A DNA stretch of 64,000 nucleotides from Octopus sinensis (GCF_006345805.1 NW_021832124.1:1-64000), one strand, 5' to 3'; numbered from the stretch's first letter, positions 1 through 64,000 are shown. The notes: generated by a model not told the origin, from the letters alone. Made by a program: numbers and translations.

Positions 1-3000
1 ACAATTCAACAGAATCCTCAAAAATCAAAGACTCCTCAATATTGTACAGTTGGGCGTTCTCAAACATGAGTACAACATCCTTAGAGAACTCCTCCAATGA
101 AGTATATTTCTTCAACTTGATTCGACTCTACAATACAACACACCCAACACCTTAATCCGCTTTATGTCCACTGGCTTTTTAATAATCTCGTAATAGTCAG
201 GCAACTCTCTCCTCGATGGCAATTCCAGGAAAGGATCAATCAATGCTCGGCCATCCCTTAACTATACTAAAACCATTACTCGTCATGATAGTCAATCAAA
301 AATGTCAACAAATCGTTCAAGAGCTGACCAATATCCCTCTGGGTTGGCTTGACTGCTCTCTTTGGTCTACTGGGCACATAATCCTCTGAGAAACTCGAAT
401 CCTCCTCCTCAACTTGTGCCCGTCTCCGTGAGAAAGAATGTTCCCAAATTGGCGAGTTCACTTTTTCATAAGACGAATGAACAAGCCAAAGGGGGAGTTC
501 ATCCTCGGTGATTACTCTTGAAGGAATATTGTCACGTTTGTCCATTTGTTCACGCTGGGAGTCCATCTGTGTGAACAACTCATATTCCTCGTTTGACCTC
601 ATTAGCATAGCATTGATGGCTTCATCGTCGTGGATAGAATCAGCGTCCTTAACCTCATCTCCGTCCTGATCCAATAAACTCTGCAAGAATTGCCTTCTTT
701 GATCGGATGTTGACTTTTGGTCAAACATTCCAGCACGAATGACCTTCTCGTCCATATTTAGTTTATTCTTTGCAGCAGAAAGAATTCTTTCCTCCACAGA
801 ATTAACAGTGACTAGACGAAGTACTGTGACTTGTCTGAGCTGCCCAATCCGATGTGCTCTGTCTTCGGCCTGCAGGTCTTGATGGGGATTCCAATCAGAG
901 TCAAATATTATCACTGTGTCCGCAGTTTGTAAGTTCAGTCCCAACCCACCAGCCCGAGTACTCAGAAGGAATATAAACGTGTCAAGTTGGGGGTCGTTGA
1001 ACTGAGACAAGAGGAACTCCCTGTCCTCAGCTTTGGTAGACCCGTCCAATCTGAGGTGAGAAAAATCCCTCATATTCAAATAATCCTCCAAAATATTCAT
1101 TAAAGATGTCATTTGACAAAAAACAAGACATTTTCGATTCACTGCTTTCAATTTGGGCAATATTCTGTCAAGGACCTCAAATTTTCCCGAAACACGGAAA
1201 AGAAGAGGCCCAGTGACCATATCATTGGACATTCCAAATTTCTGTGCCAACGACTTTTCAACCGACTCAAACATGAAAGGATGATTACATATCTTCCGTA
1301 ATTGCATAAGAGTATTAGAAAGTGACCTCCCAACAACTTTTGACTTTTCATCACATGTGAGGACTACTCCATTCTTCTGCATATGTGTATACATAATTCT
1401 CTGGAGTGGAGTGAGGGCACATTTGATTATATATTCCACTTTATCCGGCAACTGACATTCAACTTCCTTTTTTAGTCTTCGAAGGATAAATGGACGTAAA
1501 ATCGTGTGGAGTCGACGAATTACCAAAAGTGACTCTTCCTGGTTAAGTTCCACCCGCTCATTCATACTAGCAAATGGAGCACTAAACCACTGCTCGAACG
1601 TGGCACAGGATTTAAATATTGTCGGCTGAATAAAGTTTAAAAGAGCCCAGAGTTCAGGAAGACGGTTCTGCAGAGGAGTCCCCGTTAGAAGCAGTCGGTA
1701 GGGGACATGGAATTTGCTGGAAAGAATACTGGTCAGTTTACAGTGATGGTTCTTCATACGATGTCCTTCATCGATGACCAGATAAACCCACCTCATCTTC
1801 CTGTTAGTCAAAAAAGATACCTTCGAAAGGACATTTTTGTCTTTTATGATATAATCATATGTTGTAATGACCACATTTACATTTGTAGATCTCATTCTTA
1901 AGCCGACTTCCCTCCTCACTTGTGGGGTCCCTCGATATGCCACCACAGCCATCGAAGGTGCCCATCGACCAAACTCATTCACCCAATTGGACAAAGTCCT
2001 TCCAATCAGCACGACCACTTACGACAAGGGCACCACAACCAAATGGGGACCGTGAATTCTCTTATGTTCCAATAAATAGGCCAGAAGAGCAATAGTCTGA
2101 ATAGTCTTGCCCAAACCCATCTCATCTGCCAAAATACCGTTCAAATTGTTGTTATAAAGAGACACCATCCACTCCAGTCCAGCAATCTGATACAACTTCA
2201 AAGTGCCGCCTGTGAGGATTGTAGGCTGGACTTGAATCTTTTCTCGATTAAAATGAGCAATGGAATAACAGTCCTGTCCTTCCTCCCCCAATGACCGATC
2301 ACACATGTGGGACTGCAATAACTTGGCCATATTCCCTATATATTCGTCCGTTTGTTCCAACAAGTATTTCAATCGGGTGTCCTTCTTTTGATCTATCAAC
2401 TTTCGGTACCCCACTTCATCCTCTTCCTAAAAACGTGTTTAATTATTTATTTGCCATTAATCGACGCATTCTTTCCCGCCGAATTCGATCCTCCTCTTTC
2501 TTTTGCTCTCGTTCATTCGTCAGGTGGTGGTTTAACACGGCCTTGTTCACTTTGCCCAGTTTGGTTGCTCGAATTCGCATATTTTCACGGAATTGCCTTT
2601 GATGTTGCTGAATTCTCCCCAAAAATTCCTAAAAATCAGAATTTTTACATTTTAACTAAAAATTGTTGTCTTCTTAGTCTCTCGGATTCCATTTTTTCAT
2701 GTTTTTCCATTCTTTCTGTTATTCTGGAATCACGGAGGCTTTGTCTCTTGACTCGACGACCAAAGGCAGGTCCCTCAATTCGGCAGGACTCCTTCATCAC
2801 ACACAACACTTCTTCCCGCACGTGCTTTTGGAGATCCAGCAGGCCAATCGCCTTCAACTCGATCAAAGCCTTCATTTTATTGTCCTCACTAAGACTGTTC
2901 AAAACTCCCGCCAGACTTTCCGATCGATATTTTAATTGTTGTTTAATTCTGAAAAATCGATAAATTATATTACATATTTTCCCGCTCTTTTAATAATATG

Positions 3001-3338
3001 TTCATGTCTATTTTCTAGTGGTGATTATTTTTTAGGAATACAAGTGGGTTTATGATTCCTAAATCATCTAAGAGCTCAGAAGGGATTGGTAATCCACGTT
3101 TGATTAGTTGATATGTGCTTATTTGGGCTTTTATTTTGTTTAGTTGGGTAGCTGTGACCTGACAAGCAAGTTGTCTCATTTCGTTGGTTAGCTGGGGATT
3201 GGGTTCCGGTTCAAGGAAGAGGACTCCTTCTCGATCTAGGTGTTTTGGGTAATATGTTACATTTCTTGCGTCTGTTAGGTAGGAAGGGACTGGTGTTGGT
3301 ACTTTTTGGGCAATATCGGGCTGAGAAGTATAAATCAT
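1..3338 (-). CDS. SMARCA2/4: SWI/SNF ATPase Brahma/BRG1 homolog (QLQ, HSA, SNF2 ATPase, bromodomain); multi-exon, runs off the left edge
   Basis: QLQ ([16 protein letters not shown]), HSA ([24 protein letters not shown]), [48 protein letters not shown]. Bromodomain [23 protein letters not shown] at 1-260. Introns traced at 128-150, 1797-1820, 1999-2022, 2427-2454 (GC-AG) and 3015-3041. One junction near 255-281 does not splice in frame as written. Confidence 0.97.
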
Positions 3339-3588
3339 TCCAACCACAATGAACGTGTATTATTAAATAATATATGTTTATTTAATTATTTGAAATAATC
3401 ATTTAATAATTAAAAAAATTAATTTTTATTTATTGATCTTTTATAGTAAATATTCATTTTTATTCTATTAAAAAACATCAATTTAAATCTAATATAATGA
3501 AATAATAGTTTAATTAATTATATCATAAACTTATTTATTTAGAAACAATTTGTTAATAAATAATAAAATTTAATTGTTTTGAATTCTA

Positions 3589-6570
3589 ATGAGAAAACTA
3601 ATACGCCTTTCAGTAAGTTTACAAATATTTAAAAAAGGGTAAAAACGCGGACAAAAAACCAACACAAGACGAATTATCCACAAATAATGACCTCCGAGGA
3701 TTTGTCTGCCCTTCATGTTTTGAGAATTTTGATACTTGCGAAGAATTATCAGTTCACTTTTCAACCCATCAAGTCCTCAATATATATATATTAGAATGGA
3801 CAACAAGAATTGTTGACCGACGACAAAAATGTGATGCAACAACAACAAATTGATAGCCTTCAACTAATAAACAAACAGTTGGAAAAAGATAAATCCAACT
3901 TGGAACAAGAATGTCAAAAATTAGAGCAGAATCGGCACTTTTCAGAGAAAAGCACATCAAAAATTGAATTTTGTTGTTTAATGTATTATATTAGTAGATC
4001 AAAGCAGATTTGACACAATTAAACAAGAGCAGGCAGATTTGAGTGAATATTGCAGAGAGAAACTTGAGTTGATGAAAAAACATGCCAAATCAACTTGTAT
4101 TGAAGTTTCAAAAAGTCGGGTTAATAAATTGGCTCTAAACCTGCAAAAATATATCAAAAAATCACAAAAACTTGCAATTTCGTTAAGAAAAAACTTGACA
4201 ATAACACAAATACTATCAAAAAACTTGTTTTCTAATTCATTTATGTTTGTTAAATGGATTATTAAATGTTTTTTGTCAACAGTCTCCAATATTCAGAGTA
4301 TGACTACTATTTCCAGAAGGTGTCCTCAGTTTGGACTGATTTTTAGACTTTTTATAAAAAATGAGACACTTTTTGGTCAGATTGGACAACTTGAGACTCA
4401 AATTTCTTTTTTTGTTCAGTCGGCGGGGACGGATGAGACGTCTCGAGTCACGATCGACTACCTCAGGACAGAACAGGTCGGAAAGTCGTTTATTTTTGTT
4501 AGGAAAAACTTTTAAATAAAGTCGAGGCAGCCCGAATTATGAACATCGAACAAACCGCGGCTTTTGACGAAGCTATGAAATGCAAGGAACTGGAATACTC
4601 CTGTCAAGTTGAATAAAACGTGCTTTATTTACATAGATTGAAGATTTGACCAAACAAATCAGTTTTACCGAACAAGAAAATGCCAAGCTTGGCCAAAAAA
4701 TGTCGACATTTTGTGATCTTGAGCAAAAAATGAGTTTAATCCGAACTTTCCTTCCAAAACTCGCCACTTCGCTTCGTTCTTCCAAAAACACGCTTGATTC
4801 AATTATTCTGAGTTGTACAATCAACAGGAGAAAGTCGAAATTGTCTGGAGAGGCATTAAAAAGGACAGCAAGTTTAATTCGTGAAGAGATGACCACCACA
4901 AAACTATTAATATCGTCTCATTTCCAAATACAAGCGAGGAAATTGCCACATTTGCTCATTCTATACGTCAAATTGAACTTGCGAGGTCTGCGGAGTGGAA
5001 ATGGACTTGTCTTGGCCTCTTTAAATCAAGGCTTACGAGCATATCTTTAGCCTATTCGAATATTAAACAAGTTGCGGAGGCCAATCAGTGTTCAATGAGT
5101 CAAAATTTACAAGTTTTAAAGAATCTGATAATTGGGCACTCCCTTAGAGTGAATAAAGTGAAAATTGGGTCTTGGAATTTTTGGAAAGATGAAGTTATTG
5201 GCCTAAAAGGATTGGTTGATGAGACACGTGGCAGGCTGGTTTGCCATCGAGATGAGATTGATTCGATTCTTGTCAGTCTTCTTGTGCCAGTAATTAACTG
5301 TAATCGACGAATCCGGATATTAATGAATCAGACTGAATTGACAATGTCGAGAATCGAGACTTTTGCATCCCAAAAAACTCCAATTATTGAAAAAATGACG
5401 AATCTCGTGTTTTCCGTTCGTGCTCAATTAAGAACGTTGGACAAGCATTCTAATTTGCTACTTTTGTTGAAACAAATTGTCGAATCAATTGGCAAGTTTT
5501 ACGAGTGTCTCAGAATGATGGATTTGAGAATGATTCGAATTACACAAAAAAGTTTACAAAACTTTAAATTGACGCAACAAAAATTGATATTAAAATGTTC
5601 ATCACAGTCCAGTCAGATTAGGATTTGGGAAGCAAAAACCGAGAAGAATCGTCTCTTTCTAATAAATTTGATTGTCAATGCCGAAAGACTGCATTTTGGA
5701 TCAGTCGAACTGAAAAAACTGTGTTTGGAGTCAACTGACAGGGGAGAACACATTAAATGCTATTTGTTCGATGTTTTGAATCGTTTTAAATATTTAAATT
5801 CAGTTTTTAAGGTTGTAAATACTATTTTATAATACTTAGAACTAATTAACCAAGCCGACGCTGTCCATATATCTAGAAAACAGGAGATTGACTGTCTTTT
5901 AATACAAAATGCTGATTTACAGCAAAAAAATGACGAAAATTGCAATTCAATCACAAAATTAAACTTTGAGCTGACACAATCAACCAATTCACTCAAAATA
6001 AGCTTAGACAAACTACAAATTCAAACAAACGAGAAAGAAGGTTGTTGTGTGTTGACTGACTGGTTAGATCTGGAAAAGCAGTTGAGGACTCAATTAGAGT
6101 CGAATGACCTGCTAATGAAAGAGTAGTATTAATATAAGGAATCTCAGGTATCTCAAGATTGAAGAACGGGACGAAGAGACCAGAGAACAGTTGTTAGCAA
6201 TGAAACTCAAAAACGTTGATCTGACCACCGGAATCCGTGAATTGGCCTCAGAAAACTCGTCCCTTCAGGTACATGGAGTGACCAAAACATTTAGATAATC
6301 GCCAATCGAGTATCCAACACTCAGTGGCATTCGGATAAGGATTGTCGACTGTGTGCTAATTGTAAAATAGTCTTTTCTCTGACAGTAAGGAAGGTTAGAG
6401 GAGTATTTAATCGGTAGCATCATTGTCGTAGTTGTGGAGCCATATTCTGCGCTGCGTGTACTACAGGTAGACTTCAGTTGGCAGCTGCTTCGAAAAATCA
6501 ACGTGTTTGTGACCAATGTTATAACACCATCAAAAGTAAGAGGAATCCACAACCAGAGAATATTATTTGA
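3589..6570 (+). CDS. EEA1: EEA1-like early endosome tether (N-terminal C2H2 finger, long coiled coil, C-terminal FYVE)
   Basis: ATG 3589 with introns 3613-3637 and 3773-3794 gives GFVCPSCFENFDTCEELSVHFSTH. 3' exons give WHSDKDC..RKHHCRSCGAIFC..RVCDQC, stop TGA 6568-6570. Middle exons not fully resolved. Confidence 0.8.
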
Positions 6571-6687
6571 CATATTTTATTTTAACTTAATAATATTGGT
6601 TATTGAAATGAGTATTTTTGCCTTAATTGGCTATTAAAATAATATTAACCACATAGTCAATTTAGATTGAATACAATGGATTATATC

Positions 6688-6699
6688 TACCACGTGGTA
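6688..6699. promoter_or_regulatory. Palindrome TACCACGTGGTA with an E-box core, ~80 nt upstream of PTPMT1
   Basis: Perfect 12-nt palindrome in an AT-rich intergenic gap; function inferred from position only. Confidence 0.2.
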
Positions 6700-6780
6700 C
6701 CAAATCGAGTTTTAATTTGAATTATTTAAGATTTTTTGGTATTAATTAAAATAAAAAATTTAATTTATAGTGGAATTGTT

Positions 6781-7415
6781 ATGTTTATTTTAAGACAATC
6801 TTTAGCATATGTATCATTCCTCCCGACTTTACTATACAACAAATTACTCAAAAAACTTTCATTAACCACGTGGTACAGTGTAGTGGACGAATGTGTTATA
6901 TTAGGAGCCTTGCCTTCAAAAAAACTTATTGTTAATGAAGTAATTTTTAACGTAATAAAAAAGTTAATTCCTTCTTATAACATTCACGGAATTGTCTGCC
7001 TCTGTCAAGATTATGAGTTATACTTAACCAGTCCGAGTTCTAAAGTAATTCTTAAATATTTATTGACAGACCATTAAAAGTCTTGGAATAGAAAGATTGA
7101 GAGTCCCACATTTGACATGGGACCTTCGCCCTCAATGTCTGATTTGGAAAAATCAGTCGATTTTATCATGAATTATTTTGAGTCAAAAACTCGTGTCTAT
7201 GTGCACTGTAAGGCTGGAAAGTCGAGAAGTGCAACAGTTGTTTGTTGTTATCTTATGAAAGTATTTTTTGTGAGTTTTTTTAGCGTCTTGGGATGAGACC
7301 TGAAGAGGCAGTGGAGTTTTTGAAATCAAAACGACCCACAATTTATATTTCGAAGGATCAGATGAATTCATTGGAAAAATATTTTAGCAATCTTTCTGAT
7401 ATAAATAATTCTTAA
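6781..7415 (+). CDS. PTPMT1: Mitochondrial phosphatidylglycerophosphate phosphatase (dual-specificity phosphatase)
   Basis: FLPTLLYN, W-Y..VILGALP, catalytic VYVHCKAGKSRSAT; intron 7261-7283; stop TAA 7413-7415. Confidence 0.93.
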
Positions 7416-7603
7416 TTTAACTTTTTAGGTTTTGGTTTTTATTGTTACGAAAGTTTTTTTTGCGATAAAATATTATTTTTTATTCAAGGTTTATCATATT
7501 CTAATTAAAACCTTTATATTTAGTAATTTACAAAATTACAAAATAAAATTAATCTTAAAAATAATTGGATTTCATTAATAAATTATTTCAAAACTTTACC
7601 GCA

Positions 7604-8498
7604 ATGCTTGTCTTAACGATCGTTTTAATAGGCTATGCACTCAGTTCTGATAAATCGACATGTTACAAGCTTCTTGTAAACTACAGCCAAGAGTTGGGGT
7701 TCTTTATGGATTGTGCTGGAAAATATTCTCGTCCTTTTAGCATTTGCATTGACTGCAAAAATTTGCTTTCTAAAGTGCAAAAACTTAGAGGAAAAATGGC
7801 ATTTAAATATTCTTTTGACTACTAGATTGTGGAAAACTGCGGTCACTCTGTTGTTTACCGTGGAATCACTTACGACTACGTCCAACTCTCAATCAACACA
7901 GTAATTAATATTTGGGATACTGCATTTTGCGAAGGTTTACTTATATTGTCAAATTAGATTGCTATTCAAATGGACAAGTTTCAGAAACTTATAAAACATT
8001 TGTAAAGTTATCAACAAATCTTTCAAAATGTTTGGACGGAGCCACAGCTTGGGTTGTTTTTAAATTTTATTTCAAAAAGAAATATTTATATGGACAACTC
8101 CCACCACCGAATAAATCATTTTGCACTAAATGTCTGCCTCAATTGGAAAAATTGAATAAACTGAGGTTTAGTACTTGTCGGGATATTTACGACATTGTAT
8201 TTTAATTACTTCTAAATTTGTAGACGGGGCTTTTTATGTCGATGTGGAGCAACTATTTTGAATGTGAGAATTTAAAATCCGTGCCGAGTTGGATTATTCA
8301 TGTTTCATTTGTTATGATTATTTTGCTTGTAATAGCAAATTATGGTCTTATTTTTTACTATATAAAGCCAATAAACAAAAAACTTCTCAAACAGACTATG
8401 ACAGGTTTAAATTTGCTAAGCATAAAATAGATCGTACTAATTTGCTCAGTACTATTGAAAATTGTTTTACAATTGGAAAATACTGGTCTTCGAATTAA
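7604..8498 (+). CDS. OSTM1: Osteopetrosis-associated transmembrane protein 1 homolog (ClC-7 beta subunit)
   Basis: Signal peptide; Cys-rich lumenal domain with CAGKYSRPFSICIDC; WSNYFEC followed by one TM helix. The last exon to 8498 depends on a 26-nt GT-AG intron near 8405-8430. Confidence 0.8.
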
Positions 8499-8939
8499 AA
8501 GTGATTTTGATTTTTTCTAATTTAATTTGTCTTTTTGCTGATCTTGAATTTTTTTCTAGATTTGAAGTTATTTGAATTTACTTGACAATTTTGTCTTTTT
8601 AAACTAAGTGAGTTTTTTAATCGATATTTGTTTTTTAAGATTTTCGATAAAAATCTGATTAGAATTTGATAAGAAAACTAATTATAAATTCATTTTATAT
8701 TTTATTTTCCACTCGAGGCGTAGGCATTAAATTGTCAACAGTGACTTTTCATGATCAGGAAAAATGTAAACAAACTCCAGCTAACAATGAAGGCCTACAG
8801 TTTCAAAATACAGGAAATCAATCATCAAAGTCTTAATGATGGTTTTATTAAAAAAATAAAAATTATTTAAAATAAATAAAAAATTTTTTGCATGGAACCA
8901 GATTTTGACCTTTCTTGTAATGAATATAATTATTGACCC

Positions 8940-9415
8940 GTGGACGTATAAGCGTCATCAGCTGCAACTCGAAGGGTTTCACTGCGGCCTTGGAGGTCAA
9001 AATAGTAGCGCTTACAAGAGACCAAACTAAAGCAGTTTGGCCATTCGTAAGTTGGTGTGCTGAATGCTCAACTCCGTTGGCCTGCAGGCAAGTCACGATT
9101 ATTGACGTGGTAGGATTAATGCTGTCGAACAATTCAACGAGAGAAAGTACGACATTGTCATTGCTTCGGGGGATTCCTCAAGTTGGTGTCTGATTGTATT
9201 GGAGGGCGGGGAAGGAGGAGGAGTACAGCATGACCCGCGGTGTTGACTTCCTGGGGGTTTCCTACGTTCTCAATTTTGATTTCCCCCCTTCTTACACGTC
9301 ATATGTCCATCGAGTGGGAAGGTACCCCATTTCGACGAGTGTCAGAACTGCCCGGATGAATAGCAAAGGAGTGGCCGTCTCGTTTGGGTGTCCGAGGGAG
9401 ATGGACATTTGGTTT
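8940..9415 (+). pseudogene. DDX56: 5'-truncated DDX56/Dbp9 DEAD-box helicase fragment (C-terminal domain only)
   Basis: [52 protein letters not shown]. Retains short introns (9088-9113 GC-AG). Has frameshifts, and no motif I/II region upstream. Confidence 0.75.
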
Positions 9416-10084
9416 GTATAAAAATAGTGATGCGGAGATAATATCTGCATGAGGAACAGTTTTGATAGTTCGGTATAATAATAAACCATGTTTGACGTAA
9501 TAAGGTCATTTAGCATTGTGTGACCACTTTGTAAGGTTTACTCGTAATTTCCGTAATGAGGAGAATTCGGTAAATTTAAAGCTATTTGATTGGACTAGTG
9601 GACATGTAGTTTTAAATAGGTTGGCAAAAGTCCAACGCAGTTTGGATCGCAAATTTTTCAAAGTCACAGAAATGTAGACGTGTTCCAAAATAATAAAGAA
9701 AAATTAATAATCTCAGATATTTACTGAAAAGATCAGTAAAAGAACTTTAGAAGTGTAATTTGTATAAAATAACTTTGCAGCTTCAGCGTCTCGCAGCTCT
9801 GGGCTAGACATTTAATATTCCTTAGATTTCTGCATTCTGAATTCACGATAAGTTGGCTGTCCATGACTGAATGAGCCTAGGAAACACAATTTTATTCTCC
9901 AGTGCGTTTTAATTTAATTTTTCTTTTATCTGATAATGGATTAATCAAAAATTCAGGTTGTTCAAGAATTTGGAATACAGGCTTTATCCTTTTTTATATA
10001 TTAATTAAAATAAAAGTGTTCATTTTAGTTTACTATCTCAATTCCTTTATCATTAGAGATTGACTTTCTATTCTTTTGTAAAAT

Positions 10085-10275
10085 AACAAATATGGAAAAG
10101 ACTGAAACACTACATTCACTATGTGGCTTGTATCTGAAATAAAAATATTGTAATTAAACTTGATGGTCAGTAATCATGAGTCACTTACCACTTCAAGACA
10201 TTACATAACAAATGTAGTGTTTGTTGATGTTAGAATAGCCTTGGTGGACGATAACTGAGTATAATTCATATAATT
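10085..10275 (-). pseudogene. Ubiquitin-specific protease C-terminal fragment (His box)
   Basis: Minus strand reads LYELYSVIVHQG..KHYICYV, then SGK*LMITD, and PYLLFYKR; two in-frame TGA; no Cys box found. Confidence 0.5.
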
Positions 10276-10869
10276 TGGATTAAATACACTAACACTTTAA
10301 TTACGTAAGGGTCATTCAAATTGGGTTGCATGTTCATTTTTGGGTCAAATAGATATTTCGATTTTAGTTTTCGTATAAATCTATTTCTAAAACAAATTCT
10401 AGAATAAACTAAAAAACAATATTTTTTGGTTACGAGAGAAAACCATTTTTCGATACGAAAAGAGTCACTGGGTCTGAGCGACGACGCTCAGCTAACAAAA
10501 ACCTTGACACAGAAATAAAAACAAAAGCGAGTTTAGGGTAAATTTCTTCTTTTCAGGGAAAAAATAATCACTATTTATGAAGATTAATCACTATCATATT
10601 CACTAATGAGTCCCCACCCCCACAATGTATCTTTAGTATTTTTATATAAGAAATACGAAAATGACGAGTTTTATAAACCGCTGCACATCTTATTACCTGA
10701 CAAAGTCTAAAAATAAATGCAGATCCTTTCGCGAGTCAAAACTAATGAATGAGGAACCAACAATAACTTTTTAAAACCACTCCAATACAAGTTAAAGGAG
10801 TTATTTTTTATTTAACTTTTCGATCCGAGAGATAATTTCTGGGTGGTAGGAAATGTAAGTACAGTCTTC

Positions 10870-11877
10870 CCTATATTGCTCGTCATTCATCAAAAAGCGT
10901 TTGACTCCGTCCCAAGGAAGATCCTAATTCAAAGATATTTGGTACAAATATTTCTACACCTATGAAGCTATGGATAGCGAATTTTTTGAGCGGACGTCGT
11001 GGGAAAGTGTGCGTCGGGAACGAGATTCAAGATCACGCTTTTTGCCCAAATGGTGTACCCCAGGGTTCTCCTTTATCCCCGACCCTCTTCAACTTATTTC
11101 TGAATGATCTCCCGGTTCCTATGGATAATAAATGACATACTACTCTCCTATGCCGATGACATAGTTGTCGCATCAAGGGATGTAAATGTCGAATAACGCG
11201 AAGGAAAGACTACAAAGAATACTGGACGAATTATATGGATGGCTATAATGAAAACAGACTGCATCCTGTTCCGAAAGTCAGCAGTCACCCTATTCACGAA
11301 AAACATGAAATGGGGACGAAAATTTATTGAAGTCACGCTGAATGGAGTCCCAATACCACAAAAGGAAAACACAGAAGATATTGGGTGTACGTTTTGACAC
11401 TTTCCTCTGTTTCTCACCCCATGTTGAATCAATCGTGTCAACTTGTAATAAGAAAATCAATTTGTTGAAAGCCTTCTTTCGAACTGTGGGAGAACTTGTC
11501 CGCCAGGGTAGAGACCCTTTACAAGCAGTATATCGAGCCAACAATAGGCTATGCATGTGCTGCTTGGGGCTGTAACCTGGCGGCAACGAACCACTAAAAA
11601 TCGAGAAACATCCAGAAAAATCCATAAACATACTGAAGACCATACCGACATGAAAATTGTCCATCGAACACTGGAGTCTCTTGTAGAGGCAAGTGGGAGG
11701 ATCGTGGAGATGGAGCCAAAGCATTTCACCGTACATACAGAAAGTGTGTTGGGTCACGGTCTGAACATCGTGAAAAATGGCTAAGACTGTGAGAAGTGTC
11801 GGAATCACCTGAACACGTTAGTTAATGGTTAGACGGTGATTCTGTTTTTGGCTTAAATAAAATAATAATAATAATAA
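10870..11877 (+). mobile_element. Decayed, 5'-truncated non-LTR retrotransposon (APE-type, Jockey/I group), RT and 3' end
   Basis: KAFDSV, NGVPQGSPLSPTLFNLFL, SYADD, KILGV.FD across frameshifts; (TAA)n tail at 11857-11877. Confidence 0.9.
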
Positions 11878-12071
11878 ATTTTTAGACAAAGTCAAAATTT
11901 GGCGACTATGAGAATTTGGCGAGTAAGAGAAATAATCAATATTTTATATTCTATCAAAAAATTCTATAATTTTTTAACTACCTATTTGAGTGATTCTAAA
12001 TATTTAAATAATATCTGAAATTTATTTAAAAAACCAAGATTTTAAGTAAAAAAATCATTTTGAAAAAAAGC

Positions 12072-13311
12072 GGAATGAATTTAAAATTGTACATTATTCA
12101 TAATTCTGAGAAATATTTTAATTAAGATAAATTTTCCCAGAATCTCCCTCAATTTTATATTCTGCAAAATTGGGCTCATTCAACAAGTTTCACTGTCAAC
12201 GAAACATCATATTTTATTGGTTAATATAGTAACCAATAGAATGCAAAATCTGTTAAAATCATGTATCAAGCAATATTTTTTTGTAAGAATGTTAATTATA
12301 ATGATTCAATCCATGAGTTGAGGGTCATATGAGAGACAATCTTTTCCATTAATTTTCTCTTGAGAAACGTGTAAAAATAAATAAAGATAAAACTTTACTA
12401 GCAAAATTAAACACCAAGGAAGTAAATGGTGACTTAGTTTCCTTACAATGAATTTAAATCGAAAGATAGTTCTTTGACAATACAGGGAAGTCGATATGAG
12501 TTACAGCAATCGTGCCTTATCTTGTGCTATCCTGCGTAGAGATGTTGGAAGAGATTTAAGGAAAATCAAATAATAGAAATTGTTGTATTTAATAAAATGA
12601 AAATTAAAAGACATTAATAATCATTAAGTAATGTTGTTTGAGTAATAGCACTCAAAAAACATTAAAAATAAATTATTAAATTGTCGGAAAAATAAACTTA
12701 TAAATAGGTCAAATCAAAAATCGATTTGACCATTGGAATTTAAAAATTAGGTCATTAAAAAGAATTCATAAAAATTAATAAATATATTTTCAAATTATAG
12801 ACAAAGGAATAATACATATCGCAATATTGGGAGAAACAAACTCATAACCAACAATTTTTTAATTCATGAAGGTTCTGAGCAATATTAATATGCATAAAGT
12901 CCTTGAATAAAAATAATAATTTGCAATAAAAAACATGCGGCTCGTTGACGCAGTTAATTAAGCAGTGTGAATTTATACAGTTTTAAGGTTTACCATTTAA
13001 TAGGCTAACTCAATATATAAATAAATATATAATTTAAGTTTTTTAAATGTGCGTGGAAGAATCATGTTGATTTTAAATGATGTAATAATATCATTATTAT
13101 ACACTTGTCTGTGAAAAGTCTCATTGAGTTGAGAAGTAGTTAATGTGGCTTAATTATTTTCAATTTACAGATTTACTTCTAATTCGTTCAAATGGCGGCA
13201 AAAGAATGTCAACTTTACCAAGACCGGTTTTTCGCGGATTGAAAATTGATGGAATGACGTAAAATTGTACTATTATTCATAAATCTGAGAAATATTTTAA
13301 TTAAGATAAAT
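12072..13311 (+). repeat. Pair of ~60-nt imperfect direct repeats (12072-12132 and 13251-13311)
   Basis: Both share aaaattgtac..attattcataa.tctgagaaatattttaattaagataaat. Confidence 0.7.
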
Positions 13312-13320
13312 CAATTTTAT

Positions 13321-14125
13321 CCATCTGGGAAATACTTCGAGCTTGATCTTATACTTTTGGAGAAATATTTTCCTGTCAGTATTTCTTAAGTTCTTCTTAG
13401 ACACGGAGTTGAAAGTCTTTTGAATGTCCACCGAACACATAACCGTCTTTTCCCTGCAAGGTTTAATCGTTAGTTCTTTTGAGATTAAGTTAATCAGCCT
13501 GGTAAAATGCGAAGCCGTAGATTTCCCACTTTTGAATCCATGTTGGAAATTCAGATGAAGAAATAATTGTTTGACTCGTTTGAGTACCAGTTTTTTCCAG
13601 AGCTTTAGATACTACGCAAAGGAGGAAAATTGGTCTGTCTGACGATGGGTCGTATTTAGGCTTTCCCGATTTCAGGATAGTGCAAATGTGAGCAATTTTC
13701 TAAATGGTAGGTATTAAATTGTTGTTTATTAAGGAATTATAGATTTGAACCAGGGCTGCTATTGCTACTTGCCCAAGGTTTTTCAACAGAATTATAGAAA
13801 TTCCGTCATGTCCACAAAAACCCGTCCTTCTTAAATTTTGGATAGCCGGAGACATGGAAATATTTCAATGAATAATCAATCACATTAATGTCAAAGAAAA
13901 TTCTTTCATAGCTGTCCATTTCAGGATAAAGATACCAATGGAGATTAAAATCGAGGAGGTCATTTTACAGAGGACCAAATCTTACTGCTTGACATGTATC
14001 TCTTCGAAATCAAGTAAATATTTTTGACCCATTTGTGAATATGCACATTTTTTGCCTTCATGAATACTACGCTGTCATTTAAATACGAAAGGTAGAAGGG
14101 ACGAAATAGCATTTGATGGCATGTA
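13321..14125 (-). mobile_element. Decayed non-LTR retrotransposon RT fragment, related to the copies at 10.9 and 53 kb
   Basis: GHDGISIILLKNLGQ, KIAHICTILKSGKPK.DPSSDRPI.LLCVVSKALEK, FQHGFKSGKST, DIQK.F.SV; many stops. Confidence 0.85.
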
Positions 14126-14310
14126 ACATTAATTTTAAATAAGATTTATATAGTTCTGATAATCAGACTAAACGTCCAAAAACATCTACAAAACTCTATA
14201 ATTTTGTTAATTTTTTATATATTAATAATATAAAAAATAATAAATTAACGTGAAAGTTATGTATTATCAAATATTTTTATAATCTTAAAAAGATATACAA
14301 AAAATCAGAT

Positions 14311-15711
14311 ATGAATTCCTCCATTCTCGAATTACTGTCAAAAACCCACGGAATAGACGACGAGATTGAATACTACAAAATATTACACAACACTGAAACA
14401 GTCCCACATGGTTCCACTAATTCAAATATTTTATTAGAATTACTTGAAAAACGTGAAAAAACTAGCACCGTCCTCTCCTCGAACGATAAGTCCTTCGGTC
14501 CCCTTTTTGCGGCCATTTCCAAATTCAAAAGTGAAATAAATGGCAGCACGTGAGCTCATCAACCCATCAATTTTAGAGTCCCCAGCATAATTTTCAGCAG
14601 ATTACAGTCAGAATTTGATGTAACCATTTTGTGACTATTTTTAGACTGATTTCCCCAATTTGTTGTGCTTTGCCTTTGAGTTTGTCCAATTCAAGTTCGA
14701 TATTGGAAAATACGAGGAGGCCTACCTCCAATTGGAGTTACTTCATCCACTAGTAGATTCTTTGCACGTGTTTTAGATGCTTTATGTCGATTCTGGCCGG
14801 TTTGTGAAGGGTTTTTGGGTAAGTTGTGCTGTGCGGTTCTTTTGGGTAACTTCAGTCGGGCTGAGACCCACTTGGCTGAATTGAGGCAGGTTTTATCACA
14901 GGTTTGGGTTGTGGGATAAGGTTAGTCAAAAATCAGTCTTGTGAAGGCATTTACTGATCATTTGTGGCTGCTGAATTGGTCGTTGTTTGTTTATTTCCGT
15001 TCTGTTGAGTCACTCCCAGTTTTTTGTGAGCTGTTTTTTGAGAGCAGGTTGATGGAAGTGACTGATGATTAGTTTTTTGGATGGTATTGTGAGTCGGTCG
15101 CCTTATTTGGTTTGTTATTTGGCTGTGGCTGTTGTTGTGTCTCGAAATGACGACAATTTTGAACGTCTTTTGGAACTGATTGTTATTTTTGTGTTTTTGA
15201 GTATTAGAAGCAAATGGTGGACAAGGATTGTGCGTCCTTGTTTGTGCTTAGGTTGGTGGGGGATTTGGATTTGATTTCGATCGCAAGGGACCTCAAGGAC
15301 TGTCGGGAAGTTGATTTGTTTTTTAATAAATTTTCAGATCATAAAATTGGATTATTTCATGAGTAATTTTGCAGATTTGTTTTATAAATATTCTTGTCAG
15401 TTAATTTTGAAGAGAATGCTAAAAATAATGTCTTGTTTGTCGATAAAGTTTGTTTGACACAATGTTTATATATTTGTAGTAATTTTATGACTTTGTTTGA
15501 AATTGATGGAGTTGAATTGGACAGAATGGTTCAGGATTTGAACTCAGATATGAACATGAGAATTAAAGTCGACTATAAAAATGTTTTTTGGTTTTTTATT
15601 GATATTAAGGATTTGCTGTCTTCTACTGTTGTCGCGGAATTGGTTGATATTACCCTATATAAGAAATTGGATGCGGTTGTAGCCAAAATGCAGAAGATAG
15701 TTGTCGAATGA
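14311..15711 (+). CDS. EIF3E: Divergent translation initiation factor eIF3 subunit E (INT6)
   Basis: Spliced product gives FKFDIGKYEEA, F-W-G-K-L, WLLNWSLFVYF, PYLVCYLAVAV, NFEENAK, collinear with eIF3e. One 1-nt frame break at 14817-14819 and one unresolved junction near 15375-15400; true N-terminus uncertain. Confidence 0.85.
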
Positions 15712-15859
15712 TTTTGTTGTTTTTAAATTTTTATTTATTATAAGCAAATTATATTTTTTTATTAAAATTAAAAAAATTCAATTCTTAGAACCTGATAAAC
15801 TTTTTGATTCAAATTTGAGGATAGAGGATCATCAAAGCTATTTGTTAATTTTTATGCGT

Positions 15860-16307
15860 TAATTGTTTGCCGAATCCATCAATGTATGTCAGATTGTGAA
15901 TGATACGATTGCAGGTCGAAATATTGAGAGAAAATCTTTGCGGTTTGGGCCAGTATCTGAAGTTTGTCGAGATCATCACAGGTCTTCAGGGTTTTCTTTA
16001 AAGCCTCAAGTCGTGTTGCAGAACAACCGTAGGGTGTGTTATGTCGTCCTCGGAATTTTACGTCATCTGATAGGAAGTATTCTTTCATGGTCACGTAGGG
16101 AGGTGAAGTTGGGTCCATCTTCAAGATGTGTCCAAATAGCCTCTAGCGACCATTGACGATATCCGGCTAATTAGTCCCGAGTTGCTGATCTTGTAAATAG
16201 TCGAGTTACTGATTTTCTTCGGCCAGTGTAGGCGGTTCAGGGAACGAAGCTGGTTTCTGTGGAAAGAGTCAAGGTTCTTTAAATCTGAATCAGAATTAGA
16301 AAAGGTG
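15860..16307 (-). mobile_element. 3' portion of an RTE-clade LINE (continuation of 16992-18815)
   Basis: LDSFHRNQLRSLNRLHWPKKISNSTIY, MKEYF..FRGR, LKTCDDLDKLQILAQ are typical RTE post-RT C-terminal motifs. Confidence 0.75.
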
Positions 16308-16991
16308 GTCGACAATTCAATGAATCTTACTTTTCGTCAAGAAGTTATATCTCATTTAGAAGTATTCTCCACGTCTTTTGGGGGATATTTCGGAACGGAT
16401 CTAAATATTACGAATAAATGGATTTCGAGTCCATTTTCGTATAATCTGAAAATTATGTCAGATGATCATGAACTCAAGAAGATCTGATTGATCTTCGAAC
16501 AAACAAAGCCTTAAAATAGAGTCTTACAATTGTACATTGGAGCAATTTTGGAGTTCAGTAGTGAAAATGTATCCAAAATTATCTCAAAAGGCTTTGTATG
16601 AACTGATTCCATTTGCAACGACATACTTATGCGAGTCAGGATTCAGCTCTCTTTTGGAAATTAAAGCTAAATACAGAAATCGCCTGAATCCTGAACATGA
16701 CATTCGTATTGCGATTAGCAAAAAGTGCCAAGATTTGACAAAATCATTGAAAATAAACAAGAACAAAGAAGCCATTATTTTTTTTACTTTTTTGGTGTTA
16801 CTGTATACTTTTGTTAATTTAAACTTTATTGCGTTTAATGTTAAATTTTTAATTTTTTTTCGATTAACAAACTTTTGGTTAAATAAAAAAACACTAATAA
16901 TATAAATAGAAAATATTCTGGGAGTGCGAGAGTTTGTAAAAAATATTTAGGGGTGCGAGCTCTAAAAAGATTGGGAACCCCTGCTCTAGAA
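16308..16991 (+). mobile_element. hAT (Charlie/SPIN-type) DNA transposon, 3' half with right TIR and target-site copy
   Basis: FW..YPKLSQKAL..PFATTYLCESGFS..KYRNRL dimerisation domain; TIR TTGGGAACCCCTG at 16971-16983 followed by CTCTAGAA (NTCTAGAN target consensus of Charlie-type hATs). Left end absent. Confidence 0.9.
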
Positions 16992-18815
16992 CGTAGTAAT
17001 GGGCCCATCGGGCAGTGTCGTAATCAATTCTTCATGAAAGTTTTTAGAGCAACAGCAGCCAGTGTTTTTCTACGCATTATGTCCTCCCGGTCACCAAGCA
17101 GTGAGCCAAGCTTCTTGGATAGTCTCCGTGTTTCTATAAGTTGAGTGTCTGAACGTAATATCTCAACCACTTCCGTCTTGTCCGAGTTTATTTTTAGAAA
17201 CCATTTTCCGAGTTTTCCTGGTGCGATCTCCAGCAGTCTAGCCAGTGCAGATCTGTCGCTAAATACGAAGTCAACATCATCCGCGTAGATAATTTCGGCG
17301 ATTGACTCCTCGTATAGGCTTCTCAGCTCTCGTAGGGCAGCTTCGAGGTAAATCAAGAAGAGCAGTGGTGAAAGGGATTCGCCCTGAGAAGTTTCCACAT
17401 TTGTTAAGAAGGGTCTGGACAAGGTCATCCCAAGGCGGACGGTAAGTTCCGTGTTTGTCAGTAGTACCTGGATCATTCTGGTTTCATCCTCTTCTAAGAA
17501 ACTCTGCAGGATCTTCATTAACAGATCTCGGTGAATACTGTCGCAAGCTCTTGACATATCGATCCCCAGGATGATTGCGGCACTTTTGAATCTTTGGTGG
17601 GTTGCACACCGCCATCGGTAGCCCCACAGAACGTCTACGGTAGATCTTTCTTCCCTGAATCCGATGTGGTTTTGCGACAGAAAGTTGTTCACTCTGTCCC
17701 CGATACGATCCAGCACGATTAATGAGAGAATCTTCCTCAGGGAGTTCACCAGGTTTTTGAATAGGTATTAGAATCCCGGATTCGAGTGAGAGTAAGTCGT
17801 TTTCAGTAAAAATATCATTCAAAATGTTCGCTATATTGCTTAAGAGAGACTTGGGTCCATATTTTAAAAGCTCCGCACTGATGTTGTCCGGCCCCGCAGC
17901 TCGATTGTTTTTTAGCCTGCTAGGTGCCTTTTTAACTTCATCCAGAGTAATTTTATTCCTCAGAGGTTGTGCTGGCCAAGAGAAAGGTAATATCGGCTCC
18001 GTGTTCGTGTTGAATTGTTGTTCAAAGTAATCTGCTATAAGGCTTACCTGTTTCACCAATTCAGATACTTCAGTTTCTTTGTTGGTTATAAGTCGAAGTT
18101 TGGGGCTGCTTTTCTTCTTATTGAGCAGCCGTAGATATTTTGGGTCAAAGGTGAGAAGACCAGTTTTTTCGTCAGGTATCTGCCCGGTGTATGAGTCATT
18201 CGATGATTTGGTTTTTTCAGCGAGTATGATTTCTGCAGACTGAATCTGCTGACGAACACCCTGTAAACGCTGTCAACGAGTGATACACCGTAAGAGCGAG
18301 AGTCCAATAGGAGACATACATCTTTTTGTCGGCAGATTATGTAGTCAATTTGGTTATAAATAGGCACGCAGTTCCCATTTTTGTCACGTCGCCTTCCCGT
18401 CCAGGTGAATTTATGCCGAGCAGGATGTTCAAAAGCCGTGTTGCATAAGAAAAGTTTTGACAGGTTTCTATATCCTCTTCCGTGTCATCCAATAAAGGTT
18501 TCTGTGGCACAGAGAATACCAGCTTTTGCGTTCCAATCGCTGGCGATGAATAGGAGTATAGATGATTCTAAGGACAAATATGTCCGAGTCAGCACTTTGT
18601 AGAATTGTTCAATATCGTCAGGAGCTTTGATGATTCTGCCGCTGTGAGGAACGCATACATTGATAACTGATATAACCCCATTGGTCCTTCCCTCTTTGCC
18701 GATTTGTACTTGGAGCACTGAGATTATATCTGTCACTCTCCACCGTTGTTTAAGTCCACACCATAGGCTTTTGTGAATCACAAATTTTTATCCGTAATGT
18801 CTGCAGTCAAGGGGT
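16992..18815 (-). mobile_element. RTE-clade LINE, APE endonuclease plus RT, decayed
   Basis: APE motifs (SDWNAK, NQIDYI); RT motifs KNNRAAGPDNISAELLK, GIDMSRA, QGESLSPLLF, IIYADDV, LKINSDKTE. Confidence 0.92.
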
Positions 18816-18899
18816 AGCAAGATCATTCAATAGTTTCCGTATGTTAGGTCCATTCTCGAATTTAGTTTGGTCTCTTGTAGGCGCTACAATTGGTTATAA

Positions 18900-19841
18900 G
18901 GTGTTGGAATCTTGTAGATCCAATTCCGGCGTTATGCCAGAGGAACTCCGATGTGGCCAAAAAACTGGAAAGAACCACAGTTGGTTTATATTTATATTTT
19001 AGGTGTCGTACTTTGGTTGATATTGAAAAATATTTACGAGACTATCGAAAAGGAGAGTCCTTGTGTGGATAGCCCAGGAGAGAATGACCGGGAATATTAT
19101 ATTCCAGACGAAGATCCGTATGATTTCTTTTCCGATAGGCCTGGAAATGTATTTGAGACATAAATTTGGATTATTAGATTGATCCAGATGAAGAGACATG
19201 TGGCAGTTCGTATCAGTATTTGATTCCACGAAACCAGCCGAAAATTGAATATTCCAAAGATGTTGCTGATAGTCACGATATTCTGATCAGCTATGTAGCC
19301 GACACTGTGAAAGATTTTGTCGAAATGGTGTTATTTTTTATTGTATTGATTTAGGGAGACATTCAGACTGCAGTCATAACGATACTCACACTGGCCAAAA
19401 AGTGGTTTAGAGGGAAATTGAATCGTGATAGAACTGTTGGATATATTCTTCATTATTTGGGTATTCTGGGAGCTTAATGTTTTAGATTTGATGGCAAAAT
19501 TCGAGATTTGGGTAGAACAGGCGGAGATTGTCAAGTTTTGTGGTTATAAAGAGATCGGAGAATTAAGTTTGCACCATGCTTCTTATATTCCTCAATGTCT
19601 AAACGAGTCTCATTGTGAAATAATGAATTTGGGGTTTTCAAAATGTTCTAACTGTGGTGAATATGGTTTTATGTGCTGTTTTTGGTTGTGATGTATAAAA
19701 TTCTAAGTATAATGAGGGACCCGTGAACAAGTTGGGAGTTTGGTGTCAGGAGTGTAATCATGGTTGACACATAGAACACATGATCCAGTGTTTTTAAAAC
19801 ACGATTCCTGCCCTGGTTGTGGCCATTTATGCCAATATTGA
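18900..19841 (+). pseudogene. WDR24: 5'-truncated WDR24 (GATOR2) fragment lacking the WD40 repeats
   Basis: ALCQRNSDVAKKL, GDIQTAV, YLDLMAKFEIW, VWCQECNHG*H, CPGCGHLC. Short introns retained; premature TGA at 19765-19767; frameshifts near 19700 and 19790. Confidence 0.85.
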
Positions 19842-19949
19842 CATTTTTAAAGAAATGTTTGCATAAAAAGTTGAATTTTGCTATGAAAATAATTGATTTT
19901 GACAATAGTTTGTAGTGGTTTTAGAAAAGCTAATTTAACCTTATTACTA

Positions 19950-20150
19950 GGGCAATTTAAGTGCTAAAATGCTATTTTTACTTTTTATATTTTTTTTAAT
20001 ATAAAATTGAATTTGGAATAATTATTTTTTAATTTTGTTAAAAAAAACATACATTATAAATGCTATAAATGCTATTTGTAATTTTAAATGCTAATTTTTT
20101 TTTAAATGCTAATTTAAATTGCATTTAAAATTTTTTTAATGCCACCCATA
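19950..20150. repeat. Cluster of five AAATGCTA motifs, possibly the subterminal array of a MITE end
   Basis: Copies at 19967, 20058, 20067, 20086 and 20104, plus an inverted variant near 20117. Confidence 0.4.
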
Positions 20151-20419
20151 TTAAATAAAATAATTTAACACGCTATATAGTATTTTGAGTGATGCCAAAA
20201 CCCAAGTGTTTGTTGCTTAAGAAAGCTAAGCGTATAGTCTCAGAATTCAAAGATGAGTTTTTACTTTTGATAAGTTTTCCTATTGAGCTAACACGCGCGT
20301 TGTTGTTGTGGTGCACTTTTTCTATTCATTTGTTCATTTGCTATTTGTTATTCAATTCAATAATTCTCTCTCTTTTTCCATTTCTTTTTGTCATCCATTT
20401 TTTCATTGTTTTTATCTTG

Positions 20420-20960
20420 CTCTCTTTTTATGTCTTTCTGTTTCCAACCCACTTCTGTTCTATGCTCTACTTGCGAAGTTAGTAACAACCGCAAGAAAGG
20501 GAAAGTCTGTTCTAGTTGCGACAGATTCTTCCACCTTTCTTGCGTGCGTCTTTCTAGGCGCGTTTCTGCCTCTCTCTTAATTTGGGACTGTCCTTCCTGC
20601 CGCACTTGCCAGCCGGTTTAGTGTTCCAGCCCGCAAGAATTCCCCGAAAAAGTGCCATTCGCAACATCCCCGTCTGCCGAGGAAGTTCTCAAATCTATCA
20701 AGCTCTTCTGCCGTCTCCGGAAAATCCCATCCAGAATCCCAAAAGCTGCGCGTATCTTTGCAGCCTCCTCCTTGTTCACCGCAATCGATAATGCTTTGGC
20801 ATCTGATGGCCATTCCGATTGGCTTAAGCTGTTTTGCTTCGCCTCTTTCGGTCTCGGTTTTATTATTCCTTCCCTCTCGGCCATTGGCCTTTCTATAAAC
20901 GACAACAAATCCGAAGTGGTGAACATCAATCTTAACCCAAATTCATTCACTGAAGACGTC
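20420..20960 (+). mobile_element. Internally deleted CRE-like (REL-type) non-LTR relic with an N-terminal PHD finger
   Basis: C4HC3 finger CSTC..CSSC..FHLSC..WDCPSC, then RIPKAAR..DWLKLFCF, joined directly to the RT motif LSAIGLSINDNKSEV. Confidence 0.62.
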
Positions 20961-21064
20961 GTAATACGTCGTAAGGTAATAAGTTATTACCTTAAATTGA
21001 ACAAAATTATTATGACCAAATATACATAGAATAGACAAAGTAAGTAACTAAAAGGATTATCGAG

Positions 21065-21320
21065 AGCCTAAGGGTCAGTTCGAAGACCCGAACTGCGTAT
21101 TGAGTGGCAGTTTCTCCGAGCATAGCGACCGAAATTTGCTGAAAAACCCAACTCATCTCCCTCCAGTAGTTTTTTTCAAGGAGATTCACCTACGAATATC
21201 AGTGAGAAGTTGAGTCGCAGCCTTGTCACCGATTTTTAAAGATTCGACAAACTCGAAAGAATTTGAAATGCACGCATATTTTGTCCTCTTTGACTTTTCA
21301 GTCTAAACATTGGCGGAACC
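21065..21320 (-). mobile_element. CRE-like element 3' end (REL endonuclease C-terminus)
   Basis: KRTKYACISNSFEFVESL..IGDKAA, then WVFQQISVAML(R.)NCHSI across frameshifts. Confidence 0.6.
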
Positions 21321-21479
21321 CGATTTTCTGACAGATATTAATAAAATGCTCGAAGAAAATGAGTTAATACAAATAGGTGCAGTAAATACTCTCGAATCCA
21401 CGTATTATAACTAATAAATTCTTCAATCCGCCATTTTGAACAATAAAATTATTACTGAGAAAACCAAAATATTTGCCAT

Positions 21480-21715
21480 AATGATTTTAAAAAGCAGTAG
21501 GTGCCTTGTCAAATTTAAAAAAAGGAATGGCTTGAAGTTACAAAATATGCATAGAGAATCTGCAACTTTAAATTTTGATCCTAAATTTTATTGAATTAAT
21601 CAAAAATAAAATCGACCTCTACGGTGCTCAAAATGTTTATAATACAGTTGAAACTGGCTTATTTTACATAATGATTCCGTCCAAAAGTGGTTTTAAAAAT
21701 CTTAAAGTATTAACG
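21480..21715 (+). mobile_element. pogo/Tigger transposase fragment
   Basis: LVKFKKRNGLKLQNMHRESA (CENP-B-type HTH end) and NVYNTVETGLFY (start of the DDE domain). Confidence 0.65.
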
Positions 21716-21719
21716 GGAT

Positions 21720-22464
21720 CACTATGCGTCCACTGCAAAAAAGCAGGCAGACTGTTGACCATCTAGCCACGCGGTGTGGTAGAATGCTAAACAGTGATTA
21801 TCCCCGAAGACACAACGAAGTGGTAAAGTGTATTCATCTTTATTTGTGTCGAATGTATGGAATTAAACGAAGCAGGAAATTGAAAGGACATTCGGTTGTG
21901 TCAATAATGTTGACTCAAAATGTCAAAATCAGAGTTGATACGTCAATTATGACTGAAACAGAGGTTCAATTTAATAGACCTGATATTTTCGTTTATGACA
22001 AGAGGAACAGAGTAATTCATTTAATCGAAGTGGGAGTTACTTCGCAAGACCGTTTAAAGCAAGTTAAAGTGGAGAAATTTCACAAATACAACCTGCTTGC
22101 GAACGAACTGTCGGTTCTCTATGAAGCAAAAGTGAAGATTATTCCAATTGTCTTGACATGGGATGGAGTTGTCTCAAACTTCTTAAAAAGTCATACGGAC
22201 AAGTTATCCATTGAAGAATGAACGAAGACATACATCCAGTCTTTTGTGCTGAAGAGGACGCTAGAGAGTATGCTTATCGAGCACAGACATGGGATAAAGG
22301 TAGACAACGAGGAGTACGCCTCTACCGCCAATCAACTTGCGGAGCTGGCATGTCGTAAGAACACTCAATTGAATAAATTCATTGAAATAAAGAATGAAAG
22401 AAAGTTTATGGAAAACTTTTCTTCTAAGCGAAGAAAAGAAATCACTGAAAATCGGGATTTTTAA
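21720..22464 (+). mobile_element. R4/Dong-type non-LTR retrotransposon 3' fragment (CCHC plus restriction-like endonuclease)
   Basis: TVDHLATRC, RRHNEVVK, NRPDIFVYD..IEV, EKFHKY, IIPIVLTWDG. Confidence 0.85.
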
Positions 22465-23269
22465 TTAACTAGTTTCACGTGATTGTTTTTCTTGTTACAT
22501 GTTTGTTTTCAATATATTTTTTACACTAATCAATTTTTCGATATCAAAAATCTTAAATCCTTTGAAACGCTTGGATCTTCAATTATCCAAACTCTAAAAA
22601 TGAAATCAAGAATTACTGATATTTTTGTTATAAATAATTTTTTTGACTTATATTATTAATGAATGAAAAAATCGATAAATTTCTCGAATCAGCCAGATTT
22701 TGCCGATCCCCGAAATTGGCGGATTTTAGAAACTTTACTGTAATATTATTAATATATTTTAAATACCATTTTTGAACGACTATTCTAAGTTGACACAAAA
22801 ACTTGACACAGTCAAATGTCATACGAACAATTTTAGCATAATATTCCGATGCATCTCTCTACGTGTAATGATCATTCTTTAAGGAGAGGAGTGTCATCTG
22901 CCGGCTAAAAAAATCCTAACAAGTCTGTAGGTCCCCCACATTTTTTTCTATAACGCCCTCTTTGACAAATCGAGATTATACTCATTGGTGATTACATCAA
23001 ACTTATTTATCACCACAAATCTCTATTTGAGGTGTTTTCTAAGCAAAATGACTCGGTAGTCCGAATAATTAACGGAAAGTACAGGTTTGATAGCTAGTTT
23101 TAAATTGGGTAACTCACTTGATTAATAAAAACATGATTGTGAGACTCCGAAGAACTTACTCCCTATATCATATGTGCCAACTTTGTATAAATCTGTCACC
23201 AAATATGTTAGCTGTCTCCTTTCACACGAGCTTTTACTTTTGACTGGACGTACCGAGACGAAGAATATG

Positions 23270-23400
23270 AAAATCATTAAATTCTTCAAATCAAGAATAA
23301 CTAGACTATGTTTAATCCGTGCGTGCTTCAAACATGTTTTAATCCAATTACAAGCTGGAAAAACGTGTTTAGCAATACGCGAGCGAATGAATATAAAATT
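23270..23400 (+). mobile_element. Possible Penelope-like GIY-YIG remnant
   Basis: KSRIT..LIRAC..GKTCLAIRERMN resembles the PLE endonuclease pattern; no RT found nearby. Confidence 0.35.
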
Positions 23401-23994
23401 AAGAAAAACAGGAAAGAAAAAGAATAACCTGAACCAGGGCCAAAGCGCTGAAATAAAACGCTCGGTCGGTCAAGACAGCGATGATTTTAGCCATAGTGAG
23501 TCTGACCAATTTTTGAATCCTAGCCGAGATGACGGATTCCCTTCACAAAGCTGATATAAGAAATTTCAAAAGAGTGGGATTGCTGTCAGGAGTTGTGAGT
23601 AACTCGAGAAAAGTAAGAATAAGGCATTTCAGAAACTTCCAGTATTGGATCATAGCCGAACTAGAAATTCCGGCGCGAGATAAATAAAGATACAGATAGC
23701 ATGAGAAGCACGAGCAGCCCATCTTGCGGGAATGCTTGACAGGAAACAATTTTTCATGGGAATAGAATATTTATTATTAAAATAAGAGAAAGATGTGCGA
23801 GAAAAATGTACAGGAACGGAAAAAAGATGGAATGAAAAAAACAGAGATCTAAAGATATACCACAATAACAGCCCAAAAACCTCCTTTTGCCCAAACTGTA
23901 CTTTCTGACTTTTGAGAGGATTAATATTTTATAGAGAAAATAATTTAAATTTAAATAAAATTATTGTTAACGTGTGTCGAAGTGGGTTTAATTT

Positions 23995-24347
23995 ATGTCT
24001 GAAAAAGATAAACTAATTTTTGTTTCGAAACAAGATCTACCTGCTTCTCCCAACCTAAATCTGGTCGAACTAGAACAGGAACACGGTAAGCACACTACAT
24101 AACAATAAAAGGAGCAATCTTACCAAACGGAGATATCAATTGGCTATGTCCATGTCTGGGTGGAATGACATGCGGCCCATGCGCTGTCGAGTTTCGACGT
24201 GCATTTTCTTGTTTCCATACAAGCACTGACGAAATTAAAGGCAATAACTGCCTTGATGAATTTGCTGCTATGCAGGCTTGTATGGCACGTTTCCCCAAAG
24301 TATACGTCTCAGATAACCCACCCAATAATTTACCAGACCAAAAATAA
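23995..24347 (+). CDS. CHCHD4: Mitochondrial IMS import oxidoreductase MIA40
   Basis: [32 protein letters not shown] (CPC motif), twin CX9C; intron 24086-24111. Confidence 0.97.
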
Positions 24348-24528
24348 TTAAGACTATCCTTATCTTGACAATAAACTTATTTGTAAATTAATTAATAACT
24401 CAACATACTAAATTATTTTAAAACATAAAAGGTGACGATTTTGACGATGGAGTTGATTGTTTTTTTCAAACAGAATCCATTTTTGATTTTTATTTATGAT
24501 ATTTATATTGAGTAAATTTTTTATAGCA

Positions 24529-24767
24529 TTCAAAAATCGAAGATGCTTATGACGCTAAAGTCAGAAAGATAGAAGATTTGTTACCTCACTTATGGAAATT
24601 ATGATGTAATTTTTTTTGGGTATATGCGAAGAAGAGACATGTGGTGTCTCATAAAATGACCCTATACAATGAAATCAAACCCACATTAATTAGTTTCTTG
24701 TTCTTCTCTTGGCTTTCTCCCTAACTTTAATTTATGGGTTTGTTGGAAATAAAACTTGTCTTGTCTT
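24529..24767 (+). mobile_element. Short 5'-truncated copy (3' end only) of the LINE at 24778-27010
   Basis: Nearly identical to ~26770-27010, including AATAAA and the (CTTGT)n tail; flanked by ttatagca. Confidence 0.9.
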
Positions 24768-24777
24768 ATAGCACTTC

Positions 24778-27010
24778 GGGTGTGTTACAACAAATCAAGA
24801 TGGAAAATGTCTTGTAAAGTGGATGAAATCAGGAGAACTGAAAATATTGACGTCGGCAGAAATAAATCACTATGCAACTTATAGTGGTGATAGACTTGGA
24901 CTGTTCATAATGCCTCAAAAGTTGAGTGAAATGTGCAATCCTCCATATATTGAAAATGACGTAGGAAGTGATCACATTCCACAAACGATTGAATTAAGAA
25001 CTGGCCCGGTTCACACACAGCACATATTCGTTGGATATGATATTGGTAGAATTGATTGGAATCACTTCAATTTTTTCATCAGAATGAAACTTGGTGGTAT
25101 AGATTCTTTGAGGATTTCGAAACCGAAAGATATCGATAACCTGGATAACAAATTAAGATGGTTCCCGATGATCCAACGCATATCAATAGCCATCTTGCGT
25201 GGGAATTGCCATTCCATCTTATCCTCTGCTGCTAATTAAATACTAAATAACAGATTTTTTTAAACTAATCTTAATAATAAAATGGTATGGAGTTAATAAA
25301 GAGGAAGATAATGGATGTTGTAAAGAAGAATGAAGAAAAAATATGGAAAAGGGAATGTTCAAAGCTACATCGAAAGAATCCAAAATTTTGGAAACTATTT
25401 GCAAGAATGGTTTCGCCAAGTAATAAAAAAGAAGAAATTTCTCTGAAATCAGATGATGGTTTTACTATTCCGAAGGAAGAAATACCGGATATATTACGCA
25501 AACAATTGTCCAGAATTCAAGAGACTGATCCAGCCACCTTTATTCCACAAGAAGTGCAAAATACAAGAAGTAATTATAAAGAAACGTCAAAACTGAATAG
25601 TCCCTTGTGTCAACCTATAACACAAGAAGAAATAAATACTGCGATAAAAGGTTGCAGAAATAAAGCACCAGGATGGGATTTCATCCCAATGAGTATTTTC
25701 AAGAATGGGGACCAGACGTTAGTTGGATTACTAAATATATTGTACAATTCTTCGTGGAGTTTTGGACATGTTCCGTCGACCTGGAAACGAACAATTGTAC
25801 GTATGGTCGTGAAAAAAGGAAAGCCTAAGTCAAAAGCAGATAGCTATAGGCCAATTAGCTTAATCTGCTCAATTTCGAAAATTATGGAGAAAATTGTTTT
25901 CAATCGTCTCTCAAGGCTTGTTGAGGATAATAATTTTCTCTCTGACAATCAATTGGGTTTTTGACATAAAAAAGGGACTGGAGATTGTCTCAGAGAGCTA
26001 AGATCTGCAATTGATAGTTCGAGGAGAAAAAAAGAATTTCTTACAATAGCGTGCTTGGATATAACGAAGGCCTTTGACAGTGTTTGGCACTACGGACTTC
26101 TTGATACGTTATCAAAAGCAGGAATTGGGAGAACCGCATTATTATGGATAGAAAACTTTCTTTCAAGAAGGAGGTCGTATATACGTGTTGGAAATTTAAT
26201 TTCTAAGAAAATTGAATTACGAAGAGGGGTTCCGCAGGGATCAATTCTCAGCCCGCTACTCTTCAATTGTGTAATGAGTGAGTTACCAAAAACTGAGAGC
26301 ATAAATAGTCGTATGATTATTTATGCTGATGACATTCTTGTAAAAGGGTAGAAACCCATATAAAAAACATTGGGAGGTGGTGCCAAAACAATGGGTTGAC
26401 TCTGTCAAGAGAAAAATCAACAGTCACATGGATTGCAAGTAAAAGAACAAATATCAATGAATATGTAAATACAGGAGATATAAAAAACTCTGGAAAATTG
26501 GAGTATCTCGGAGTATCGATAGATCGAAGAGGATCTTTTAAAGATCATATCAAAACACGAAGAGAGAAAGCTACAGGAATGTTGAAATCCTTAACTCGAT
26601 TTCATTTGGAGCCTGAAACTTTCCTTTTTGTGTATTCTACATGTATTGAGCCATTCTTGATATATGGCTATCAAGGATGGTATAGGTCCGAAGAAAGTAG
26701 CACTTTTGTGAAAAAGTTGGAAAAGACCAGAAGATTTGCTATTAAATTGGCATTTGGATTGAACTTAAATTCAAAAATCGAAGATGCTTATGACGCTAAA
26801 GTCAAAAGGATAGAAGATTTGTTACGTCACTTATGGAAATTATGATGTAATTTTTTGGGTATATGCAAAGAAGAGACATGTGGTGTCTCATAAAATGACC
26901 CTATACAATGAAATCAAACCCACGTTAATTAGTTTCTTGTTCTGCTCTTGGCTTTCTCCCTAACTTTAATTTATGGGTTTGTTGGGAAATAAAACTTGTC
27001 TTGTCTTGTT
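24778..27010 (+). mobile_element. APE-type LINE (I/Jockey group), 5'-truncated inside the endonuclease, several stops
   Basis: GSDHIP; NKAPGWDFI; YRPISLIC; DITKAFDSV; RGVPQGSILSPLLFN; IYADDI; (CTTGT)n tail; flanking repeat ttatagcacttc at 24766-24777 and 27009-27020. Confidence 0.93.
25163..25281 (+). mobile_element. CRE-like 3' tip nested in the LINE
   Basis: IQRISIAILRGNCHSILSS* followed by an AT-rich tail; possible 5-nt TSD atggt at 25158-25162 and 25282-25286. Confidence 0.6.
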
Positions 27011-27229
27011 ATAGCACTTCTGATTCTTAGATGTAAGACTGGTTTCCGAGTTAGTGTACAATCTGTAAATAAAAATGTGAAGGAGTATAATTCAGAAAAA
27101 TAGGGTTTCTTTCGGAAATAATGTGATTATTGTGAGACTTTTCTATTGATGCTCAAATATCCAAGAATTTCTTAAATGAATATATTCTTACAAGTCAAAA
27201 ACTTATTCAAATCTGAACTATTATTAATT

Positions 27230-27430
27230 AAATTTTCGTGCAAAATGATGATATGGGAATATCGAAACAGTGGATTATTTTTTTTAAAGACAAACTTATT
27301 GTTAATAAACGAAAAGAGTTAAAATGCGCAGCGAATCGACTGGCAATTCCCGCGCATGATGGCCAATGAGATCCTTTGAAAGAGTCTGATCGACTCGTTG
27401 GGATCTTTCGTGGCAACCACGAGTGGATTA
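27230..27430 (-). mobile_element. CRE-like 3' tip
   Basis: ATKDPNESIRLFQRISLAIMRGNCQSI* followed by an AT-rich tail. Confidence 0.6.
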
Positions 27431-27677
27431 TTTATAATTTATTTTTTGCTTTTGTTTCCAACAAGATATTTTTGCGAACAAGTATGTTCAAATTAAAATC
27501 AAACCAAATGTTGAGAATCGGTTGTGTTTTTTGTCGACAAATCCAAACCCACCAGTCATTAATCGAATAATTTTTTTCTTAATTTTTTAAAAATAGATAA
27601 TTAATACACAAAAAAAAGTTAGAGAAACTGTTCTTAACAAAAATAAAAGAATGAAAATTAAAATTACAAGTAATTAA

Positions 27678-30591
27678 TTATTGATCTGCAGACTGTTGTT
27701 TAGAGGAAACCGACCCAGTAGAATAAGGTGTCAGGGGAGAGTCTTGAGCAAATAGTAGATGAGCTACAACAATATTACAAAACACAAACATGGAGTATCT
27801 AATGGGGACTGCCAATTAATTCTCCCAAATGTACCAGGACTCGACTGAACTCTACAATTTAATATACACAGCCAATACGAATTAGACATGCCCTCCTCCA
27901 TCAAATGATGAGGGGTTGCTCCTCCCTCTGTCTCTATCATCGGTGTTTGTGGGTAAGATGGTGTCTGCGGATATGACGGAGTCTGCGGATAGGAAGGGGT
28001 CTGCGGATATAAAGGAGTCCTTCCCCCCACAGCGACAGGAGTATTGCTCACAGTGGGAGTAATCGACAACGTTTTGCCTTCTTGTGTGGACAAATCATAG
28101 GAGTTGTCATTAGTGGCACGAATGGCCATTAAATTGCCACGATCCACATTGATAGTACGACAACTACAATGAAGCTCAACTTGTGCTGTCTTTTCAGTCG
28201 CGTCCTTAATGATACCAATATTCCCTTTCAGTGGTCCTTTAATGATCATGACGGCATTCCCAATGAGACGACGATCCCTCACATTCCTCTGAGACCCCAC
28301 TTTGGTAGATGCGGTGGCGTAGTGCATTGGCGAGGCCATCGGGAATGGAGACCCAAAACCACCCAGTTTACCCTCGACTGCATTCCTCCGTGACTCACTG
28401 TCCAACCCCCGACTAACACTCACTACTAACCATGCGACGCAGATTCCGTCCAACCACCACAAATATCCCAGAATTATGTCGCAGACTGGATGACTTGACA
28501 AACACATAATTCTTGTATATATATGTCACTGTTCCCGTCTCATTCTACTGATTACGTAATATACTTACATCCAATGGCCCTTTGATGACTTTGACAGAAC
28601 TGGCCACTGTTATTGCCTGGTTATCCGAATCCAAAGTCACTGCATTGGCACTCACTTTCCTCACTGTTATCGAATTATTCTTTTTCTTAACAATCTAAAA
28701 TAACCTCTGAAAATCCACCTTTCCGAACTGATTAAGAATCACAAAGTTTTGACGTTCCAGTCGAGTTATAACCCCCACAACCTGCGGTCTACCAATAAAA
28801 CACTCAATTGTACTCGATTTGAACCAATTCCCCAATTTTGAACATCCCTGAACTGAGGACTCCCCCACTACTCTCACTACTCAACTGAATCTCATTCAAC
28901 GATGTCTCCAACTGACATTATACAACCCAAAACCTCCCGTTGAGTCGAGTCTGATAGGATAAACACATTTCGTCCATCCACATGCAACACAATGCCAGTA
29001 TCCCCCACAAAATCCCCTCGAATGACCTTCACTGAGTCTCCAATCTTGATTAGTTTGCTCAGTTCTGATATATGCACTTCCACTGTCTTGTCCTGGTATG
29101 TCAAAACAGTCAAAATCACGGTCAGTTCTCCGTGCATGGTCTCCAGGAGGACTGTCTGGTCGGTGATACTGCGGACACGACCTTCCAGTCCATACAAGTC
29201 CCCTTTTATTGCCACCACCAAATCTCCCTCGTTAAAAATATTGGACGACTCGGAAAATGTATTTTCTACAATAACAAAATGCCACTACCCGACAAATCCT
29301 CAAATCTGGCCAATTCCTCAGCTGATGGAGTAATCCCTCCAGAAATCTGCAAACTAGACATGCAGACACCAACAATAGCATTTATTTGAAACACTTTGTA
29401 GAGAAAGCCTGATTTGGAATAATGGTTGTTCTGATATACATAAAAATCCTCATTTGTGGTGACTACTCCCCCCGAATCACTAACAATCCCAATCATTGCC
29501 TTACCGAATTTCATCCACCGAAAACAAACTCTGTCCTACCCTTCTTTTAACATCCTATATAATACAACACGCGAACTTACTGGCTGACTTCTCTTCCAGA
29601 ATTGACCCTTCCCATGTCAATTCTCGGGACCAGAATTAGACAGACCTGGTTCTCCGCTTGCTTGACGCTGTGAACCTGGAAATGAGAATATTGGATTACC
29701 TTCCCCAGATCGTCCTTATATAGTCCAGAACGGACTCTCACCCACGTGCCTGGCTTTAGTTCTGAGTCTCGAATTGTCTTGAGGACATCCGGCATCTCCT
29801 TGACTGGGACCATTTGCGCGGGCTTTGCTGCTTTGAGGTTGCCGATTCCTTCAATTGCCTGCTTTGTATGGGCTTGTTTGTAGGCCTCGATGTATATGTA
29901 GCCTTTTAGTGAGTCCCTCGTGATCACCGACTTGATCATCAGACTCTGCCAGTCAAAAAACGTGGCTACATTCTCTTTGTCTTGGAGGGATATAAATTTC
30001 CTCATTAATTGGAGAGCAGTGATCCTTTCCTCTCCAATCCGGCATTTTACCAACCACAAATTTGGATCTCTTTAAAATTTATTAATAAATAAAAATATTA
30101 TTTAATTTAATAAATAATATAATAATATACTTTACACTCGGAAGTAATTTTTGTTGGGCAATTTCCAGGGTCATTGTATCCCCTTCGCCATAACGATCTC
30201 CAATATCCGATTTGTGGTACAACTGACTGTAATAATCTTCAATTTCCTGCCTTCGGGCTTCACTGAAGATTTGAGGTGATGGAATAACCTGTAATATTTT
30301 TGTCGGTCATCAAATCTTCCGAGCTGTCGATTGACTGCGGAGTAGTCCACACCTGCATTTATATCGACATCTGAGTCAATCAAGTCTTCGTCTGATTGTC
30401 GGCTGTCTTCTTCTGACTGTTCGTCCTCGTCGTCGACTTCTATTGGAAGGTTGGGTTATGTGGGTATAACCGGCCTCATCGAGTATAAAGTCGTTGTAGT
30501 AAGGTCTTTTTCGTTTTTTGGTATTTTCTGAACGATAATCTTTCTTTGACTATATTTGGTTGAGTATTTTAAAAAGAAATACGTAGCTCAT
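27678..30591 (-). CDS. SUPT5H: Transcription elongation factor SPT5
   Basis: DFILDEAEVDD acidic N-terminus; NGN (LWLVKCRIGEE, KGYIYIEA); KOW repeats; KOW5 (IIKGPLKGNIGIIKDATE); TP-rich CTR. ATG at 30591; introns e.g. 30440-30470, 29946-29969, 29676-29699. Last exon and stop less certain. Confidence 0.95.
27942..28019 (-). repeat. Coding 18-nt tandem repeat: SPT5 CTR hexapeptide TP[L/S]YPQ x4
   Basis: Translates to TPLYPQ TPSYPQ TPSYPQ TPSYPQ TP. Confidence 0.9.
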
Positions 30592-31181
30592 TTAATTGAC
30601 ACACAACAACAAAGTTATTGGTAATAATTTATTATAATTTTACAATTAATTGTTAAGTATTTATTAAAGTTTTAAAAAAAAACTATTATTAAAAAAATAG
30701 ATTAATATTTTGTAATTTTAAATACACAATATATCTCGATATAGAAAAATTTTAATTGAAAATTTTTAAACTTATTAAATAAATATTAAAATTTTTTTTA
30801 TTAATAAATTATTCTAAAAATTATTATTTTGAAAATTAAAACAGTATTAAAATAATAGTCTCCACCAGTCAATAATTTATATCTCCCCATGATATTTGTC
30901 TGCCACATAAAATTCTCATGAAAATGTACTTCAAAAAATCAAAATAATAATTAATTAATTCTTCATAAAAATTTATTAAAAACAAATTATTTACTTGAAA
31001 AATATTTTCTGAATTTATGAACTTTTTATTTTCTACTTTATTGAATTTGAAAATATTATAAATTTATATTTATTTAAAAATTTTTGTAAATTAATTTTTT
31101 GTTTTTTATTGGCAACCCAATTAAGAAAATTATAACATTATTTTTTTACTTATTTGTTTTTAGATTTCACCTGCTCAAAAA

Positions 31182-32006
31182 ATGTCGCAGGAATCAAAAC
31201 CAAGAAGATTATCTGCCGAATATATCTGCAATGAATTCTACAAGAGTTTAAGCTCAACTGAAATAAAAATACAAACACACGTGCCTATGAAATGTCGCAA
31301 TCTCCCTGCCTCCCTTTTCATCGAACCTCAAAAACCACATCTAATCATTCCCAATGCATGCCCCGGACATTTAAGCTCATCTGACATTGAGACTTGGCAT
31401 AGTCGAGCCCACTCAATGCCAACTGATCACAAAATTTATGAAGATAACTTATTTACTCATAGCTACGACCAATCTCATGAGCTCTCATCTCTCAGGTCTG
31501 TTTATAGAAATACTATTTTGTGGCATTTCTGTGGTGGGAATGCGCTCGATTGCACTTGACCCATAAAACGGGTCACCTTTTGTTATAAACCAATCAATTT
31601 TGTAGAGATGATGAATTTTATTCCGATTCTTATTACCAGTGGGAGTCCCATCCTTGTAATTTTTATCATGAGACCTTCAGATCAGATGACGGGGGTATAT
31701 GACCCAATGATCTACCCTTCCCAAGAAGATTTTTTAGTCACTGACTTTGAAGTGCCTTATTCTTCCCAAAAACCATTTTCTGTACAAATTATCCATTCAC
31801 GTTAGGTTCCTGGAGACGATGAAATGTTTGACTCTATAGATGACTACAGTACATCTATATCCTTTATTTATATAGATTTATATGGTCTGGTCAACCACAC
31901 TGAGTTTCCACCTTCAAGGCCAACGGTACTTTGAATGTGATTTTAATTTTAGTGGCCGACTGAGGATGAATCGGGGGATATGAGTGACTTTTTACAAAAT
32001 GTTTGA
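31182..32006 (+). CDS. YAP1-like: Minimal YAP/Yorkie-like Hippo effector
   Basis: VPMKCRNLPASLF (cf. TEAD-binding PMRLRKLPDSFF), HSRAHSMP (LATS HxRxxS site), HSYD, later HETFRSDDG (degron-like), EDFL, acidic tail ending TGA 32004-32006. Frame break near 31530. Confidence 0.68.
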
Positions 32007-33599
32007 CTAATAATTTTAATTTGTACATTTTTACTTTTGTTTAAAACGATCTACGGCATCAAAATATTATAATTTTCCACTCATGTAGTAATAAAAATTT
32101 ATTATTTTTGGTTTATTTAGCATTTGAAATCATTTAATTTCTTTTTGACTATCTTTTTATCATTTTATTTGTTGTGGTCTGCCACAACTTTAACTATCTG
32201 TCATAGTATGATGTATCTATGGAGATGATTCGTTACGTCATTAAAATAGCCAACGTCACAAATATACAGATCTTTAAAAATTTGTATGTCCAATCTTTAA
32301 AAATTTTCCTAAAATTGTTGTAAATATTTATCTATCATCATTTAAACTTAGCGACTTTGCAAAAAACGTTTGTATTTGTGGATAAGTTCTTTTTGGCAGA
32401 TTTTTATAACAATAGTTTTTAAAGCAAATATTCTTTCATTTTTGATATTTTAAAAATAGTTATATTCTTATTATATTTATGGGAAGCTTTATTTGTAATA
32501 ATTTTTAATTTCCCATAATTTTGATAAACAAGTTTGATTTACCAGGGTTCTGAAATAAAAACCGATTTATGATTATAAATGTGATAACTTATCTCAAAAA
32601 CCGACAAAATTTACTAGAAATTTCAACAAACTGTGTTTTACTCAAAGAATGCATATTCAATTAGAAAAGATACATTTCGCATTCTTTAAAAACTAGTTCA
32701 TCAAATATTCTGTAAAGAAAGCATGCACTGCCTGGAATATTAATATAACTTGATCAACCCAACTTATTCACTTTTTACTTATTTTAAATAAATATAAACA
32801 GAAATCAAAGATGATTTAGAAAACAAAAAAGCTTTGCGGTTGACTTTTAGCCAAGAGTGGTTCTGAAAATTCATCAGTTTTAGGTTTACATTTTACGAAT
32901 AGATTTTGAGACATTTAAAAGGTTATAAAAGCATTGCCTATTTAATTTCTAAGATGTCAAAGCAAGTCACCACGTCGAATAACAGTAGCCTAGTGATAGA
33001 TCTTTGTGGAATGGCCATGCCAAGGTTAATACATTCATCGTTGTGCCTAGCGTAACCAACAAATGATCTCAAAAGAATCTTCCAACCAATCAAAAATCTC
33101 TGTCAATCTACAGTTAAAGACTAAAAAATAAAAATTCTAGATGAGATCAAATTTAGTTCATTTATTAAATGTTTGCAACCGCAATAAAAAAACTGGGAAA
33201 ATATATAAGTTTCTTCTTAATCTTAACGACATAATCAATGAAAAAAATATTGAATTTTTTAAGCTAAACAAAAACGCTGCCTACTTCCATTAATAGCACA
33301 CCCAAATAACTTTAAAGCCATGCAAAGAACAATTTATACAAAAGGCATCGGCAAATAAAAAAGATTAACAGTTTTAAATTAACAATGAATGGTTTCTGGA
33401 TTAATAATTACTTATCATGAAAACTGTTAAATAATACCCATCTACTTTTTGTCTACTACTAGCATTTTTCTAATAAAAATAATATCTTACTAACTTTTAA
33501 TTGTTTTTAAATACAAATAAGTAGCCAAATATTCATTTTGGTGATAAAAAATTCAATAAAAATTATAATTTTATTTTTTATAAACCATAAAATAAAAAA

Positions 33600-36500
33600 A
33601 TGTTCCTAAGGTTACGAATTTTAACATTTTGAAATTTGACTAGTCGCTCATCTGAAATGTTGCATTTTGAGAGCGAGCATATTCCGTCTGAACACAAAAA
33701 AAACTTTGCTCCAAAAAACCCTACAATAAAGAAACCAATAGAGAACCAGCGAGTAAACATTAACTCGAGAAAATCTGTTTAGCTGTTGCCATCTGATTAT
33801 ATGAAAACCAATCTAATGAACACAGAGGAGAGACTAAACAACACAAAAACCATGTATTATCCAAAAATCGTCGAATTACTCGACATGTCGGAAACATCTT
33901 GGCAGCGAGTTTTATTCAAAAATGATTTAATATTAAGTTTTCTTCTGTCCCAATTGGAATTCCACTTTTCCAACCATTTCCTTCAGAAATATTTTTCCAA
34001 CGATATGAGCCAAACGAGACTTATAAAATCCCCCTCACATTGAGAAACAATGATAAGGTATAAATTTAATTTCAATTTCAGGTCCCCCGTTTAATCAGAG
34101 TGACACAAGTGGAAAGTCCTTATTTTAAAATAATCAGTCCAAATGACTCAAACATCAAAGTCGGTCCCGGACTTCCCATAACCTTCAAGATATTATTTAC
34201 TCCTGAAGAACACAAAGTATGAATTTGACGATTATTTATAGGATTATGTCCACGAATTGATTTGTATTACAGAAAGAGAGAAGTTTGTGATTCCAGTGAA
34301 AGGGATCGGAGCGCGCCCGATATTGGATTTTCCTGATAAGATTGAATTTAAAGATTGTTTGGTTAACTCTGTCACCAAAAGAGATATTTTTGTAAGGAAC
34401 ATTGGCGATTTCGAAGCACAATTTTCGCTTTCAACAATCAGGTTGATTTTTAATCGATTTTCAGTCCATTTTCTGTTTTTCCAAAAACAGGAATCGTTCC
34501 TTTGGGAGGTAATATTCAAATAACAATTTCTTTCAACCCGACAAAATGTACAAAATACAATCATGATTTGATTTTACATTACAATACTGGTTGTTATAAA
34601 TCTATAATTACTATTAGGCGAAGAACTTTATATTAAGATGGAAGGAAAGGCAAAAAATGGAGGAATTATGTTAAAAGAAGATTCCATTTATATTGACCAG
34701 ACTTTTATTACACTTACAAACGATTACGTCATTAAGATAGTAAATAACACAAATATCATCGCACATTTTTACTGGAGCGAATTTAGATCTGCTTTGGAAG
34801 AAAACACAATGAAAAAACAGTAAAAACAAGGCCATTTTTAACTTAAAAGATTATGCGATTCTTTTTCCGAAAAAGAACCAGAAGGCATAGATTTTAGCTC
34901 CCAAGTCGACTCTACGTTGTGTAAAGAAGAATGGACATTACTCAAAAGAAAAAACTCGAATAGAAAACATGTTGATTTTTAATAACATTTTTAGTCTATT
35001 TTTGAACATAAACTTTTATTTGAAGATAAAAATTTTCAGTTATTTCCTCTTGAAGGAGATGTTTGGCCATATTCTGAAACAGAAATTATTTTGACATTTT
35101 GTCCAGATGAAGCCATTAAATACCAAAAAATTATATTTTGTAGCATCGAAGGATTGGAAAATAGACTTCCGCTCGAAATCACCGGAGAAGGAATTGGTCC
35201 GAAAATCATCCTTTCCTTTGATTCATTAAATATCGGAAATGTTTTCATTAACTCTAAACATTCGTATGAAGTTTATTGTATTTTTTAAATTTAACAGATT
35301 GTTCTATCAAACCGGACTGACATTCCTGCTAGTTTTTCTATTGATCACTCGAATTCTGAAATTAGCGAAAAGTTTTCACTGTATCCTATTTCCGGAGAAG
35401 TAGCGGCTGATGGCTATCAGGCTGTTCGAATTAATTTTTCTGCGGATAAAATAATGAATTTTTATCAGCAATTTAAAGTAAAAATTAACGGAGTTCGCGA
35501 AAAACTTGACTTTAACATAAAGTAATTACTATTTGATCATTCTCGATGCAGCGGTTCAGTGATTGGACCCACGTTTCAGTTCGATAAGAAATCCATCAAT
35601 TTTGGGCACGTGGCTTTTGGGTTTGTTACCTTTGTGGAATGTACACTTTCAAATACTGCTTTGATTCCAATGAATTTCCACCTACGCATTAAAAAAAACG
35701 GCGACGTCGATCCTATAAATTGCGAAATAGAAGACTGTTTTGAAAAATTAGAGGAACGAGAATTTGATCAATCTTTAAAAGAGTTTGCTGTTTATCCAAA
35801 TTGTGGTCAAATTATGGCAAAAGAAAAATGCAAAATAAAGGTTTTTAATTTATGATTTTCTTATTTTTTAGATTCGTTTATTGCCTAATATATTAAAATC
35901 ATATGAAAACGGACTTATCATGGATGTTGACGAAATCGGCGAAAATGTTTATGAACTCCCTATTTTTGCGACGTAAGATATTATTTTTCAACTTTAGCTG
36001 CATTGAACCGAATGTTTCGTTGGTAAACGAACAAATAAATTTTTCAAGATGTTTCCTAGACCACAACAGCCTTGGATATCTCGGAATTTTGAATGATTCC
36101 AGTTTTCCTGTAGCATATCGTTTGAGAGAGCAAACTATCGACGAAAACACGACAATAATATACAAAAGTCCAGAGCCTTTTGGCAGAGTCGAAGCCAATT
36201 CAAAATTAGATTTGAAATTAATAATATTCCCTCAACAGACTGGCCATTCAGAAATTGAAATTTTTGTTGATTTTTTTGAATATCCGATAAGGAGCCTGGT
36301 AGTTCATATTTTCATGATATTTCATTAGAAAGCAAATGTCCAGTGCTTTGGAGAAGGTCCCGTGATACATGTAACCCCAACCACCATTAATTTTGGAAAT
36401 ATTCGCGTTCTAAGGGAAGTTTCGAAACCATTAGTCCTATCAAACCAGTCTCCAATTCCTGCGGAATTTTCTATTTCGCTTGTATGATATTTTTTGAAAT

Positions 36501-39500
36501 TTTTAGGGGAAAAAATACAGCCAATTTTATAGTTCAATTTCAGCAGGGACAATTCAACCAGAAGAGACAGTTGAATTAAACATTTTTGCTTTCCTGCGAG
36601 ATAATCTACTGTTGTTTTGATAGTTATTATTTAAAGTTATAAAGAAAAGTTATACATTCAAATAAACAACGCGGAGACCAAGTCTGTCATGTTATCTGCT
36701 TATGGATATGGAACGACAATCACATTGGAACCTGTATTTACACCTTCAATGTTTTTAGGAAATCATTTTAGGTTTTATCTTAGATTTATATATTTATAGT
36801 ACTAAACCATTTAAAAAAGCTTATAAATTGAAAAATGAAGGAAGACGCCAACAACATTTGGTCTGGAACTGTATTCCGCTCAATTCTGTCAAAACTAAAA
36901 AAGGCAAACTGCAGCTGTCACATGAAGTTAAAATTAGCTTTAAATATAATATTTTAAGATATCCACAAAAAAATTTAACACGACCTTCACGTTAAATCCT
37001 AATCGGATGGACCTTAATATTGGAGACGAATGTTTTCTCTACCTTGAAGCCGACTGCCAACAGTTTATAAAAATAAATAAAATTAGACCTCAAAAAATAA
37101 CTGAAATAATCGTATGCGATGCAATTATTGGTCAACATGGAGGAAAAGATACGATTATAACGTCTGAAATATCATGTAATTTCATTGAACCAGAAGTCGT
37201 GTTTGACAAGAAGGAATTAAATTTTATTTTTGAAAAAGTTCATTTCTATTCTTACTAATTTCAAGAATTTGATCAATGAGTTGGAAGTACAGACAAAAGC
37301 ACTTAAAATTAAAAACGTATGTCCTCTTAAACTCGAAACAATTATATCAACTGAATATCCTTTTAGCTTGAGTCTAGAAATGGAAAAATTTTACTACGAA
37401 ATAGTAAAATATAAATTCACAATGTTATAGATTCTTAACATTGAACCAGGCGCTGAAGAAACAATTCTAATTCAATTCGACCCGGCATTTGAAAACGATC
37501 TGTTTAATAGAAAAATCGTAAAAAATTTGATAATCAAATATTCAGATCACGTAAAAACAGTATATAATGAATGTAATAAAATTAAATAGGATCGCATTAC
37601 ATTAAAAGGAGAAGTTTTTTTCCCAAACATCTCTTTTGATGCTACATTTGTTGACTTCGGAAACATCATGAATGATCAAGAATCAAGAAAATACCTCAAA
37701 ATGTCGAACTTTTCTACGCTTCCGTCAAACTATTCTTGGAGTTTTGTAAAAAATTCTCTACAGCAAAAACATATTTTTACTGTATTTGTAGTAAAAAGAT
37801 TGTTATTAGAACGAAAAAGAAGGTGGTTCTAATAAGATGGAGGATCTACCACCAGAAGAAGTAGAATGTTAAATGTACATTTAGATATTTGATGTTTTGC
37901 CATCTCAAGGGATTTTAAATCCAAACCAATCAGAACTTATTTCTTTTACTTATTTTGGCAATACAAACATGTCATTCGCCGCAAAAGCCTGTTGTCACGT
38001 CTTAGGAGGACCGACTTATGAATTTGATTTGAGTGCCACTTCTTCCAACATAAAGTACCACTATGAAAAAAGTGAAATTCCCCTTGGAAAATTGGTAAAA
38101 ATTTTAACTATATTTTAAGCTGTTTGATAAAATCTATACAACAGATGTTGTGATTTACAACGATTCTGTGGTTCCATTGCCTTTTGAAATTATTCAAGAA
38201 AATGAAGATGGAATTTTTTCTCCAATTGTACATTTAAAAAATGTCTTAGTACACATTATTGACAATTTAGAGCATTATAGAAGGAAATAGTTCGGTGACC
38301 ATTCAGGTCGAATTGATTCCACTTGTAATAGGAGATTTTGAGAGACAGATTAAAATCCAGGTTAAATTTTATAACTAAATCCAGATCGCTCATTTTGAGC
38401 CCGATCTGATCAAATTTGTGGGATACAGCGTTTGTCCAAGAATCGACATGAATTTTATGCAAAATGAAAATGAGGTAATTAAAAATATTTGAAATTAGAT
38501 CGTGGGGTCGTATCATATGAATATCTTGAATTGCAATGAAAAATTGACTGATCTATGCAAGCTAGTTAAATCTGTTGAAAACGATGAAACGGATAAATCT
38601 TTTTCTATTTTAAAAAATTTGAAACGGTTTATATTTTTAAAATATTTAAGAATATTTGAAACTGAAGTGACAGTAAATTTTGGTTCCGTCATTCCTGGAG
38701 TACCAAAACAAATTATTGCATTGGTAAAAAATGATTGTGAAATACCCATTTCCTTCCGATTAAAAAAGAGTGCCGCGAAAAAACTTGGTTTCAAAATAGA
38801 ATATGATGAAATCGCTTCAAAGTATGTTCCCGTTGACGAAGAACAATCCGTAATTCTTATTCTGGAGGCTCATCCAATAAGTGAAGAATTCACCAAATTG
38901 TCCCATAAGCAGTTAATATCTGTATTAATAATTTCCAATAAATTTGCAGATTGAAAATGGCTTTCCCGTAATTCTAAATTTTGTAGCGACTGTAACAAAG
39001 CCATCATTGACGTTTATGACGGATACAATTAATTTTGAATCTGTGCAGTGCAGCTTCTCAAAGGTTGTGTACTTGAAAATTGAAAATACAAAAGATGTTG
39101 AGGTACAATGGTCCGTAAAATACGCTCCAAAAAAGAAAACAGTAGTTTTTGGATTCCTTATTTTAAGAAAGTGAATAAATTTTTACCGCTCCACTTAAAA
39201 TTTCAAAAAACTAAGAAAAAAGAAATGCGTAGGATTTTTGAATTCAAAGAAACCAGCGGAACTCTTATGCCTGGCCAAGTAACTGCAATTGCAGTCGCAT
39301 TTTCTCCTCGCCAAGAGGTTTTTATTCTTTAATAAAATATACAAGATGTTATACGAGGAAAATATTATGTTCAGCGTCGTTGGTAATCCCGACAGTTTCC
39401 AATTAACGTGCACTGGGCATGGACTTGAACCAAAATTGCAGTTTGATCTTAATTTTTTTGAATTTGGACCTTATCTACCACATTCACCTGTTTTTTCTAG

Positions 39501-42500
39501 ACAAGTCAACATTTCAAACCCCTGCGACTTTGATATTGAATTTTATAGCTTGAATTTTGATAAAAAATATGTGACGGAAGATGAGGTTTTTGGTTTGCAA
39601 TATAATTCAGATTTTGCGTAATATTGGGTCTTATGATGAGTTTGACTGTATATTTTCGCCTGCCAGATTTCCTCGTTCCGATCTTCCGAAATTTTTCTCA
39701 GAAATTTCTAACAAATTGCATGTATTAGATAACCAAAAAAATGGAGAGAAAATAATTGTGGCAGAAAATTCAGAAAATAATATAACCGGTATTTTTAATT
39801 AGTTTCATTCAAACTAGAAATAGAAATCAAATTGAAACAAGACAATAGCGGTGATGCTGAGAGTACTTATCAGGAAAAACCCAAAGATGACGTTGAAGGC
39901 GGTTTTGTGTCATTTCTTATTTTTGAACCCCCCAACTTTGGTTTATTCTTGATTAAAAATCATAATTTCAAGATTTAACTAATATAATCAAAGAAATTAC
40001 AAAGGAATACAAAATCAAACATATAACTTTTGATGAATTGATAACCAAGAAAATTACTTCTGATGAAACAAACGAATCTGTCGAAATATGTCGGAAACTC
40101 TGCCGTGAAGCCTTTATTAGAAGAGAAGAGTCTCGCATAGAGGTCGCTGAAAGAAATTCCGAGTCTTTTGTCGAGCCTCACTCAAAAACTGGAGTTAAGT
40201 CTAAAACAAGAGATAGAAAAAGTTTTATAAACGGAGGGGTAATATTTAATAAATACTTTAACAAAATCAGACTCCGATAACTGGATTGTTAAAAGCAGTG
40301 GATTTGAAAACAACTGATGATTCAAATATGATTACATGTCTACTCCCGGAAGAAATTATCATCGAATTTATATACGAGAAAATACAAGTAATTAAAACTT
40401 ATACATCAATATCGACAGAACGAGTGTCTGAATGGAGTCATAATTAGTGGATTTGAATCATTATATGTTCCTTCTTATCAATATGCATTAAACATTGTTT
40501 TGAAAGCTCTGGGTAATAAAAAACACATTTATTCGATTTTAATCAAATCAAAATTTGCGACTTACCTCGAAAATAAGAGGAAAGATGAGGAAAAGGCAGG
40601 TTTTTGAAAAAATTTTATTTACATTGTAAATAGCAATACTTTTACAACACCAAAATCTAATGGAAAGGCAAATGCTAGAAGAAATGAGCGAAAGTGAATA
40701 TGAAAATCTAGAAGAGGCGAAAAAGTTTGAAGTAGATGCCAAAATGCTTGAAATAAAAAGAGAAAGAATAGAAAAGTAGATTTGCTTAATTTGTATTGCG
40801 AAGGGTCGATAAAGTAAAGCAAGAAAAGTTATTAAAAGAGCAAAATGAAAAGGAAATTCACCTGAAAAAAATAGAAGACAGGTTTTTAGTTGACCAAAAT
40901 AAATTTTATTAGCAAAAGAAATCGCAGCAAAAACAAAAGTGCAACTGGAACCAGATCTGAAAAGTCAAAACCCATAAAGTCTAAGGATGAAGAAATTCCT
41001 GACTCAGAAAAGTATTTTTAAGGAAAATCTAAAAAAATAGGAAAAGAAATAAAAAGTCGATAGATCTTGAAAGACGGGAAAAACACAACATATCAGAAGA
41101 AGAACAGCTATCTCCCGCTGAGATTTCCATTTGCAATCGGTACTTAGAAACCATTTTTTATACAGATTTAAAACATATGAAGGATCACTTCCTTCGCTGA
41201 AAGATTTTCTGACAAATTGGAATCGTCAATTATTATGTCTTAATGGAATTGTAAACGAAAATGAAGAAGATTCGGGAATTCGACAAAAGCAAAAGAATAC
41301 TCGCGGTATGTGAATATTTTTATTTTAGAAATGAAAAAAAATAAAAATGACACCTCAGAAGAAAAATTAAAAACTAAAAAAGATGCCGGGATTCAATACA
41401 TAATCATAGAAACTGACGAAATGGACAGTTATAATATAACTGAAAAGATTATTTCATCTGAATCAATTCCTTCATATGAAATGGTGAAATAGGCTTTTAA
41501 AAGATTACAGATTTGGCATACAAACAAGAGAAAGGAATCATTCAAAATAACCCAAGATCAACTATTTTCAATTATAGAATATCCTACAGAAAAGAAGAAT
41601 TTAAACTGCTCGAAAAACTTTACTATAATTTCCGTAAAACCTGAAGATTCAGAAGTGTTTGAATTAAAATTTATTCCCTTAGAGTACCAGTAGACGAAAT
41701 GGAGGGTAGAGTAACAAAAGTGAGTTCTGTGGAAAAGAATGTAATTATTACTCCTCCAAAACAAAAAAAGAATAAAAACAGTTACTCAACCATAAAACCA
41801 ATATTTATTAGTGAAACGTAAATTCTCTGATAAAAAAGAACGCAATGCATCAACCTCGATATCCGCGTTAGAAATTGACGGGTAAAAATAAAATCTCAAG
41901 ATTTTAGTATTTTGGGAGAACAGGAACTAGTGGAGATAAAAACAAAAGAACAATTTTACAGATGGGTCGTTCCTGCCAACCAGACAATAACTTTGGAGAT
42001 TGGATTTAGTTGTGATTCTGTCGGAACCTTTGATCAAACACTGAGTTTTGAGATATTGGGAACTCGTCGATTAATGCAGTTGTTTTGCCGTGGAATATGC
42101 TGTTTCCCATCAATATGTGCCGATCCTAGGTATAGTTATGAAAATTAAATTTTAAATAGATTTATTTTTAACTGTTGTAAGAAAAAAGTTCAGGAAAATG
42201 AAATTGTTAATAATAAATTCATTATCGAATCTAACACTTACAATTTTGGTCCTCTTCTGGTTGGAAAGTCTCGGGAAAAATATCGCGAGTATGCCTATGT
42301 CGAAAATAGTGAAAAACTGACGATTAAAAATAATTGTTACATGAACGTCGAATTGGAATTTTCATTTCTAAATGACGACTGTGCCAGTATTTTTTTATTT
42401 GATCCTCCAAAAATGTTTCTCAAGCCTAACGAGACTCAAGTTTTTCTATCTCTTTTAAATTAAGATTTTTTCAATATGGGCTTACCCTACAAAATCGGAG

Positions 42501-45500
42501 TTATTCGAAGATACTTTGATTTGTTCCATGAAGAATAATCCGAATCCAGTTACCTTCGATGTTAGTTGCTTTGGTGTGAAGCCCGAACTTAAATTTAATA
42601 CAAAAATACTTCAGTTTGATAAAGTTTTGTTGCATCGGTATTTATATGTAAATTTTCCATTTTTAGTAAAGAATCGAGGTCCATCGGAATATATAACCCG
42701 ACTCAACTTCCCGTTGCATGGAGACTTGTAGGGGTAGAGAATCTTGGAGAAGATTTCTCTGTATTAAGAAACACTGGAATCATATTGCCATTTGAAGAAT
42801 TTTCTCTGCCTTTCTTTTTTCGGGCCACCAAACCTGTTGTGATTGCCAAAAAATATGTCAGATTTGAAGTCAGAACATTCTTTTTTAAAATTTAGATTAT
42901 GGATGCTGCCAACATTCTTGGAATAGTTGACAGTGAAATTATTAACATAGCTGTCGAGGCATATGATATAGCTTTGGATATAACATTTCCCAAAGGAGTA
43001 GACGGTGGCTTGGACTTTGGAATTTGCCACGTTGGAGAAGATGCTAAGCAAAATATTATGCTGAAAAATAAAGGGAAATATGAAATTGGATACAAGTGAC
43101 ATTATATTATTAGTTGTTTAGTTTTTCGTTTTTTGATGATCAAAATGGAAATAACTTCAAAAAATATTTTTCCGTATCCCCAAAATCAAATTCCCTTGGG
43201 ACTGGAGAAAGACCAAATCAAATTCATTTAAATTTTAAATCCGACAAAGAATTAGAAATTAAAAATATGTCTATTCTAAAATTTCAAGTTATCGACATGA
43301 ATGGAGCAAATAAAAGTAACGTCATCGCGAATATACCAGTCAGGGTTTCTGCAAAATCGGTTTATAGCAGGCACTCCTATTTTGTGTTAATTTTACAGGT
43401 TTAAAGTAGTTCCCAATCACGAAATTAATTTCGGCCATCTTTCGACATACAGTAAAAAATCAAGAACAATCCAAATTGAAAATACCGGTCATTATGAATT
43501 TAAATACTATTTTATCAAAGCAAGCGACAAAAAACAGTTTAAATAGAATCATAATTTCATAGGAAAAGTGATATGGCTCAAACAAACATCCAAACTAAGA
43601 TTTCTGTTAATTGCTTTACAATATCTCCTGCATGTGGTCTCATAATGCCGGGAAATAGTCAAATTGTTAACATTGAATGTGTGACTGAACAGCCTGTGAC
43701 AAGTATCGAAGTAAAAAAGTTATATAATAAATAATAGCATTTTTATATTGAAATTTCTGACAGAGACATGAAATTATATCCAAAAGGATTGCCATATAGG
43801 TTAATGAGCGAAACTGTTCTTCCGGAAATATGCACAGATATTGATTCTGTTTTTGAAGAACAGTTAATAGTAGAAGAGCCCCAAAAACATGATTTAAATC
43901 AAGTAAAAATATTTTCGTGTATTTTAAGCTCAACTTTAACGGGATATTTGTAAAAAATGAACAGAAATTAATTTTCCCATTCGCATCTGTCGGAGAGACA
44001 GTTCAATGCCAGCTAAAACTTACAAACATTTCTCAAGTAATATGAAAATATCAATTTTTTAGATTACAGTCGATGTTATTGCTGTCTTAAAAGCACAAGG
44101 AAAAAAAGTAGGCGAGTCTTTTAGTCTGGAAAATACAAAATTTCAGATTCCAATAAATAATTATTTAATGTTGCCAGTAAAATTTACGCCGACAAGTCTT
44201 CAGGTCAATTTTTTCTATAAGTTGTAGACCTATAACTCAACATTGGAATGTTACATTGACAACAATCCCGGAAATCCTAAATCAACCAAAAACTTGATTT
44301 TTTCTTATTTACTCGAAGGAGATGGAATTTTTCCAACAATTCAAATACTTGAACCAAAATTGAAAAACTTTAAAGGTCAACCAATCATTTTATTTGACAA
44401 ATGTCGAATACATAAAAAACAAGTCAAACATTTAAAAATTTTAAACAGCGGTGTTTTGCCTTCTAATATTACGATTACTCTCCGCGATCCAAATAAAATA
44501 TTTCAAATGGTACATAATTCTGATGAATTTGAATCACAAAGTTTTTTGAAATTATTTTATTTGTAGAAATATCCCAGGATATTATTAGAAAAAAATTAAA
44601 TATACAAGAGACATTGGAACTTTCAATAACTATCGAAGCCGACTTACCGAACAGCTATAAAGCTCAGATTTTGGTGAAAGTCGATAGAAATGAATATGAA
44701 GAGTCAGTTATTCCAATCCAAGCCGAAGTACATGACGACTCAGTCATTCTCAGTGGTCTCCAACTCACCAGTTCGCTGGTAAGTAGAAGCGATAGCTCAA
44801 CAACTGAAGAATTTCAAAGTTTTTCTGAAAATGAAATGCTTTTAGTTTCAACGTTAAATCACATTATTATTCCCGATGTTGTGTTAGGAAACATAGAGTC
44901 AGTGAACTTCAATATTGTAAACTGCAGTCAAGACACGTGTTATCGTTTTGTTTGGAATGAAGTTCAACACCTAAAATTTTCTCCCAAAGTAAAGTAAAAA
45001 ATCGATATTTGCGTTAGGTTGGTCATTTACATTCAGGATCTACTAAAAGTATTACAGTATTTTTCAAGTCTGGAAAACCTGTCCAACTTTCTGAACAGAT
45101 TGTTTTATGTAAACTCCAAAAAATAACTTTCAACGACGAAATAACCAACGTGGTTGACTGGGACAATCAGTTGAAAGTAGCCAAATGGGAAAAAATACCG
45201 AAATATAACGAAGAAAAGTTGTTTTATATAATAACTAAATCAGTGAACTTGTGGCGTATAAAAATACAAAAATTTATGAAAGCGTGGCTGAAATTGAATA
45301 TAATGAAGTCAACGAAACTGTCAGTCCAGTTGAATTGAAAGTCTCTGCCAGAGCAGATACGATTCGATATACTTTTGACAACATGAAATTAAGTTTCACT
45401 GATGTCCACGTTTTTGATTCGGAGCAAAAAGAGTAAATCAATTCCATTAACTTTTAGACTGATTTTAAATAACGATGGAATAATAAGTATAGACTATTTT

Positions 45501-48500
45501 TGGGAAGTAATTGAATTAAATGACAGGTTTATAATATTTTCATATTCTTAGTGAAATTGTTGACGAATACAAGACTGTTTGGATTTCCCCCGAGAGTGGT
45601 TCTATTTCTGGTGGTAAAAAACAAACATTCGTTGTCAATTTTTGTCCGTTGAAATTGCAAGAATATTCAGCCTTTTTAAAATTTAAGTAAAATTCTTTTT
45701 GAATTAATTCACATAGAATACCTAATTCAAATGATAAAAATACAAATATTTTATTTAAAGGGAATTCTATTTTCCCTAACGTTTATTTTGATTTCAACAA
45801 CGAAAAGTTATTGCCCTCACTCCAGCATATTTTTTCTCCTCTCCCTGCTTCAGATTTTCCGAACAAAGTTCCTTGTAAACCACATTATGTAAATGTTGCT
45901 ACAAATGCTGCAAATGACAAAACTATAAAGTTTTTCTAGAAAGTTTAAAAAATAGAAAATTTATTCTTTTTAATCCCGTCGACGAACGATTAAAGTTTAA
46001 ATGGGTTAATAAAGATGAAATTGATGTCAACAAAAACGTTAATTTTAACTGTCTGACACGGGAAGATTCTGTGGGGCCAACAAAACGATATGAAGTACAA
46101 TTACTTAGATATTGGTTAGATGGCATTCCAATTTGAGTGTAAAGAAGAAGGAGTCTTTGATTTTAATTGGGAATTGCACCTTTCGCCTCTTGATATTAAA
46201 ATCCCATTTATATTTATTGGTACATATAAAAATCCGCGAATAATGCTTTGTCGTTCTTCAGTTGATTTTGGCAAAACGATTGCTGGAAAGAAACTCACAG
46301 CAAAAATAAAAATAACGAACCTTGAAGATTTTCCACAAGAATTTATGATAGACAAGGCCTCCTGTTTCAGCAAAAGTTTTTTGTCATCATTAAATATTTC
46401 ACCAGAAAGCGGATTGATACTTCCAAACTCTAGGTTAAATTAATATTTCCTGATTAATTATTGTAGTAACGAGTTAGATGTGAGTTATTGTCATGATCAA
46501 GCCATAAACATGAACATAAATGCTCTGGTTCATGTAAAAAACAAGACAGCTCCACTTCGACTCAATGTAAAGGCTCAAATTTCAAAAATTGAATGTCTGA
46601 TGATCTTGGAAAATGAAGATAAACAAAGATTTACTCTAAAAGAAAACGAAATGAATTTATTTGAAATAGATCAAGTTTGGCTGTTTACTATTTTTAAGTT
46701 TTCAATTGGAAAAACGATAGTCTACACCTTTTATCTTACGAACAAAAGCAACTTTTTGATTGAATACAAATGGAATCCGAAAGATGAAGTTGAGAACGAG
46801 TGTTTCAAAATCTACCCTCCTTCCGGGACTATTGGAGCCTATGAAGAAACAACAAACCATTTACTTTTGAGGTCCACAGAAGTTGGTTCAGACAAAAAAA
46901 TAATGATCAACCTCACAGTAAAAATAAACAAAAAAACAATTTAGATCGTGAATGGGCCTTCATATAAACTTGGAATAATTTTAAAATCGAAAATTCCAGG
47001 AATTCACTTTTCATTTCTTTCCTATGACTTTGGTCTTTGCTATATCCATTCTTGTGGAAACACAATAAAAGACACCGAACTTTTACTTTACAACAATGAA
47101 AAGACGAATATTAGGTTTTTTTATTAAAATATAATTTCTCACAGTGTCCGTGTGTTACCAACTCACGACTCCAGTTTTGATGTTCAATTTGAATCAGAAT
47201 TGATTAATTCAGATCAGGAGGTCAAAGTACCTATTTACTTCCGTCCTAACAAATCTGGAAAATTCTCAGAATCTCTAATTTTCGAAATAAATGGCGTATA
47301 TAAACGAACAATCGAATTAGTTGGCAAGGCTGTCGATTTAAAAGTCAGTTTATGCCATATAAAAAACTTAATAGATAGAAGCCTTAAACTTGTGTGACAA
47401 AACTCTAAAGTTTGGAGCCATACAAGTCGGTCAAGTCAAAAAGAAAAATGTAATGTTACTTAATAAAACGTGCAAACCCGTAAAAATGAAACTGAGTTTG
47501 ATAACTTCGCGATCGACTGCGTTCCAGCGCGGAATTCTGGAGGTAAAACCATCGGAAGATATTGTAATGGATGCAAAGACAGGAAAAGTCAATGTATCTG
47601 TTCTCTTCTGTCCTAAAAACAGAGTTTCTGAGTTTGTTGACGAAGTATAAACATCTTTGCCCACAATTTAGGTGCTGGTGGAAGTAGAAAATATTGCTTT
47701 TGGAGTATTTTATGTGACAGGACGGGCTATTTCTTCGGAAGTTGTTCTCAATACTTACAATATTGCAATGGGTAAAATCACTCTTGGTAGTTTAATCGAA
47801 AAAAAATGTAAAATTATAAATAATGGAGATGTTGGTGTCAGGCATGTCTAAATAATGTAATATTAGATTTTTTTGGGAAAATAACAATTCTGAACTTGAA
47901 TTATCTCCAATCAACGGATTTATAAAACCAGGAGACACATCCCCTATCGATGTGATTCTACGACCCGCCGCGGTCAACGCCGACATGAGATTTGAGGTAA
48001 AATTACAAAAGTAACAGTTAGAATATAAAATGTCTCTTGAGTGATATGACTAGCATGAATTTGGTTGTTACTGGTTCCTGTGAAGCAGCAATCCCATTTA
48101 AAGATATTGAACTATTTGTGACCCCTGTTCGACAAATAGACAGGCGTCAAATACCCTTAATTAACCGAACCAACCAGCTTTGGAAGATTGAACCAAAAAT
48201 TGAAGGGAAATATTGGGTAGGAAGTGATCACATCATTGTCGAACCAAATCAGACAAAATTATATGATATTGTCTATCAACCACTGGCTATGACAACAGAT
48301 TCGAATCGTCACTATGTTTAACATATAATAGCAATAAATCATAGGGTTCTATATTTTTCCCATTACCCGATGGAACCGCTCTTTATTACATTCTCCAGGG
48401 GATTTCAGAACAGCCAAAACCTTCAGGTAAACTCACATTCGAAGCACTTTCAAAACTCGAGCTAAAAGAAAGTCTGAAAGTAGAAAATTGGCTTAATATT

Positions 48501-49742
48501 CCTCAATGGTATGATAATTTGTTTTATATTTAAAGTTTAAAAATCGCAGTTGTGCACTTACGACCAGAAAAAGTGGATCAAACCTTAAAAATTGGAGGGT
48601 CATCGCATATTAATGTCGGAGCACTAGAAACCACAAATTACGATTTTACAGTGTTTTCATATAAAGAAGGGACGTTTAATTTTAAAGTTGTCTAATTTCA
48701 AGTATTTTAGATTACGTTTACAAATGAAACCACCGGAGAGTATCTTTTTTACGAAATTACCCTTAAATGTACCAAAACTCATAAATTCGGTCCTATCAAC
48801 ATAATTTCGACTGTACGGAAAAATATTTCTGTCGCAATTGATGTGGAAAACCCCCTTAATTCACCAATTGCTCTCCAAGTGAGTTGTAATGTTACAGAAA
48901 TATTCCATCCCCCAATGCTTTCTATCGCAGCAAAATCAACGGTTTTTATTTTATTACTGATTTTAAAAGGCCTCTTTATCAATCGAGTATCAGCCTGTTA
49001 AAGTTACGGAAGGAAGCCCTGGAAAGTTGGAATTGTATAATTCTGAACTCGGGAATTTTATTTATGAACTTATTTTGACTGCGACTCCTCCAAATTTTGA
49101 AGAACCTATTCTTTTCTCTACGTATTTGGGAACCAGTAAAACACAAGTCGCAAAATTTTACAATCTGGCCAAACAAAAATGCGATTATACATTAAAAGTG
49201 TGATTTATAAGCCAATTTAGACTAATAATCCCGACTTTTTTGTCGAAAGAGTAGTCTCCACTGTACCAGGGGGAGCTGGTGGGAATTTAATTCCAATCGA
49301 TGTAACTTTCGAACCTTCAAAAATCGGTTCTATCGAAGGAATACTGACAGTTTCCTCAAACATTGGAGGGGAATATGAATTTCCATTAAAAGGAATGTCT
49401 CTAGAACCCAAACCTCAAGGTCCACTGATAGCAAAGGCTGGAATGACAATATATGTCCCGTTCAAGAATCCCTTTCATACTATTGCCAGTTTAAGTGTAC
49501 AAGTATATGATTACTTATAACAAACATAGGTTGACAATCATCAATTCTATGTAGCTAGACCAATAGAGACAGTTAAGCCTAGACGGGAAATTCGGATTGC
49601 TGTTGGATTTAGTGGAATTGATTTAACTGGAAAAGGAGGTGTTTCCGTAGGGAAACTTTCAATTATTTGCGCCAAGTCGCAAGCAGTTGACGAACGGATT
49701 CAGTGGGTTTATTATTTGAAGGGAATCGGAAACGATAAGTAG
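33600..49742 (+). CDS. HYDIN: Axonemal central-pair protein HYDIN, dozens of exons separated by tiny introns
   Basis: PKIVELLDMSET, LFQPFPSEIFFQ, LRNNDKVPRL, ITEREKFVIP..GARPILDFPD, repeated ASH/Ig-like motifs, terminal WVYYLKG; stop TAG 49740-49742. Start codon tentative. Confidence 0.97.
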
Positions 49743-49943
49743 ATTTAGTTAAGTAACAAAACTAACTTTAAGTTTCATTTGCTAACATTTTGGAATTATC
49801 GTGATCTTTAAATTGTTTACCAAAATTTTTATGTTAAAATCGAAAAATAAATTACTTTATATTCAAGAACGCGTTAAAGAATTTGTTAATAAATAATTAT
49901 TTAATATTTTTTAAACTTAATTAAATATTAATAAAATTTTACC

Positions 49944-50828
49944 ATGAAACAAATTTTTCTGTTAGCACGTGGTTTACCTATAATGAGTCAAAAACAATTA
50001 TCAAATATTGATTATTCTACGACAAAACTATATGTTGTTCCCACTAGTATGCAAAATAGTAACATTGAATGGATAAAACTACGTTGTCCTCGTACAAGCG
50101 GTAATTTTAGAGAAATATAAATTAGAACAAATAAACTATGCTACCGACGGCAATACGTTTTTTCATCCAATAAGATTCTCAGAGAAAAACAGCAGCATTT
50201 TTGTAGACAATTTTATCCTCGAGGGTGACCATTTTACAACATGGCAGACCCGTCGATAGTATTCCTAACCCCAATCGATCCCCTCTTTGCCCTAATTCCA
50301 TATTTGGAGGTATTTTTAAAATAATCAAGTTTTAAGTTAGGAATAAAAACCAAAGTGCCTCCAAATAGTTTAAATGATATTCACGTTTTTAAAAACATTC
50401 CTTCCTCCCAACTGAATCACTTGGGGGATGTGGCAGGTCACAAAGTCAGTTTTTTTAAGTTTAGTCGAAAATTCTGTTTTTTGTACTTTGGATGAGGAGA
50501 AGACTCTGATCTGGTTAGAGAAGAAGGTTAATCGATGTATGGGGACATTAGGAGAACATATGAAAGGTTTTTTTTGTTTTTTTATTATTTAAAGATTCCC
50601 CCGATTCGTTAAGGTCTGCAGTGGAGTTAATTTGTGAATATATTTCGGAGTATTTTGAAAATAAATTACGGAAAAGACTTGGAGTACCTGTTTTGATAAC
50701 GAAAAAAGTCGAAAAAGAACTAAAAAAGTTTTTTTTATGTTTTTGAAATTATTAGAAGTGGGAAACGAAAGAAATCTGTAAATGATATAAAAATGAAACC
50801 TCTCACTGATTATTTTAAGAAAAAGTAG
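49944..50828 (+). CDS. RNASEH2B: Ribonuclease H2 subunit B
   Basis: WIKLRCPRTS, FSEKNSSIFVDN, TPIDPLFALIPYL, C-terminal PIP-box-like MKPLTDYF. Start is 49944 or 49983; the last junction is out of frame by an A-run as written. Confidence 0.85.
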
Positions 50829-50929
50829 TCTAATTTTTGTATTGTCGGTAGTCAAATAATTAAAAAAGGTATTATTGAACCAGACCGTATGAAATGGCCT
50901 TTTTATTTTATTGAACCAGAGAATCACCG

Positions 50930-51163
50930 TCATAGCCAAAAAAATAACAAAATTAAGATGATCCCAGCCTCCCTCGCCGGTTCTTGCAACATTTTCCGAT
51001 GTTCAGACGTAACTCTGTTGACATATTTGGTCTCAATGTATTGAGATTCCTCTAGCTCCATGATTTTTCTCAACATTTCCAAATACGACGAACCGCCATC
51101 GGAAATAGGCCCGACCCTCAGGGAGTGTTGTTGGATGCAATTTAAGATTGTATCTGACGCCAA
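50930..51163 (-). other. Unassigned GC-richer ORF segment downstream of the RIO fragment
   Basis: Coding-like composition (LEMLRKIMELEESQYIETKYVNRV); no family recognised. Confidence 0.25.
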
Positions 51164-51394
51164 CTGAAACGGTAAACTACATGACGTGCGCTAATCTTAA
51201 TAATCAAATGGTATAGTGTGTGTCCGCACCAATCTCAAATTAGCAAATACAGATAAATTGTCGAAATCCTTTCCCTTTATAATTCCCCAATAATGGGGAA
51301 CAAGCCCAAAATGATGAGGTCCTCCAAAAAAACTAACATATCAAGAATATCCTTAATGATGAGATTCTTGAGACCTTCCCGACAAAAAAATCCT

Positions 51395-51515
51395 GTGGGA
51401 GAACTTGCATAAAAAACGGAAGCCTCCTTTCCGGTTGAAAAGCAGTTCAAAATGGAGTCCAAGGTCCCGCTTGATTTGAATTTTGACAAACTATAATTCG
51501 TTTCTTGATTTATAA
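51395..51515 (-). pseudogene. RIO1/RIO3-type atypical kinase N-lobe fragment
   Basis: SGTLDSILNCFSTGKEASVFYA matches the RIO P-loop region; the following AIKIYK and catalytic motifs are not present downstream. Confidence 0.6.
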
Positions 51516-51839
51516 CTCAATTCTATAAATAAAATAAATTTATTTTACCGATTTATCGTCAGAAAAAAAACAATCCGATTTTTATAACTGAAGATTCCGT
51601 CCTGAAAATGTGAAAGAGTAGTTAGAAAAGAAGATTCGTTAATTTATACAAAAACACACAAACATGAAATATCAAATTACTTTAAACAAAAAATTCTTAC
51701 ATTTACGTCGATTTGTTGAAAAATAGAAGTTGATTTGTTAAAAAAATAGAACAAAAATATTTTAAAAAAATACTAAAAATTATTGAAGTGTTTATAAATC
51801 ATTGTCAAATTTGAAATTGTGCAATTTTTTTGATTTGGT

Positions 51840-52523
51840 TCAGCTTTAACTAGTTGTACGTGAGGATCAGCTAACTCACGGAATTGAAAATCTTCACTGA
51901 AAAAATCCATTAAACCCGGTTCAGCGATTTTTTCACGATTCTAAATTAATTTTGATAATCAAAATATAAATTTTATTTACAATTGTTACTGAATTTGAGT
52001 TTTTGAAATTGAATTTATTTTGTTTTTCATTATCTAAAACTTCTAGAGAGGAGACTTCAATTTTAGTCAGGTTAGAGTAACGGGGACCTCTCAGGTTAAG
52101 ACATGTGGATGCCTATTTTTAAAAAATAAAAATTACTTTCTGATCTATGAGCTGTTCAACTGATTTAGTAATTTCGATGTATTCTGAGTTGTTTTCGAGT
52201 TTATTAATCTCGTTTTTTATTAGAAGGGATATAGCATTGGACTGGGGATTGATCAAAAGATCTTCTGGAGGTAAATCTATTTCAGTTTTTGCAGTCGAAT
52301 CAAAGCTTGTTGTAGAAAGAATAGTGGAATGGTCTTTTATCATTTCCAATTGTGGCTGTGGACTTGGTAAATGCTCAATGGGGATTTCTTCTGAAGAGAG
52401 AGCTGATGAAAGTTCAAGAAGAGTATCACTGCTTTCATTTTCAAACGATTCTTCAAAATATGGCGAATCTAGAAAGTGTGGAGTGGGAATAGATATATTT
52501 GGGAATGCGTCGTCATCAGACAT
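51840..52523 (-). CDS. Hypothetical acidic, low-complexity protein (multi-exon); possibly the 5' part of the RIO locus
   Basis: 134-codon ATG-initiated exon, then a 24-nt GT-AG intron (~52113-52136) and a further open exon; no recognised domain. Confidence 0.45.
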
Positions 52524-52889
52524 TTATTCAATTACTGTAGAAACTAGAAATGTTTATAAAAAATAAAATTTTAAAAACTGATAGGAACATAAATTTATTG
52601 TTAATTAAAGAAAGGTATAAATGAGGATAGAAATATATTTACTATCAACGAAAATTTCCGAAAAATTGAAAATTAGGAACCTAAAAGTAAGTTTCATAAG
52701 GCTAAAAAATCTGCAGAATCTAAAATTACGTAATTCTTCTGCCTATTACAAATTTAAATACTCAAAACGGGCTTGATTAAAAATAAACATTTATTAAAGA
52801 ATATGAATTTGCTAAAAAAATAACTATAACACAATATGCAAATTATTTGTTGAAAATCTATTTATTTGGCCTAAATAAAATAAATTTAC

Positions 52890-54663
52890 TTAAATAATAA
52901 AATAATTTTGCGCGTCTTCCCTAGAAAATATCCTTCAAGGATTCTACCTCTAATCGAGGAACGGAACTCGTTGAAAGGTCGCTCGCATCTTACAAGAGAT
53001 AATCGGCATCGGATTAGACTACTGAATAAAGTCATAGAACAATCTCCAAAAGACAAACGGTACGAAATGGCTGAAAAGTTCGCCAGAGGATTAAATGCGG
53101 ATGTCCCACTAACAAAAGTATGGGCATCCCTAAGAAGATTCACAAACCCGGAGAGATTTAAATCGGGCGGCTCCCTTCACCAACAAACTGATAAAGTTCT
53201 ACGCTGGGATCAGCAACATCCCCCACAGGAAATATGATGGACCATGCTTGAAGTCGTTGAAACTTCGAAGATGTCGAGACATGATTATCCTCACCCATGA
53301 GGAGGTGTCTCAGACTATCAGAAATTTAAAAAGCACTGGCTCTTGTGGACCTGACGGAATTCCTACTATTCTGGTGAAAAACCTAGGACAGGTGGCAATA
53401 TCAGCTCTTTGTCTACAAATTATCTATAAACAACAACGCAATACCCACATTGTGGAAAATGGCACACATTCGTTCTATTCTGAAACCAGGGAGACCAAAA
53501 GACAACCCGGCGTCGTACAGGCCAATTTCTCTCCTCTGTGTCCTATCCAAAGTTCTGGAAAAGCTTATACTTAACCACATCAAACAATATCTCCTGGATT
53601 TGGATTTTCAACATGGATTTAAATGTGGTAAATCAACTACCTTGCATTTTGTCACTTCGGCGAACTTCATCTAGGCTGGACTATCTATCAAACCGTATAA
53701 CCAAAAAACGGTTACGTGCTCAAAGGATATCCATAAGGCTTTTGACTCCGTTCCCAGGAAAATACTGACCAGGAAAATATACCTTAGTGAAATTACAAGA
53801 TCAATGTCACGATATTTTCCAAACGGAGTCCCTCAAGGCTCACCATTTCGCCAGCTTTTTTTAACTTATTCTTATCGGACCTCCTGCTGCCAAACGACAA
53901 AGACTCAATCGTACTATCATACGCTGACGATATTGTGATTGCTACTCGGAGCCGTGAGGTTAACACGGCAAGTTCAAAACTGCAGAACTACCTCCACAAT
54001 CTCGAAAGTTGGCTTTCGATAAATCGACTATCAACGAGTCCTGAAAAATCAGTCACTACGCTTCTGACTTGAGCAAGGAAGCTTGGGAAAATGATGGTGA
54101 AATTATATCTAAACAACATGGAAATCCCCTTTAAAAAATCTCAAAAAATCCTCGGCATAACTTACGATAGTCATATGTGTTTCTTTCAACAAGTTGAAAA
54201 TATTACAACTAGCTGCATGAAGAAACTGAACATCTTAAAAGTGTTCCTCCGAAAATGCAAACAATGGATCAGCTTTCTCACACCCCAATCAATATACCGA
54301 CAATACATCGAACCTTTCATTAGTTATGCTTGTAGGGCGTGGGGAGGGTTTTTCAGTGAAACGAACCGCGAAAAAATCGAAAAGACTCAAGAAAGATTTC
54401 GGAAAGCACTACAAGGACCGAATGAACATCTATCCATCGCCTCATTAAAAGAAATCTTGGGAAGGAACCATGCGCCTACAGGCCCTAAAACTCCACCACC
54501 GCGCCCTCATAGAAATTGTGTCGGGACTAGGGAGCAGTACCCGGGCAAAGATGAAAACCCTCCTCAGAGAAGCCGAACTACTAAAATAGTTAAAATTAAA
54601 TTAGACTCAAAAGAATATGAGACCAAATTCAAAAAACTAATTCGACCAATTTTTACAAAATGA
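52890..54663 (+). mobile_element. Decayed APE-type LINE (RT region to 3' end), same family group as 10.9 and 13.3 kb
   Basis: GSCGPDGIPTILVKNL, YRPISLLCVLSKVLEK, FQHGFK, DIHKAFDSV, NGVPQG, SYADDI, KILGITYD. Confidence 0.92.
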
Positions 54664-55223
54664 TTACTAAATAAAATTAGAAGGAAACATTGTAGTTTTA
54701 ATGTTTTGTTTAAATAGAATAACATTAAGAGAAGCGAAAAAATTTCTATCTTCAAAATTTTCAAATAGCAAAAAATAGAATGAATACAAATTTCATTTTT
54801 ATTGATCCCAATATCGGAGATTGCGAAACGAATAAAAACTCGGCAAGACCCGAAGATTACAGGACTTATTTTTGATATTTTTGTTTGCTTATTGGTCTCA
54901 AAAAGTACAAATTTTCTATCATTTTTAAAATTCGAAAATGTGATATTCGAAACGAATTATAAAGATTTAGGTTTTATTTTTTTGATTTTTAATTATTATT
55001 AATAAATGTATAATATTAAAGAGTTAAATAGTGAATTAATTTTATAATAATATTCCAATTATTTTGGTGAGGATTGTAAATTAAAGGAAACAATTAATTA
55101 AGTCATTAAATAACCACTGAATTCTAATTTGCGGTACAATAATTGTTATTTTCTCGTTTTCGTTACGATTAGTATTTATCAGCGTTACATAACCTCACGT
55201 CGAACAAGTTCTTTGTCGCATAA

Positions 55224-55901
55224 ATGTCAAAAAAAGATTCAAATACCAAAAAAATCGACTCATTTCGTCTCGTGTTGCTTGGAAACGCCGCTGTTGGAAA
55301 GTCCAGTATTGTCTTACGGTTCGTAAATGGAATTTTTCAGGAATTCAACGAACCTACAATTGGAGGTTTATTTATATTATCAAATCCAGCCGCATTTATT
55401 ACTCAAAATGTAACATTTGACGATACAACTATTAAATATGAAATTTGGGACACTGCGGGACAGGAAAGATATCATTCTCTCACTCCGATGTATTACAGAG
55501 GGGCCCAGGCTGCCGTTGTCGTCTACGATCTTACAAACGAGGATTCATTTCACAAGGCTAAGAATTGGGTTTCGAATTTACGCTCGATGGCCGGAAGTAA
55601 CATTATTATTGCATTGGTCGGAAATAAAGAAGATTTAGCGTTAGAAAAACGTTCAGTCGAGTATGAGGTGATTTTTTGGTTTTTATTTGATTTCAGATTG
55701 CGGAGGAATATTCAAGGGCGCAGGGTCTTTTATTTTTTGAATCTTCTGCAAAAACCTCAAAAAATATAAACGAGATTTTTATTCAGATTGGTTGTGTCTA
55801 TATTTTAACTGATAGCCAAAAAACTGGTAAAGTCTCCCATTCTTTCTAACAAAGATGGAATAGATTTGAAAAATGAAAAACAGACTAAAAAATGTTGCTA
55901 A
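55224..55901 (+). CDS. RAB5: Rab5-family small GTPase
   Basis: [15 protein letters not shown] (after a 24-nt intron), [30 protein letters not shown]-terminal CC; three introns of 24-29 nt. Confidence 0.93.
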
Positions 55902-56710
55902 ATGACTCACATTTTTCATATATATAACTATTTTTTGGTTTTAGATTTTTTAACAATTTATATTAAACATGTTCAGTTAGGCATGGATTTGTGAAATTAG
56001 AAATTTGTTGGACAATATAAAATATATAATAATTGATCGTCAAGTCGATATTTATTATTTAAACTAGAAACAGGTCAATGTGTGATCATATATTCGATGT
56101 TACTTCAAGTCGTTACACTGATTGCATGAATCAACAAAAAAGCATAATTTTTAGATTGAATATACAAGCGGAATACATTTTGTATTGGAATGAAACATTT
56201 AATAACGTTTTTTGACTTTAAATGTGTTAAATAATATATTTCTGGCATTATAAACCTTTCTCGATTTAAGAGTTGATTAGATTACATGAAGTCATCGATT
56301 GCCGTTGAAAGCAATTTAAAACATTATTGCTAATGCACATAAAATCAATGTTTAATATTTACATAATAACCTCCTTTTTATTGTAAATCAACCCAACCCA
56401 ACTTGTACTTAAGGCTGTTCTGAATTATCTAATTCTAGGAAATTGATGACTAGTACAGTATAAGAAGGAGGATAATTGGTGATCGACCACAGGCATAAAT
56501 TTAATATCAGCCACCATTTCAAAAAATATAAAACGGTAGTTTTCAGTGTTAAATTGTAAACCCGTGTAACTTTTGAAGTTATTTATTTAAATTAAGTGAA
56601 TATCAAATTGTCTGTTTATTATTAATTTAATTATAAAATTGAATTTTTTTGAATTTCATAGCTTAATCTGCTGATAATTGTCAAAAATTTTTTACATGAG
56701 TGAAAAATCG

Positions 56711-58340
56711 ATGCCCCGAAATAATCTTACTGACTATTATTTTAATATTGAGAGGAATTTAAAATTTGATGAGTCGGTGGAACAACAGGCCCCACGTGCA
56801 ATAATCCACTCGCTTGCAAATGGTTAGAATTCAATTAATATTTAAATAGGTCTGGTTATTGAAGACAAGGAAATTCAAGGTCGATTTAAACTACTGCCTA
56901 TTACTCTTTTACCCTCCCCTTTCCCCTCAGAACTATACCAGCAAGGACTACAGCTGGGAATGGACTATAACATTGTTTACTCGAGAGTTGCCAATAATCA
57001 TCAATTTTTAAAAACCGCTCTATCAAAGTGAGGCTTGAATAATGATTTGTGTTTAGTCTTGTTGAAAAAGATTGTTTTTTTGCTCGTTTATGGAACATTT
57101 ATGAGCAGACCCGACAGACTCAAAAACAAGTATGTATACATATAAATTATAATTAGACAATTCAACTAAATATAAACCGATCTGACTACATGATTTCCTG
57201 CATCGAATCTCCAAAACTCACTCAAATTGAAATAAATATGATTTCGGTTAGTTTTGGAGGATTAATGAAACAATGTGTGGATACTCACAAGTAATTTTAA
57301 TAGTATATATACTTAGACTTGTTACCGACAAATTAGGCATTCCTCAGTCCTCAAAAAATATATCTCCCGGACTGAATATCGCAAAAGGCATCCTTGAGGC
57401 TCATAAAATGTACATTAAACAAAACAACTGCAAGTTTGTAAAATTTGCATAAAATACGAACTTAGGGCTGTTATACTGTTTGTTGTCACTGAAGTAAAGT
57501 GTAATCAGGTGGATCAGTACCTCGTAGAATTTGAACTTTCTCGTCTTTGTTCTCAACTCGAAGTAAAGCATGTCACTCTTAAGGAAATTTACTTTTCTGG
57601 ATCACTGGGTTCATCGTTTGAACTATTAATGTTATGAATCGTGATTGTTTGATTTGATAGTGATGGAAATGAAGTTTCAGTTGCATATTTTCGTACAGGA
57701 TATACGACAAGCGTAATGAACATGGAGGAGGTAGGTTGGAGGATTGAAATACGTTTTTTAGGAATGGGAGGGTCGACTTTTGATTGAAAAATCGAGATCA
57801 GTCAAATGTCCGTCTATAAACTACCAATTAGCTGGGACCAAGAGAATTCAACAATTTCTTTCTGATCGTTCAATTTTAGCCCAATTTACAAAAAATGAAT
57901 CCATGACTGGTCGTCTTTTGGCATCAATGGCCTATCAATTCAGTTCTGATCATCCAGACTATCATCAATTGATACACAAAGTCGAGGAAAGTCCACAAAA
58001 CTATGTCTTAAAGTCTCAGCTTGAAGGAGGTGGAAATAACATATTTGGACATGAAATTGTTAATAAACTAAAGTCCGGAGAGGATATTTCGACTTATACT
58101 TTTATGGAAAGAATAAACGGAGTTGCCAATCAGAATTTGATCTTGAGGGGTGCGGGGGAGTCTGTTAAGAGACAGGAAGTGTTGAGCGAATATTCATTTT
58201 TTGGTGTCATTATTACGGACGGCGACGTAGTTATGAGAAATGATTCGTTTGGTGATCTTGTTCGTTCGAAAGTGGCGACAGATAACGAGGGGGGTATTAC
58301 TAGTGGAATGGGTTGTTTGTCTTCCATGTATCTACTTTAA
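56711..58340 (+). CDS. GSS: Glutathione synthetase
   Basis: PITLLPSPFP, NRSDYM, QIEINMISVSFGG, VAYFRTGY, KCPSINYQLAGTKRIQQ, YVLKSQLEGGGNN, EGG; splices cleanly in frame. Confidence 0.95.
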
Positions 58341-58409
58341 TAAATTATTTACTAAAACATTAACAAATTCTATTTTTGAGGTTTTTTGTGAATGATTTTG
58401 TATTAAATG

Positions 58410-58690
58410 CAATTAGTCTAAATACATCGGACAAATCCTTCATGGAGTAGAAGGATAAATATTGTGAACGACCGAGATTTATTTTCCAGGAAGTTTTGGA
58501 GAGGAATCTTAATTCTTTGGCAAAACCATACAAAACGGTGATGACCTGGATTCTCTACGGGCTCTTGTTTGTAACAGAGGAGGCTGGACTAGAATGATTC
58601 TGAAGATTGTCTGGCTTGTCAGACGTTTGGGATTATAACTTTGTTATGCTTCTATGAAATGTGTAACAAAAATCAATTAGTCTAAATACA
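58410..58690 (+). mobile_element. 247-nt RTE-like 3' end flanked by a 17-nt target-site duplication
   Basis: caattagtctaaataca at 58410-58426 and 58674-58690; insert reads DDLDSLRALVCNRGGWTRM. Confidence 0.75.
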
Positions 58691-58694
58691 AGTG

Positions 58695-59620
58695 AATAAT
58701 GAAAGATTATTTTGCACTAAAAGTAGTGGATTCCGAGGTAAACTAAGAATCTCACTCCCAACTTGTTTAAAAGTAGATTACGCAAAAATAGGACCAAAAT
58801 TGCTGTCGGTAAAGAATCTATACTATTTCCCATACTAAATGGGATTAACACCAAACTAAGTGGGATTAGCAGAAAACTAAGTGGGATCAATAAAGGATTA
58901 CGTTAATTATAAATATTATATTTCGACACAGCAAATAAAAATGCCACGTAAATCATTGAAGAGAAAAATCAAATGCATAGAAATAAAATAATTTAATTTC
59001 AGCTGCAGAATCAGGTGGGGATTGAAAAAAACGGCAATTGAACTAAATATCTCGAAAGCAACATATCGTTGGATAAGGGATGAAGTTAAACCTGACACGA
59101 GAGGTGGAAATTATCGAAAAAAAATTGACAAAGAACATTTCGACTTTTTTAATATCATGCATTGAAGACGATATTACAATTACCCTTCATGGAATAAAAC
59201 AAAAATTTGAATTAATTTTTCCGAAATTATCAATATCAAAATCAAGTATCGCTCGACATCTCGATTTTAGATTGTATACATTAAAGAAATTGAGATTCGA
59301 GCCTGAAAAAGCTAATTGTGAAATTAACAATATCAAGAGAAAGGAATTTGTTGAAAAATATTAATTCCATATTGTTTGGAATTAATCCTACTTAGTTTGA
59401 TGTTAATCCCACTTAGTTTGACGCTGATCTCCTTTAGTTTTTTGCGAATCCCACTTAGTTTGGTATCGGAAATGGTATAGACGAGGTTCGAATGAGTGCC
59501 AGAAACAAGGAAGTGTGGGTGAAGATGGCAGGGAGAATGGCCAAAATCCATGTTTTGAGCGAAACCTTTTGTGGGCTACGCAAAAAAGCGGAAAATAATA
59601 ATTCTAGTAATATCAAATTG
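58695..59620 (+). mobile_element. Second RTE-like 3' fragment, interrupted by the Tc1-like element
   Basis: MKDYF..GFRGKLRISLPTCL..LLSVKNL|DEVRMSARNKEVW; the frame is restored when 58821-59479 is removed. Confidence 0.7.
58821..59477 (+). mobile_element. Internally deleted Tc1/IS630-like TIR element with 21-nt subterminal repeat arrays
   Basis: TA duplication (58819-20 and 59478-79); inverted ends TAC[T/C]ATTTCC; transposase HTH fragment RGGNYRKKIDKEHFDFL..SISKSSIARHL..YTLKKL; no DDE domain. Confidence 0.85.
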
Positions 59621-60136
59621 TGAATCTTCAATATTTGTTTGTCGAGTGTGTGGACAACCTTTTCTATTAGAGCTATCCAAAGAGGACAGAATGGATTGCA
59701 TGAGCGATTTGGAATTATCTTCCAGTGTTCTTGTCATCTGAATTGGTTTTTCTAATTCTAATTTTATTGCGTGTAAAACCCTCAGCTGTAATTTGCAAAA
59801 ACAAAATCCACAATTGTGGTTATATTTGGTTTTCTTTTTTAATGACCTTTGAGATTTCTGACTTTTTAAAGCAGTGATTGGCGTTTGTTTAAGGTCTTCA
59901 AAAAACTTTGGGATTATTCCTTCATCTTTACTGTTTTTAGATTTGAGAATCCGACCAAGTTTATCCTTGGATAAATATAGCCTTTATTTGTCGGGTTTGC
60001 GGAAATATATTCGACTATCTGTTAAGATTTGGTGAGTCTTTTTGTCGATATATTTGAATATTTGTGACTCAGATATCAACAATTTTACAAGGATACAGCA
60101 AATTCGATGATTGCCTTAAACAGGTCCACTAATCTA

Positions 60137-60236
60137 TACCATTTCCCATACTAAATGGGATTAGTACCAAACTAAGTGGGATTATCAAAAAACTAAATGG
60201 GATTAACATCAAACTAAATGGAATTATAGTCTTCTT
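60137..60236 (+). repeat. Solo end of the same TIR family (four 21-nt units)
   Basis: cTA-taccatttcccatactaaatgggatt..., nearly identical to 58821 onward; no partner end found in the window. Confidence 0.8.
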
Positions 60237-60592
60237 ATAGTTTCGTGGCTTATAGCTTTCTAATTCGATGTTTTTCCGAAAATTTTGCGATATATAATTA
60301 AAAAATAATTGAAATATATTTATTTCGTTTAATGTCATTTTATATATTTTAAGATGAAAGAATTAATTTGGTTATTGGCGGATATCCATTACCTACAATT
60401 ATAGGAGATTCGCTCGCCCAGATACAGGTTCTTTATATATTAACGGATCCATTCAAAAAAATGAAGTATTATAATTAATGATATATATTTTAAAAAATTA
60501 ATTAAGTGGTTTCCATATAAATTGGCCACCGATTAATTAATAAAAATATCATTGTTACGTGCAAACAAATCGAAACTAACATTTCATTAGAA

Positions 60593-63500
60593 ATGAAATT
60601 TTTCCGGAAAAAGAAAAAGATTAAACCTTCATCAACCCCTTATATTTCCTCCAAGACCAATACCATACAAAGTTTCGAAAGGATCAGAACAAGGGAAGTC
60701 GACTCCTTAATAGACATTGTTTTCAACAGCAATGACCCCTGTACCGTGGATTATGGCTTAGATCCGACGCTGCTCTTTGTGGAATATCTTCCTCCACTTC
60801 CTGTCAGACAAATCACTTTGATAGAAGAAAACGGAGAGTACGGTTTCTTCCTTAAAAAGAAAGTTCTCCCAGAAATCACGAATTACAGCCGAAAACAGGT
60901 ATTTTTAAAGATTTGAAGGCAGGCCATTTTTATCGACAGTTCTGACCAGTCTGCCATACTTGGAGACCGGTTAATCTCAGTGGAAAGGACTATCGTTGAT
61001 GAAATGTCGTGTGAGGAGGTGGCGGCTCACATCATTATGTGTGGAAAGCGAGTGATGTGCCAAATACAGCAATTGAGGGAATTCTCTGAAATCTACAAAT
61101 TCATTTTGGACTACGACCAAGTCAATTTATGGTCTAACTACACGGAAGACCGTAAAATCTCGGTAATTTACAAAAAAACCAAATTTAGACCCAACAAACC
61201 AACCATTGGCTTGTCCACCGCTACGGGTTTAGTGGTTGTGATACAAATCTGATCGAAGCTGAGGAAACAAGTGTTTTTGTCCCCCAATCAGAGATGAAGG
61301 CAATTACAGTCTCCACGGAAGCAGTTGAAAAGTCAAATCCACGTGATTTGGACTTTGTGGAGGATTGTTCGAATTTGTGGTACCTCAATGAGTGTGGACT
61401 AATCCACAACATCCGTTCTCGTTACCTCAATTCACTTTATAACACATTTATGGGGAGATCACTCATAATGGTCAATTCCTTCATGACTTCACTCAGTTTT
61501 TGTGATCGGGTAATGTCTTTGTGCTCAATAAGGATGTCGGAGATGTTCTATGGATTGATAAAGACAGACAGTCTTCCCCCACATTTGTTTTCTGTTGTCC
61601 AACGAGTTCACCATTCCATGCAATTCGAGAACAAGTCAGACCAAACTATTCTCTTTATGGGACACCGCGGATCCTCTAAATCAGAGGGATTCAAGAATTC
61701 TGTGATTCACCTTCTGAGGACTCCAAATAAACACCAACTTAACAAATTTACCAGTTTTTGTCATATTTTTTACATTTTAGTCGAAAAATGGAGTTGTCTA
61801 TATAATTTGCTTCACTTACTGACCTCCCTTGTTTCCCAGGGGTCCCTCACTGGACTTGTTCTGAGGACTAGTCTCCACTATGACTCGATTGGGTCACTTT
61901 TAGGAGGGTCACTCCTTCTGGAATTGTTCGATCCATTTATTATTTTCAATTCGAGTCAATTTAATATTGTCCGCTCTATGGTGGCTGGAATTGATTCGAT
62001 TGTTCGGTTTTTTTTAATTTTTCATAACATTTTTAGACGAAAATATTCGCTTCCTGAGGAGACTGGTATTCCAGTAAGTCCGTTCTGTCAGTTTTAGGAA
62101 AATAAACGATGGAATAAACTCACACAGGCGTTTTCCGAACTTGATTTTACTGAAAATGAACAAAACTCAATCACGGCAGTTCTCGCTGCAGTCTACCATT
62201 TGCACATTGCAATCAACAGCGACTTTTCTCTCGATTTTTTGAACAAGGTGGCTTCATGTTTTGAAACAAATACACAAGTCCTTATCGGCTTAGTCAGTCA
62301 GTTTGTTTTGTTGTTTTAACGTAGAAATAATAAACGGAATGTCCCAGAATCAGAGCTATGGAAGTCTCTACTGGCAGCTCTGTATCACAACCTTGTGGAG
62401 TCCGTGGTAAGTCTGATCAACAGGTGGGGTATCCGCGGTTATAAAAGGTCGATTTCACCTGTCGAGAATGTCTCCAGTTCTATCCACGTGCTCTACTCTC
62501 CTGGAATCAACACATTTGATGGGCCCGTCCAGAATCTTCATTCTTTATTCCTGGCTTATTTCCATGAGAAAATAAACCAAATTCACTACAATTTGGTCTT
62601 CAAGACACCTCTTGATGTATATGAAAAAGTATATACATATATATATATTTTTAGGAACAAATTGATGTGGACGGGTTCTATGTTCAGTCAACTGCTGAGG
62701 AGGCTGTGAGTACTTTCGAGAATAGAAGTAATTCAGAGGAAGGAGGTGGACAAAACGGGGAAAAGGGAATCCTTCAATTGTTAGATCAGAGTCTGAGAAA
62801 TAAAAATTCGGGAGAAGATTTAGTAAAGGATATTCTAAATATTAATAAATGTAATGATATTTTGATTTTGTAGTCAATCCTGTCATAAGGAGCGGATCTG
62901 ATTCTCAGTCCTTCATATTCCTCCATTCGAATGGGATGCTGCCAGTGGAGTATGACTGCTCCCAGTGGCCAAATCAAGTTGTAAGTCTTGCGTTATTCAT
63001 CAAAGTCAAGACTCGTTTAATAAATTCAAATATGTGAGAATATTAATTGATTTTTTAGAGATTTATTTAATAAGAATTTATTCAAAAATTTGTCTCTTTT
63101 GATGAATACTCCCGGATATAGACTGGAGAGGACAGTCGTAAGGATATTCATATTATTGTGCAGAATAATACGATCGGGGGCATTCTGTTGACGGATGTCT
63201 CGTTTGTTTACACTGTGTGCCCTGTCATTGAATTGGATACCCCTTGGATTGCAGGACATAACCTGGCCGTATCCACATCCTCTGTGTCTTCGGGGACTAG
63301 TTTAAATGAGTTATTCGACGTTGCATTTGTCAGATTGCAGTTAAGAGCAATGTTAGTACTACAAGTGACACGATTATTCCGTTATGGTACGATTGGTATA
63401 ATAATGGAAGGATATCCTGACTATGTGAGTGTAGGTGACTTTATTCAGTCATATTCCATCCTTTTGGGGATAGAGGGGACCAACATTGAGATCATCACTG

Positions 63501-64000
63501 GAATAATGGAGACAGGACATGTGGAGGCTCACGATTATGCAATCGGCATTGATCGGGTCTTTATGAAGGACGGTGTCCTTAGTCGACTAAATGAATTCCG
63601 TGATCGTCTAATAACGGATTATATGATATCATTTCAAAGCAAAGTTCGGTCATATATATCAAAAATGACATTTCGGAGAATGCAGGTGAAGTTGAGACAA
63701 TTTTTAAGGACAGAATGTGTTTTCTTGTGTGCAGACAATCCAACACAACCTGAGGCTTTATCTGGGACTTAAACAGTGGCGGTGGTGGCAGCTGTATGTC
63801 GGACTGCTTCCTTTGGCTTCCGTTTCCGGCATTGACGCTCCAATTCGAGCACTTAAAGAAAAATTGGAACGAACTGAGCTGATTCTCTCAGAGAAGAATT
63901 TTGTTGTTGAACAAATGAAAGAAAAAGTTGTAAATGTGTCATATTCCCCAGATAGAAGCACTCACTAAGGAAATGATGGACGATAAAATAAATTTGAGCG
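60593..64000 (+). CDS. MYO18A: Myosin XVIII (PDZ, degenerate motor, IQ/coiled-coil start); runs off the right edge
   Basis: PDZ (GDRLISV), WLVHRYGFS, NPRDLDFVEDCSNLWYLNEC, PPHLFSV, degenerate P-loop GHRGSSKS, EKWSCLY, WRWWQLY; tiny introns throughout. Confidence 0.92.

Follow-up and report, generated by a model that had tools for sequence, protein, structure and literature searches.

C-rich starts and G/T-rich bodies: a strand asymmetry of base composition in dicyemid genes

Asymmetries of base composition along the coding strand have been described in several guises. In unicellular fungi the 5' end of the gene is C-biased and the 3' end G-biased, 4-fold degenerate sites and amino-acid usage included (PMC3315797). 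In Arabidopsis, rice and some fungi, C exceeds G around transcription start sites (Fujimori et al. 2005, PMC555766); in plants, highly expressed genes have the stronger skew, and an origin linked to transcription has been suggested (PMC555766). A C bias at the start sites of invertebrates figures among the work cited in PMC3315797. The coding strand of mammalian introns carries a transcription-associated excess of G+T, as summarised in PMC5786239; in Drosophila the introns have an excess of C+T, a skew of ~1-4% that depends on germ-line expression (PMC5786239). What makes gene starts C-rich in plants, fungi and invertebrates, and what generates the opposite skew downstream, is a question about twenty years old. 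The asymmetry described here most likely finds its closest match in two of these systems combined: the opposite 5' and 3' GC skews of fungal genes and the transcription-associated G+T excess of animal introns.

The DNA in question ("the window") is a stretch of 64,000 nt from the Octopus sinensis assembly (GCF_006345805.1 NW_021832124.1:1-64000). It is dicyemid DNA, of the kind found within that assembly. Its genes are tightly packed, with spacers of 200-600 nt, and densely interrupted by introns 20-34 nt long, one for every 150-200 nt of coding sequence: a series of closely spaced, near-neutral markers that makes a change of composition visible as a sharp step ~400 nt from the ATG. Fifteen curated cellular genes of the window were analysed, along with two TE-rich loci of the same genome, L001 and L002 (48 kb), whose gene models are mostly fragments or chimeras; one of them, a WD-repeat gene on L001, was usable. 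"Intron cores" are introns without their GT and AG dinucleotides; "neutral-ish" sites are intron cores plus codon position 3; change points were assessed for each gene by within-gene permutation (cut-off p<0.05). SPT5 was identified by a protein database search, EIF3E by a PDB sequence search (E=1e-11), the SMARCA-like gene by the SNF2 and helicase domains that Pfam finds in it. Querying the protein database with SPT5 for orthologues from other dicyemids yielded none; the matches (molluscs, arthropods and others) are all at most 43% identical. Twelve transposon proteins, joined as one query for further contigs of the genome, found no match, and neither did Rfam and tRNA scans over the window.

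(The introns are real, as the alignment of SPT5 junctions and the persistence of start codons indicate. An alignment to scallop SPT5 that starts at residue 14, with 50% identity, runs unbroken across the predicted splice junctions of introns 2 and 3, and so supports them. A composition-neutral gene model, used as a control on starts, mostly keeps the start codons, those of the coiled-coil, OSTM1-like and acidic genes among them; it moves the start of the gene at 18934-19712 upstream by 93 nt and leaves the RNASEH2B ATG without any model. A model-free scan of all sites for skew jumps is insensitive because coding constraint masks the steps in SPT5 and EIF3E.)

According to the original prediction, every gene in the window is a strand-skew unit with a C/A-rich 5' end and a G/T-rich 3' end. 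The skew is genuine yet was overstated, and the prediction is partly confirmed. Over the 15 genes, sense-strand GC skew goes from -0.09 for the opening 300 nt to +0.16 for the closing 300 nt, rising in 12 of them (Wilcoxon p=0.0015); AT skew goes the opposite way, the start being A-richer in 12 of 15 (p=0.018). The bins covering 0-300 nt have pooled GC skews of -0.12, -0.11 and -0.05, those more than 400 nt from the ATG of +0.1 to +0.3. "Every gene" goes too far: eight of the 15 have a C-to-G change point at p<0.05, and the 5' C bias is missing from about one third. The G excess of gene bodies is accompanied by an excess of T, GC and AT skew being correlated at rho -0.57 (the mammalian sign). 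The sign of the skew follows the sense strand in plus- and minus-strand genes alike, and in all clear cases the short C/A zone lies at the transcriptional 5' end; that the plus strand should be C/A-rich on the left and G/T-rich on the right of a gene "whatever the orientation" says nothing further, because a sense pattern of 5' C and 3' G reads the same on reverse complementation. 5' skew is correlated with GC3 (rho -0.62), which is not validated here as a proxy for expression.

The pattern is clearest in SMARCA, SPT5 and EIF3E (Table 1). At neutral-ish sites the skew of these three genes is -0.5 to -0.7 over 0-400 nt and +0.1 to +0.7 throughout what follows: a step and a G/T-rich plateau, not the mirrored G-rich 3' side that had been proposed. 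The step is anchored ~400 nt from the ATG in each, with gene lengths of 1.4 (EIF3E), 2.9 (SPT5) and >3.3 kb (SMARCA). Pooled, the 5' zones contain G 39 / C 138 and A 182 / T 142 (skew -0.56), the bodies G 716 / C 356 and A 614 / T 887 (Fisher p=4e-29 for G/C, 7e-7 for A/T). For SMARCA the counts are G 11 / C 35 and A 72 / T 42 in the 5' zone (200-nt bins -0.5 and -0.6), and G 305 / C 161 and A 263 / T 324 in the body (bins +0.1 to +0.6); for SPT5, G 13 / C 54, then G 278 / C 151 and A 268 / T 348; for EIF3E, G 15 / C 49 (bins -0.6 and -0.5), then G 133 / C 44 and A 83 / T 215. The introns take part. The SPT5 5' zone has three that are C-rich (30550-30582, 30440-30470 and 30263-30288), with G 0 / C 24 in their cores, and the later 12 hold G 75 / C 21. 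The six introns quoted with the prediction were recounted and every sense-strand count is exact, among them SPT5 30440-30470 (11 C, 2 G), SMARCA 3015-3041 (6 C, 2 G) and 128-150 (10 G, 0 C), and EIF3E 14902-14925 (11 G, 0 C). The last 300 nt of SPT5 are not G-rich, which is attributed to the proline-rich C-terminal repeats encoded there. A mid-gene flip was also considered for these three genes, significant neutral-site change points having seemed to lie further in as genes lengthen; it was dropped because the 200-nt profiles gave a fixed step at ~400 nt. The position of the minimum of cumulative G-C at all sites does not correlate with gene length (rho 0.24, p=0.40).

Table 1. Genes, compositional zones and spacers of the 64,000-nt window
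Feature	Coordinates	Strand	Remarks
SMARCA-like G/T-rich body	1..2938	-	3' end cut by window edge
SMARCA-like SNF2 ATPase, C/A-rich 5' zone	2939..3338	-	first 400 nt, ATG at 3338; encodes N-terminal region
AT-rich spacer between divergent genes	3339..3833	.	unskewed; likewise 30592-31181, 33300-33656
Coiled-coil gene	3834..6560	+	without pattern
PTPMT1-like dual-specificity phosphatase	6700..7415	+	C-to-G switch near nt 382 (~7082)
OSTM1-like	7604-8498		without pattern
EIF3E C-rich 5' zone	14311..14710	+	first 400 nt
EIF3E strongly G/T-rich body	14711..15711	+	
Unnamed gene	18934-19712		without pattern
SPT5 G/T-rich body	27678..30191	-	
SPT5 C-rich 5' zone	30192..30591	-	first 400 nt, ATG at 30591
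Putative "YAP-like" gene (name from the original prediction)	31182..32006	+	C-rich start, G-rich tail absent
HYDIN	33657..49742	+	~80 introns; internal negative control, body unskewed
Putative "RNASEH2B" (name from the original prediction)	50241-51044		without pattern
Acidic gene	51773-52523	-	without pattern
RAB5-like GTPase	55224..55901	+	weaker C-to-G switch near nt 329
Glutathione synthetase (GSS)	56696..58340	+	start not C-rich, last ~750 nt G-rich
Large unnamed gene	60593..63772	+	weak C bias ~2 kb, then G bias

The remaining genes vary. Eleven of them, leaving HYDIN aside, show the shift in weaker form, their skew being -0.05 for the 5' zone and +0.14 for the body (p=3e-4). Flips had been seen by eye in several, and have fared unevenly. 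The PTPMT1-like gene (DSPc domain) does switch, from G/C 17/29 to 29/9 (p=0.001), and the RAB5-like gene (Ras family domain) does so less strongly, from 17/25 to 28/14 (p=0.05). The YAP-like gene, which has no match in Pfam, has half of what was claimed: its first 300 nt are at -0.29, its last 300 nt at -0.02, and its change point at 311 nt has p=0.056. OSTM1-like and RNASEH2B do not flip; their change points, like those of the coiled-coil and acidic genes and the gene at 18934-19712, have p-values of 0.11 to 0.72. In GSS (a Pfam GSH synthase match) a change point at 896 nt separates G/C 52/51 from 61/29 (p=0.046); its last 300 nt reach +0.41, and 10 G stand against 1 C in intron 57731-57761. 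A 5' zone is missing from GSS, the coiled-coil gene, OSTM1-like and 18934-19712. The large gene at 60593..63772 changes at 2085 nt, from G/C 142/174 to 97/57 (p=0.0045), a late switch that does not fit the 400-nt step. HYDIN, identified by its HYDIN domains, had been credited with a flip between its two ends: the end windows are marginal (8th percentile and top 6%) and the body is flat, with G ~ C in every 1-kb bin and no trend of G-C with position among 79 introns (rho 0.01). On an independent contig the L001 WD-repeat gene repeats the C-to-G step, with G 76 / C 152 at 20760-21200 and G 105 / C 26 in the downstream stretch 21200-21480.

Which sites carry the shift? Pooled GC skew of intron cores is -0.29 at 0-150 nt, +0.13 at 300-600 nt and +0.27 to +0.30 at 600-2000 nt; 4-fold sites are at -0.36 and -0.30 in the first 300 nt and ~0 downstream; codon position 3 goes from -0.19 near the ATG to ~+0.15, and position 2 from -0.39 to -0.10. 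The shift is largest in introns, smaller at 4-fold sites and position 3, smaller again at position 2 and least at position 1. Comparing the first 300 nt with the remainder, position 3 goes up in 11 of 14 genes (p=0.007). The generalization that early introns are C-rich and late ones G-rich stands for the pooled cores and for three genes, SPT5, SMARCA and EIF3E, which carry the intron signal (and had supplied the prediction's own examples) and whose body cores are at +0.51 to +0.62, with T>A. It fails gene by gene: the early-versus-late difference has p=0.25 over 10 genes, four are reversed, and HYDIN is flat. Within-gene permutation of introns gives p=0.0006. Pooled intron cores show no further increase of G near the stop codon. 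Protein sequence follows: P+H+Q+T outnumber G+V+W+C by 304:191 in the first 130 residues, against 635:607 in the remainder (p=1e-4).

The asymmetry belongs to the genes and is absent from the spacers, where it had been said to reset, and does: from -500 to 0 upstream of the ATGs the pooled sense GC skew is -0.03 to +0.08, the 400 nt upstream of the four clearest genes contain G 197 / C 168, and directly past the stop codon the skew is down to +0.03 to +0.13. Telomere-like repeats are not in excess in the window (4 found, 3.15 expected), and a search of the spacers against shuffles for repeats and for shared k-mers or a shared motif brought out nothing above chance.

The 5' C skew had been taken as possibly ordinary in part; the G-rich side, singled out as the unusual part, is not so, having been published in fungi and mammals. 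With the fungal pattern (PMC3315797) the window has in common a coding strand with C in excess at the start and G in excess along most of the gene or at its end, the involvement of 4-fold sites, amino-acid usage that differs between gene ends, occurrence in many genes but not all, and a debate over mutational and adaptive causes. The differences are substantial: 1) This is an animal, whose dense 20-34 nt introns carry the skew. 2) AT skew in fungi keeps a uniform, positive value and correlates positively with GC skew (PMC3315797), whereas here it falls from start to body and the correlation in bodies is negative. 3) The fungal C bias peaks in the promoter and 5' UTR (PMC3315797); here it stops at the ATG. 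4) Fungal skew extends into the 3' UTR (PMC3315797); here little is left after the stop codon. 5) The clearest genes here have a sharp step, fungi a gradient. A sense-strand C excess at gene starts is also shared with plants, in which a peak centred on the start site, averaging ~0.2 in 100-bp windows, falls off downstream (PMC555766); the C zone here reaches -0.5 to -0.7 at neutral-ish sites, takes up ~400 nt at the beginning of the coding sequence and is absent 100-500 nt upstream, distances being measured from ATGs and not from TSSs. With the intron biases of animals the window shares a gene-specific skew of coding-strand introns, mammalian in sign in the bodies (G>C, T>A), and its apparent absence from genes for which germ-line transcription is unlikely. 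The strong genes' body intron cores, at +0.5 to +0.6, exceed Drosophila's ~1-4% by far, and the classical animal bias lacks the inverted 5' zone.

We propose, at a rough probability of 0.55, that this is a transcription-anchored asymmetry with two regimes, likeliest the product of strand-asymmetric mutation and repair that depend on the phase of RNA polymerase II. Downstream of ~+400 nt, right through to where the gene ends, C and A would be lost from the exposed non-template strand (by C to T and A to G changes), as happens in mammalian introns, leaving the sense strand rich in G and T; between about the start codon and ~+400 nt the strand polarity would be inverted, leaving it C-rich and slightly A-rich. 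Strength would then be set by the level of germ-line transcription of the gene, which would account for the extremity of SMARCA, SPT5 and EIF3E, core housekeeping genes, and the flatness of HYDIN, a cilium gene. The largest shift is at the least constrained sites, as a mutational origin predicts, and the bias, strongest in introns and at synonymous sites, works at the level of DNA or primary transcript rather than of protein, whose amino-acid usage is dragged along. Of the causes offered in advance, a transcription-coupled process is the one favoured by the 5' location of the C/A zone, the gene-specific strength and the ranking of site classes. If transcription writes this pattern, why should its polarity be inverted at the start? 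We know of no established mechanism for such an inversion in the first ~400 nt. A tentative and rather doubtful suggestion is that it is the template strand that is exposed over the opening ~400 nt of genes in dicyemids, for example by pervasive promoter-proximal antisense transcription or antisense R-loops, so that one strand-asymmetric process would act throughout with its polarity inverted there.

Composition alone cannot separate mutation bias from selection on DNA or nascent RNA. A G-poor start might leave the transcript's 5' end free of structure and work against sense R-loops close to the promoter; in so tightly packed a genome, pausing and termination with the help of R-loops might be favoured by a body and 3' end rich in G and poor in C. 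Terminal G skew of human genes is linked to R-loops and termination, the spacers here are short, and it is the pre-mRNA sequence, introns included, that bears the pattern. An adaptive alternative has also been discussed for fungi (PMC3315797), in the form of avoidance of C in transcripts. Selection is nonetheless unlikely: HYDIN, like several other genes, is expressed and spliced but lacks the pattern, G-richness extends as a plateau through the entire body and is no peculiarity of terminators, the skew drops just after the stop codon, and it is the least constrained sites that shift most. That protein composition alone, or chance with cherry-picked introns, created the pattern is scarcely probable. 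The intron signal does come mainly from the three genes quoted as examples, and codon positions 1 and 2 shift too, but 4-fold sites and intron cores shift beyond them, permutation of introns within genes and the Fisher tests (the three strong genes and the other eleven alike) speak against chance, and the step recurs on L001.

The step and its four-base signature (amino to keto) match the skew jump of a replication origin, known from bacterial chromosomes and human skew domains as an abrupt switch from C/A-rich to G/T-rich, and mid-gene replication starts had been suggested on that pattern: an origin near each step would leave C/A-rich and G/T-rich plus-strand arms to left- and right-moving forks. 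The sign cannot exclude this, since the pattern is its own reverse complement. Origin jumps extend over tens of kilobases or more; here the scale is hundreds of bases, the C-rich arm is over after ~400 nt, at the ATG, whatever the length of the gene, and the next 400 nt are nearly balanced. Neighbouring genes do not continue the arm; the YAP-like gene, which lies just beyond the SPT5 promoter on its upstream side (rightward on the plus strand), has a C-rich composition although a continuing arm would make it G-rich. The implied replicons would be 1-3 kb, and strength varies gene by gene, 16 kb of HYDIN being flat. Replication is accordingly a highly improbable source. Barely credible, finally, is the suggestion that the AT-rich spacers are sites of repeated double-strand breakage or of programmed fragmentation, with cytosine lost from resected 3' overhangs on either side of each gene-sized unit. 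It predicts the right plus-strand signs (left end C/A-rich, right end G/T-rich), and there are reports of genome rearrangement and of extrachromosomal circles in dicyemids (Noto et al. 2003, via PMC6543705). The reported circles, however, are 600-800 bp, non-coding or mitochondrial, and not nuclear gene units (PMC6543705). In the window, the sequence nearest the supposed breaks is unskewed, the two zones are unequal (~400 nt against up to at least 2.9 kb, the short one always at the transcriptional 5' end), and HYDIN and other units lack the pattern. Gene-sized fragmentation in the style of spirotrich ciliates would be expected to leave telomere repeats or a conserved breakage signal at unit borders, and the skew at its height beside the break; the spacers of the window have neither an excess of telomere-like repeats nor a shared motif.

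Two consequences are practical: the window consists of parasite DNA of a kind present in a host genome assembly, a matter of data quality, and gene finders trained on gene bodies overlook C-rich first exons, as was seen on L001. Should the pattern prove genome-wide, this animal would offer a natural read-out of where a transcription-linked regime of mutation or repair changes, and a clear example of composition bias driving protein sequence. And if exposure of the template strand turns out to be true, no stronger transcription-linked skew would be known in the nuclear genome of any animal. Its sharpness would then suffice to single out gene starts and genes expressed in the germ line, and its strength to remodel the N-terminal ~130 residues of proteins.

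The strand skew is clearest in three genes, SMARCA (SNF2), SPT5 and EIF3E, and its shape there is that of a step. At codon position 3 and in intron cores (GT and AG ends excluded), sense-strand skew lies at -0.5 to -0.7 across the first 400 nt from the ATG; past that point it jumps to positive values that are kept until the gene or the window ends. Pooled over the three genes, the 5' zone holds 39 G to 138 C and 182 A to 142 T; the body, 716 G to 356 C and 614 A to 887 T. The original prediction had pictured two mirrored ends. The distance of the step from the ATG is about equal in genes of 1.4, 2.9 and >3.3 kb, introns counted backward from the stop codon show no additional rise in G, and sequence upstream of the ATG has no skew: the pattern is thus a short zone, situated at the transcriptional 5' end every time, followed by a plateau across the body. 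That the plus strand should look alike "whatever the orientation" of the gene does match the sense-strand pattern, but it is an arithmetic consequence of a 5' C and 3' G sense pattern and uninformative.

These statements rest on gene models from a purpose-written Viterbi model, trained on the window and built on a codon table, GT..AG introns tracked by phase, and a model for lengths and splice sites. The skew set comprises 15 curated cellular genes, transposon remnants being left out. Pfam confirms SNF2/SMARCA, a PTPMT1-like phosphatase, OSTM1 (weakly), HYDIN, a RAB and glutathione synthetase; eIF3e was identified by PDB sequence search and SPT5 by homology, while the proposed names RNASEH2B and YAP-like found no confirmation. 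A composition-neutral model leaves the start codon unchanged in 12 of the 15 genes; in one more the start moves (see the table), and across the ATGs of PTPMT1 and RNASEH2B that model yields nothing. The splice junctions of the C-rich introns 2 and 3 of SPT5 are backed by unbroken alignment to scallop SPT5.

Across the set, GC skew goes from -0.09 in the first 300 nt to +0.16 in the last 300 nt (12/15 genes, p=0.0015), and AT skew drops in parallel from an A-richer start (12/15 genes, p=0.018). Pooled GC skew near the ATG and downstream, respectively, is -0.29 and up to +0.30 in intron cores, -0.36 and ~0 at 4-fold sites, -0.19 and ~+0.15 at codon position 3, -0.39 and -0.10 at position 2, and +0.05 and +0.22 at position 1. 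The shift is greatest at the least constrained sites, which rules out codon usage and protein composition as its cause and bears out what had been supposed of codon usage; the six intron counts originally quoted were also all exact on recount. Amino-acid usage tracks the skew: P+H+Q+T stand to G+V+W+C as 304:191 in residues 1-130 and as 635:607 beyond (p=1e-4).

Is every gene such a unit, as originally claimed? Permutation within genes supports a C-to-G change point in only 8 of 15. The contrast between early and late introns, taken gene by gene, is non-significant (p=0.25, n=10 genes), its signal being driven by SPT5, SMARCA and EIF3E; in SPT5 the first three introns have 0 G and 24 C, the later twelve 75 G and 21 C. 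The other 11 genes, HYDIN left out, show a weaker pooled trend (-0.05 vs +0.14, p=3e-4), and HYDIN itself (16 kb, ~80 introns) is internally flat, with ends just marginally unusual. One SPT5 intron, just downstream of the C-to-G step, is 61 nt long, 2x the usual length, and nearly pure A+T. The feature is nonetheless real and statistically solid in the window, and a gene on a second contig shows it as well.

A strand asymmetry anchored to transcription, with two regimes, would explain the pattern most economically. The body has a G+T excess of the kind that transcription-associated mutation bias typically leaves in the introns of mammals, and genes with more G excess also have more T excess (rho -0.57). 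The opening ~400 nt look like the body's complement, as though the same process ran there with inverted polarity. Skew strength would depend on germ-line transcription, as we infer from the strong skew of the housekeeping genes SMARCA, SPT5 and EIF3E, the flatness of the cilium gene HYDIN, and the correlation of GC3 with 5' skew (rho -0.62). Alternatively, the pattern may reflect selection that acts on nascent RNA or on the formation of R-loops. Two other explanations fare worse. Recurrent breakage or programmed fragmentation between genes, one of the original proposals, predicts skewed spacers and arms of like length, neither of which is observed, and the spacers are without telomere-like repeats or a common motif. 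Replication origins within genes predict skew continuing through the spacers, again with arms of like length, and fail on the same two counts.

A transcription-anchored asymmetry has precedents. In nearly all unicellular fungi the 5' end is C-biased and the 3' end G-biased (McLean and Tirosh, PMC3315797), a pattern that covers 4-fold sites and amino-acid usage and whose cause was left open; the G-rich downstream side, singled out originally as the unusual part, is therefore already known. Plants and some fungi have C>G skew at start sites, greater in highly expressed genes (PMC555766). Unlike these cases, the skew described here is found in an animal, is carried by introns too, flips AT as well as GC skew, stops short of the region upstream of the ATG, changes in a step and locally reaches 0.5-0.7. 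Mammalian introns likewise have a G+T excess, the same sign as the gene bodies here; relative to Drosophila introns, with 1-4% skew (PMC5786239), body skew is ~10x stronger. The skew thus belongs to the known class of transcription-linked skews and is unusually strong. The word "skew" is absent from three dicyemid genome papers, and of 13 papers that mention both dicyemids and skew, none has a title or abstract on skew in nuclear genes.

Why dicyemids? The window has 34% G+C, standard stop codons and introns mostly of 20-34 nt (mode 26-27 nt) with GT..AG ends. Among animals, introns so short are reported from dicyemids and myxozoans only (PMC13644364); those of dicyemids have a median of 27 bp (PMC6543705). 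The window's SPT5 is <=43% identical to any database protein, and so is no octopus gene. The LINE reverse transcriptase matches parts of two proteins labelled Octopus sinensis, which are 91% and 100% identical to it where they align, and Dicyema japonicum lives in the O. sinensis kidney (PMC6736024). Short introns, LINE matches, parasite host and SPT5 divergence together lead to the conclusion that the window is dicyemid DNA of a kind co-assembled into the octopus genome record. LINE copies 95-98% identical at the DNA level lie on the contigs of those two proteins, L001 (VCDQ01001570.1) and L002 (VCDQ01009472.1), both from Octopus sinensis assembly GCA_006345805.1; parasite contigs, one of them 388 kb in length, are therefore part of that assembly, and their proteins bear the octopus label. 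One confirmed 54-nt intron, in the WD-repeat gene of L001, and the local gene models suggest that these contigs share the window's short-intron style. The young LINE family fits the Dicyema japonicum genome, reported as LINE-rich with 49% repeats. For that species, a published assembly with gene models backed by RNA-seq (~5,000 genes) gives a heterozygosity of 1.24% (PMC6736024). Two long stretches of the window look like decayed repeats or pseudogenes, not genes. The L002 satellite lies inside a range publicly annotated as a galactokinase-like gene. No tRNA gene is present in the 64-kb window, nor does any Rfam family reach its gathering score there.

Coordinates of individual features in the window and on the two other contigs
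Feature	Sequence	Position (strand)	Remarks
Gene with displaced start	window	18934-19712	composition-neutral start 93 nt upstream
A+T intron of SPT5	window	~30077-30137 (-)	
Young LINE family with reverse transcriptase	window	24777-27009 (+)	reverse transcriptase 25287-26845
Young LINE family with reverse transcriptase	L001	9752-12178	
Young LINE family with reverse transcriptase	L002	2751-5160	
Transposon remnant with reverse transcriptase	window	17024-18321 (-)	
Transposon remnant with reverse transcriptase	window	20618-22221	
Transposon remnant with reverse transcriptase	window	53281-54663 (+)	
Long stretch	window	8500-14300	reading frames only short and low-scoring
Long stretch	window	19900-24000	reading frames only short and low-scoring
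Tandem satellite	L002	5262-6974	18 copies, 95-bp unit, 92% matching; adjoins LINE copy
WD-repeat gene	L001	20642-21618 (+)	coding G 76 / C 152 (20760-21200), then G 105 / C 26 (21200-21480)
Antisense frame	L001	20875-21549 (-)	212 codons without stops

Both contigs are transposon-rich and largely unusable for a test of skew, and the public annotation of the 29-kb L001 locus holds two genes only. The WD-repeat gene of L001 has the same C-to-G change in its coding sequence. Its skewed coding sequence leaves an antisense frame that the composition-neutral model calls a gene; the skew pattern, being its own reverse complement, is therefore no aid in choosing the strand. The body-trained gene model started the WD-repeat gene ~500 nt too late and missed its first exon, because that exon is C-rich. 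Gene finders trained on G/T-rich bodies may, by the same token, truncate 5' ends in this genome, a warning for its annotation.
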